Of a stretch of 64,000 nucleotides of DNA, positions 1 through 64,000 are shown piece by piece. Origin of the DNA: Selaginella moellendorffii (Eukaryota > Plantae > Lycopodiophyta); the NCBI RefSeq assembly GCF_000143415.4, contig NW_003314291.1, positions 1,716,517 to 1,780,516 on the forward strand. The letters are read 5' to 3'. Made by a program: the position numbers and the translations under genes. The notes below the pieces were generated by a model, which had not been told where the DNA came from, made no database searches, and saw only the letters and a program-made list of their open reading frames with translations. Numbering within the stretch: position 1 is the stretch's first letter; the number at the start of each line of letters is the position of its first letter.

Positions 1-2741
1 CGCACCAAAATGTTCAAGTTAGATATGCCAAGCCACACTAAGCAATCTCACTGTGCATCACGACTCCAGGGCATCCCTCACTTAGCGGTGTGCCCAAGCT
101 AGTCTCTTTACTGAGAGTCTATAACCACCGAAAAATGAGTGTCCTCATATTCCAAACCATCACTACGCCCTAGTGAGTTGGGACTCGAACCCAAGCACTA
201 GAGGGTTGGGACTCGAACCCAACCTTCGTATATGCATCTACAGACATCATCACCCAAGATGCCTGGCGTGACTCCCCACACTGGTGCACCAACTTATGCT
301 CAAAGTGTGCTATAGATCACAGTTTAGGAACCTAGTTCCTCCACACTGCCAAGTCCTTTCACTCGACAAGTCTGTGATCATGTATGGACTCCTCCATGCT
401 TGGCCCCATAGGCCACCCCTATTAAAGTTAGCACCTTCAACTAGGGGGTTTGTTCCCTTGACTTGCCAATCTCGCTTCGCAAGTCATCCAACTAACATAA
501 CATGGTTTTATGCATAAGTGTGAAAGTCTTTGACAATCAACTTTCATTCAAAACCATCATTTTAAACACTCAGGGATTGCTTCCCCAACGTTGATAGCAT
601 TGCTTCATGGCAAGCTTCAAGACCACGTTTCTATTGTTCTATTCTGATTTCGCACGTTCTATGAATCATTTACCCTTGGCTTTCTAAGTACTAAGCTATT
701 TAGAATTGTCTTTGGGAACCTTGAAGGAACTTTGTCTTTTAACTTACTAAGGCCTCTCATTTCGCAAGCTTTTTAATTGCCATGCTTTAGACTCTCCCTG
801 GCATCATGGTTGCTAGTAACAACATACTTGAGCGTTCACTTGATTCTCCACTCTCAATTGACATAACCACCTCTAGTTATACTCTTCGATTCCTATGGTT
901 TGGTTTTATCCCCTTACTACTTGTTTTTAGCCTCACATCTTTCCTTTGGTTATTCTCCTCCAGACTAGGGGGATAGCTTTGCACTTTCTACCATGCCTTA
1001 GCAAATATTCTTAGGGATGAACCTACCCGATAGCTTAGGGAGTGATTCCTCAATCCGGATATACTCATCTTATAATCCCACACACCGGGATTAACATTGC
1101 TACTTATAGGCCTTTATATGCCCATCACTAGCCTTGCTAAAATTCTATTTTTGGCTTTGTTTAATTCGGGTAAACGGTCTTCTCCCATCTCTGCAACTTT
1201 GGATGTTTTGATAGCACCTTCTATCCATCATTTGCTAGGGACTTAGTCCCTTGGGCCTTATCTATTGCCCTTGCAACACTAAACACCACCTCCTAGTATT
1301 CTAGAGTGTTTGGGTGTCCTAATAATGGCCTCTTTGACAGTGAGCATTCCCTTTTATAACATTGACTTACTATATCGCAACATAAGCAATTTATCCCCTA
1401 TAAAGGTATATTTAACTTTCTTATGCCAGAAGTTTTGGGTAGCTACCTTTTACCAGTTTAATCAATTATTTTGCACCTTTTGCTTAGTTGCTTCATCGTT
1501 GTCAAGTTTTACAACTCATTGCTGGTGCTTCCACACCTCTATCATTATTTGGGTCACCACACTCCAATTGCATGCTTTCTAGCTTAAGCTATGCCATTCC
1601 CATTTCCATTAGGATTCCTTTGGGGAAGGGGTTCTCGTGAATTCGCCAACTCACCTTAAGGCATCACGCCTTGGCACATTTGGTGTTTCCACACTATTGG
1701 CTCCACGAGCCTACCTTTATGACACTTTTTACTTGTGTCTAGATCCTTGCCAAAACCAATACAATTCTTTCTCATGCCAACTATCAATTAGCACGGCACT
1801 ATAGTATTCACACACAACTCTGTGCCAAAGTTGCTTTTTTGTGGGAACACCTTTCTCACGATTTTAGTATGGCATATTCTGCCATCGATGAGATACCCAT
1901 TGTTCTCGTACTTGGATCTTATGATCCTCCCCAACCTTCGTGGGGCACAACACACCTTAATCCAAATGTTTTTTACCAATCCCTTAAGACCATTCCTTGA
2001 CTCTACTTGAGTCATCCGCATTTTTAGACTTCGCTAATCCACTAACCCGTAAGGTCCTATTTTTAAGGTTCCAACTTGCTAGAATCCAACTGTATGTATT
2101 TATGTCCTACTTATAAGGACCATTTTTGCAAGTGTTACTCCAACACTTTATTATTTTCCGTTCTTTGTGGGCTACCTTTGCCCCTTAGGACTATCCGTCC
2201 ATATGATGAGAATACCAACTCATCCTCTGAGCACACCCCTAATTCCTTGGGTTTGTTCCAGCATTTATTGAAGGTAACCCCGGCTACCATTTTAAGGACT
2301 TGTGTTCTATCTATATTTGACCTCTCACGATCATCAATTTCAATCTCCAATTCATGAGCACCAACCTCAACTATATGAGGATAATCTTGTGACTCCTATA
2401 TTGTTTTGGAGTCTCTATCTTTTCCGTGATCCCAACTATAGTTGTTTACCACAACTACATTAGCCAGTCTTGCTAAGTCAAACGCTCATCTAGATCACAT
2501 CCTCAACTCTCTAAGGAAAACCTTATATTATTCCCAAAATCCCGAAATCGTTCTATTATTAGCCCTTTTCTATCCATCGCCTCACTTACAAGTTCACACA
2601 TGAACTGTAGTGGAGAGCCATGTCTTCCCGACCTACTACTCTTCAAGGATAGGCCCACTCCTAAGACCTTCCGATGCCAACACTAGCGGTGATATACTTA
2701 AGTACCAACAAAAGTCAGACTAAGGAATAGCTTTGATACCA
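1..2741 (-). mobile_element. Degenerate internal region of an older LTR retrotransposon, ending in a tRNA-iMet PBS
   Basis: TGGTATCAAAGC on the minus strand at 2741-2730, next to an LTR-like terminus (TGT at 2745). No intact gag/pol ORF is recognisable. Confidence 0.5.
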
Positions 2742-2744
2742 AAT

Positions 2745-3815
2745 TGTAAGAAACTAAATTTTCCATTCTACTTTAGTCACTTAACCACACCTCCAATCAC
2801 TTAGAGGAGTCTCACTCCCAACCTCCATATATCCTATTTTGGACTTACGGACTTGTTAGCCCCAAGAATGGCATCCATGCCACTCAACCATTGCACTTTG
2901 TCCAAGCGCTCCACGTGTCTAATCCCATGACCAACATCCCAAGGTACCATTGACATATCCGCCCATTACATTAAGGCCATGCCTATTCACTATGGTCACA
3001 CTGGTGGTCTGACACCACCTACATCATAGTCCCGTCTCTCAAAGACTGAGTCATCCATCCATGAGTGATCACCCAGATCCACTCCTTAACATCCTTAGGA
3101 TGCCAGCAGACATGGGGAATAGCCTTCCCCAATATCCCTTTTCCGGTCCCCACCAAATCCCTTTCTGTCCATGGTCGTTTTCGCCAACATTGCCACTAAA
3201 TCAAGGCCCACAGGCCTGACCACTAAGTCCCACGGTCCTCTAGGACTTCCTCACCACACGACTGTATCTTTGGTCACTACACCAGAGGACCACTCTTCTT
3301 CCTTTCCACAATCTGGGCCTTTGGGACAACATTTTGGAACACCATGGCCCTACACAAGCGTCATGGGTACTCTCCTCGCCTTCCGCCTTTGGGTGCTCTA
3401 GCCATAGGCTAAGAGCAAGGTTTTGTTGAGCCACGCCAGGTATCCAAATAGGTAGTGCCACCCACACTTGGACTGGGAGCATCGACCATTCGATCTCCCA
3501 GGGGAACTAAAGCCGACTCTTGAACACTTCACCAAGCTACCCCGCTTATCAGTTTATATTTACTCTAGTCTTGGACTTCCCAGTGGTTAGCTCATCACCC
3601 AACACCTGGGTACAGCCTTCTTATGCCAAACTAGCTCCACTAGGCTCCAACCCCCACACTCTCCCTACTATACTTTTGGAACCCTCTGCAGCCCCCCCCC
3701 CCCCCCGTAGGGGATGATCGCTTTGGGTTTTCACCCAACTGCCTATATTAGTATTCGGACTCAGACTCGGTCTTGGTCTCGGTCTCGGACTCGGACTTGG
3801 TCCCAGTTCCATCTC
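2745..3815 (-). mobile_element. Older LTR (left part), interrupted at 3816 by a younger insertion
   Basis: Starts at TGT beside the PBS. Shares the ccctactatac..ttggaaccc..cagcccccc motif with the younger LTR. Ends in ggactc/ccatctc repeats that resume at 10028. Confidence 0.55.
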
Positions 3816-4236
3816 TGTAGCGCACGTGGTTTTTACCCTTTATCCTATAGTGATTTACCATAGGATAACACCACAAAGCAGAACCTAAACCCTCTTTGTG
3901 CCACGTGACAGATGCCACATGTCACATGCCACGTGTCCATAGGAACCCGAGGTTCAAGGCCTTGGGCCACTGAACGAAGGAACGGTGCCAAAACCCCCAA
4001 GCATGGAGCCAAGGAGTGACGAAACCGAACCACGGAGCAACTCCCAAGCATGCAACCCAAGGAGCGAAGGGACAGGAGCCCGGAGCGACTTGGAACAGTC
4101 CTAGAGTAACCAGCATCCCAATGCCAGGACCAGCACGCAAAACGGAGCCAAACGGAGTCTGGCGCTATTTCAGCATACCGGTGGCCTAACACGAGGACAT
4201 GGGTACTCCACCAACTAGCATGGAATGGAGCTTGGA
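3816..4236 (-). mobile_element. Partial LTR copy 1 (terminal ~420 bp)
   Basis: TGTAGCGCACGTGG terminus, near-identical to 4687-5110 and to 8895-~9310. Preceded by ATCTC. Confidence 0.85.
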
Positions 4237-4686
4237 GCTAATCAATAGACTAATCCCTATAGTCTTGATTAATCCACTTGTAACCATGCCTAGGAAGGAT
4301 CCACTAGTGTCGTGCTAAATAGCTATGGACCAGCCTATTTGCCACTCATAGCAAACCCAGGGAAAATTTACTTTCACCCATGGTACATGGAACAACTCAC
4401 AAAACCACTAGAACAACTCATGGAACCACCGATAGGCTAGCATTAATCCTGCCAACTCAAGTGTAACCTCGAGTTGCTAATGTGCCTCACTCACGAGCCC
4501 AAGCTCAAACTCACAAAATATGGTACAACAAGGTAACGATATCCATACCCAAGGAACCAATTGCGAAGCCTTTGCACCCAAACGTGTACCCACTCGGATC
4601 ATCGTATTCATCTCTGCGTATGCAACGAGACTAGTTGCCCAATCTCATTGGATAGTACTCGCCGAGACTCATTCTCTGATACCAAA

Positions 4687-5110
4687 TGTAGCGCACGTGG
4701 GTTTTACCCTTTATCCTATGGTGATTTACCATAGGATAACACCACAAAGCGGAACCTAAACCCTCTTTGTGCCACATGACAGATGCCACGTGTCACATGC
4801 CACGTGTCCATAGGAACCCGAGGTTCAGGGCCTTGGGCCACTGAACAAAGGAACGGTGCCAAAACCCCCAAGCATGGAGCCAAGGAGTGATGGAACCGAA
4901 CCATGGAGCAACTCCCGAGCATGCAACCCAAGGAGCGAAGGGACAGGAGCCCGGAGCGACTTGGAACAGTCCTAAAGTAACCAGCATCCCAATGCTAGGA
5001 CCAGCACGCAAAACGGAGCCAAACGGAGTCTAGCGCTATTTCAGCATACCGGTGGCCTAACGCAAGGACATGGGTACTCCACCAACTAGCATAGAATGGA
5101 GCTTGGGCTT
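4687..5110 (-). mobile_element. Partial LTR copy 2 with adjacent tRNA-iMet PBS (4684-4674)
   Basis: Direct repeat of 3816-4236. The minus strand reads ...CTACA-TT-TGGTATCAGAG. Confidence 0.85.
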
Positions 5111-6245
5111 TGTCGCGAATGTGACTTCGGGTATCGAAAGTTACCTGTCGACCAGTCCTTACGGACACTCTTACCTTACTGCCATGATGGCAGGAGGTCG
5201 GTATTGCTGGACCCTTTATCAGCCCCTCTTGTTCAAGTGTTAGTAAACTGGACTTTGCATCTGTACTTGGCCGGATGAGCATAAGGACGGAATTCCTAAG
5301 TGTCTATTCAGCCAAGCATACTTGGCCTGGCTTTTTAGTTCTCTTTTGCTCTGTCTTGCATTGGCTTGACAAGAACCCTCGCATATTGAGATTGGTCCCT
5401 CAATATCGCTACATGATAGCTTACCGTGTCTGCCAAACACCCTCGCTATCATGCCTTTAGTGTTGGTCTCATTTCGGTCCCAAATGCTATTTATGGAAAA
5501 TGTCCAGATTTGCTCATTTGGCATATCTACGGAATGTAGAGATCGTCCTGAACATAATGGTGTTCGTCCCGTGTCCAAATTCACAATCTAGGGACATTCT
5601 ATATTTAGTAAGTTTCGAGCTTGTCCCAAAGACTAACTCCTGATACTAAGGGAGGCTTGGGGTGAAAGCCCAAAGCGTGTGTTCCTCAAGGGGGGGGGCT
5701 GTGGGGGGTTCCAAATGTATAGTAGGGATAGTGGGTAGGTTGGGCATGGCCGACCAACCTGAGGCATAGTCTAGCTCCCGCTTGCGTGCCTGTCCTTGTT
5801 CTGCGTCCGGCTTGGGTCTAAGCCCAAGTTCCATTCCATGTTATCTGGTGGAGTACCCATGTCCTCGCGTTAGGCCACCAGTATGCTGAAATAGTGCCAG
5901 ACTCCGTTTTCCGTGCTGGTCCTAGCATTGGGATGCTAGTTACTCTAGGACTATTCCAAGTCGCACCGGGCTCCTGTCCCTTTGCTCCTTGGGCTATATG
6001 CTCAGGAGTTGCTCCGTGGTTCGGTTCCACCACTCTTTGGCTCCACGCTTGGGAGTTTGGCACCGTTCCTTCGTTCAGTGGCCCAAGGCCCTGAACCTCG
6101 GGTTCCTATGGACACGTAGCATAGACACATGGCATGTGACACATGGCATCTATCACATGGCACAAAGAGGGTTTAGGTTCCGCTTCGTAGTGTTATCCTA
6201 TGGTAAATCACTATAGGATAAAGGGTCAAAACCACATGCACTACA
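5111..6245 (+). mobile_element. Full-length ~1.13 kb LTR copy 3 (TG...CA), followed by a PBS
   Basis: TGTCGCGAATG...CACTACA, then TGGTATCAGAG at 6248-6258. It is the reverse complement of 8895-10027. Confidence 0.9.
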
Positions 6246-8894
6246 TTTGGTATCAGAGGATGAGTCTCAGCGAGTACTATTCAATAAGATTGGGCAACTA
6301 GTCTCGTTGCATACGCAAAGATGAAAACGATGATCCGAGTGGGTACACGTTTGGGTGCAAAGACTTCACGTTCGTTCCTTGGGAATGGATTTGGTTACCT
6401 TGTTGTACCTTATGATGTGAGCTTGCGCTTGGGCTCATAGAATGGATTGGAGATGTTTTGTTTGCACAAGTTTGAGCTTGGGCTCGTGAGTGAGGCACAT
6501 TAGCAACTCAAAGTTACACTTTGAGTTGGCAGGATTAATGTTAGCCTATCGGTGGTTCGATGAGTTGTTCCAATGGTCCCATGAGTTGTTCTATGTACCA
6601 TGGGTGAAAGTAAATTTTCCTTGGGTTTGCTATGAGTGGCAAATAGGCTGGTCCGTAGCTGTTTAGCATGGCACTAGTGGATCCTTCCTAGGCATGATTA
6701 CAAGTGGATCAAACAAGACTGTAGCGATGAGTCTCTTGATTCAACTAATCATTGCCGTGCTCTCTCGTAAATTTTTCTTGGATTGGACTGAAGGCAGTGC
6801 GAAAGTAAGCTTGAGGTTAAGTCAAAGATGAGACCGAAAAGAGAGTCGTCAGGGACGAAGGATCAAATACGTAAATCATTTTCTCTTCTAGAAAAGATGA
6901 TTCGCAACGAAGTGTGAGTCATTGCTTGTGTTCACATTATGCAATCAAGAGTCCCTACCTTGATGCATGTTGGAAATGATAGTCTTACAAATGGCAAGTT
7001 GTGGGATGGATAACGGTGAAGCGTTATACCATTTTGTCTAGGCTTGCTATTGGAAGACTTGGGTTGCAATGCTCAATTATTTTCCGGGGAATCTTGCTAT
7101 TACTCCTTGAGTAGTTTGGTGTTGAATTAGTTTTGAGTTTGGTCGGAAAGAGAGTGGCATGAGCTTATCCGTGTTGTGAACAAAAGTTAGTGGTGTTAGG
7201 TGTTATAAATCTCTATCGATGGAGTGTGGCATTTATATTGCATTTTGTCGAATCAAGTTGACACTTGATACTCACATAAACCTTTGAAGTAATGACATTG
7301 GCATTGCTCATATTGTTGCTTGATTGATGATCAAGTCATTGTGATACTTATATCATATCCATGTGATAATGAGCAATGTGTTTACGAAGTTGCTTGGTTA
7401 ACAATGATCAACCCCAAAGTGGTTGATGGAGAAGCTAGTCTACTTGCACGAAGTAGCATTGTAGTAGCTTTGACTGGATTCTCAATGATGGTCCATTATG
7501 CTAAACTTAAGTTGGTACCTTGTTTCCTTGAGGGTTTGCCCATAAGGTGTTGGAAAAGGGTTGTAGCATTCACTTGCTATAGCTTGTTGGTTTATCTGTT
7601 AGCACTTGGAGTAGATTGTTGGATGAGAAAGGTGTGTAGTTAAAGCATTGACATCGCTAGCACTTGTGTTAGTGGAAGTGGCATTGTTGTTCGAGTGATG
7701 AGGAATTTTCCTTAGAGCTTGATTTTCCATGTCATTTTTTTTGTTAGTGTTTTGGTAGTGAGTTACGTCTTGCTATAAATGGATTCATGGTGGATCGTTT
7801 TGTGATCACTTGTTGAGCATAATTTCGTTATGTTTAGCTTTTGGATTGATGCAGATATGCTCTTCATTAGCTTTGGCATTATGAAGTTTAGATTAAGGAA
7901 GTGTACCATGATTTCTTCTTTAGCATTGAACTTAGTTTATGCAAGACTTGTGATTATGTTAGGCAAGACTTGGCTATAAACTTCTTCGAGCTTTTGGTTC
8001 CTTGAGTTTTCGTACTTGTGGTCTATTTGTTAGAAGTTGTTGGGGAAGGCATTTTGGCTCATTAGCTTCGATATTGAAGTTGGCTTTTGCATTTGGCAAT
8101 CATTGGTGATGATTGACTATCATTTAAGATAGTTGATTATCCTTATCAAAGGTTTTGCTTGATTATTGTTGATATAAGATGATTTGCCGTTCTTCGGGAT
8201 GGTGGATTATTTCTTAGACGATGATTATGCGTATCTTTATTGATGGGATGATTGATGATCTTTTATGATAGGTAGTTGATCTCTTTGATGGTTTTTGGCT
8301 TTTCGCAATACCACATGTTCTTTGTGGTTTGCTTTGGATTGGTCTCTTGGGTTTGAGACATCAATAGGATGTTGCTGACATTTGCTTGAGAAACTCTAGT
8401 TCCTTTGTATTGTTGACCGGGATCTATTCATATTAGCTAGTGCGATGGTTAGCATGAATGCTATGTTTGTTGATCTTGCGATATTCATTCTGTTCTGTTG
8501 ACCATTGCTCGAGTTAGTTCTGATAGGTTGGGATGTTATTTCCTATGGGTGATACATTCGCGAGCATTGTGCTTGTTAGTCAATGATACTTTGTGTTCTT
8601 TGAGTTATCTTTCGTAAGTTGTTTGGCATTCTATCTGCGATGTTTGATAGTTAAGTTTTATCATTGAGTTTCTTTGATGATATCCTTGCTATTGAATTTT
8701 GTTGGATGGTGATTCCTATGTTTACCAATTATGATAATCTTGGTGGTTCCTATACTCTACAATATTAGTTTATCGGATGATAACTTACTTGGAATACTTT
8801 TGTGTTCTAATCTAAAATTTACTCACTGATAATTAAGTCTCTAAGATATCATTGTTTATGACTTTGATATTGTCCATCTATTGATCTTTGAGTT
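6246..8894 (+). mobile_element. Non-coding internal region of the LTR element (non-autonomous/LARD-like or decayed)
   Basis: Begins with the PBS. The first ~490 bp are the reverse complement of 4241-4686. TG-rich with no long ORF. Confidence 0.65.
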
Positions 8895-10027
8895 TGTAGC
8901 GCACGTGGTTTTGACCCTTTATCCTATGGTGATTTACCATAGGATAACACCACGAAGCGGAACCTAAACCCTCTTTGTGCCACGTGACAGATGCCACGTG
9001 TCACATGCCACGTGTCTATAGGAACCCGAGGTTCAGGGCCTTGGGCCATTGAACGAAGGAACGGTGCCAAACTCCCAAGCGTGGAGCCAAAGAGTGGTGG
9101 AACCGAACCACGGAGCAACTCCTGAGCATATAGCCCAAGGAGCAAAGGGACAGGAGCCCGGTGCGACTTGGAACAGTCCTAGAGTAACTAGCATCCCAAT
9201 GCTAGGACCAGCACGCAAAACGGAGCCAAATGGAGTCTGGCGCTATTTCAGCATACCGGTGGCCTAACGCGAGGACATGGGTACTCCACCAGCTAGCATG
9301 GAATGGAACTTGGGCTTAGACCCAAGCCGGACGCAGAACAAGGACAGGCACGCAAGTGGGAGCTAGACTATGCCTCAAGTTGGTCGGCCATGCCCGACCT
9401 ACCCACTATCCCTACTATACATTTGGAACCCCCCACAGCCCCCCCCCCTTGAGGAACACACGCTTTGGGCTTTCACCCCAAGCCTCCCTTAGTATCAAGA
9501 GTTAGTCTCTGGGACAAGCTCAAAACTTACTAAATATGGAATGTCCCTAGATTGCGAATTTGGACACGGGACGAACACCATTATGTTCAGGACGATCTCT
9601 ACATTCCGTAGATATGCCAAATGAGCAAATCTGGACACTTTCCATAAACAGCATTTGGGACCGAAATGAGACTAACACAAAGGGCATGATAGCGAGGGTG
9701 TTTGGCAGACACGGTAAGCTATCATGTAGCGATATTGAGGGACCAATCTCAATATGCGAGGGTTCTTGTCAAGCCAGTGCAAAACAGAGCAAAAGAGAAC
9801 TAACAAGCCGGGCCAAGTATGCTCAGCTAAATAGACACTTAGGAATTCCTTCCTTATGCTCATCCGGCCAAATACAGATGCAAAGTCCAGTTTACTAACA
9901 CTTGAACAAGAAGGACTGATAAAGGGTCCAGCAATACCGACCTCCTGCCATCGTGGTAGTAAGGTAAGAGTGTCCGTAAGGACTAGCCGATAGGTAACTT
10001 TCGATACCTGAAGTCACATTCGCGACA
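8895..10027 (-). mobile_element. Full-length ~1.13 kb LTR copy 4
   Basis: TGTAGCG...CGCGACA termini. Inverted copy of 5111-6245. Followed by ATCTC. Confidence 0.9.
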
Positions 10028-10255
10028 ATCTCGGACTCCATCTGGGTCCATCTCGGGTCCATCTTGGACTCCATCTCAGGTCCATCTTGAACTCCATCTC
10101 GGACTCTATCTCAGGTCCATCTCAGACTCCATCTTGGGTCCATCTTGGACTCCATCTCAAACTCCATTTCGGGTCCATCTCGAACTCCATCTCGGGTCCA
10201 TCTCAGACTCCATCTCGGGTCCATCTCAGACTCCTTCTCGGACTCCATCTCAGAC
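10028..10255. repeat. Minisatellite of alternating 11/12-bp units (ccatctcgggt / ccatctcggact)
   Basis: Roughly 20 degenerate tandem units are visible. Confidence 0.85.
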
Positions 10256-11199
10256 ACTTCCACGTGTCATGTTTTGTTCCTTTTGTGTCCCCTTTTCCAG
10301 AGACTCACTTATGGCTCATTTTGTGCTTGTTCCTCAAGCACTTTATTAGGAGTTCCACTCCCACTCTCGACTTTTCAAGTCAGAGCTTTTAGTCCAAACG
10401 TGTTATGCTCATTTGGCTTTTGCTTCGCCCACTACCACATGGCACCCTTTCGGCTCCACTTTGGGGCCTAGGGATTTTATGTCTCACACTCCATCTCCGA
10501 AGGAAATTCCATCTACTTTAGCCATCTTCCAACAATCCACTTTATTTTTCACTAAAACTAAGGAAAAACTTTGGTACCAAATTATAAATTATAAATTTTC
10601 CTTTGCCAATTTGCTAATTTACCTTGTCTATCTTACCACCTTTGCCTTGGCATTAACTAAGTTCCCTTGCTAAGGATCTCATCTATCATACCAACTCTGA
10701 CTTGGTTTTACTTAGGTTAACTATTTATTATATAAGCAAAAGGGTGTTAGTCAACTCTTCATTCCCCTTTCTATGTTAGATTGGACTTAAAGTTTGATTA
10801 CACTTCCCGCAAACACAAATAGCCAAGCACACCAAATCTCCAAGTTCCTCATGGTACACAAGGCTTATTTATAGGATATTCTAAATCCTAAGCCTTAAAT
10901 GCATCTTTTATTTAGAAATGATGGGAGAGGTAAACACTAAGTATAATGGTCTGGTATAGGTACCCTTATTCCTCCAAAGGGAATGCTCAAGCCCCTAGGA
11001 AGGAGTAAAGACTAATGAGTTGTATAATACTCAAATAGGGCATCACTCTATATGAGCTGAAAGCACTACAATTGATTTCCCTTCTGGGAGTAGGAGTTAC
11101 TCTTGTGTAGTTCTTTGGGGGCTTCTTTGGCATCCCTCGAGTCCATGCTTACTCCCACCCAAAGCTACTAACCCCTTAGTTTTAACCTCAACTTGGTTT

Positions 11200-11760
11200 G
11201 AAAATACTACTGGATAACCCACCCCCAGGGGGGATGATCACTTTGGGCTTTCACCTCATGACTTGTATTAGTATTCAAACTTAATCTCAAACTCGATTTT
11301 AGACTTGATATTAAACTTGGTCTCAAACTCAATCTCTCGGATTTTAGACTCAGTCTCGAACTTGGCTTTAGAGTTGGTCTTAGACTTGATCTTGGACTCA
11401 ATCTCATCTAATAAACTTTTTATCATTCCAGTTATATGACACCTACTTACATAGTCCCACTTTAGACACCTAAAAGTACTATTAATGTACTTGCCTTTAA
11501 CATTAAAGTTATATCCATTCTTAATATCTCATTAGTAATCCGAGATTATTTATAACTAAGCCATCCATCTATGAGTGGTCATGGGATGACCACAAGATAT
11601 AAAAGACACCATTCCTCAATATTTTTTCTTTAATCCCTATAAAGTCCTTTTCCGTCTATAACAGTGCTTGCCAACACCACCACCAATCCAAAGCCTAAAA
11701 TTCCATCCACTAAGTCAATCAATGTCTAGGACATCCTCACCATGTGACCATACCTTTGGT
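11200..11760 (-). mobile_element. Highly decayed copy of the older LTR family
   Basis: gggatgatcactttgggctttcacc...tattagtattc matches 3711-3757. 11560-11720 matches ~3045-3230 with many transitions. Confidence 0.55.
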
Positions 11761-13197
11761 GAGTTGTTTCAGAACGAATCTAGAGTGACAAAATTGCTGT
11801 TGACAAAAGTGCCACTGTCACCCAGATTTGCAGCACACAAAAGAAAAGCTTAAGCTCACTGCTCCAGACTGCTCTATCTAGCTGATGTTTTGCCTTCTAC
11901 TGCAGTTCTCTTTCTTTTCCCTTTTATTCTCCAGTGCTTGTTGCACAACAGCTGTTGTGTTCATGATCGCTGTTGCTCTTGCTGCTGGTTTATTAATCTT
12001 TTGTTTATCAAAGATTAAAACTTGTTTTCTATCTTTTCTTATTTCCAGGGTGAAGATGTGGTCCATGATTTCTAACTCAACCCAATGAATGAAAGTTTTC
12101 TCCAAAGGATACAAAGCAGCCAAAACTCATTGATCGATTGAATCATTTGGCTTTTCAGCTTGGCTTTCATCAAGAAAAAGGGACACAGAAGATCGAGTGT
12201 CAAGAAAATCAAAGAAAACACAGGTGAGTATCACCCGATTGATTTAACGTGATCTTGACCACAGGAAATACGTACAAAACAAGAGGAGCTTGGTTTCTTG
12301 TTTAAGAAACAATATAAACAAACTTTTCCCTATCGATTGAGGTAAGCAAAAAAAGAAAAATTATGAAAGATCTCGAAGAAGACCATTTGGCAGATTTTTT
12401 ATAATGCCACAGAGATGATGGGAATTATTTTCTATGGTTCGAGATCACTTTGGACAAAATGGCACTCGTTCCCGCTTGGGCATTTCACGACTGACTCAAA
12501 AAATGCACGTCTCTTCCTTTTGTTCTTCGATAGAGAAAAAGGTTTGTCTTAATCACAAAGAGTTTATTTGCCAGGAATTCGTCCAGGAATGTTTTTGTTC
12601 TCCAGCAAAGGGCTCGAAGTTGGTTTTATCTATGCAAGGAATTTATCTTCCGAAAAAAGGTGGTGGAAAAACTTCCACTCGTTTAGCTATGAGGAAGGAA
12701 AACAAGCTGGGCAGGGAGTAGTGCTTGTGTGTTTTTTATTTGTTAAAGGAACTTGCAGCACTTATTCATGATAAAATCTTTCTTTTTGCCATTATCCAGG
12801 TAATGCTGGATGATCACTCTTGTCGGTTCGGTAATGAGAATGTGATTGAGTGCTAGCACCACTGATCACAATCCTCTCTCGACGATAACTCTCTCTTTGT
12901 TTCCTGCTTTATTTCTTGTTCTGTGTTAAAACTGAGAGCTCTGCTATTGCTCAAGCTCACAGAGAAAGAAGTCGGAAACGTCGTAGAAGACGATGGAATG
13001 AAGATCAAGCACAGTGGGGAGAGAGTGTCGCGGGCGGCATGGATTAGTCTGCTGGGTGGCTGCAGAGATCACGGGGACCTTGTTCGGGGCTCAAGAGCTG
13101 TGCACCACGTTTTCGTGCTTGATCCTCACAGCACTGTTCCTTATCTGGTGGTGGTGCCGGGCTTGAAGTTTCTTCAAGATGACCGGGATGAACCCGT

Positions 13198-16100
13198 GTG
13201 TGCCTTGCAGGGGTATTTGTAAAGGGTGGAAAGCTTGCCGTTTCAATGCGCTTGTCTCCCTCGGGAAGAGCTCTTTCTCGTGCTCAAGCAGCGTTGGGAA
13301 AGAGAGAATGGCCTCCAAGAATTTGGTTTGCCACTATGGCCGCGGAGCAGAGATCACAGGCTTCGAAACAAGGGATGGACAATAAATGCCCAGTGGGGGA
13401 GAAATCGGCAGCGGAGTATGCTCGACTGCTGCTGGCTTGCGGCAACGCAGCGGATTACATCCAAGCAAAACGCATCCACCAAGAACTCAAGCAGGTGAGG
13501 AATGACTTGGAAGAGGATTGCTACATTGGAAACATCCTCGTGACCATGTATGGCAAGTGCGGAAAGCCGAGGGAATCCCAAGAGGCGTTTGACCGCATCC
13601 TGGAGCCGAATGTCATATCCTGGAGCTCTCTCATTGCTGTGTATGCTGGTCAAGATACCATGTTCCAAGAATCCATGATGCTATTCCAGAGAATGCAACT
13701 CGAAGGAGTGCCTCCAAACAACGTCACCTTCGTCAATCTCCTTAAGGCTTTCAACTCTCGTCACCACCTTGCACAGGGAAAGCTGCTACACACTTTGATC
13801 TTGGACAGCGGCTACGAGTTGGACAGTTTCGTGGGAACAACACTGATGAACATGTATGGCAAGTGTGGGAGCTTGCGAGATGCACGGCTGGTGTTCGAGA
13901 GCACAGTGTGCCACGAGCGCTCTGCACCATGGAGCGTTTTGATGGCCGCCTACGTGAGCAATGGTAGGAACAAGGAAGCAGTGACAACTTTCTACTCGAT
14001 GCACCTCGAGGGAGTGACGCCTGATAAGATCGCTTTAATCAACGTTATGACGGCCTGCTCTACCCCGGACTTGCTAGCAGACGCCAGCCGGATTCACGCT
14101 TGTATCTCCGAGCACGAGTGCCGGACGGACGCTCCCGTGGTGAATGCGCTGCTCAACATGTTTGGGAAATGCGGGGGTGGTGTCGAAAAGGCCAGGGGGA
14201 TATTCGATTGCGCCGCATACGTAAAGACGAGTGCTTCTTGGAACACCATGATCGGTCTTTACGTCGAGCTCGGTTTCAAAGAGGAAGCGATGGTGCTGTT
14301 TCGGAATATGCTCCTCGATGGTGCGTCATCTCCAGACGAAGTTAGCTTTGCGAGGATCTTCACGGCGTGCGACGTGCCAGTGACGCTGCAGGGCCTGGTG
14401 GATTGCATGACCGACGCCGGCATCGCAGTGGACGTGGTCATCCAGACCGTCCTTGTCAAGTTGTACGCAGAGTTTGGGGAGCTGGGGCGGGCGCGAGACG
14501 TGTTTGACACCATGGTGCATAGGGACAGTGTGTTGTGGAACGTTATGATCACCGCTCATGCAAACCACGACGACTCTGGAGGTGCGTGGCTGCTGTTTTT
14601 GCAGATGCTTCTCGACGGCCAGCAGCCGGACCGGTTCACCATCGTCTCCGCACTGGAGTCGTACGCGGGGCTGGATGAAAAGAAGAAAATGCAGCTCGGG
14701 CAGCTTCTTGGCACTTGCACAGTAGAGGCTGGAGTGGCGACGGACACTCTGGTCCGTAACGCATTCATAAGCGTGCATGGCAAGTGCGGAATGCTAGTGG
14801 AGGCCGAGAGAGCCTTCGAAGGACTGGGAAGGGACGTGGTCTCGTGGAACACAATGTTGGGAGCGTTTGCGGAGAGCGGCTACTGGGAGGAGGCATTGCA
14901 TCTGCTGAGGAGAATGCAGCTCCAAGGAGAGAAGCCAAACGGAATCACTCTGATGGCGGCTGCAGCAGCAGTGAGCTGCTGCAGCGGTGGTTGTCAGGTC
15001 GCGATCACGCAGGAAGGCAAGAAGATTCACGAGTGGATTCGCGAACGCGGGCTGGGATCCAGCACTCAAGTTAGCAACAGCCTGATTCACATGTACGCCA
15101 GGTGTTGGTGTCCACGCGACGCGGAGGTGGTGTTCTCGGGAATGGAGAAGCGAGACGTGGTGTCATGGACGGCGCTGCTGTCGGCCTACGACGAGACAAG
15201 CGACGAGGAGGACTGCCGTGAAAAGGCGGTGGCATGCTTGCAGAGAATGCGACTGGAAGGAGTGACTCCTAGCAAGGTGACGCTGATCACGGCGCTCAGC
15301 ATTTTCGCAAAGCACGGCAACTTGTGCCAAGGCGGCATCGTCCACCAGCACGTCCGCGAGCTCGGGCTGGAAGACGACGCAGAGGTGGCGAGCAGCTTGA
15401 TCGACATGTATGGGGAGTGCGGGAGGTGGGAGGACTCGAGGCGGGTGTTTGAGGTGACGGCCGAGAGAGACGTGGTTGTGTGGAACGCGCTCATTTCCGC
15501 CTGTTCCAAGGACGTGACGAGACGTGATGATGAGGTGGTCATGACGCTCTTGAGAGGCATGCTGGTGGAAGGGTGCAAGCCGAGCAGGGTCACCCTGGCT
15601 GTTGTGCTCGACTCCTTGTCCGAGTCCACAGCACTCGAGCAAGGCCGAGCAGTTGACAGGCTAGTCCGGGAGCTGGGACTCGAGTCGGACACGGGCGTGG
15701 CCACCGGACTGGTGAGCCTCTACGCCAGGTGTGGGAAGCTGGCGGAGTCGAGCAGGCATTTTGAGAGGATTGCACGGCACAGAAGCTCGTCGGGGGCGTG
15801 GAACGTGTTCATGGCGGCCTGTGCCCGGCAGGGAGTCACGGAGACAGTAAAGAGCTTGTTCCACAGGATGCAGCAGCAGGGAGTGGATCCGGCAAACTGT
15901 ACGTTTGTGAGTTTGCTGAGCGCGTGTAGCCACTCGGGAGACTTGGAAGGCGCATGGCAGGCGTTCCGGGACATGGAGCGGGACTTTGGAGTGGCTCCCA
16001 GCAGCATCGAAAAAGGCTGCATTGTGGATCTGCTGGGTCGGAGCGGACGCCTGGCGGAGGCGGAGGAGTTGGCGGCGGAGGTGAGCGGCGACGCGTGGTC

Positions 16101-16236
16101 GGCCCTGCTTGCGTCGTGCGCCTTGCACGGTGATGTGGAGCGAGGAAGGGAAGCTGGGCAGCGATTCCTGTCCGAGTCGTGCTCGCCTCCGGCCTCCACG
16201 TACGTGACGCTGTCCAACAGCATCAAAGCGAGCTAG
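13198..16236 (+). CDS. PLS-class pentatricopeptide repeat protein with a C-terminal E-type motif and no DYW (true start may be a downstream ATG)
   Basis: Intronless 1012-aa ORF with repeated MYGKCG...A..F...DVVSWN motifs, LSACSHSG, CIVDLLGRSGRL and YVTLSN. Confidence 0.95.
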   Translation: MCLAGVFVKGGKLAVSMRLSPSGRALSRAQAALGKREWPPRIWFATMAAEQRSQASKQGMDNKCPVGEKSAAEYARLLLACGNAADYIQAKRIHQELKQVRNDLEEDCYIGNILVTMYGKCGKPRESQEAFDRILEPNVISWSSLIAVYAGQDTMFQESMMLFQRMQLEGVPPNNVTFVNLLKAFNSRHHLAQGKLLHTLILDSGYELDSFVGTTLMNMYGKCGSLRDARLVFESTVCHERSAPWSVLMAAYVSNGRNKEAVTTFYSMHLEGVTPDKIALINVMTACSTPDLLADASRIHACISEHECRTDAPVVNALLNMFGKCGGGVEKARGIFDCAAYVKTSASWNTMIGLYVELGFKEEAMVLFRNMLLDGASSPDEVSFARIFTACDVPVTLQGLVDCMTDAGIAVDVVIQTVLVKLYAEFGELGRARDVFDTMVHRDSVLWNVMITAHANHDDSGGAWLLFLQMLLDGQQPDRFTIVSALESYAGLDEKKKMQLGQLLGTCTVEAGVATDTLVRNAFISVHGKCGMLVEAERAFEGLGRDVVSWNTMLGAFAESGYWEEALHLLRRMQLQGEKPNGITLMAAAAAVSCCSGGCQVAITQEGKKIHEWIRERGLGSSTQVSNSLIHMYARCWCPRDAEVVFSGMEKRDVVSWTALLSAYDETSDEEDCREKAVACLQRMRLEGVTPSKVTLITALSIFAKHGNLCQGGIVHQHVRELGLEDDAEVASSLIDMYGECGRWEDSRRVFEVTAERDVVVWNALISACSKDVTRRDDEVVMTLLRGMLVEGCKPSRVTLAVVLDSLSESTALEQGRAVDRLVRELGLESDTGVATGLVSLYARCGKLAESSRHFERIARHRSSSGAWNVFMAACARQGVTETVKSLFHRMQQQGVDPANCTFVSLLSACSHSGDLEGAWQAFRDMERDFGVAPSSIEKGCIVDLLGRSGRLAEAEELAAEVSGDAWSALLASCALHGDVERGREAGQRFLSESCSPPASTYVTLSNSIKAS

Positions 16237-16348
16237 TTAATTCCAGAAAATATTCTGTCAAGGTTTTATAGCTAGGGTTCCTTTATCGGCGGAGCAAGGT
16301 GAGCTTGTTACTCGTGGTCTCCTGTGATTAGTTTTACGCCAGGCCAGA

Positions 16349-17506
16349 ATGGCGAAGAAGAAAACGAGAGAGAGCATCCTAGCTGACGAGAGCTCCGACG
16401 ACACCGCCCCTCTTCCTCCCCCGGCTCCCAAGGAAATGAAGAAGGCAGTGGCAGCTCAGAAGGTCGCGGTCCCGGCCAAGGAAGAGTCGGAGACGGAGTC
16501 GGAGTCGGAGTCGGATGACAGCAGCACGGAGGTTGTCAAGGCGCCAGAGCCGCCCCCGCCCCCGCCCAAGAAGCCCAACAAAGTGGTGAAGAAGGAGGAC
16601 AAAGGGAAGGAGAGGGACAACAAGGAGAAGGAGACTAAGGCTGCTCGCAAGGCTAAGAAGCGTCAAAGCGTGGACAGGTCTAGTGAAGAGACTGACACCA
16701 AGGTAGCAGTAGTAGCACCACCGCCGCCACCGCCGCCGCCGCCGCCAGCAGTGCCAGCACCAGCGGCCCCAGCATCACAGGCGCAGCAGCAGCAGCAACA
16801 AGATAAGGATGGCGCTGGCACGGACGCACCGCAGCAGCCCAAGTCGGGGCCGAAGAAGGGCCTGTGGGTGGCCAAAGACGAGAGCATTCTGGCACAGCAA
16901 ATGCTGGACGATCTCAAGGCCGGCTCCGACTTCCACGACAAGCCCAAGACGGACCCTTACTGGGAGGAGCTTTGCCACTCGCTCAAGGGGAAGCTGTCCA
17001 CCGATTTCACCAAGGAACAGATATTCGACAAGCACCGGCGCATGAAGGCCAAGTTTGACAAGTACGAGAGCAGCAAGCCGGGTGGGCGGAAGCGAAGCCA
17101 GGCCGTGGATGCACTGCAGGCCGTGTTCAAGCAGCTGTGGGGGCGAGATCTCCCGGCCGACCACGCTGGCGAGGACAGCAATGGAGACGTGGAGATGACT
17201 CCGGCCAAGAAGGGTGGCGAAGACAGAGTTGGCGACGAACTCAAGGCGGCACTCAAAGGTGGCGATGGAGGAACCGCCATGAGCTCGGATCCGGTGCTCA
17301 CCATAGCGGCTTCACTGCTACACTCCGTCATGGCAAGCCATAAGCTGGGAAGCGAGCTGACCAAGGCAGGATCGCGGGAGAGCCGCAAGAGGAACTTGGA
17401 GGACCAAATTGCTGAGTACTCGAGCATGAAGAGACGGCTCAAGCTGGCAATGGACTACTGCGAGGTGGAGGAGGAGCTGCTCGAGAAGAAGTTAAATACC
17501 ATCTAA
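16349..17506 (+). CDS. GeBP/STOREKEEPER-like (DUF573) DNA-binding protein
   Basis: Acidic/Pro/Lys-rich N-terminus, then WVAKDESIL...KLSTDFTKEQIFDKHRRMKAKF, which resembles the GeBP domain. C-terminal coiled coil. Confidence 0.7.
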   Translation: MAKKKTRESILADESSDDTAPLPPPAPKEMKKAVAAQKVAVPAKEESETESESESDDSSTEVVKAPEPPPPPPKKPNKVVKKEDKGKERDNKEKETKAARKAKKRQSVDRSSEETDTKVAVVAPPPPPPPPPPAVPAPAAPASQAQQQQQQDKDGAGTDAPQQPKSGPKKGLWVAKDESILAQQMLDDLKAGSDFHDKPKTDPYWEELCHSLKGKLSTDFTKEQIFDKHRRMKAKFDKYESSKPGGRKRSQAVDALQAVFKQLWGRDLPADHAGEDSNGDVEMTPAKKGGEDRVGDELKAALKGGDGGTAMSSDPVLTIAASLLHSVMASHKLGSELTKAGSRESRKRNLEDQIAEYSSMKRRLKLAMDYCEVEEELLEKKLNTI

Positions 17507-17548
17507 GTAGGAAGGAACGCGCTTTCCTAGAATTTTCCCTCCTTTTTC

Positions 17549-18610
17549 TTATAAGCAATGACTGTCATCCTGTCCAAAGTATTTACCAGCAACTGTGATA
17601 ATCATGTTGAGCATCTGGAGCTCGCCTTGGTCTTTAAATGTTTTGGACGCTCGGATTGCAGCGCAGCTTCTCAATAGCGTCCTCAGGGCAAAGCTCGTCT
17701 CTGCATCGATGGGCTTGCCCACGGCTGCAGTCAAGGCAAAGAGCCACACTGCCCTGTCGTGGGGGAGGTGATCCAAGCCTTCAAACCACCTTATGTGCTT
17801 TCGCAGCAGATCTGCTCGACTCACTTCATCCAAGTCGAGCAGAGTGTGGAGCTCTCCCCGGTAGAAAAGCAGTGGCCCGGCACCAAATTCCTCCAGCTCC
17901 TCGGCCACGGGGACGCCATCCTCCACACCACCACCTCCCTTGCCAAAGCACAGAGCCTTCCATCCACAGTCGTCTTTCATGTGCGGCACGGGCCTGTCAG
18001 ACGAGCTTGGCTCGCGAGCTTCGAACCTAGACCTGAGGCTGGCGAAAGTGAGCAAGAACTTGGCTTCCCAATCCTGTGTTGGCAGGAGCTGAGGATCGCA
18101 AGCCGATATAGCCGGAACCACTGGGACGTAGTGAGTTCGTTTGTCCACAGAGTGTTGGGGAGAGATGGTAGCAACTTTGACGGCTGGGTACCTTGCTGCC
18201 TCCCACTTGACACGACGCACGTACTCCCATCCATCGTCTGGTTCCTCCTTGTCGAAGTCGGGCTCTCCCTCTACCACGAAAGCGACCTTCTGGATCGGCC
18301 CAAGGTCTTGGTAGTCGTCCTCGTCGTCGTCTTCAATGTTGTAATCGCCATCGTTGCCCTCCAAGAAGCCCGGGAAGACGGCTTCGTCAAACATCCCCCC
18401 AAAATCCCCATCTTCGTCAGAATCGGCAGACACTCTCCTGCGCTTGTTGCTGCTGCTGCTGCTAGCCCTAGAAGGCCTACGTCGCTTCCTCTTGCTCCTC
18501 ACCACCACATTGTCATGGAGCATACCTGCGGCATCTACACCCGCGGGCAGTTCCTCCGAGGCGTCGCGCCTCAGCGCCTGGAGCTCCTCTCGGCTGTAGC
18601 GCATCACCAT
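17549..18610 (-). CDS. GEMIN2: Gemin2/SIP1 (SMN complex) homologue
   Basis: EGEPDF...PDDGWEYVRRVKWEA, WLFAL...LRTLLRSCA, LNMIITVAGKYFGQ. Confidence 0.9.
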   Translation of the reverse strand: MVMRYSREELQALRRDASEELPAGVDAAGMLHDNVVVRSKRKRRRPSRASSSSSNKRRRVSADSDEDGDFGGMFDEAVFPGFLEGNDGDYNIEDDDEDDYQDLGPIQKVAFVVEGEPDFDKEEPDDGWEYVRRVKWEAARYPAVKVATISPQHSVDKRTHYVPVVPAISACDPQLLPTQDWEAKFLLTFASLRSRFEAREPSSSDRPVPHMKDDCGWKALCFGKGGGGVEDGVPVAEELEEFGAGPLLFYRGELHTLLDLDEVSRADLLRKHIRWFEGLDHLPHDRAVWLFALTAAVGKPIDAETSFALRTLLRSCAAIRASKTFKDQGELQMLNMIITVAGKYFGQDDSHCL

Positions 18611-19260
18611 CGCTGCCCTTACAAGACGACCCTAGCCCGTCCACATGGTCAACCAAAAACTTTTCAAGTGTATTATTATTTACAGGCATACTTGTTGCCC
18701 GATTATTTATTTACAACATTTTGGTGGCTGCATTTTGGGTTACTTGTTACCCGATGGATCGGGTCCAGAAGGCACACACTTTCGAGCGCAATGCCTTTCT
18801 GCAATAACAACAGTGTTAGAAACTGGTAGGCTATGGGTGAGTGAGCGGCTTACTTCCGGAGGCCTCCACCACCTGGATCATTGCCAAAGCAACAAAAGCA
18901 ACAAGGATCAAGCACCAGCAGCATTGCCTTCGAAAATCCGCTGTGATTGGCATCATTAAAGGCAAGAATGTGAAAAGAGTGTCCAGTGCCGCATCCCAAA
19001 AGAGAAGGACGCTCCTTTTATACATCCATAGCGACGAACTTCGAGCAAAGTCATGTCCTCTTCTTGCGGCCAGCTGATCGAACATGCCCCATCCCTCGTC
19101 AAAGACGTGCCACCCCGTTGACATTCTGCTTGGACAGTCAACGAGGACCATTTCACTCTATATATATATTTATATCTCACTTTGGGACAGGCAGCATCCC
19201 ACTTGGTCCATACAAATACAGGTTTGTTTTACCGAAAGTGAAGGAGCGCGGCCTTTTCCT

Positions 19261-21933
19261 TCAGCTACGTTTGCATCCCTGGTGTGGAAACGAAAACGGT
19301 GTCACCGGCGGAAGTGACGGGAGTGATTGCAGAGTGAGCTTCCTGCCGCTCTTGAGGACCGAGGAAGACGACGGGGCGCCACCAGCGGCGAGCAGGCCGG
19401 CGTTGGGAGGGGCCACTCGCTTTTGCTTTGGCGAGCCCTTGATCCCCGACCTGGGAGACGAGCGCTCAGCTCTTATGAACTCGGGAGCTTCGTCTGACGA
19501 CAGCAGGTCGTTGAGCATCGACCTGGGAGACGAGCGCGGGGCTCTCAGAAACTCGGGGGTCTCGTCCCAAGCCAAGCTGTTGGAGTCCATGAGCTTGCTC
19601 ACTGATGTGGCTGGAGTTGTCGATGAAGGCGTATTTGTCGAGTCGCATGGCACAATGCTGGTGCATCTACACAAAGTAACCAACGTCATTCATCAAAAAT
19701 GAAAAAACAGGAAGCACGTCTTACACAGATGCATGCTGGATCAGCGTGGGGGTTATTGGGCTGAGGCTGGTTAAAGAACTGTTGCTATTGATCTGGAGTG
19801 GGTGTGGGTCTTCCAATGGATCAGCTTCGTCTTGAGCTGGAACAGAGACAACCGTCAAAATCGAAACATGAAACCAGCAGGAAAGACGTGCCTTTCTTGA
19901 TGCCGTAAATGTTTTTGCAGCCATTACACTTGCATCCATCCGAACAGCCAACGCCAGCCTTTAGACAGATGAAAACCAAGCGCACATAGTAAGTATAAGC
20001 AGAAAGACTTGACTTGATTGTACCTGGTAGCATTCGCAGTACTTTTTCAGACACAGCGACTTCTTGCAGTTACAGCCGCGCTTGTGCCTAGCAGATCCTG
20101 TTGTATCGGGGCAATTGGGCTGCAATGCAAAGAGGCTGTTAGTCATGGCATGTCCCGAAAACCAGATACCAACCCCTTCCGTCGGTGTGTTATCAGATGT
20201 CTGTACAATTTTGGGAGCAAATGCTAATGGATTACGAGTTTCGATTTGCTGACGGGTTCCCATGACTGTGTCAGCAAACTCGGGCTTGTTGAAGCAGTCC
20301 CGACAGGCGCAAGAGTCAAGGCAATAGACTCCAGCGGCAAAGCATTCGCAATATCTGTTAAGCAAAGCGTCAGAAACCTTCAAAGCCATATGCAATGCAG
20401 TCTCACAGTTTTAGGCACTTCGACTTTTTGCAGTGACATCGCTTGCAGCCGTCGCCAGCTTTTTCTCCAAGAGACTTCCTGCAAGCAAGATAAGTTTGCA
20501 AAGCCATAAGAATATGAGATACTACCTCCTCTTTTTAGGAGTCCGGCCCATTTCACCATCCATGGAATCGCTTTGCATTGACAAGCGCTTCCTCCCTGGT
20601 GTCACCACCTGTTCAATCCCAAACGGAGTACCCTCGTCCATTGCTTGAATACCAAGCGTAAGAGATCGGACGCACGTAGTTGACGTAAGTAAGCCTTCCT
20701 GGGAACCAGAAGTACCTTGCACCTCCTGCTCCATTCTTGTCTTCTCCACGACTGAGAACAAAAGGCCAGGCCGCAAGTTCATAGGACCTTGTCCACACAA
20801 GGCAAATCCTTCAGCACTTTGCATCTCTTGCGAGCACGATACGAGCGACTGAAGTGAAACCCCTCGTGGTGCCGTGAGCAGTCCCAGACTGTTGAGATGC
20901 AAACCGATACCAGATGGGACGGCCTCCCGCATGAGCTTCTTACAAGAATCAGAGCATCCAGAACCGGACAAACTGCTAATAAGCGTACTAAGAGACTCTG
21001 GCCCGGAGGTTGGCGTCGAGGAGACACCAGGAGACACAATGCAGCTAAGATTTTCGGCATTCGACTCTTGCGAGTCGGACTGAAAATCCAGGCATCTCCG
21101 TCTGGCTCCCCGCTGGTTCCTACTCGTCTGCAAGCCGGGACAAAGAAACGGTAAGATGCTTTGGAATGTGCATTCGCTGGCTTACCCGCACATCTTCGAC
21201 AGTAGAGTCTGTGTGATCTGTGTGTCCAGTAATTGCCAGCTTTTCCATGTTTGCAACCTCCAAATTGGCAGCCTCGCTGTCCGGCTCGTCACCCGAGTTC
21301 TTGAATGACGCTGCACCCTCGGGGGTATGGTCTTGGCCGGGAAGAAAACTAGCCAGCGTTGCATCTTGTTTGGAGGGTATTTCTTCGGTAGCATCTGCTG
21401 ATGTATCGGACGTGTTTTTCTGTTGCTGGTTGAGCACTTCTTCGGCAGGAGGTGAGCAAGTTAAATCGGACGCCTCAGTCGTTTCGGACTCGCGAGAAGT
21501 AGCGCCGCTAGTGCGAGCAACTCCAGCGCGTTCTCTGAGCAGCACACGTGAGACCAAGGCCAAAGTAGGCAGCTCCTCACCTCTTCTTTTTGGGCGAGAC
21601 GAAGACTGGAAGAGGTGCTGGGAAGCTTAGTTCCGAGTACGTCTGGGCGACATGAGCGGACTTGGCCTGCTTGATAGGAGAAAGGCTACACAGGAACTTA
21701 AACAGTGGAGACCCCTGCACAGCAGAGCTAGCGGCTGGATGAGCGAGGAGAGAGGATGTCATACTCACCTGGAGTTCCCCGCAGGGAGGCAGACACTGCT
21801 CCCGTTTAGGAGAATCCATGCCATGCACCTGAGACAAGGGCAATGTGAGCAAATTGTTTGCGCGGCCACGGACGATGTGTGAAAATGCGGGGCATTCTGC
21901 GACCCTAGATCATCAGCAGCGTACCTTGCTCAT
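19261..21933 (-). CDS. CRC-domain (tesmin/TSO1-like CXC, TCX) transcription factor, multi-exon
   Basis: [14 protein letters not shown]|[17 protein letters not shown] hinge, [20 protein letters not shown]|AGVGCS, C-terminal [10 protein letters not shown]. Start at 21933 (MSK exon) or 21819. Confidence 0.9.
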
Positions 21934-22369
21934 GCCAAGAAGCGAGATCCAACAAACCCTCTAGGCGCCATGCCCCGATCCGTGGCAGGCATTGGCGGGG
22001 CGCGAGATGAGCCCCAAAACCACAGAGATTCGGCGGCGGGGCGCGGCCCGTGCGCTAGATCCGAGCTCCACTCTTCTTGTCCGCCAGCAGAGCCAGGGAG
22101 GGAGAGGGTATAGGGTTGAGCTTAGGGTAGGGCATGGCTGGGCGTCGCTGGCTGGCTGGCTCCCGCCTTCCCGCACGCTCTCGCCTATTTAGCAACCCTT
22201 TTTCTTTTCACAAAACGCAGGCGCGGGAAACAGCAGCAAAGGGGGAGAAGGGCGGGCTGCCCGCGGGCAGACGGTCAACTGCGCTGCCACTTCCACCTGG
22301 CAGTACTGCCCTTTGAGTTTGATTTAATAAAGCATGCACTCCACTTTATAAAAACAAGATAACGAATTT

Positions 22370-22987
22370 CTACAAAAGCAGCGCCTGAGCAAAACGGTGC
22401 TGCTGGATTTGGATTTGGATTTGGATTTGGGCGGCACTTGGATCGCCAAAGCCGGCCTTGACGCCAATGCTGCTCTCCCCTCCTTGCTCGCACCGCTTCC
22501 TCTTCTTGTCCACGACCTTTTGCCTCTTCTTGGCTCGCTCCTCGTCTCGCTCGCTCGCATTCCACCAAGGTGGTCTTGTTGTTGCCGTCGTCTTTGCGCG
22601 CTTCCCACCACCACCCTCTTCGTCCCTGTGGCCCCGCCTCTTGTTCAGCGTCGCAACCCTCCTCCTCTTCCATGCCCTTGGACCACCAGCCTCGCCGCCT
22701 TGGAGCCCTCGCTTTCTCAGCAGGTCAGGCCCATTGTCCATCCAGTGGCAGCTGCTGCTACTGCTGCTGCTCGGCTGCGAGCAATCCATGTCAAGGACGC
22801 CATCGCCGCACAGGTCACTCGTGTCACACCCGCCCCCAGCTTGCGCTTGCCTGGTTGTTGGAATTGTTGCGCACCTCCTCGACTGCCCGTTGTCCGCGAG
22901 AGGAGAGGCGTTGGACGATGCCGCGCGCCTCACCGACGCAACGTTCTCCTTGCCTTTGATCAGGTACCCTCCCATTGCTTTGCACAT
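22370..22987 (-). CDS. Hypothetical small basic protein
   Basis: 205-aa ATG-initiated ORF with TATATA ~35 bp upstream and K/R clusters. No family recognised. Confidence 0.35.
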   Translation of the reverse strand: MCKAMGGYLIKGKENVASVRRAASSNASPLADNGQSRRCATIPTTRQAQAGGGCDTSDLCGDGVLDMDCSQPSSSSSSSCHWMDNGPDLLRKRGLQGGEAGGPRAWKRRRVATLNKRRGHRDEEGGGGKRAKTTATTRPPWWNASERDEERAKKRQKVVDKKRKRCEQGGESSIGVKAGFGDPSAAQIQIQIQIQQHRFAQALLL

Positions 22988-23139
22988 TGCTGCCCTAAAA
23001 CTACAAAAGAGGCGTCGCTCTATATATAGCAGGACCAGTGGTCCTCGGTTCGACTCTCGGTTCCTATAGCTGCCACAAATTAGCTACCAGGCCCTTGTTA
23101 AATAGTCCATCTTCCTCCCTGCGCAAGCAGCACAAGTGC

Positions 23140-25624
23140 TTATCTTGCCTCGGATTTATTCTCTACGTACCTGTTGATGTTTGTCAAGTTGCTCTTCAGC
23201 GGTGGTCGGCGCAGCCCGCTCACTCGAGCACCATGAGCAAAAGCGGATATCGTCTGCACAAACTTTTCAATCGACTCTTGAGCAATGGCTGAGTATCGCT
23301 GCGTATGGTCGACGTTTGCAGAGAGTGTGGCGGTTTTCTCCATGTTTACACCAAGTAGACTGCTGCTGAACTTCGGAAGCGATGCCTCCGCAGGTGGAGA
23401 CCTCTTCCCTGATGGAACATTTTAGTTTGCGAGCTCTACTACGTACGATAACACCAGCTTACCTCTCATTGCCTTCGAGCAGGGCTTGGAAGTTCCCGCC
23501 TTCCTAACCTTCTTAATTCCTTGCTGGAGATCAGTACGTCAGGAACTCGCAAGAAACAAGGACACACCTCACCCGCATTGCGTTCTCGTCATTGACGTTC
23601 GATGGCCTGGAAACAACATAGTTACCCCGTGCAACAAACCTTCGCTGCTGCATCGAGTACACCTGCGCAGACTGTTCTTGGCTCATATCACAGTCTGAGT
23701 CGTTGCTTGATTCCTCCTCTAAGGATAGAAAAGGATCAGGGAAAAGGACAAGCAAAGTAAGACATAACGCCTACCATATTCAAGGCAGATTCTCTTGTTG
23801 CCATGAGGAATTTTTGTATCCTCCTGCAAACAGAACAACATATCCGGTAAGCTTCACAAAATAACGGACCAGCCCTTACCTCTATTTTCAAGCTACATTG
23901 CACCTCGTTGGAAGTGAAACGAACAACATGATGGCGGTCAGGGCTCGAATTTGGTGTCCTGGGGCTCAAACAACTCGCACGACCTACAAGGGACTCACTT
24001 TCCATTTCCGCTTTCTCAGGAGAGTCTGAAGCTCTTGGAGCCTTGAACTGCTGTGTTGATGCCTCCGACTTCGAAACTGCATCGGCTAAGGAAATGAATG
24101 CTCTATCATCAAGAACACTTTTGCTGTGGATACTGAAATAGTTTGTCAGCACATTCCTCTGCGCAGGTAAGTTGAGACGCTTTTGTTCTTTTTGTTTTGC
24201 AATTGGCTTTCTATCTTCGCATAAAGACTGTGGCGGCTCAGCAAGCTTGTTAGCACACGGTGATTAGCATACGGGACAATACAAAGCCTAGTATACCTGA
24301 AGTGGAGCATGAGTTTCCGGATGTATGACGCCTCGGACAATCTGCTGCACGAGACTTCGGGAAAGCTTTGTTTGTCGGAGTTAAGTTCCGAGTGTAGAAT
24401 GCATAGACTTTTAAAAGGATATGGTCCGAGAAACTCCACCTCTTCGCTGCAGTCGGCGGGAAGTTCAGTAAGGTGCACCAATTCATCTTGCGTAGGATCA
24501 TAGACAAGGTGATGACAAAAAGTAAGCAATGCCTTTCTGAAGCCTTCTTCGTAAGACTTCGGTATCATTACGCCCGAAAATTTCAAGTGTCTAATCACCT
24601 GAAAGGAACCAAGTCATTCTACGTCTGAAGAACACAGAGTGCCATACCTTCTCGTAGCTTCGAAATCTGCGGATTAAATTATGAGCTCTTTTCACTCCCA
24701 TGCCTTGCAAAGATGGCAAGTAGTCGCAGCCACTAAGGATGCACATTTCCAGCATCATCCTCTTTGTGAAACTCGTCAGATTCAAGTCCCTGTTCTTCAC
24801 CAGGTCAGCATACTGAAGCTCAAAACCTTGACCATTCTTGTCCATTTTGAAAAGGATCTGCCAGATTGTTTGATCTTTAGCATGGAAGAGAAGATAACAC
24901 CAAGCGTTTCAAAACCTTTGGACAACCGTACGCAACCAGGTCCGAGTCTTCAGTGATTACAGCGTCGACAACACCGCGCAGTGCCAGAAAGGCCATCTGT
25001 GCATCGGCTTCATACGGAGAGACAATGTATTCCACATTTTCTCTGCGAAGGACCTGATAGCCTTAAACAACATTTGCAAAACAGACATGTGATTTTGCAT
25101 TACTAACCAGGATAAGCTGGTGCGCAACTTCGGGAGTAATGTCTACTGCCTTTTGATAGTGATCGTAGGCTGCAGCATGATTTCCAGATGCTTCGCATTC
25201 ACGAGCGAGCTTTAGATGCTCTTCCCTGGCTCTGGAATGGAAGCTTTAAAATGCGATACGGAGATAGACGTGAAGTTACCTGGAGCGCTTTTCTTCTTGC
25301 TCGGCTTTCATTGGCAATGAGCCTCCATCGAAAACCAGCAAAGGTTTGATCCCATGGTGTCGCAAGAGATTCACGCGGTGCATGCAGTAGTTCAGAAAGC
25401 TGCCAAGCAAGCTCTGGTTGTAAGAGTAAGAAAGAAGAAGAGGCCTCGGTGAGCTACACACACCTGGCTGTCGCCCGACCATCGCAAATGTCCTTGCTAC
25501 AACTAAATGCGGCCTTGTGCAGCCACGAGTAAGTGTCTACAGCGACCCTCATGCCCGAGTACTCTTTCACATTCGTCGATGTCGTGATGGATTTGAGCGC
25601 CGGAAGAAGGCCCTGGATCCCCAT
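23140..25624 (-). CDS. EXO1: Exonuclease 1 (XPG/RAD2 family), multi-exon; 3' end uncertain (may splice on to a stop near 23066)
   Basis: MGIQGLLP...[43 protein letters not shown], and the plant C-terminal [12 protein letters not shown]...SGLR motif. Confidence 0.93.
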
Positions 25625-26077
25625 CGCACAGCCAGATCGCTGCGCCATTGCTGTGAGGAGCAAGACAAAGGAGGGAAACGTCTCACCTTTGCTGTGCTGT
25701 GCTCCGGCCTCTGGAAAGAACCCTAGCTAGGCGCCATTGACATCATGCGACTTAACAAAGCTCTCGCGCTCCTGGGAAAATGGAGGGAAAGTGGTACCGC
25801 GATTCGAACCCTAGATCGCTTACATCTGCAAACGCTATTTGCCTTGCTCCGGGATGAATAGAGTTTTGTTAACATTCAGCTCGCACAGAGCGTTCTCTCT
25901 TTCTCTCTGTTTATCACTCGTTCCTGCTCCGGGTGAATGGAACTTCGTTACATTCACCTCTTACAGAGTGTTCACTTCCCTCTCTCTTTCTCTCTTACAT
26001 GTCGTTCTTCCAAGTGGAGTGCTCACAAAATTTGTCGTGGACGATCACACGGTAACCATCCCATCGACCATAAACTG

Positions 26078-26512
26078 TCAGTAAATGAGGGGCGGAAGCA
26101 TGGTGCAATCTGGAAGTGGCCGCGAAGAATCCAGCAAGGCCGAGATTATATCCATGTCCATGTCGTCGAAGTTGGCACCGCTGCTGCTAGTTTCCTCTTC
26201 AGAAGACTTGTCACTCCAGTTTGGACTGTATGGAGCAAGCCCGGCCTCGTCCGAGAACGCTGGAGCTGCTGATTGATCACGATTGCCATCGATAACAGTG
26301 GTAGCAGCAGTATTAGATTGGATGAGCTTGGTGGTGCGGAAGGACCTTGATCTCAGCTTTCCGGATCGTCTAGCTATAGCCGGCTGATAATTCATGCCAG
26401 TTAGCTCCTGAACGAGCTCCCTAAAGCTGGCAGCATCCGTTCTTATGACTGTAGGATTGAAGATTTGAACAACTTTGAGAACCGACCTCGGCTTTGCTCT
26501 CTTATAAGACAT
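26078..26512 (-). CDS. VQ-motif protein
   Basis: TDAASFRELVQELTG fits FxxhVQxhTG. Intronless. Confidence 0.88.
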   Translation of the reverse strand: MSYKRAKPRSVLKVVQIFNPTVIRTDAASFRELVQELTGMNYQPAIARRSGKLRSRSFRTTKLIQSNTAATTVIDGNRDQSAAPAFSDEAGLAPYSPNWSDKSSEEETSSSGANFDDMDMDIISALLDSSRPLPDCTMLPPLIY

Positions 26513-28339
26513 TGTGCAACTCGCGGATGGAAGTTAACAAAGGGGGAGCAAGCAAGCAATTGCACACACACCGGGCCTTGTAGTTGGAGGGAGATCTAGA
26601 GGAGAGGGCCTGGGAGGATACAGACAAAGTGTTTAGCTTGAACCAGTGTCGGTTGACGTCGTCCTAGTCGAGAGCTGTCCTAAGCATTTTATAGGAGGTT
26701 AGAGAAGGAGCGCTTCATTTTACTCGAGCTCTCGAGCGGAGGCGAGGAGAGATTGGACAAGCAAAGAATAAGTGGACACGAGGAGCTTTCATGGCTGGTG
26801 GTGGTGGCCCTGGAGAGGTGAGGAATGGGTACAGTCAGGGAATGAAATGAGTGAAAAAGTTTGGTTGCAATTTCCTTTTTTAATTTTTCTTCTTCTTTCA
26901 CTGTTTGAGATGAGAGCGCCCGCCGGGACGAGTGGCTTCGCGAGAGCTTCACGAGATCTCTTGCTTTCTCTCACTTCACGCCTGCCTGATATCGCTCTGC
27001 ATATTCTCTCTCCTATGGGTCCCGTCCTCGAGCACCATATAATTTCCACTCCCAGCAAGTACCACGATCAAAGTTTACCACGGAACCCTCTCGGAAATGT
27101 TGTTGTCAGGTCCATTGGCCAGCCACCTTTTTCCAGGCGCATCCACCCAGATCAATCCTTGAGCTTTGTTGCGCACGTTAAAGTAGTAATTTCCCAGATC
27201 ACAAATCACTAAAGAGACTTGATACGAAGCCATGCTGCATGAAATGCCAAAGCCACAATCGCTACGTCGCTTCCAGCACATTTCGCATCTCTCGCAGCCC
27301 TCGTGCGTATTTGGGGCGCGGCTTCGCTGAAGCTGCCTTCCACTTCGCCTTGCACCGCTCGCTGGGAAGGCGCCAAGCTCCCACTCATCATGCCATAAGC
27401 ATTTCGGCGTCCAATGCCGTGCAAAAGACTTGGCAGGCGAGCGCAGATGTCCCGGACACATAAACACTCTCTGGTATTCCTTGTGTCCTTGAATTGGAAT
27501 CATGAACATGATAGCGTTCCTCATTAAATAAATTTCCAGGCTGCGAATCCCCGGGAGACGGCTTAATCAGAATTTCACGAGTAATGTCGGTGGAAAGCAT
27601 GATTATCCATCTGAGCTGGAAACAAGCATGATCCACGTACTTATCGTGATGGAGCTGGTTTTGTGACTACCTACCTGTACTCGTCGCCACAATCACTAGC
27701 GATCGAGTGGAGGATCCCTGCAAATCGGAACCCCCCCTGCAAGTTGTGCTCGCCAATGCTCTCAGCGCCGATGATCGCGCTGGCAACTCCTGGCCTGACC
27801 GCACGGAAACTGTACTTCGTGCCTATCGCTTTGCAAACTCCTGATCACGAGAGCTCGAACGCATATGAGGAATGAACTAGATCTGATTTTCAAAAGACCT
27901 GTAGAGCTGCCAGCCACCACCCTGTACTGCGCCCGGGAGTTCTTTGGAACTTCTTGCCCGTCAGACATATTTCTCAGACAAGAACCACGTCCTAGTAATA
28001 TGCCCAAGTATGAGGGCTACTACAGCTTCCTCTTCTTCTATGCCAAAAGTATCAAAGTTTGTCAATGTATTTTGCTTGCATGCCTGAGCTCATAGCGACA
28101 TCCAAATCTTAAGATACACGCATCTGCTGTTTAGAGCGGCCAATCCTACCTTCAGCGAAGTTTTTGCTTGCAGATGATCCTTGACGGAACAGCAAGCAAA
28201 CTTTGTCATGGAAGTTTTACCGTGTTACCTGGACGGGATGTGAATCGAGTATCTGCGAAGAAGTCATATCTATATAGCTAGGCTAAGGCCAGGCAGTCGC
28301 TCTCGTTGGTCGCAGTCAGGTACATTCAAAAGGCACCAA

Positions 28340-28495
28340 TGCTGCTCTCGAGATGGATGCATGCAGGCGAGGTGAAGATGGGGGGAACGGACGTCAAGAC
28401 AATCCAGCTCAAGTGGCTATGGAATCAGACCGGACTCGTGAGCCAGGAACCGGTTCTGTTCGCAACGAGCATCAAGCAAAACATTGCTATGGGAA
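28340..28495 (+). pseudogene. Isolated ABCB/MDR nucleotide-binding-domain fragment
   Basis: [43 protein letters not shown], with no flanking ABC sequence. Confidence 0.75.
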
Positions 28496-28760
28496 TGCCA
28501 GCATATTGATGAAATTTTCAAATGTGCCCAGCCATCCGACCATGCCCGCCCGCGACCTGCCTTGTACTTTGTTTGCTAGCCGCTGTGCAACATATACCGT
28601 GACAAGCGCGGGAAGAGCCAAGCGCCGTCACCTCCATAGCTAGGCTAGGCTAGGCTACAATGTGGAGCTCCTTTCCTCGTGATGAAAGGAAGGAGAAAAG
28701 AATAGATGTATATTTTATGGAGTTTTGTCGCTGGTGTGGGGGTACCAAGGGATCCTTAAG

Positions 28761-30653
28761 CTACACCGTCCAAGAGGCGGATCGCGTCATGAGTGTCTTC
28801 ATGTTCCTGTCCTCGTCGAGCGACACCATGCCCAAGTGCGTGGGGTCTTCGAGCAGCATCTTGGCAACCAGGTAGCCAGCAATGGACCACGTCTGCAGCT
28901 TGCGGGCCTGCTTGCCAATGTAGCGTCCCAGCTTGCCGTCGTAATACTCGGGCCACCCGTCCAGCGACAACCGCTGCTCCGCCTGCTCGATCGCCCTGCG
29001 TGCCATCTGTGGCCTCCCCGTCTTGACGCACGCCGCCGTCAGCAGCCACAGGAGTACTGCAACACGTTGTTAGGAACAATCCTACTGAAGACAAAAGTCA
29101 CCTGGCCAGGAGCCTCCGTTGTGGTAGCTCCACCTCGTGTTTTTGGGGTCGAAGCCCGTCACGATCCGCCACTCATGTCCCTCGATGGCCGGGTAGGAGA
29201 TCTTGAGCGGCATCTCTCCCACCAGGTCCTCCCAGCGCTCCTCGATGAGGTCCATGATGGCCTCGGCCTGCTCCGAGGTGGCCATGGACGACAGGATGGC
29301 GACGCAGTTGCCGAGCAGGAACCACCTGAAGTCCATGCGCGCGGGGCTGACATTGCCAATGAAGTAGCCCCCGCGCATGGGCATGAAGTCGAACACCCAG
29401 TCGGGGATGGACTCGGGGATGACGTTGAACTTGTTCACCGCCGTGTGCGAGTACTCCTCCGTCTTGTAGCGGTAGATGCTGTTGAGCTGGTGGTGGTCGA
29501 GCCAAAAGTAGTTGCGCATGTGGTAGCTCAGCGCGTTGAGCCGCTTGTCGATGCGCTCAAGCAGCTCCTTGTTGCCCGGCGCCTCCTGCTTGAGCATCGT
29601 CTTGGCGCAGCGCAGGGCCATGAAAAAGAGCGCCTGGATCTCGATGGGATAGCCGTAGATCCCCTGCACACATGCGCAGCACCACGAGTGAGTGACATTA
29701 CGCAGGCGTAAGACAAGAGAGTTACCATTCGCCGGTCCACCATGCAGCAGCCATCGGCACAGAGCAGCGTGGGGAAGGTGTCGAAGCCCTCGGCGAGGCA
29801 GAGCGTGAGGATGAGCTTGATACCCCGCTGGCAGTCGGGCATGTCGGCCAGGCTGTGGTCCCCGGTGGAGCGGGTGTAGGCTCGCAGCAGGATGATCCAC
29901 CAGAAGCCCGAGTCCACCGGCGCCACCCGCCCGATGGCGCTCTCTCCAAAGTCCGCCACCATGGTGTCTGTCCTCCGCACCGGGTCGTGGAGGACTTTGA
30001 AGCTGGCGGGCATGGCCCCTTGCCCCAGCGTGAAGTTGTCGATCCGCTTCTCCCACGCTTGCAGCCGGAGCGCCTTGAGCAGAAAGTTTTTGACGATGTC
30101 GGACTCGCCATTCATGAGGAAGGCCAGGGCACTGGGCACGAAGTCGCGCACAAACACCTGGTGATAAAATCGGTGTCACCTACAAGTCAAAATGTGTCAG
30201 CCACCACCATACCTGGTTGTAGTTGAGCACTTCCTCGGCCGAATCGTTGGCAGCAATGGTGCCCACCGGATTGCCGCGGAAGTAGACGATGGATCTGCGC
30301 AAATGCTCCCATGCCTCCCCGATCATGGGGTGAGGCTCGAACGAGTGAATACGGGGCGAGAACAGTCCACCGCTGACGGTGGACCGGACGCTGGGCGACA
30401 GCATCAATGCTTCCAGGCACTCGCTGCTCTTGACAGTCTCGAGCCTCATGAGAGTTGGCCGAGGGGACAGCAACGGGCTGCTTGCTGCTGCCCCCACTAC
30501 TGGGCTCGGATCGCTGCGGCTTCTCTCGGCTGCAGCTGCCTTGTTGGGGGCGTTCTTGGACGAGTCCGAGGGGAGAGGGTAGCAGGGGTCGCCATTGCGA
30601 AGCGAATCTGCTTCCAGCGACAAAGCACTCAAGGCAAGCAAATCTGGTGCCAT
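28761..30653 (-). CDS. CINV: Cytosolic neutral/alkaline invertase (GH100), 4 exons
   Basis: LNYNQ|[40 protein letters not shown]-terminal RSASW. Confidence 0.95.
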
Positions 30654-31293
30654 GGCAACCAAGGGAGAGAGGGAGCGCTAATGTGTACCTGGGAGCTGTA
30701 GCTGCGTACAATCGAGGGGGAGATCTTGTCGCGTGTGCTCTCTCTGTTAGCAAATCTGAGGAGATGTGCGCCTGCCTCCGCTGTGGGTATTAAAGCAACG
30801 CAACGGGGGGGGTGGGGGGCGGATCTCAAAGTCACCAACACTTAGTTGGTGCCTGATTCCCGAGCTGATGATTAGAGGAGGACGGGACGGGCACACCGGG
30901 CACGGGCAAGGAAAACAAAGGAAGAAACTAGTGCGCGTATAGTGCTCTCTCCGTAACAGCTGCCCGCCGGAAGCCCAGCAAACAATGGGAGTAGATATTC
31001 TTTCTCGCCCACATCTCCGACATTGGGGAGATGCTCTGCACGCCGTATATGCCCTAAGCATCCCGGCTTTGCACTTAATTGGCACTTTAGTTTGCGCTTA
31101 AGTGCCCGAAAATGCTCACGCGCGGAGCATGGCAAGCTAGCTAGCTTATTACGCCTCTGTGACCCCAGCGGAGAGAAGAGAGCGACCTTCCCTACACTAC
31201 TTAGGTACAATGTCTCCGTTTTTTCGTAAACAAGAAGAAGACGACGACGAGGACGTGGAGAATATTCCTTGGAAGAGGTAGGGCTGCGCGGCC

Positions 31294-32199
31294 ATGGCGG
31301 CTCATGAGGGAGGGTGGAGCAAGGTGGTGTATGGCGGAATGCAGGGGGGCTTCCCGGACAATTACACCGACTCGTCGTTTCTCGAGGACATGGTGATGAA
31401 CGCGAATGTGGTACGGCGGGATCTGTGGACCACGGTGCTGGATTCAGTGGGAGTGGCGCAGCACCTGTGTGTGGTTGCCATCATCGCCAGTGTGTGGGCT
31501 TACACCCTCTGCCAACGCCTCACCGCCGCCGCGCTCCTCTCTCTCGACGCGCTGCTCCTGGCGCTTGGCCTGTGCATCTGGCTCCTCACCACTCTCCACC
31601 ACCACCGCCTCCGCCGCCACACCACCACCACGACGCTCCGCCACCTCCTCTACTTCGTCGCCGGCCTCTACGTCATGACCCCAGTCTTCCACACCCTCAC
31701 CACCTCCATCAGCTCCGATTCAATCTGGGCCTGCACCATCTGCCTCTTGCTCCTCCACCTCTTCCTCCACGACTACTCGTGCTGCTCCACCACCTCCGCC
31801 ACCTCCACCTCCGTCGTCGCCAGCGTCTCCCTCCACGCCTCCATCCTCGCCTCGGTCCTCATTGCCTCGCGCCTGCCGTCCACACCCCTCGTCTTTGCCA
31901 CCATGCTCTTCTCTCTTCAGTTCTTCCTGCTCTTCCCTCCTCTCAGCTGCTCCGTCAAGCGGGCGTCCGTGAAGCTGCACCTCGTCCTCTCCTCCCTGCT
32001 GCTGCTCGCCGCGCTCGTCCTCCTGCTGCCCCTCAGCGTCCCCGCCTGCCTGCTGCTGGCCGCTGCGTTGCTCGTCATCACCTTGGTGTGCCCGCTCTGG
32101 CTGCTCCGGATCCACGAGTACAAGTTCGAGATCAACGGGCCGTGGGACGAGGCCAAGCTCTGCTTCCGCATTGACGACGATGACGCACGCAACTTATAG
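31294..32199 (+). CDS. PIGC: Phosphatidylinositol N-acetylglucosaminyltransferase subunit C (GPI2)
   Basis: WSKVVYGGMQGGFPDNYTDSSFL, LTTSISSDSIWA, YKFEINGPWDEAK. Multi-pass hydrophobic protein. Confidence 0.93.
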   Translation: MAAHEGGWSKVVYGGMQGGFPDNYTDSSFLEDMVMNANVVRRDLWTTVLDSVGVAQHLCVVAIIASVWAYTLCQRLTAAALLSLDALLLALGLCIWLLTTLHHHRLRRHTTTTTLRHLLYFVAGLYVMTPVFHTLTTSISSDSIWACTICLLLLHLFLHDYSCCSTTSATSTSVVASVSLHASILASVLIASRLPSTPLVFATMLFSLQFFLLFPPLSCSVKRASVKLHLVLSSLLLLAALVLLLPLSVPACLLLAAALLVITLVCPLWLLRIHEYKFEINGPWDEAKLCFRIDDDDARNL

Positions 32200-32239
32200 G
32201 TGGACGATTATAGGGCCCAGCTAGGGTAAACTGGAGCAA

Positions 32240-33548
32240 ATGGCGGCATCGCGGTGGGCGACATGGGCGTGGACGGCCGCTCTCCTCCTGGCTGGCGCCT
32301 TTGCCGACTCAAATCGCTTGCTTCCTGTGAATTCAGGTACCTCAGCTCGCCACTTCATCTGCTTCATATATATATATCTCAGGCGCCGTTCCCAGCTTTC
32401 AGGACCCCAAGTACAAGCTCCAATTCCATGAGCTGCAAGATCCATACAGCCCGGTTTGTTCCCTTTTTGATCTTGCGCTGCCAACCCCCGATTCATCTCC
32501 TTCTCTTGACAGGAGGATCCGGACACGGAGATGGTTCGCATGACGGACAGAGATGGCAGAAAGTTTGAGTGCTTTCTACCCAAGAAACCAGAGGCTTCCC
32601 CACTCGACGGGGCCAACGAGACGGAAGCGACGCTGGCCGAGATCTCGAGGAGGACGCCGGAAGAGCTGCTGGATGTTCTCAAAGACAGGTGCTTCCACAG
32701 GGTAAAATCTTAAAGCGTCATGTTGCATCTTGCCTACATGCATATTTTTCACCAGCACGAGGGATGGTGGACCTACGAGCTGTGCTACCACGGTAAGTTC
32801 CGGCAGGTGCACTTTGAGACATCCAAGAAGGACAAGAAGAGCCAGGTTATTAGCAAGAGTCCTTTCTCAGCAATTTCCGGTCGCTCTATCTAATCTTCCC
32901 AGTCTACAGGAAGCTCAGGAATTTGTTTTGGGCGTGTATGATGCCGAAGCGACCGCTCGGCTTCACTCATCCACCCCAGTTTTGATTCAAAAGGATCCAC
33001 GCTCGCAAACTGCTGCACTCAAGTGAGCACTGCTCTGTTTCGTCCCAGAGAAACTAACCTCTCGCCGCGTCCTAGGTACTTCGCACATATGTACGTGAAT
33101 GGTACCAAGTGCGATCTTACGGGTGCTCCAAGGGAGACAGAAGTAAGAGACGATCCTACCAATTGATGTACACCGCTAAGCAGCCAGTGTTCTGGCAGGT
33201 CCGATTTGTATGTGCAGACTCCGGGATGTTACTAATCAGCTCCATCAAAGAATCTCCCACGTGCAAGTACACTGTGATTTTTCAGGCCCCCATGCTCTGC
33301 AAGCACCCGTAAGCGTCAACCCTCTGCTCTCCAGCTGAGCTTGGTACTGACCGATCTTTTTCTTGGCGTCTGTCAGACTGTTTCAGGAAGAGCGTCAGCC
33401 GTGGCTGGTGGTCAATTGCAACTCGGTTTCCAATGACGAGTATGAAATCAATCGCGAGCAGCAGCGGCCAGCAGCATCCGAAGAGGTGAGCAGCGGCAAT
33501 ATTGAGATGCTACCTCCGTCCACTACAAGCAGCATGGATGAGAGCTAG
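32240..33548 (+). CDS. OS9: OS-9/EBS6-like ERAD lectin (MRH domain), multi-exon
   Basis: Signal peptide, GRKFECFLP, CFHR|HEGWWTYELCY, NGTKCDLTG..RETE|VRFVC, ISSIKESPTCKY. Confidence 0.88.
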
Positions 33549-33930
33549 GATAGTGTGGTGCCGACAAAGGTCTTTGCCTTCGGCTCTAGCAGTCTATCGA
33601 TACTCGTAGGTAAGCACAGCAGAGTCGATCCAAGCTGTTCGTGTAAGTGGGGATGGAACGCTCCGATTTAGAGAACATTAAAGACCTGATAATATACTTT
33701 ATTTTCTCTTTTCCTTGGTTCTCTTATAGAACTAGCCATCGCATTTGGGAGAATCCCACATCCATATCCTCTCCATTATTTGCCAGCTTTTCCTACAAGG
33801 TTTTTTCTTCTTATTCGGAGAGGTGCTATAGGAAGAATCGTTGCTGAGATCTCTGAACGCTCCAACTGTAAACTGTGTGACAAGGTATATACAAACTTCT
33901 TTTGTTTGGTAGATGGCCGCCTCCCTCCGT

Positions 33931-36900
33931 CTATGGGAGGTTGAAGAGCTTGTTTCTATTCTTGCTCGTTTCGCTGGTGCTAGCCTCTGCTACCAAGCTC
34001 CTGATGTCTGAGTCCCAGTGCTGCAGAGATTTCTTCTGAAAGCCTTGCTTCTGGGCCATCGCAATGTCTTTCCGTGTTATGATCCCAATTACCCTGTGTA
34101 TAATGCACGTCACCACGGATACAACAAGGCAAAGGTAATGACAGGAAACCTGTTGTGAGAGTCTGTCACACACAGGTGACGAAGCCCCAGGGTTCTAAAT
34201 ATGACATAGACACGCTGAGCCGAGCATTCCCGACGAACCTGCACACACGACGTGGTTTGTCAGTGCCACCCAGACGAGAAAGCTTACCGTTAGAGGTGCC
34301 CGATTCATAAAAGGTCTCAAATCCAGTGCTACAACTTTCTTTGTCTTCTTGTCTGGAGCCATGTCCGCCTCGGCCAGATTTCTCTTTCTTGCCAGCTCTG
34401 CTTCAATCCTAGCGACCTCCGGAGGCCGGGATGACAAAAACCTCCGGTGAGGATGATGGTAGTGGTGGTAAGCACGCATTGAATGTTCCAGGATGAGCAT
34501 CTGCTTGGGAATCGGCTTCTCGTACAAGGAAAATCTGTGCTGCTGCCTGGAGGAATCGACTTCCGAGAAAAGGCCTTCCTCAAGGAGGAGGAGAAGCTGG
34601 TGCCTTAACACGAGACCCACGAATTTCTCGCCTGCTCCAGAATTTTCCGCGCTCGTGTGTCTCAGCACCGGAAAGCCATTGTGCCTAGTGTTGCGAAGAA
34701 CTTCAAGCACCTCCCGCACAGGAACTACCTGAGTATCAATTTCAAGACGGGATCAAGAACTCCAGCAACCCGAACTTCGCCTGCATACCTCCTGGAAACA
34801 TATGACATTGGGCGACATAATATCCGATGCAGTCAAGGCTGCCAGTTGGTGCGGAGGCTCGCTGTGCATGAAGTAGACTCCACCTTAAAATAAGGTGTCA
34901 CACTAGAAATAATTGTCGCACCAGCCGCTTACCAAGGCGTTCCAAGTCGGCTTCGTAGGCGCCAGCGTGATATATGTGGTGTGCAACCCAGTTTGAGACG
35001 ACTATGGCCACAATAATCGGCAGGATGAAATCGATGCCACCCGTTCCCTCGACCATGATTACTACCTGCAATTTATTTCGGCTGTTTGACTTCTAAAAGT
35101 TCAGAATGTAAATGTACCAAAGATATGGAAGCCCGGAACACCCCTCCCAGCATTGCAGTTGATCCCACGATCGCATGAAGTCCTGGTTGTATATTTTCAC
35201 TGCAAAAGACTCCATGAGATTTATGTGGAAAAATAAGTAATAACCAGCCTACCCTGGAAAAATTGCCTGAAAAATTGTTCCCATGCATGCTCCGAAGGAT
35301 GCTCCAGCCTGACATTTGCAGCTTGGAAGTCAAGGAAAAGAAAACAAGGAGGTGCTTACGAGCATGGAGGGCATGAAAATGCCACCAGGAGTGGCTGTTC
35401 CATACGCAATAATAAACAAGAAAAGTACTGATCCGGTATGAATCGCCAGGTCTGCTGTTGGAAACTGATGCTTTACTCCTTGCATGTTATATAGCTGTTG
35501 CATGCTCTGAAATGACAAACACAACTTGCCATAAGTAGGACCTAGCGCCTAGCGCTTAAGCCGAATACCTTTCGAGGAAGAGAGAATAGTAGTGTAGCCA
35601 GATCATTGTATTCACCTTTGGAGCACTTGTATCGTAGCCAATACTTTTCGTCCATTTTCCTGAAGTTTGCAAGCATCTAGTTATTAGTTACAAACATCCT
35701 TCAGGGTAACTAAGTACATACCCGTCAGGGAGAGGACCCTCGGGAACTTGTAAGCACGACCCCAGAGCAAGAGGAAGCAAGTACATTACCGCCACGGATA
35801 TGACGGTGATACCGCAAACCTCCAAAAGTCTTTAAAAAGAAACCAAACAATCGTTTATGGATAATGAGCGCTGATATATCACCTTGAAAACTTTCGTGTT
35901 GCTGCAGGTCTTAAACGATCAACCCTGTCATGAACAATATTTACAAACGCGCCCAGGACACCAGCAAAAACGCTCGTAACCGCGAACAGTGGTAAGTCTC
36001 TGATTCGAAAGCCAGGCTGCCGATGAGAAGATTAAAGTGTAAGAGAAAGGATATGCGCCCAGCAACTAGTACCTTAAGCTGACGAAACGCCATGCTGCCA
36101 GGCAAAGCCATTGAAAACTGCCTGAAGTGGGGGGAGGGGGGTAAATTGCACAAAAATTTTAAAAAGGAAAAGAAAAAAAAAGGACTTACCATTCATTGAT
36201 TGATGCCAGTACCATTGTTGCGCAGGTACAACAAAGAAGTGATCTCCACATCACCTAAAGTTTGAAACAGCGCCATGAGTAAAGACGGTCCATAGTTTAC
36301 CTTCTTAGACCAAAAACTCGAAGCTTCTTCTAAAGAATACAATACCCCGCCAATCGGCGCACCAAAAGCTGCGGCTAAGCTGGAAATAAATAGATAAATA
36401 AGTTTGGCGTATCAAACTTAAGCTTACCCGGCTGCAGCACCGGCTGAAATAAACTCTCGACGATCTTTGTCGTTGTAGAAGTCCTGTGAGAGATTCAGCC
36501 AACGGATTCTAGGCACGGATGCACTTACAAAGTTCGTGGCTTTTGCATTCCAGCACGATCGCGAGCTTTTGGTGCTGGCATCTTTGTCCGACGGCAGTGA
36601 TCCGTGCATCCAAGTCATTGCTGAAGCGATCGCAGCTCCAATGTGAACCATTGGAGCTTCCTGGCCGACCTGCACAAACGTGTCGAGTTAGAAAGCAATG
36701 AATCATTTTGAATCCTACCAACAGGCCAGACGAGATACTACAGATTGTTCCAATAATCTGACACGAGCTGATCAGCATGTTGAATAACAAGAAGCGATCA
36801 ACAGGGTTACTTTTGTGATAAGTGTGCTAAGCTTGAAAAAATCGGGGATATCGTTCCCATTGAGATAAGCCATGACAAGAGTTACCTGCGTCACATCACC

Positions 36901-37578
36901 CGTGAGCTGAGAGACGTATGTGAGCAGCTTACCCCTCCACCAGCAGCTGGAGGAGCCCAAAACAGAACAAGGCAGCTGGAGATGAGGATCAGGAGAACGC
37001 TGAAACCCGCAAATCCAAGGAAGGACAGAATGAGGCTCCCCTCCACTGTTTTCTGAGCAAATGATTTCTGGCGGCCATGGAAAAGAAACGACAACAGGTG
37101 AGAGCTACGAGTGCAGTCGCGAGTGTTAACCTTCTCCGTGACTAGGAACTCCTGAGACGATTCGATCACGTACGCGATCAAGCCTGAAATCATGGCAAGT
37201 TGAGGTATGGCATTCGATTCGTCCACACACATACCCACGAGAACGCCGATGCAAATCGTGATGCTCCACTTGGCCAACGTCGCCCCCGTGTAGCTGTGCT
37301 GCTGAGATAAGACAATAAGACGAGAGGGGGTTTCTTTACCCGTAGAGGCGCCGATTTTGCTTGATCGTGGTTGTCTTGGCGTGGACGACGCTAAAGACTG
37401 GATCGTAGTCGAGGCTCTCGATCCCCAGCTCATTGTTCAAGGTCTCGGGCAGGGCGGTGGCGGCAGCAGCTGCAGCACCAGGAGGGGAAGGATCGAGTGC
37501 CTCCGGATCCCATGAGCTCGCGTCCGACTCACCCGTGAGCAGGGGCGCTCTGATCTCCTCCTCCTCCTCCTCCGCCAT
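33931..37578 (-). CDS. CLC anion channel/antiporter (CLC-6/7 / plant CLC-a-d-like branch) with C-terminal CBS domains, multi-exon
   Basis: [67 protein letters not shown]. Confidence 0.93.
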
Positions 37579-37798
37579 AGCCACTTGCACCCTAAGTCCG
37601 CGAGCGCATATTCGCGTTTTTTTAAAGCCATGTCAAAGGGGGTTTAAAGTGGCCAATAAGAAGTGTCGTGTTGGGTTGGGGGCAAAGGCGCAACAGTGGT
37701 GAGACTGACTGTGGAGTGGAGCGGAGCGGAGGAAATGGGGGGGAGGGGTTTTTAGGGTTCCTGGAGACACGCGCACGCCCAGGCCAAGGAAGCAGGGT

Positions 37799-39287
<1,489 letters not shown>

Positions 39288-39517
39288 CTTCCATGGTTGG
39301 AGCATCATAGCTAGGGGAAGGGTAGAAACCATTTTCTTGTGTCCCGGTGGCGGCTGGCTGGCTGGCTGTATATTGGATGTCATGTATGCTATGTTAGTGA
39401 TCACAATAATAAAGAGAGACAAGGGAACTTGCAAGGGTTTTAGGTCAAGAGCTGCTCCGGCCGATGGGGGGATGTGGTAGCTAGCTGCGCATTCCTTTTG
39501 GCGACGGGAGGCACTGG

Positions 39518-40012
39518 ATGGCGCTTCCAGGCTTCTTTCGGAAGGTGCTCAACCACTTGGGATTCAAGAAGGAGGGCGAAGATGGGAGGAGGCGAGATGG
39601 ATTTAGCAGGGGGGGAGGGGGCGGAGGAGGAGGAGGATTCAGCACCAGGATGGCGATGCCAGCCCCCGGGAGCACAAGTGACGGAGGAGGCCCAGTGGTG
39701 TCGCAATGCAATTATGGCAATGGTGGAGTCCAGGTTCGTTTCGCTCTCCCTACCTGGGACTTAATCTCGAGTGGATGAAAATAAAGACATGTAACGCAGG
39801 GACTGAGGTGGTATTCGCAGCTCCTCCGAGCGGACGAGGACGGAGACGTTGCTCAGGAGTTTCTGCAAGAATCACGCGATCACAGGAAGCGGTTGAGACT
39901 GGAACTAGTCGACACGCGCACAAAACCGGTCAAGCTCAAGGGACCTTTGTGTGCTCTCGACGGGAGTGTACATCAGTTTGTGGAATTAGCTGGAGAAATC
40001 TACTGGGCCTGA
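39518..40012 (+). CDS. Small conserved uncharacterised plant protein, 2 exons
   Basis: FFRKVLNHLGF...GNGGVQ|GLRWYSQLLRADEDGDVAQEFL, a motif I recall from an uncharacterised plant family. A clean GT-AG intron joins the frames. Confidence 0.7.
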
Positions 40013-40037
40013 GTCGGGGAGACGATTCATATGTCCC

Positions 40038-40043
<6 letters not shown>

Positions 40044-40080
<37 letters not shown>
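40044..40080. repeat. (CT)n microsatellite between two convergent stop codons
   Basis: Seen directly. Confidence 0.95.
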
Positions 40081-40084
<4 letters not shown>

Positions 40085-40121
40085 TCAGTCACGTTACTAG
40101 AGCTAGACAACAGAGACTGGA

Positions 40122-41599
40122 TCAGCAGTCGTATTCCCCAGGCCCCGGCAGTGTCTCGTACACCCTCTTGAATCGCTTGGCGCCGCTGAAGGAGTAGCTC
40201 GGAGGCGACACCTTCTTCGAGTTTGGCTGTTGGCCCTGCATGCAGCCGCGGCAAGTCAGTCAGTGTGGAGTTTGGGTATAGCCCTCACCAAGGATGATAT
40301 GAGCTTGATATTCACAGCCGGTCCTGGTGACTCCAAGCCGACGTTGCCTCTCTCGTGCTCCACAGATATGAAAATCTGACAAAAGCTGTCACCAGGTGAT
40401 TGTTAGTTATCTCCACTTACCTTCTCCCGCTGTTCTCGTCGGGAGTGTGTGAAAGAGATGACAGGTTGATTGAGCCTGCTCGACTGGGGCTGCTTCCCGA
40501 TTGCGGCCACACTTTTATACTCTCCTGCTCCGGGCGTCGCTGTGATTGCCGAGATCTTGCCATGCTGCCACGGTGAATAATTCATGAATAACAACGACAA
40601 CTCTTGTTCTTTACCGACCTTGAAGCGCTTGTCCATGGGGAACTTGATGTGTGGAGCGTTCCTGTTCTCCGAGTGCATCTGGTCACCAATGGATGACCTC
40701 AGGTCACACACCACCGGTCCTGGGGACTCTATTCCGTACAAGCTCTTTGTTGACAAACAAAGCACGCTCTCAGAGTTGTGAGCTTTCAGGGTTGCAGGCT
40801 CGTTTTACCTTGTTGAAGTCTTGACTCAGGTACACTTTCTGCTGCTGCTTCCTTGTCGCGGAACCGATGACTGCCTTCTCCGGCGACTTTTGGTACGAGA
40901 GCACCTGCACGTAACACCAAGTGGCTTCCGTGAGCCAGACCATACTGACCCGCAGCAGCTCACCTGGTCTCCGAAAGACGATGCCTTTTCGTAAGCTCCG
41001 GGCCCGGGTGCGTCTCCTCCTTTGAACTTCTAAAGCATTCAAGAGCGAGGATCCGAAACTCTTTTGTGTTGGTTCAAAGCGAGCATTTACCGTGAAGCGT
41101 CTTGCCAAGGGGAACGCAACTTCTGCGGGGTTCTGGTAGTCCGACTTGACTTGCTTCCCGATGGAGGGAACTAGCTCGTATGCAGGCCCTGTCTCCACAA
41201 ATGCAATCATGAGATGATGAGCTGTCGGCATGCATGATTTCATACCTGGGCTCAGCCCCGGAGTCAGTTTTGAAATCTCGGCATCGATGTAGAGCTGCCA
41301 TGTGACCATGACCATGACAAGGGAAATGTTTGAGAGTGGGTGATGTTGGTTATGGAAGAGTGCGCCCAACCTTCTCCATTCCAATGCGACATCCTCGCCC
41401 AAATCGCACCGATGGCTCTGTGAGCCTGGAGGAAAGAATCTGCAGAGAGAGCACACACGTTAACGCAGGGTGTGTAGCTGTTGGCCACCTGAGGTCCAAA
41501 TGTGGACTTTGTAAATCGACGCCTGGCCACGGGGGGCTTGATGTCAATAACGGGGGGCTGCTCGCCTGCCAAGACGCTGGGTCCCTTGCTGCCCCCCAT
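40122..41599 (-). CDS. SHIPPO-1/ODF3/STPG-type PGP-repeat protein (sperm tail/axonemal), multi-exon
   Basis: Repeats SPG/TGPAY..SIGKQ..S...P...F, ESPGP..SSIGDQ and TPGAGEY..AIGKQ. The last exon reads PSYSFSGAKRF...LPGPGEYDC*. Confidence 0.75.
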
Positions 41600-41723
41600 T
41601 CCATGCTTCACATTCAGCTTCGCATGACTTGCCGACGACCAATCGCCTGCTTCGCCTGGGCGTTAGGGCTAATGTGGATAGTGCCTAGGGAATATCCCGC
41701 CGGCCGAAGCTAGGGTTAGGGCA

Positions 41724-42509
41724 ATGGCGGAGCACGAGGAGGAGGAGGAGGAGGAGGAGCAGCCGCTGGAGGAGGCCCGCAGGGATGCAGTGTACGATGT
41801 GGATGGGCTGCGCGATAAGCTGGAAGACATTGCGTGGGATGGCGAGGTAGGGTGGATCCATTCCTTGTCCGTGTCCGTGCCCATGGACGAGGGCGGCGTC
41901 AGTGTGGAGGACGACCTGGCCCGAGAGATGTGCTTCTATACGCAGGCGCTGGAGGGCGCCCGCGAGGCGTATAGCCAGCTGCAGGAGCTGGGCGCTCCGT
42001 TTCTCCGCCCCAGCGACTACTACGCGGAGATGGTCAAGTCGGACACTCACATGCTCAAGGTCAAGGACCGGCTGCTGAGCGACAAGAAGCAGATCGAGGA
42101 GGAGCAGGAGAGGCGCAAGGCGCGGGAGGCCAAGAAGTATGCCAAGGAGGTGCAGGCCGAGAAGATGAAGGAGCGGGCCAGGCAGAAGAAGCACGACTTT
42201 GAGAGCGTGAAAAAGTGGCGAAAGATGCGCAAGGACAGCGACTTCACGCAAGGGGAGGACGACTTTCCTGTGGATGCTCCAGATGCCAAGCCAAAACGCA
42301 ACGCGGCTGCTCCATGGGACAGGTCCGGAGGGAAGAAGCTCGCTGGTCACAAGAGCAAGAGCAGGCAGCAGAGGGATGCCAAGTTCGGCTATGGTGGTCG
42401 CAAGGGCCTGAGCAAGAAGAACACGGCCGACTCCGCAGCAGGTGGGTTGAAGCGATCTGCTAGGCCAAGCTCAGGTCCGCAGAGCTTCAAGAAGCAGAGG
42501 CGCAAGTAG
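41724..42509 (+). CDS. EBP2: rRNA-processing protein EBP2
   Basis: DDLAREMCFYTQAL, RPSDYYAEMVKSDTHM, RDAKFGYGGRK..KKNT. Confidence 0.95.
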   Translation: MAEHEEEEEEEEQPLEEARRDAVYDVDGLRDKLEDIAWDGEVGWIHSLSVSVPMDEGGVSVEDDLAREMCFYTQALEGAREAYSQLQELGAPFLRPSDYYAEMVKSDTHMLKVKDRLLSDKKQIEEEQERRKAREAKKYAKEVQAEKMKERARQKKHDFESVKKWRKMRKDSDFTQGEDDFPVDAPDAKPKRNAAAPWDRSGGKKLAGHKSKSRQQRDAKFGYGGRKGLSKKNTADSAAGGLKRSARPSSGPQSFKKQRRK

Positions 42510-42574
42510 TAGTAGTAACCAGTGAATGTTTCTTAGCAGGCACAACTTGTTGCTCATGCTCATGCTTTGGTGTG

Positions 42575-44440
42575 GTGGCCATGGGCGGTGACGAGCGCAT
42601 AATAACTTGTCCCTGCCTTGAGCAGCTCCTGGTGTCGGCCGCTCTCCACTATACGCCTGCTGTCCATGCCAAATATACAATCTTGGACGCTCGACAGCCG
42701 GTGCACAGCGCTGAGGGCGTCGCTGCTGGCGATGCCGTCGGACTCGGCATCCTGGCCTCGTCATCATGCCTCGCGCAATGGCAAATCCTCTGCCGCTGCC
42801 CACCGGACATCGGACACCCCCCTACGCCAATCTGAGTGTCGTAGCGCTGATGAAGTCGTGCGCGTTTGCCAGAGTTGCAGCCTCCACCACCTCCCCTCCC
42901 AAACAGAATGTTGTCCCGAATAGACACTCCAAACAGGGGCGCCTCCTGCCGCTCTCCAGCTCCACGGAACCAACCATGACTTGCTCCGGCCGCTCCCCTC
43001 GTGGATGGTCACTCTCAATCTCGGCCGCCGGCAGATAGTGGCAAGCATCCATTCCAGTGCGGCCCCTCCCCTCGTCAACTCGGGGATTATCCGAAGCTGA
43101 TCACCGTGTTAGTGAGAACCGTGATGGCTCTTAACACGGGCTCGAACGTGCCGCGCTTCACCAGCCCGATCCCAAACCACATGACCATGGCCCGTGTGGC
43201 ACTCCCTGCACCACGGACCGCTTGGTGCAGCCGCTGCTTGAGTGCTTTCATGCATGCCCAGCGACGCAACGGTGCGGATGCTGGATGCAGCTTCTGCAGC
43301 AATCTGGTTGGCGCTCTGATGTCTTATGTCTCCAACCAGTCCCTTGCTCCGGAACGCTTGCTGCAAGGGGCTCAGGCTCTGCACAAACAAACTGTAAGTA
43401 TCGCTCAGCATGCCCCTCACCGCTGTTGTATTGGCTGACAGGCGTGCTGTGAGCGCCGGGCCGCTGTTCGCAACCTACCTGCAGGAGCTCATGTCAACAA
43501 GGACATACATGCTGCCTTTCACACACAAACACACACCTCGAAACGCTACTTCCTGGAGCCTGCGGCTGATTATAACGCCTGACCGGTGCCCAAGGAAGTA
43601 CTGCAGCACGGTGCTGGCCAGGCTCCCAAGCCCAAAATCCATTCAGAGCAGGTTGGGGTGCAACTTTCGGGAGGGCAGAAACAAAGGCTGAGGGCCATCC
43701 AGCCATCCTTTTGTTAGACGAGGCCACCAGTGCTCTTGACACAGGGTCGGAGCTCTTGGTACACAAGGCGCTGGACAGTGCTATGCAGGGAGTGAAAACA
43801 AGTGTCATAGTCGCCCATCGTCTCTCCACCACAAGATCTTCGTCCTCCACCAGGCGCGTCTTGTAGAAAGCGGAACACACGATTAGCAGCTCTGACTCAG
43901 CGTACAGCTCTCTTGTGCAAAGCTTGAAACAGTCGCCCGTATCAGAGCTTCTTCTAAGCACTAATGTGAGCATGACGAGGCGTGTCACCAGGGCAAGACG
44001 TGGAGTTGAGCACTCTTGGGAAGCATGGGAGCTTGTGTCTCAGGCCTGGTCACGGCACTCTTTACCCACATCGTCATTCTTTTCGTCGGGCATGAGGAAG
44101 AAGACGCAAACACGCCTGCTGATGCCTGCGCTGACAAGGTGGTATAGACAGCCATGTACACACCTCCAGCGCCCAGCAGCAACGTAAGCCCACCAGTCGC
44201 CAGAGAGATGCTTATCCCCGTCACCAAGCTGCTCACACAAGCAGAGGACAAGAGCAGAACTAGCTCCCCAAGCCGAATACTTTCTCTCCCATGGCGTCGT
44301 GAATGAGGAGGGTGTCAGTGGAGGTGGCTGTGATCACGTCGCCACTCGTCACGCATTGGTCGAAATATCCCACCTCCTGGCTCAGGCAGCTCAGACGTTA
44401 TCTTCTCCCAGCATGTTGTCTCTAGATAAGGATTCAAAGT
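42575..44440 (-). pseudogene. Collapsed ABCB (P-glycoprotein) pseudogene; the NBD1 segment (~43440-43930) lies on the opposite strand
   Basis: Minus strand: QEVGYFD..DTLLIHDAMGEK, AEAASSIRTVAS, SIRDNILFG, MSGGQRQRI, VHRLSS..IVESGRHQELL. Plus strand: [26 protein letters not shown]. Many frameshifts and deletions. Confidence 0.85.
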
Positions 44441-44932
44441 CTCGGCATCGGAATGCTTAGAAATGTTACCGGTAGTCACGACGATCCCACCACACATGTA
44501 GCCGAACCCGAAGAGGCAGCCATTTTATTTTCACAGAAAGTATCCATCTATAAAAGCTAGGTCATATGCTCTTTTTTTTCTGGTCCTTCATTAACACTAT
44601 ATGAATGGATTTTTGTTCATTTTTATAATTTTTAATTTTGTTTAACAGTTATTTACTCCACTTTTTTGAGGAAGCAGCTGCACCCAGCCAATTGACCTTG
44701 CCGTCGCGAGGCCCCTTTCCTGTCTTGGCTGCGCATCTCGTATTTATTACTGTGGCGAGAGCGAGTCGACACACGAATATACTTGTTTCTGTTTGTCATT
44801 TGGCGCCGAAGGGATCGCAGCATAGTCGGAAATAAGACGCCTTACATAAAACAAGTACCAGCGTCCTTATTCACTAAGCGTGCGTACCTTGTACGAGCTT
44901 CTGGTTGTGTACAACCTTATTGCGCTCGGGAG

Positions 44933-46352
44933 CTACACAACTTTGCCTCTGAGAATCGCTTCCGCTTTTCGGACTTCTTTCAGGGGCCCAATCACAAAAA
45001 CCTGCATGCATGGACGTTCCTCTCCATCAATAAAAAAAAAAACCAGCAGACAGCTGAGCTTGCCTTGTCGGGAGGACCTTTGGTGCCACCTATGAAAATA
45101 TTGGCCCTGGATGTACACGAGCGCCTATCATAACTGGCAGCACAAGAAGGCTACGTACCTGCATGATTCCTTGATGGCAACAATGGACGCTCCTTTCCTA
45201 CCGATGATGCGCCCCATTCGACCTTTTGGAACATCTACGACTGCTAGCACCTCCTCCGGATCCTCATGGCGAGCGGCAAGCTCCTCTGACAAGGCAAGCA
45301 ACATGACTGAAAGCTTCGACACTGGTAGCAATCGCACGCACGTACCTGGTATAGCAGGAAGAGCAGGCCAGTTGGCAAACCCGTCATCCTCGCCACAGAA
45401 GCACCGGCAAAAGAGCGAGCTCCTGATGGACAGCTCCCACGCAGAGAAGGCGTCTAGCCTCTGCACCATGTTCCGGTGGATCCGAAGGAGAAAACGAACG
45501 TCATCCGCGGCAGCACGCTTCATCATGTTCGTTAGCGGCCTGTGCGTCCAAAACTCAGGATCCTGGCCAGCACATTTTCATAAGCGCAAGACAAGGTTGC
45601 GGAAGCAGCACGAGGATACCTTTCTCAACAAGCTCCGCACCTCATCTTTCTCGTCATATGCAACACCTACTTCCCAGAGGTTGGCTTCTTTTTCCAAGAC
45701 AGGTTACCTCTTACCGCAATACTTGGCATCTGCCAGCAGGTCCACAAATGAGATGCAGTCGTCTGGGATCCACTGCCTTCCTTGCTGCAGCTCAATCAGC
45801 GAGTGTGCGATCTACAAAGCCATGAGATGCACCAGGCAAGCAACAAGAGCAGCCGCTCACTTGAGTGTCGAAGACGTTGTTGAGCTTGATTCCATGCTGG
45901 AAGTACAATGCCTGTTGTTGTTCAAAGGGTGGTGGTGAGGGAGGCAGATACTCAGTGGACTCAGGGGGGGAGGCACACACTCTACCTCACTGTCGCGCTT
46001 GCAGTCGTGCACGACTTTGGTAACGTGTGGAGATTCGAGAGCAGGCTTGCAGGCTTGCATTAGCGCGTCCCCACCTTGGACTGCATCCACCAGGTAGATC
46101 GCATCCTGGAACGCGAGCTGCGGAGAAGAGCGATTCACAAGACGTAGCGATATCATGTGCGCTTACCTGCATAATGCACAGGCGGCCATGACGGGCGAGG
46201 TCGACGCCCTCGCAGTCGAGGCCAATGGCGAGGGCGTGGGCGGCATTGGGCTCCACAAAGCAGCGGGGCAACTGCAGCGGCAGCGTGACAAGGTGCACGG
46301 GCATCTCCTGCTCGGGGAGGTGCGCCGCGGCGGCCGCGACCCCGTCCCCCAT
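44933..46352 (-). CDS. 3'-5' exonuclease (EXD1/Egalitarian-like) plus KH-domain protein, multi-exon
   Basis: IGLDCEGVDLARHGRLCIMQ, HDCKRDSE, FDTQ, AAADDVRFL, KH motif GRIIGRKG. Confidence 0.9.
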
Positions 46353-46401
46353 TGGAGACAGGACTGTGCCCTAGGCTAGGTAGCTAGGGTTTTGGTTGGG
46401 G

Positions 46402-46803
46402 ATGAGGAGGGCGGTTTGCGCGGCGGCCAGGCTTGGTGCCACTGTGCGCAGCTTTGCCACCGGCAAGGAGGCGTACGCCAGCCGCGAGGAGGTGACCAAT
46501 CGAGTGCTCAACGTGGTGAAGAACTTCCCCAAGGTGAACATCCTCAAGGTGAGTTGTCATGTGTGGGAGGGAAACAAGGGGCTCACTCACGGCTTCTCCT
46601 TGCAGCTCTCGCCAACATCGCACTTCCAAAAGGACCTGGGGCTGGACAGCCTGGATGCTGTCGAAGTGGTGATGGCCCTCGAGGATGAATTCAAGATCGA
46701 GATCCCGGACAGCGACTCGGACAAGATCGTCTCCTGCGCCGATGCCATCGAGTACATCGCAACTCGGCCATCCAAGAAAGAGTCCCTCATCCATCACTTT
46801 TGA
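46402..46803 (+). CDS. Mitochondrial acyl carrier protein (one 57-nt intron, 46549-46605)
   Basis: Arg-rich presequence and [20 protein letters not shown] phosphopantetheine motif. Confidence 0.92.
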
Positions 46804-46904
46804 GATTGTAGCAAATGCAGATTAGGGGTTCGATTCCCCGAGAAGCAACATCATCTTCTGCTTTACTTTCTTGATGCGTCCCTCTACTACGCCCTAGCGT
46901 TGCG

Positions 46905-49900
46905 ATGCGAGTCGTGGTTGCGTGGGCAGATCACGCGGTAAGTCGTCCTCCAGCTGCCCGCCCACCGCTCTCACTTGCAATGCAGCCGGAGCACCTGCAA
47001 GCACCGAAGGCCGTCTGCTACGACTTGGCATTCAGGCCTGGTACCCACATACTAGCTACTATGCATAACTTGCTAACTCATGACCACGCCCCGTAGATGG
47101 AAGCCAGCTTATTGCTGCAGTGGGTAGCCGAGTCCTCATGTATGATGCAGCAACCGGCGACCTTTTGCATTCGCTCAAAGGTGGAAGGATGGACAAATCT
47201 CTCTTTATAATGTATGTTGCCACCCTTGCAGGCCACAAAGGTGCGGTCTACTGCCTTGCCTACTCTCGTGATGGGAAACGCTTTGCTTCGGGGGGTGCTG
47301 ACAAGACCATCATCGTGTGGACCTACAAGGCACGAGGCGCTGCTGCACAGCTCCTCCTCCTCACCTGTGGATGGTGTGTGTGTGTGTGTGTCACAGGCCG
47401 AAGGCATTCTCAAATACAGCCACGCCCACTCCATTCAGTGCCTTGCATATAACCCAGTCACCCAACAGGTGGGACGTCTGGACGCAAAAGCCCTGCCTGC
47501 TTGATTGAATTCCATTTGCGTGAAGCTTGCGAGTGGGACGGCCAGCGATTTCGGGATTTGGTCCCCTGAACAAAAGTCAGTCTTGAAACACACAACCGTG
47601 TCCAAGGTTGGTTTGGGTGGCTGAAAACGCTACTGACATCACATATGAATGTCAGGTGCTTTGTGCGTCCTGGACCAAGGATGGCCAGATCCTGGCTCTT
47701 GGCATGTTCACTGGCCACGTCTACCTCTGTGACAGATTCGGAAACGAACAAGTGAGCGGCTGTGCGGGATTGGATTCATCCATATTCACAAATGTTTGTC
47801 CCACCAGGCCATGATCGAAAAGTCTTCTCCAGTTTGGTCCCTGCAGTGGAACGTCCACAACAGAGCCTCTGATACCCTAGCAGTGGCCTGCTGGGATGGC
47901 ACACTCACATTCTTCAACATATCAGGCAAGCAGGTTTGCTTCGCTGGGTTTTTTGAAAAAGCATGCGTCTACCTGTGGTCTTGCCAGTTTGGGAGATGCA
48001 CAGACTTGGGCTTCGATCCCTGCAGCATCTCGTACACGTGTGATGGCAGGTATCTCTGCGTTGCTGGCTCTGGTCGAAAGGTGATGAGCTCCACTGGCTG
48101 CCCTTTCCGTCGACTACCCTGCCCTCCACTTGCAGGTAGAGCTTCTGTCCAACGAAGGCATCCAACTTACCACGATATGTGAGACGAGCGATTGGGTTTG
48201 GGCCGTTCGCTCTCACCCCAAGGCAGACTACGTTGCGGTGGGATGCAATGATGGGAGCATCTCTATGTTGCAGCTGGTGTTTTCAATGGTAATGCCATGT
48301 CCGAGTAAGGTCTTATATGTCTTGTATGCCTCAGGTTCACAGCTTATACCAAGAAAGGTACGCATACAGAGACGCACTGACCAGTGTCGTTGTCCAGAAC
48401 CTCATCTCCAAAGAAAAGGTTTAGCCTTCATCCCTCAACCCTTTGCTCACAACATTGTGCAATGCCAGGTCCGTATCAAGTGTCACGACTACGTGAAGAG
48501 AATTGCAGTTTATCAAGACAACCTGGCAATACAGATGCCTACCAAAATCATTGTGTATCAATTGCATGGAAGTGGCTTTGCTGCATCTGACTATCAAGTT
48601 CTCGCAAAGCTTAACGGACGGATGGAATGCAACCTACTGGTACTTACGTCACGCCACTTCATTCTGTGCCACGTAAGACTTGTCTCTAACCTTTCCTTCT
48701 CTTGCTGAGATGGCTTCGGATGGCAGGAAACGGAGCTGCAGCTTTATTCCTTGTCTGGGACGAAAGAACGTGAATGGTTTCTTGATTCCTCAATTCGCTA
48801 TATCAAGGTGAGCTCTCTTTTTCTTGTTGTCCCCTTTTATGGTCCGACAAGTACAGGTTTGTGGAGGACCGGTAGGAGGAGAAGGTTTGCTTGTTGGGAC
48901 GAAGGCTGGACAGGTTGTACGGCTGTGGATAAACAATGCCTTTGCAGTGAATTTGTACAGTCACAAAAATCCGGTCCGTTGCCTAGATCTATCTGCCAGC
49001 GGTTCTCGCCTTGCTATTGTTGATGAGATGTCAAACCTGGTCGTCTACGATCTCCAGGTACCGGTCAAAGGTTTACGTTCTGCTGCTTCATGCCTTTTAT
49101 CCCTTCCTCAGAGTAGGACAGTTTGTTACGAGGAAACATCCGCAAGCTCAGTGGCCTGGAACACAAAGCTGGACTCGATGCTTTGCTACTCTGGCAATGG
49201 CATGCTGAGCATCAAAACGGCAGACTTTCCAGTGCATCGGCAGAAGCTGCAGGGCAATGTTGTTGGCTTTCAGGGGTCAAGAATGTTTAGCCTTCAGAAC
49301 TTTACAATGCAGGTAAGGGAAATTCGTTTCTCCTTCAAATCTTCGGCAAATGTTGTTGGGTAGACTGTGGACGTTCCTCAATCAACAAGTATGCGGCAGT
49401 ATTTGCGGACAGGGGACTATCAGAACGCGTACCGTGTGGCTTGTATCGGAGTCACAGAGATGGACTGGCGGGAACTTGCACTTGAAGCTATGAAGGGTCA
49501 GGACTGGAAAGTAGCTCGGGCTGGCTTTATGCGTCTCAGAGACGTTCCTTTTCTCGATCTCCTAAGCCACGCAGCTGACTATCAACCTTGTCATCTTGCA
49601 GCTTGCAGATATGCGTTCCAGGTTTCTTTGCTGTTCTTATCTTCGTGGCTGTGGCTAACCTTGCCTAGCCAGGGAGATTTTGAAGCCGCTGCTCAAGCTT
49701 ACTGTGAATCTGGAGAAGTTGACAAAGCAATGGAAATGTATGCCGATTTACGGATGTTTGAAAAAGCTAAAGCACTAGCCGAATGCATCCAAAACAAGGA
49801 CCAGAACAACAAAGCGAACGTGAGAGACATAATTCAAAGGCAAGCCGAATGGACTGAAGAGACAAACGACCACAACACCGCAGTTGACATGTACATCATT

Positions 49901-51464
49901 GCGGGCCAACCTCAGAAGGCTCTGAGTATTCTTGCTGCTCATGGTCCAGCACTCAAGCTTATTGAGGTAAGTTAATGTGTTCCGCCCGTTCCTTAAAGGA
50001 GGCTGCTGAAAGATGCTCTTGATTTCAGGTTTCACGAAGGCTTAACAAGTCGGATATACAGGAACTTAAACAGTGTGCATCACTAATGCACAAACATGGG
50101 TTGTATACCCATGCTTTGGAGACATATACTAAGCTCTCTGATTTTCGGTGGGTGTTACACATTCTGTCTCTCTTTTAACTTACCTTGCAGGTCAGATCGA
50201 CTTTGCTGCTCCATATAGAGCTTGAGCAATGGGAGGAAGCATTTACAGTGAAGAAACTTCACCCCGAGCTTCAAGAAGATGTGAATCTACCATATGCACA
50301 ATGGCTAATCAGCAGAGACCGATTTGAGGACGCCCATTTGGTCTACAGACAAGCCGGGCGGCCTGATCTGTCAGAACGTCTGTTTGCTCAGCTCATTGAA
50401 AACGCTGTAAGTCCTTTTCTTCCCTCACATGTCACTTGTTGTCGACTGCGTCCAGGTGAAAGAAAAGAGGTTCAAAGATGCTGCACATAGTTCGTGGTTA
50501 CTGGGTATAGAAAAGCTGCAGGTCGATGGAAAATCTGAGGACGAAGACCATAGACGACTGCGGCTGTGTGCAGACATATATTATGCTTACTCCTATATAG
50601 ACCAGTCCATCAGCGAACCATTCAGAACAACCTTACCGGAGACGCTCATTGGCACTGCACGCTTCGTCCTTGCCCGAATTCCAAGGAACTCCATTGCAGG
50701 GGTTTCCGTCGCCAACATTTTGGTTACACTTGCCCGGCATGGGGAACAACTAGGTGGGCAATTCGTTTATTCACGCCCCTCTTATCGGTTGGTCTCGGGC
50801 AGGTGAACACGACGTTGCAAAGGAAGCATACGAGCATTTGCGGCGCTTGAGGGTGCCCTCAAGCTGGGCAGACAAGCTGGAGGCTGCCACTTTAGCTTCC
50901 AGAGCTCGCGCTTTTGTCAGGACCATCGGCCCTTCCGTTTGTTTCTTATGCTCTGGGACATCTCCCTTCGTCTCCTACTTTGAAACCGACTCGTGCGCCA
51001 AATGCCGTCAGCCCAAGTTCTGGTCTTTCTCGACTTTCCGGCAGCTTCCTGTGGTAAGGTTCGGAAAGTATGGAGTTTATTGAGGCGCGCATCGTTTTGT
51101 CACGTGCCAGGTTCAAGTCTTCCTAAAGGATGGCATCACACATCAACGGGCACTGGAACTGTTGCAGCGCTACAACGAGTCTGATGTGCATGGAACAAAC
51201 GTGGAGTACTTGGGCCTGCAGCACAACCTCCATACTGGACGAGTTTATATGGATGACAAAACGCTGTCTAAGCTGCAGGCCTCGCAGTTTTTCGCAGTCG
51301 TGCCAACTGGAGGTGCCACCATTCAAGCTCGCTACTTCATAAGTCTGGAACCTTCACTGTCACTATTTCAGTGCCCATCGTGCGAGCACTTTTTTGAGTT
51401 GGAAGAGTGGGACTTCACCGTCCTCAGGCATGGCTGCTGTGCGTTTTGCCGAAATGCTATGTAA
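46905..51464 (+). CDS. IFT122: Intraflagellar transport protein 122 (IFT-A), multi-exon
   Basis: DLAFRP|[63 protein letters not shown]-terminal CPSC..CAFCR. Confidence 0.95.
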
Positions 51465-51595
51465 AAAGGGAATATTCTAGAACCGCAAGGGCTTTCTTTT
51501 CTTTCCTTGTTCGTGCTTCCCGGGGGCCTCTAATTTCCTTCACTTGCGTAGGCCCTCATGACCGAAAAAAGCTTCTTGTTGTTGTGCGATGCGAC

Positions 51596-54500
51596 ATGGT
51601 CAAGCTTCAAGACATCATTCGGGATCAAGACTATATGATGTACATGGAGCGTGCAAACAGACTAGGTCTCGTTGATGAGGTTGCCAGTTTGGAGGAGGAG
51701 ATGATCTTGAAAAGGTGTCAGGTATCTGAATGGCTAGCTCAGGTAATCCAAACATGGGATGCGGACAGACCGGCACTAGAAAAGCGTATAGAAGATGCGA
51801 GGAAAATTGGATTGGATGAGGTCGCCATGAAAACGGAGGCTGCCATATCAGCAAGGGAGAATGTAGTCGCACGGAGCATAGAGGTAGCCATTGACAAAGA
51901 GTTACACAGCGCGTTTGAGCAGTGGCTACAAAATGCACAAAGAATGGGTATGGACGATCTTGTCAGGAAGTCTAGCGTTGCTTTCAAAGCGAGAATGAAA
52001 AGTATTGAGCTGCAACTTCTGCAAAAGGCAACATCTGGCACAAAAGAAGAGTTTATTGCTATGTCTGAAAGAGCTCATTCCCTAGGCTTAACTGCAGCAG
52101 TGAACCGTTCCAGAAGAATAGTATATAAAAGGGTTTCTGGGCTCTTCAGTGTTGCTGGACATGCTCAGCAAACAAATGCTGAACAGTGGAATTCGCTACA
52201 AGAACGAGCAGACGCCCTGGGCATCAGTCGCGAAGTATTGGATCATATAGCAGGACACTGCGATAAACGAAGTTTGGAGACGATAGATCATGATAGACCA
52301 GCTACAGTGACGCATGAGCCGGCTGTGGTTGAAGCTAATGTACCATTGTGGTCAATGATGCAGAATTGGACAGAAATAAATCAAGTAAGGAAGAGGTGGC
52401 AGAGAAGCATGGAAATTTCTGAACAGGCGCAAGTAGCCATAAATGCGTCTCCCATCAAAATGAGGGCCATGGATACACGGATTATTTCTGCAAGTCCAAG
52501 GCAGCAAGGCGTCGATTACGAGAGTGAGTGTGATGAAAAGCATGATTCTGAACCATTACGATCTGAGAGCAGCAAAGAAATGGACATGGACGCAATTTTG
52601 TGCATGCCTTTGATTCTTACCCGACACACCATCGAGCAAAAGCTGGGCTGTTCTCCAAATAACCTACAGTGGGTGACAAAACTGGACTTGAGCCATGAAG
52701 GTCTTACTTCCCTCGGAGATGGGGTGATATCTGAATGGTGTCCCAGGATAATAGCTCTTACTTGTGATATGAATCGTCTAACCACACTGAAGGATGCTTT
52801 TCTTGGGTGTGAGCAGCAGGTAGAGCATGTTTCGGCACGAAACAACTTCATATCGGATCTTTCGGGCTTGCAGAGCTTATGTAGTTTAGAAAGTCTTCAC
52901 CTCGATGGGAATAATCTTATTAGTCTTGGTCCTTGGTGCCAGAAGACTCAAGAGGTGACGGTTAATTATAATTACTGTGTGAAGCTCAAAGAGCTCACCC
53001 TGAGCTGCAACAGAATAGCCAAAATATCAAAGATGGGAGTCTTTTGTCCGTGTCTTCAAGTTTTAGACCTTGCATCAAACCACCTCGTCACCATGGGTAC
53101 AGCATTGACTGGGCTAAACCAGCTACGAGTACTAGATGTTGGACAGAACAGGCTCAAAGGCCCGAGTCTGTGGGACGCATTGAGAAACTGTCCTCTCCTT
53201 ATTTCGCTTGTAGCCTCAAGAAATCGGCTTACAGATCTCCCATCTTTTGCGGGAAGTGTCCTCTTGCGTGAACTGTGGCTTAACGGTAACGCTATTCGAA
53301 AGTTGTCTTCTGTGGCTTGGATGCCAAACTTACAAAGGTTATACCTTCAAGATAATTCGATTGACACGGTTGAGCCTCTATGGGGCTGCCCAGCACTGGA
53401 GGTACCTCTAATTCCTAGTGAACATAGACACCTTTGACCTCCAACTGTCTTGGCTGCAGGTGCTTGACTTGTCGTTCAATTCAATATCTGATTTGACTCA
53501 GTTGCGTCAACTTGCGTGCTTTATACATTTGCGGTCTTTGCAGCTGAATGACAATCCTGTTTCTGAGCACGTGGAGTATGTGGATACTGTTCTAAACGCT
53601 GTGCCTTGGTTGATCGAGCTTGACAATGAGGCAGTAGGAGAAAGCACTAAAAGCGAGGTCGTCAAAACGATTTTTCTAAACGTAATGCGTGTTATTGGGA
53701 TGCAATATCTTCATGAAAAAGCTGCACGAAATGAAATAATTTCCTCAGTATGCGAAAAGCCGGATGAGATTCAAATGGTGGTGATCAAGTGCACAACTCA
53801 GAATCAATCCTATCAGTGGTTCCAGCATCCGACTGCGATTTCTGGGCACAACCAGGATTTGGAGCATCATACTCTTCCCTTAGATACGTTCCGAAACGGC
53901 TCAGCTTGTTGGATTATCCTGCGGGCAGCAGTGCTCGAAGCTCTTCAGTACGACAGTATAAGATCTACCCTGGCAGCTTCGGGATTGGAACATGTTAATG
54001 AGAAAGGCCTCTGCTTATCCACCGACATGCGAGCAAAGCTGGACGTGCTATGTAGCTTACAGATGTGTTCGAAGCAGAGGGAAAAGCTTTTACTTGCAAG
54101 CAAGGATTTTTCAGCTGAAAGAGATGACTATGTCAATACAAGAAAAAATGACTTGGAAATTTGCTTGGAGGAACACGTCAGCTTTCAAAACACCTCGTGG
54201 GCAGCTTTGACAAGAAAGAATGAGGCTACTAATGCCATACAAGCTCTATGGAAAGGAAGGACAATGCAAAAAAAAATTGCGTTATTGAATCGCCATAAAA
54301 CAAAAGAATCCTTTATTAAGCTGCAGGCTCTTTGGAGAGGGTATTCATTTCGCAAAAAATTAAAAGGAGCAATTGCAAGCTCCAAGTACATCGACAACGA
54401 CACTTTTGACTACGGCCTTGTTGACGAAGAGCATTTCTTTGTTGATGATAACCAATTCGGGTGTTCAAAAGTAAGTCCATTCAATTTGTGCTGTCACTTT

Positions 54501-55151
54501 ACAAGGACATTTCCGATTGGTCAGGATATAATCGTTGGCTCAGCATCTTCTGGTCAATTGCAGGACGTAGATTGCTTACTCCGGTGTCTCCTTAATAGGA
54601 GCAATCGAACTGAATCTAAGGTAAGAATGCCATTGATTCTGTAGCATGACTTGCATGGTATCAGCTTGGCGACGAACCGGAGATAAAGAACGAACTGGCA
54701 CAGATAGCTGATGAATGGTGCGTAACTCTCCCGGTTGATACTTGTTTTCAACTTGTACAATGCACAGGGGATTTAAAAGCGCAACAACTATCAAACAGTT
54801 CATGAAAGCTTGTAGAAAGGTGAAAAGACCAGCTAAAATATTAAAATCATTCATACACGGTATGGCATTATTTTTCATCCTTTGGAAGATTACGTTTGCA
54901 ATGGTACAGATCCACAAAAACGATTACTGTTATCTAAAATCAATGCAGGAGTTTCAAGTGAAAGAAAAAGATTGCCAAGTAAGTGTTGGAGCTGCCATGA
55001 CTAAGTTTATGGTGTGTTTTTGGTAGATATAAAGAAAAAACTTCGCAAGTCTTCCCATGACAATGAGGATGTAATAAGTCGCTCACATCTCACGCGGCCG
55101 AAAGATGTTTTAAAGCCCAGTGTGTATTGCTTTGTCGACAAAATGGTTTGA
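51596..55151 (+). CDS. Leucine-rich-repeat and IQ-motif protein (LRRIQ1-like), multi-exon; 3' end uncertain
   Basis: About 12 SDS22-type LRRs with an LRR cap (LNDNPV..Y), two IQ motifs (IQALWKG, LQALWRGY), acidic DTFDYGLVD and an EW|GFK motif. Confidence 0.75.
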
Positions 55152-55284
55152 TGCGAATATTCTTCCGAAGTGCATATGGGGTTTTGAATCTCCCGCCATA
55201 TGACATGCCCTAATCCGGAGTCAGGGGTTTTGGAAAGGTAGCTTCATTTTGGCGGCGGTCTGACCTTGTTAGAGTTCATTCAAG

Positions 55285-56347
55285 ATGAATAACAATCTTT
55301 TGACGGAAAGGGCGATTAGAGATGTTTTTGAGGTGACGAGCTACATTACTTTTGGTAGCGAAGATGCACCACTGCAATATGGACTTAAGGCTCGTAAGTG
55401 TCATCACTATGTTTGAACGATCAACTTGTTGTCTATGATGCAGCACTCCGGTCTGCAATCACGGGCAAACATATGGTTACAAATCCGGCAAAGAAGGGAA
55501 AAACAGTAGATGTCTACTTTCAAAAAGAGCATCCGTGGGTGTCTGATGTAAGTCTGGAAGACGAACCGCATAAACACTATAATTATTTGTAACAGTTACC
55601 TGGAAATCTCAGGGAGACCCCTACAAAGACCGCATGGGATACCGAGAGCTTCAACCTGAGAAATATAAAGGCTTCTTATCTTCAGACTTTACAAAGAGGG
55701 ATGAGTTTAGCAATACAATGCGCACCAATCAATATCGGGAAATGCTTGAGGTGAACTGGACTTTTCTATTTCAATACAGCATATAATGACTCGCTTGATA
55801 ACAGGTTGATAATAAACACAGCAAAAAGACCTTGGCTGCAATGACAGAGCAGATTGCTGAACTGGCTGATGGAAAAGAAGAGAAGCGAGTTCCAACGCGG
55901 GTATAGAGTTTTTTTTTTTTTTTTTTTTGTTTTGTTTCTCCTTTCTATACTTTTGGTTGTGAAACAGTTTGAAGGGCCAAAGTATTTGTATGATATTGGA
56001 AACCCAGGCCTGGCAGTNNNNNNNNNNNNNNNNNNNNNNNNNNNNNNNNNNNNNNNNNNNNNNNNNNNNNNNNNNNNNNNNNNNNNNNNNNNNNNNNNNN
56101 NNNNNNNNNNNNNNNNNNNNNNNNNNNNNNNNNNNNNNNNNNNNNNNNNNNNNNNNNNNNNNNNNNNNNNNNNNNNCAGACAGCGTCTGATGAAATAGGC
56201 AGGCATGCTAACTCGTTTGGATATACAAAGCCACACTTTGCACACAAGCCAATTATAGAAGACACTTTTTATCGTCAGAAAAACATTTTTTTTCCTGCTA
56301 AGACTAGAACGAACTTTGTTCAACAAGCGAATCCTGTTGAAGACTAA
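55285..56347 (+). CDS. Putative flagellar-associated protein (CFAP96/UPF0602-like N-terminus) spanning the assembly gap
   Basis: Hand-spliced in-frame exons 55285-55393, 55444-55547, 55613-55750, 55805-55900, 55968-gap and gap-56347, all GT-AG and stop-free. Confidence 0.7.
56018..56176. other. Assembly gap (159 N)
   Basis: Run of N. Confidence 1.
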
Positions 56348-57399
56348 TTGTTTTTCAATGCGATTGTTTATATTGCAACCTAAGCCATATGCAAGCGTGT
56401 ACAGTATGAAAGTCCATGAATCCAAAGACGAATATAGTCACCAATAGTTAAGGGAATAAACCACATATTCTATATTGCAGCAGTAAACAACAATAGTAAA
56501 GTAGAAACTTGCTTCAAGCATTTTTACTGTTACCATCCCCGGCTACAGAACTATATCATTTTCTTAAATATAAAAGCAGGTCCTTATAAACTATAGACGA
56601 TCTTTTTGTTCTGTGGGTTTCTAAGAGGTTAAGAAAGGCACAGCATTCCGGGACAAAGATAAAAGAAAAGAAATGCAGAAAACGAAGAACTGCATAATAT
56701 TTACAACTGAAAATAACGTGAAACATAGTCCCCATAAACGTATATTATAGGCCTGCTCTAACATTGGCATATTGATCTACTATATTTTCAATCCTGCGCC
56801 CTAAAAGCGAAACCAGATTTTCTTAATTTGTATATTGCAGTTAATCTAAAGTGTTTTTTTTTTTTCTTTTATGAAAACCTGAGTCCAGGAACACGGATGG
56901 ATGGATTACATTTTTAATTTCATTATACTTTATTTCAATGCAACTCTATGAAGTAGCATACGAGGGAGATAAAATGTTAGCTTGCTGGCTCAGGCTCAAG
57001 CAGTACGAAAAGGCCATCATCTAGTGCAATGTTGTCCATTGCTCAAAAGATAGCTTAGAGTTTTTTCTCTTTTATGCTGTACAGTACCACAGCATAGCAT
57101 AAGGTGAGGTGTTTTTGGTTTAGATTCTGAAGTAATCCGGCATTTTTGGTGAATGCTTATTGTTGAGGTCTGCCAGTATTATGCGACTCATTTTCCAGTA
57201 GCAGTCCAAAGTTTTTATGAAACAAGCCGCAAATACCACTTCAGACCATGGCAGCAACTTGCCTCAGAGAATTCATTTTTAGGAGGTTCTTTAGAAAAAG
57301 CATATTTGAGCATTTACTGTATAATATTTAATGACCTTGTATTGCATAGTTTAAAGTGCGCTTTTGTTAAATACATGTAGCTTTTACATATTCAGGAGC

Positions 57400-60300
57400 T
57401 CATGGCGAAACTGGCTGTCTTTTGACCTTTTCTATGTCATTCTCTATTTCTCTAAGACTGCACAATAATCGAAGTTAGAATAGAAATAGAAAGACATCTC
57501 GAACACACCGTAACCGGAGCTCTAGTTGACGTTGCTTCACAATCAGGGGATTTGGTGCAGAACGTACTTCTTGGTCTGATCCTGCCCCTGGGGGTGGAAT
57601 CCAAAGAGGATTGTACACCTGTACTAAGCTACCAAAATCAGAATCTTATAATTATATGTTTGGAATCAGACCCTTGTTTCATCACAGGCCGTGTCATCTT
57701 CTGTTTCCTTCACATCTTTAAATTTTGCTCTGTTACGATTTCTTGATACTCTCCGTCCAAGGGCAAAGATTATACACAAGAAACTTAAGGACGCCAATCC
57801 AATCGAACCAACTGTAGCGCCGTATATCCGGGCCTCCTTCACTGAAAACGACAAAAACGTTTAATAAAAGATATATTTTAAATTTTGCTTACTGTAAGCC
57901 CACCAAGCACTTCTGGGAACCGCTATGAATATAATAATTAGTTTTTGCGCTATAAGTGGATGTAAGAAATCCGAAGGACAGGTTTCAGAGCAACCAAAGT
58001 TTCCCATGTCATTGACAATCAAAGTAAGCACTTCGCCATCCACAGTTCCCTGTGTAAGAGTACCAATTAACCTTAACATAAATAAGAGCATGATTAACTT
58101 ACATTGTAGGTTATGGTGGACAACGCGATGTTACATTCTGCCACTGTACCACGAAATCTCACTGCCTGGGCCTGGACACTAAAGAAGCCGTTTGAAATTA
58201 TAGCTGAAAGACAGGGCTCCCACATGTAGCTGTTCTCCAGTCTGTATTCCGCACTAGTTACAGAACTTTGGGGTAGCAAAATTGTAAGGGAACCAGAACT
58301 TGTCTCGAGCGTGATCTCCAAATTGTGTATTCTCCCATCCTCTGGCCAAAAAGTGCTGTTACAACTAACTGACGTCCAATGAGATATACCTCTAATATCA
58401 GAAGCATCGGGATCTCCCACAGAAATGCCTGCGATAGGATTTTTCACTTTGAATGCCACCGTATTGCCTGATAAGGGCTTCAGGCTACCATCATATTGTT
58501 TCAAAACATAGTCCGGTGCACTTATAAACGGCGGGTCATTGAAGGGAAGAACCTGAACTGGAATGCTGACAGTATCTCCAGTGTTGTTGCTATTCCTTAT
58601 TGACAACATCAGCGTATCGTTACCATTGTAATGACTATCACTGTATTAACGAAGGTTAGCTTTTGCAAATTAAGAAGGGATATGAACTAACCCAATATAA
58701 AGGAAGTTTTGAATTGCCTTGTTGATAGCGTCCGAATTGCCTAATAAAGTTATATTATAACCAAATGTTGTTTTATTTCCCATGTCATGCCACAACTGGG
58801 GCGCGTCCCCAGGAAGATACAAGTGTCCATGCTCGGCAAACACGTCCAATGTAAGAAGTTCTGTATTATTCGTGTAACTCAAATATAGTTCATTAAAATC
58901 GCTGTTAGCGAAATGCAATGAATATATGAACTAGAAATTTGTGACAGCGTACTCTGAAGTCGAAATGGACTGGCCTTCAATGCCTATCAATGCTTTGGGC
59001 CAAAATGTGAATTCTGGCGGCTCCGTACGAACAGAAACGAAAACAAGTCCATTTGCTGATTGGTTCGGGGAAGAAGGGCTTGTAACCGTTAAGACATATA
59101 TGAACATATCGTTCCCCTTGTATCCCTTTCTTGGAGTGTATCTGACTTTCCCGTTTTCAGCAACTACTGACCCAAATGATGGAGCCTACAAATTAAAAGC
59201 AGATTATTGATTGCTCTTCTAATTGTTACCTTGTAGAAGCCGGTCAACACCTTCTTCCCGCCATCAACAATGTCATTTGCCAATACATCAATTACTATGG
59301 ACACCTCATCCCATGTCCATATGGTGTCGTCTACAGCTTTTGGAAATGACGCCTCTGCAAGTCATTACTTTAAAAAATATTCAAAGGACATTCTAATGAT
59401 TTTACCTGAGATTACGTTCACCTTTACAGGGCTTCCTGGCAATGGAATGTTGTCATAAGTGACGGTGATTGTGTATTGACCAATATCAAATATTGTATAG
59501 GCAGTTGAGTATCCCTTCCCACTATCTGAAATACTTTGGGTCAAAGATCCACCACTACCATCGATCTTCCAGCGGATTTTATCTCGCTGTCCCTGAACAA
59601 AGTTTCCGAGGGAATCTAGTAAGTAGACAGAGACCTGTTGCATAGAATTTCTTGCAATTTTTGATTGTAAACCTTCTCCAGAAATTCTTGACTGGTTGAT
59701 CATTACTGGCCCTGCATTAGGGTATTAAAACGTGATGGATCCTGTGCGAATCACTTACCAGCTGCTATTGTCAGTTGTCGCTGACAGAGGACATAGTACA
59801 TCCAGGTAACGGTGATGTTATAAACGCCCGCTTTTGTAGTTGTGTAGCTGATGTGATAAAGGCCGTCCAAAGTGACGTCTGGAGTCGGATTTCCTAACAC
59901 GTAATAATCTCCAAGGCTCAAAGACGTTTTGACAGTCTTGCGGGATGAAATGTTTGCTTCAAATTCATATGCTGTGTCATCTGTGGAATCCAGCAACTGC
60001 AAATCAAATGATGCGGAACCACCGACACTGGCCCCTGTGTATCCGTCACCATAACAATTACCCTTGGCTGGATCCACAATACCTGTATAAAAGGACGACA
60101 ATGTTCATGATCACACGCCATTCATCTTACCGACAAAAGTTGTAAATTTAGCGGGAGATCCTTTCACACTAATGTTTCCAGCAAGTACTTGGAGTTGAAA
60201 GTTTCCTTCATGTGATGTAAATGAAACCAACACCTTTCCAAGTGTAGATGGATCCATAGCAGTCATATTCAGGTCGTCAAGAGGATAGGTGCTCGTATCT

Positions 60301-62482
60301 TCAAGTAATTGGAATCCAGCAGTTTGCTGAACTCTATAAAGTGTCACATCAAATAAGTATTCATCTGCAACTGGGTTGTTGTATAAATCACGTTTGTTAA
60401 TGATAAATTGGACAAGGCTGTCAATCTGAAAATCATTGACGCCATATTGCCATTCAAGAAAGCAGTTAGCCATTGAAATTGGACCTGCATAAGACTAATG
60501 AACAAAGGAAACTGATCAAAGGAAAAGTCTTGCCTGGTAAAACCGTAAATGCCAGCGGAGAGTTAAAAATGGACATCGTGCCACCGCCAACTTGTACTTG
60601 ATTGACTCCAGATTCAAAAACGTTAAATGTAATAAGAACATATCCAGATTCATAAACATCTTGTTTTACCAAAACATTTGTAATGGAACTAGCACCGCCT
60701 GACGAGTTTGTGACGTTTACAGAAAAGGGATAGAAGGCCCCGAGATTGCCTGTGGCTTCACTCACATTATTGTTGAACGCATCCATCAGAAGAATCCGCA
60801 GGGCAACTTGTTCTCCGGCAACAAAGCTGTCAACATCATGGAGCCACTCAGCTGTACAAAAGGGCACGTATACAGGACCTATACCATTCAAGGGCTCGCT
60901 TATTCTCTTGAATGATGGGCAAGGTGACTACCTGCTACGACTCCAAATGTCAATGGTGAATTTTGGATGGATTTAAAGCCGTCGCCAATTTCTAAAAGGT
61001 GATGCCCTGCTGCAATTGGGGTAAAGCTCATAACCATGTAGCCGGCTTGTAGTTGCGTTGAGTTGACGTCTGATATATACCTGCTAGCTCCAAGTTTTCC
61101 TTCCACACTTACAGTGAAATCATAACTTCCTATCCACACTGTGGAGCCAAATTCGTCGGCCAGTTTTACCATGACGTTTGCTTTCGTACCAGCCTGAAAA
61201 GTTGGTTCCGAAGTGAATTGGCCCACACATGCAGGAATATAAATCCTCCCTAAAAGGATGTGTAAGCCTCATGCTCCAGGATCGTACACATATACCTGGT
61301 GTCACATCATACTGCAATGGTGAGTTTACAACTTCGCCGGAGACAGTCCCAATTGAAAGAGTGAAATATCCTGATAGTTTGGCCACAAAATAAATAAATT
61401 CATACCCAGTTTGAAAGTCAGGTACTATGTTAAACTCTGGATCGGGAATAGCTCTAGTATCAGACTTGGTACCAATTATACGTAGATCAAATTTTACCAT
61501 TGAAGTTTTTCCATTTGCAAAATTCAAAGTATTGTTACGCACATCTTTCAGTAACACCCTTGCTGCAGCTAAAGAACCAGCCTTAAAGGAGTGACTGTCG
61601 TTCACCCATGAAGCAATGCAATTTTTAACAGAAGCATTCCCTACATTTGTTTTTCTTTCTTAGCATTTGGACAAGGTTAAAGGATTCTACCAACCTGCAA
61701 CGATTCCAAACTGAAATGGAGAGCCCACAATAATGTCACTTCCGACCCCAATGGTCATCGAGTATTGTCCGATAATTTGAGGAATAAAGGATATAACCTC
61801 CACCGTCCCGTCAAGTTTCATACCAATATCACTTATTGCGCTGGGTTGATTGACTGTCACGACAAAGTTCACCAGTCCATAAGCTGGCATGTTATCGGCA
61901 TCATAAAGCTTAACATTTAAGTAGGAAGTTTCCCCAACATCAAATATACTGCCATAGGGCCAATTCCCAACACAAGAACTTACGGCAGCATTTGCTTTAA
62001 GACGAAAAGATCCTTTGGTTAAGTAAGAAAGAGGCAGCACAAAACAAAACCAAATATATATATACCTGAGAGAACTGAAAATTCAAATGGCGAGCCTTTT
62101 ACGTGTGTGTTCTGGTGTTTACGAACATTTAAATAGTATGTGCCCGAAATCGTTGGAACGTTGAATGCAACAAATTGGTAATTTTCTTGAGATGTAATGT
62201 TTGAGTGAACCAGAGATGTACCATTTTTGCTAGTGACGCTTAGTTCCAAATCATATTTTTCATATATTTGCAGCATTGCTTTATCGTTCGGATTAAAAAC
62301 ATTTCTGTCTTTCTCCCAGCCAGAGGAGGCTATAATTTCCAAAAACGGGTGCTTTATTAGTAGTTTTCTTAGAGAGAGCATGCGACAAAACCTTTTTTAC
62401 AGTCGTCAAACAAACAGCTTGTGAGCTCAGGAGAGCTAAAAAGTTCAAAAAATACCAGAGTCAGCGCCAGAATGCATGCCAT
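57400..62482 (-). CDS. GEX2: GAMETE EXPRESSED 2-like sperm surface protein (signal peptide, filamin/Ig-like repeats, one TM helix), multi-exon
   Basis: Signal peptide MACILALTLVFF, repeats ending GSP(F/L)xFxVxxG, FNDPPFISAP, ISVGDPD, FRGTVAECN, LTLIVNDMGNFGC, then a TM helix and short tail. Confidence 0.88.
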
Positions 62483-64000
62483 ACCCTAAAAAGCAGCTAA
62501 CCGAAGCTGTTTTAATGCTATTTTGTTTTAGATGTGCTTGCTTGAAGAGTTCGATTCCTTAGAACAAGAAATATGTTAAAACTAGCAAGGAATCCAGCTC
62601 TGACCAAATAGAAATACATATTTAAAGATTTTTTAGATTTCGTGCAGCAAGTTTGACTACAGCAAGCATACATTACACGAGTCCGCACGTGGATCAACGG
62701 AGTCCTAGATAGGGCGTAATCCCAGTTTTTAGCGGGTATTCAAAAGCCAACTATAACTCTTTCAGGAAGTTGAGAAACTCCATCAAGTCCTTGTGGTCGC
62801 TTCCTCATGGCATTAACGACGTTCACCATGGCCTCTTCTCTGATATCACTGTCATTGCTGCATGCGAGCTTCATCTAGAGAAATGGAGAGCCCAGTTCTG
62901 CTACAGTGACGTTATCTTGGGATTGTCCTGAAGTGCCTAGCAATGCTATCCTAGAACAACATGCATGACAATGTATAACAGTAAAGAGTTGTACCTTTGC
63001 AACCAGAATGATCAGACAACAGAGCTTCCTTGAACTGGCTAAATCCGTTTGGCAGAAGAAACGCAGTGGTACCAAGAAATGCAACAAATCTCTGGTTCAA
63101 ATCTCTCCTTTTGATTCTTTGTTATGAATTTCGCAAAGACCGCCTACTGACAATACTGATTTTTCGAGCAGCATAAAGACCAAGAACAAGTAAACAACGA
63201 TAAAAATATCTCAAAATTTATTATCTGACATTGAAGTTTTCTCTGGTCCAATGCAAGAACAGAAACTATCTTGATGTTTTATTGTAGCCATTTGTTTTTA
63301 AGCTTCAGAACTTGTACTGTATGGAGCAAGAACAAGGCGATGCGAACAAGGCGGGAGAGCCCTTGGCGATCCCCTGATCCATATTTATTGTTCGTGAGCT
63401 TGGCAAGGAGAGACTCAAGCAAGCATTCTGCATGAGCCATTCCGTCAGACAGGTTAGTGCCTTAGGGAGATGCAATATCTGTGGCGTCCAACGCACGCAA
63501 TCCTGTCTCGGAAGAAGGCATGGCATTGCTTCAGGCGGCACAAGATGCTGTCTGTCCAAACGAGATGGCCTCTTTGAGAGCACGCTTAGCACGATTAGCA
63601 GCATGAGACCGGGGAGCTGGTGACAATGCCAATGAGTACAACAGTGGTCGTAGTGAAGACGAGGGCAACGCTGTCAGCAGGAAGACCACCCCCAAGCGTG
63701 TCTTCTGATCAAGGCAGTGCTGCTGGTGGTGGCAATAGTAACCGGAAAAGTCCTCCAGGTATGTTTTTGAAATTTCATTATCATTCACTTTAACTTTTTC
63801 CCGTGTTTGTTCTGATAGGATCCAACACCAACAGTGCTCCCGCTGGTGGTGGCGGTGCTGCTGGAGGCGATGCTTCGGGAGCTTGAGAAGGAGAGAATTT
63901 GCACAGGAACTACTGGCGATCATGCAGCAGCTGACGCGGCAAAGACGATGTAGTGAGGAAGACATGGTAGCAACCGACACTGGAGCAAGTATCTTCTTTC

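What the first reader, a model, noticed from the sequence alone, without database searches (positions are those of the whole stretch)
40122..62482. Cluster of motile-sperm/gamete genes: IFT122, LRRIQ1-like, CFAP96-like and GEX2 contiguous, with a SHIPPO-repeat gene 5 kb upstream
Seen: four adjacent genes fill 46.9-62.5 kb with nothing else between them. The first three are co-oriented and about 130 bp apart (the LRRIQ1-like end is approximate). Known: IFT122 and SHIPPO/ODF3 proteins are ciliary, GEX2 mediates sperm attachment, and land-plant flagella occur only on sperm. Inference: this may be a co-regulated spermatogenesis locus joining axoneme assembly and gamete adhesion; I do not recall such a locus being described. 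The LRRIQ1 and CFAP96 assignments come from motif recall.
Basis: partly seen in the sequence, partly recalled or inferred. Interest (0 to 1): 0.75.

Follow-up and report, generated by a model that had tools for sequence, protein, structure and literature searches.

The report
Spikemoss sperm-gene neighbourhood: IFT122, LRR-IQ, FAP90, GEX2
In the spikemoss Selaginella moellendorffii, three genes tied to the sperm flagellum and one gamete-adhesion gene lie side by side in 15.6 kb, which is unlikely by chance, but nothing I could test shows that they are switched on together or kept together in other plants.

Summary
The adjacency is real. Four consecutive genes fill 46.9-62.5 kb:
- IFT122 (46905-51464, +)
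- an LRR + IQ protein (51593-54644, +)
- a microtubule-inner-protein gene (55285-56347, +)
- GEX2 (57666-62482, -)

No other gene or RNA was detected between them.

- The "CFAP96-like" gene is a FAP90/CFAP90 homologue. It is still ciliary.
- "LRRIQ1-like" holds only as domain architecture. The gene belongs to an unnamed family. All its named members come from land plants with swimming sperm.
- Only IFT122→LRR-IQ is about 130 bp apart (128 bp). LRR-IQ→FAP90 is up to 640 bp. Spacing of about 100 bp is normal in this window.
- Three housekeeping genes separate the SHIPPO-like gene from IFT122.

The assembly gap lies inside the FAP90 coding region. Both sides match FAP90 in order, so they belong to one gene. 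About 23 codons are hidden.

Co-regulation is unproven. I found no shared promoter words and no DUO1 sites. The one relative locus I could fetch does not conserve the linkage. Expression could not be tested.

A run of four such genes is expected 0.0001-0.09 times per genome for plausible class sizes. The scan has already noted two similar sperm-gene neighbourhoods on other DNA of this genome. I did not check them.

The parts
40125..41599 (-). SHIPPO (PG-rich repeat) protein gene, probable; outlier of the neighbourhood
   Evidence: Two PGPGxY motifs and about four degenerate copies. Pfam SHIPPO-rpt gives E = 0.0073 and 17.8 bits on one exon, below the cut-off of 20. In the atlas, 28 of 30 look-alikes are SHIPPO-rpt clusters at 0.95. 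Exon model not resolved.
41724..46803 (.). Three intervening housekeeping genes: EBP2 (41724-42509, +), 3'-5' exonuclease/KH gene (about 43-45.6 kb, -), acyl carrier protein (about 46.1-46.8 kb, +)
   Evidence: Pfam Ebp2 E = 7e-66. KH_1, DNA_pol_A_exo1 and PP-binding hits. EBP2 is an exact match to a Selaginella moellendorffii protein cluster.
46905..51464 (+). IFT122 (IFT-A subunit), multi-exon
   Evidence: Pfam Beta-prop_IFT122_1st, Beta-prop_IFT122_2nd (1.7e-48), TPR_IFT122 (1.5e-35), Zn_ribbon_IFT122 and Zn_ribbon_IFT122_C occur in order. Start MRVVVAW and the stop follow the C-terminal zinc ribbon. Not every exon was mapped.
51593..54644 (+). LRR + IQ protein, about 997 aa, two exons (51593-53401, 53460-54644; intron 58 nt)
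   Evidence: Pfam LRR_4, LRR_8 and IQ. Twelve strong HMMER hits, then a break to generic LRR proteins. All named hits are from Ginkgo, Diphasiastrum, Calypogeia, Riccia, Physcomitrium and Adiantum. Collinear tblastn over the N-terminal, LRR and IQ parts. Splice sites. The tail after about 54510 is not conserved, and a further exon is not excluded.
55285..56347 (+). FAP90/CFAP90-family microtubule inner protein gene. Exons 55285-55393, 55444-55547, 55613-55750, 55805-55900, 55968-56017, then the gap, then 56177-56347
   Evidence: phmmer against PDB 6u42_7Z (FAP90, 242 aa): residues 43-77 (3.6e-9), 72-122 (1.1e-13), 209-234 (8e-4). All four mapped introns are GT..AG and 50-67 nt long. A weak SPMIP1 hit on the last exon fits the shared SNYG module described in PMC10973386.
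56018..56176 (.). Assembly gap inside the FAP90 coding region
   Evidence: It hides about FAP90 residues 171-193. The frame offset is 2 at the nominal length.
57666..62482 (-). GEX2 (FUS1/GEX2 family gamete adhesion protein), multi-exon, convergent with the FAP90 gene
   Evidence: Ig_GEX2_N six times (best 1.1e-23) and Filamin twice. Signal-peptide exon 62482-62392 with a GT..AG intron. Hydrophobic span plus a basic tail before the stop at 57666-57668.

Best explanation
This is a genuine stretch of the Selaginella moellendorffii nuclear genome. Four consecutive genes, each separately transcribed, serve the swimming sperm:
- IFT122 belongs to the IFT-A train that builds and recycles the flagellum.
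- The LRR-IQ protein probably binds calmodulin. All named members of its family are from plants with flagellate sperm.
- The FAP90/CFAP90 protein lines the inside of axonemal doublet microtubules.
- GEX2 attaches sperm to egg.

I read it as a lineage-specific co-expression neighbourhood. In that reading, genes that are silent almost everywhere and active only in sperm-forming cells have come to sit together and probably share a chromatin state. It is not an operon, a fusion or a conserved syntenic block.

Shown: gene identities, order, spacing, and a low-GC3 signature common to the four. Inferred: sperm-specific expression and any shared regulation.
For: - Gene identities: Pfam; FAP90 in the PDB; LRR-IQ family and its taxa.
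- Organism: six window proteins were looked up and five have exact matches in the collection. Four of these sit in clusters with named S. moellendorffii proteins.
- Nothing else between the genes.
- Chance estimate: the expected number of four-gene runs per genome is 1.4e-4 to 0.09 for 200-1000 sperm or cilium genes among about 22,285. The gene count and class sizes are my assumptions.
- Composition: the four genes have GC3 of 0.39-0.49, against 0.65-0.88 for the five single-exon housekeeping genes and the ACP exon measured. The change falls within the 101 bp between the ACP gene and IFT122.
- Earlier scan notes, not checked by me, describe two more sperm-flagellum neighbourhoods in this genome. 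One holds a GEX2-like gene beside IFT52.
Against: - No 7- or 8-mer is shared by at least 4 of the 5 upstream regions.
- The DUO1 motif RRCSGTT is absent from all five upstream regions and scarce in the window, 17 found against 45.6 expected.
- Spacing of 100-130 bp is general here. ACP→IFT122 is 101 bp, and the SHIPPO and EBP2 start codons are 124 bp apart.
- In Marchantia, flagellar genes depend on MpDUO1 but MpGEX2 does not (PMC6290024).
- Metagenome contigs L003 and L004 carry an LRR-IQ orthologue without IFT122, FAP90, GEX2 or SHIPPO in the held flanks.
- The low GC continues to the window end, so it may be regional rather than linked to expression.
- The probability is post hoc. It rises to about 1 if the class holds 2000 genes.
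Confidence: 0.5

Rival explanations
1. Chance adjacency. The four genes are what they seem, but they lie together by accident in a very compact, gene-dense region. They have independent promoters and no shared control.
For: - No shared promoter words or DUO1 sites.
- No linkage in L003 or L004.
- Tight spacing also occurs between unrelated housekeeping genes.
- If male-specific genes number about 2000, about 1.4 such runs are expected per genome.
- GEX2 and flagellar genes have different regulators in Marchantia.
Against: - For the stricter classes (200-500 cilium genes) a run of four is expected 1e-4 to 6e-3 times.
- Two other neighbourhoods of the same kind were noted in the same genome (unchecked).
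- The four genes share a low GC3.
Confidence: 0.4
2. Read-through or bicistronic expression. IFT122 and the LRR-IQ gene, 128 bp apart and co-oriented, are made from one primary transcript, as reported for some green algae.
For: - Only 128 bp separate the IFT122 stop from the LRR-IQ ATG.
- The 10-mer TGCGATGCGA occurs exactly twice in the window, at both start codons.
Against: - The same spacing (101 bp) separates the unrelated ACP gene from IFT122.
- No transcript data are available.
- That polycistrons are not established in land plants is my own knowledge.
Confidence: 0.05
3. Assembly artefact. The gap at 56018-56176 joins two pieces that are not neighbours in the real chromosome, so GEX2 is not truly next to the flagellar genes.
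For: A gap of estimated length lies between the FAP90 exons. The frames do not match at the nominal length.
Against: - Both sides of the gap carry collinear parts of one 242-residue FAP90 homologue, residues 43-122 before and 209-234 after.
- The missing 23 codons plus a short intron fit the 159-nt estimate.
Confidence: 0.03

Closest known systems
Co-expressed gene neighbourhoods of eukaryotes, e.g. the Chlamydomonas uni linkage group rich in basal-body and flagellar genes (PMC2120091); testis-specific clusters in Drosophila (my own knowledge)
   Same: Unrelated genes serving one cell type or organelle lie together more often than chance would suggest. Each has its own transcript.
   Different: This one is much smaller and tighter, four genes in 15.6 kb. 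It mixes axoneme assembly with gamete adhesion. Neither co-expression nor genome-wide enrichment has been demonstrated.
Chlamydomonas FAP90 / human CFAP90 (C5orf49), A-tubule microtubule inner protein with an SNYG module (PDB 6U42; PMC10973386)
   Same: The window gene matches FAP90 in order in three exons and has about the same length, roughly 245 aa with the gap filled.
   Different: The middle third is poorly conserved and partly hidden by the assembly gap. Its location in Selaginella sperm is untested.
Metazoan LRRIQ1 / CEP97 (LRR + IQ proteins)
   Same: A leucine-rich repeat block is followed by IQ calmodulin-binding motifs.
   Different: No metazoan protein appears among the strong hits. 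The family has its own N-terminal part of about 400 residues, with five helical repeats of about 45 residues. Orthology to LRRIQ1 is not shown.
Arabidopsis GEX2 / Chlamydomonas FUS1 gamete adhesion proteins (PMC12069490)
   Same: Signal peptide, a series of Ig-like and filamin domains, a single C-terminal membrane span.
   Different: Eight Ig-like hits here, against seven described for the family. The function in a flagellate sperm is untested. In Marchantia, GEX2 is not controlled by DUO1.

Membership tests
IFT122 (IFT-A) | Two N-terminal beta-propellers, TPR domain, two C-terminal zinc ribbons, in this order | tested here: met
   All five IFT122-specific Pfam models hit successive exons between 47.1 and 51.46 kb.
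FUS1/GEX2 | Ectodomain made of GEX2-type Ig-like and filamin domains | tested here: met
   Ig_GEX2_N six times (best E = 1.1e-23) and Filamin twice.
FUS1/GEX2 | Type I membrane protein: signal peptide and a single C-terminal membrane span | tested here: inconclusive
   Read from the sequence only. The N-terminal exon is hydrophobic, and a 20-residue hydrophobic span plus a basic tail lies before the stop. No predictor was run.
FAP90/CFAP90 | Collinear sequence similarity to the FAP90 chain of the Chlamydomonas doublet structure | tested here: met
   Residues 43-77, 72-122 and 209-234 of 242 match, with E = 3.6e-9, 1.1e-13 and 8e-4.
CFAP96 (C4orf47, DUF4586) | Match to the family profile | tested here: not met
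   No such Pfam hit at E up to 1 on any exon. The best solved-structure relative is FAP90 instead.
LRRIQ1 | LRR block followed by IQ motifs | tested here: met
   LRR_4 2.5e-28, LRR_8 1.2e-21, IQ 1.4e-5. The same architecture is seen in the orthologues.
LRRIQ1 | Orthology to the metazoan protein | tested here: inconclusive
   The top 12 of 1.84 billion representatives are plants or unnamed environmental sequences. The next hits looked up are unnamed or bacterial-type LRR proteins from metagenomes. No LRRIQ1 sequence was at hand for a reciprocal test.
SHIPPO / ODF3 (PG-rich repeat) | Repeated PGPGxY-type units matching Pfam PF07004 | tested here: inconclusive
   One exon scores 17.8 bits, below the cut-off of 20. 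Other exons give no hit. The atlas look-alikes are nearly all SHIPPO-rpt clusters.
Co-regulated gene cluster | Shared cis-element in the promoters | tested here: not met
   No shared 7- or 8-mers. No DUO1 motif in any of the five upstream regions.
Co-regulated gene cluster | Conserved linkage in other species | tested here: inconclusive
Co-regulated gene cluster | Co-expression | not testable with these tools
   No expression data were reachable.

The most novel reading that the evidence does not exclude
Selaginella arranges its sperm programme in several small co-regulated chromatin neighbourhoods. GEX2-family adhesion genes sit repeatedly next to intraflagellar-transport genes: here beside IFT122, LRR-IQ and FAP90, and elsewhere beside IFT52 according to earlier scan notes. 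This would be the first described set of spermatogenesis gene clusters in a plant. The LRR-IQ gene would mark a new sperm-flagellum protein family specific to land plants with swimming sperm.
Probability: 0.2. Interest if true: 0.65.

Novelty: new member of a known kind. Interest (0 to 1): 0.4.

Why it matters
If the neighbourhood is functional, it gives a compact, testable handle on how a land plant switches on its sperm-only genes. Regulation of the flagellar programme outside bryophytes is almost unknown.

Two results stand whatever the answer on clustering:
- The gene called CFAP96-like is a FAP90/CFAP90 axonemal inner protein.
- The LRR-IQ gene belongs to an uncharacterised family found, among named sequences, only in Ginkgo, ferns, lycophytes, mosses and liverworts. 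That makes it a good candidate for knock-out in Marchantia or Physcomitrium.

If the adjacency is chance, the locus is ordinary.

Tried and rejected
- Word-index protein searches with LRR-IQ exon 1, whole and restricted to the N-terminal 400 residues, gave only generic LRR hits or nothing. LRR words swamp the index, and the length limits exclude longer orthologues.
- The atlas and PDB searches of the LRR-IQ exon or family profile gave only generic LRR proteins. FAP246 appears among them, at the generic LRR level.
- CFAP96 assignment: rejected.
- DUO1-site and shared k-mer tests of the promoters: negative.
Synteny in Diphasiastrum, Riccia, Physcomitrium, Adiantum and Ginkgo could therefore not be read, and no annotated gene models were obtained.
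- The metagenome scan gave two usable contigs of an unidentified organism, with no linkage.
- Literature: no paper holds both GEX2 and IFT122, and none links antheridia, IFT and GEX2.
- A sequence look-up of a GEX2 exon in the scan's own notes was blank, which means nothing.
- Joined spliced protein models were not sent to any search. All searches were exon by exon, by reference.
Full report
ORGANISM AND SETTING

Six predicted proteins of the left half of the window were looked up by exact sequence. Five are in the public collection (EBP2, a PPR protein, GPI2/PIG-C, gemin-2, a GeBP-like protein). Four of them sit in clusters with named Selaginella moellendorffii proteins. They lie on a 1.9-Mb scaffold, and near-identical copies lie on a 135-kb scaffold, the second haplotype.

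The window is gene-dense. From left to right I recognised:
- a PPR gene (13.2-16.2 kb)
- a GeBP-like gene
- gemin-2/SIP1
- a VQ-motif gene
- a neutral invertase
- GPI2
- a kinase-like ORF
- the SHIPPO-like gene
- EBP2
- an exonuclease/KH gene
- an acyl carrier protein (ACP) gene
- the four genes of the finding

THE GAP, TESTED FIRST

The run of N at 56018-56176 lies inside the third gene. I mapped its exons from the sequence:

| Exon | Coordinates |
|---|---|
| 1 | 55285-55393 |
| 2 | 55444-55547 |
| 3 | 55613-55750 |
| 4 | 55805-55900 |
| 5 | 55968-56017, runs into the gap |
| last | 56177 to the stop at 56345-56347 |

All four introns before the gap are GT..AG and 50-67 nt long.

Exons 2 and 3 and the post-gap piece match Chlamydomonas FAP90 (PDB 6u42 chain 7Z, 242 aa). 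The matched residues are 43-77 (E = 3.6e-9), 72-122 (1.1e-13) and 209-234 (8e-4), in order. So the two sides of the gap belong to one gene, and the join is very probably correct.

At the nominal 159 nt the frames differ by 2. There are 497 coding bases before the gap. About 23 residues, FAP90 171-193, are hidden. Sixty-nine bases plus one short intron fit the estimated length. The gap does not affect the adjacency claim.

THE FOUR GENES

1. IFT122, 46905-51464 (+). Successive exons hit Beta-prop_IFT122_1st, Beta-prop_IFT122_2nd (1.7e-48), TPR_IFT122 (1.5e-35), Zn_ribbon_IFT122 and Zn_ribbon_IFT122_C. The protein starts MRVVVAW and ends just after the last zinc ribbon. I did not map every exon.

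2. LRR-IQ protein, 51593-53401 and 53460-54644 (+), about 997 aa.
- Pfam sees only LRR and IQ.
- A full HMMER search of 1.84 billion representatives gave 12 strong hits (228-379 bits). There is then a sharp break to generic LRR proteins below 190 bits.
- Every named strong hit comes from a land plant with swimming sperm: Ginkgo, Diphasiastrum, Calypogeia, Riccia, Physcomitrium and Adiantum. The rest are unnamed environmental sequences.
- Of the next hits looked up, only two carry names (an RHS repeat-associated protein and an LRR protein). All come from metagenome collections.
- The orthologues align with the window gene over the N-terminal 400 residues, the LRR block and the IQ region, and they share the architecture.
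- No metazoan LRRIQ1 appears, so "LRRIQ1-like" describes architecture only.
- The phyletic pattern is that of a sperm-flagellum or basal-body gene. This is an inference.

3. FAP90/CFAP90 homologue, 55285-56347 (+). It is not CFAP96, since no DUF4586-type hit was found. FAP90 is a doublet-microtubule inner protein. It shares an SNYG module with CFAP90, SPMIP1 and others (PMC10973386). That explains the weak SPMIP1 Pfam hit on the last exon.

4. GEX2, 57666-62482 (-).
- There are six Ig_GEX2_N hits and two filamin hits.
- A signal-peptide-like first exon (62482-62392) is spliced with GT..AG to the next exon.
- A hydrophobic span and a basic tail precede the stop.
- This fits the FUS1/GEX2 family as described in PMC12069490.

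SPACING AND WHAT LIES BETWEEN

| Interval | Distance |
|---|---|
| ACP stop → IFT122 ATG | 101 bp |
| IFT122 stop → LRR-IQ ATG | 128 bp |
| LRR-IQ stop → FAP90 ATG | 640 bp (a further LRR-IQ exon after a possible donor at 54621 is not excluded) |
| FAP90 stop to GEX2 stop (convergent) | 1.3 kb |

No tRNA, Rfam family, notable repeat or Pfam-positive ORF lies between the genes.

The spacing of about 130 bp is not special to sperm genes:
- The housekeeping ACP gene sits 101 bp from IFT122.
- The SHIPPO and EBP2 start codons are 124 bp apart.
- The GeBP-like and gemin-2 genes end within about 45 bp of each other.

THE SHIPPO-LIKE GENE (40125-41599, -)

- It has two PGPGxY motifs and several degenerate copies.
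- One Pfam hit falls below threshold, and other exons give none.
- In the atlas, 28 of 30 look-alikes are SHIPPO-repeat clusters.
- I take it as a probable SHIPPO protein.
- Three housekeeping genes separate it from IFT122.

IS THE CLUSTERING MORE THAN CHANCE?

I assumed about 22,285 genes (my knowledge of the published annotation). For a sperm or cilium class of 200, 300, 500, 1000 or 2000 genes, the expected number of four-gene runs per genome is 1.4e-4, 7e-4, 6e-3, 0.09 or 1.4. The run is therefore unlikely unless the class is very broad. The estimate is post hoc.

The scan's earlier notes describe two more neighbourhoods in this genome. I did not check them. They are:
- ARL3-LRRCC1-IFT52-GEX2-like
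- HYDIN-SPEF1-SPATA4

If they are right, both GEX2-family genes have ciliary neighbours. That has a probability of 3e-4 to 2e-3 by chance, assuming two GEX2-family copies.

TESTS OF SHARED REGULATION

- The DUO1 consensus RRCSGTT (PMC6290024) occurs 17 times in the window against 45.6 expected. It occurs in none of the five upstream regions.
- No 7- or 8-mer is shared by four of the five upstream regions.
- In Marchantia, flagellar genes depend on MpDUO1 while MpGEX2 does not.
- One sequence-level feature is shared by the four genes. Their GC3 is 0.39-0.49, against 0.65-0.88 for the neighbours measured (SHIPPO 0.65). The switch falls between the ACP gene (0.81) and IFT122 (0.49).
- This could mark narrow expression. 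However, overall GC also stays low to the window end, so a regional effect is possible.

CONSERVED LINKAGE

A metagenome scan with an alignment of the LRR-IQ family found two long contigs of an unidentified eukaryote (L003, L004). Their orthologue is 48% identical in the best segment. None of IFT122, FAP90, GEX2 or SHIPPO lies in the held flanks. The upstream neighbour looks like a complex I 30-kDa subunit. This is weak evidence against conservation.

VERDICT

The interpretation as a co-regulated spermatogenesis locus is plausible but unproven. I give about even odds between a non-random co-expression neighbourhood and mere chance adjacency.

It is a further member of a known kind of arrangement, the functional gene neighbourhood (compare the Chlamydomonas uni linkage group, PMC2120091). 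The scan has met the same kind of thing twice before on other DNA of this genome.

Joined spliced models were not searched. Every search was made exon by exon, by reference.

Noticed in passing
window 51593-52780: The N-terminal 400 residues of the LRR-IQ protein hold about five repeats of about 45 residues, each with a core like A-x-x-L-G-[LIM]. This part is conserved at 23-33% identity in the orthologues from Ginkgo, lycophyte, fern, moss and liverworts and matches no Pfam family.
   Followed up: partly
window 46901-46910 and 51585-51594: The 10-mer TGCGATGCGA occurs exactly twice in the 64 kb. One copy overlaps the IFT122 start codon and the other abuts the LRR-IQ start codon. About 0.1 exact copies are expected by chance. 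The meaning is unknown. In the second copy its ATG is out of frame, so it may be a small upstream ORF.
   Followed up: partly
window 46100-51464: There is a sharp codon-composition step between neighbours 101 bp apart. The acyl carrier protein gene has GC3 of 0.81 and IFT122 has 0.49. All four neighbourhood genes are at 0.39-0.49, and the housekeeping genes measured are at 0.65-0.88.
   Followed up: partly
window 16349-18610 and 41599-41724: The compaction is extreme. The GeBP-like and gemin-2 genes converge with stop codons about 45 bp apart. The SHIPPO-like and EBP2 start codons diverge from a 124-bp spacer.
   Followed up: no
whole window: The DUO1 binding consensus RRCSGTT is under-represented, 17 found against 45.6 expected from shuffles. 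This probably reflects CpG depletion.
   Followed up: no
window 13246-42506: Proteins of this window have exact copies on a 1.9-Mb scaffold and near-identical copies (SELMODRAFT_138112, _138108, _236892, _47256) on a 135-kb scaffold. These are the two haplotypes of the assembly. Whether the second haplotype also holds the four-gene run could not be read.
   Followed up: no
L003 and L004 (metagenome contigs Ga0209208_10000282, Ga0116227_10000144): Two environmental contigs of 62 and 118 kb carry an LRR-IQ family gene at most 49% identical to any named plant orthologue. They come from an unidentified eukaryote, presumably one with flagellate cells.
   Followed up: partly
window 55902-55933: A long poly-T tract lies in the intron just before the assembly gap. 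It is a likely cause of the sequencing gap.
   Followed up: no
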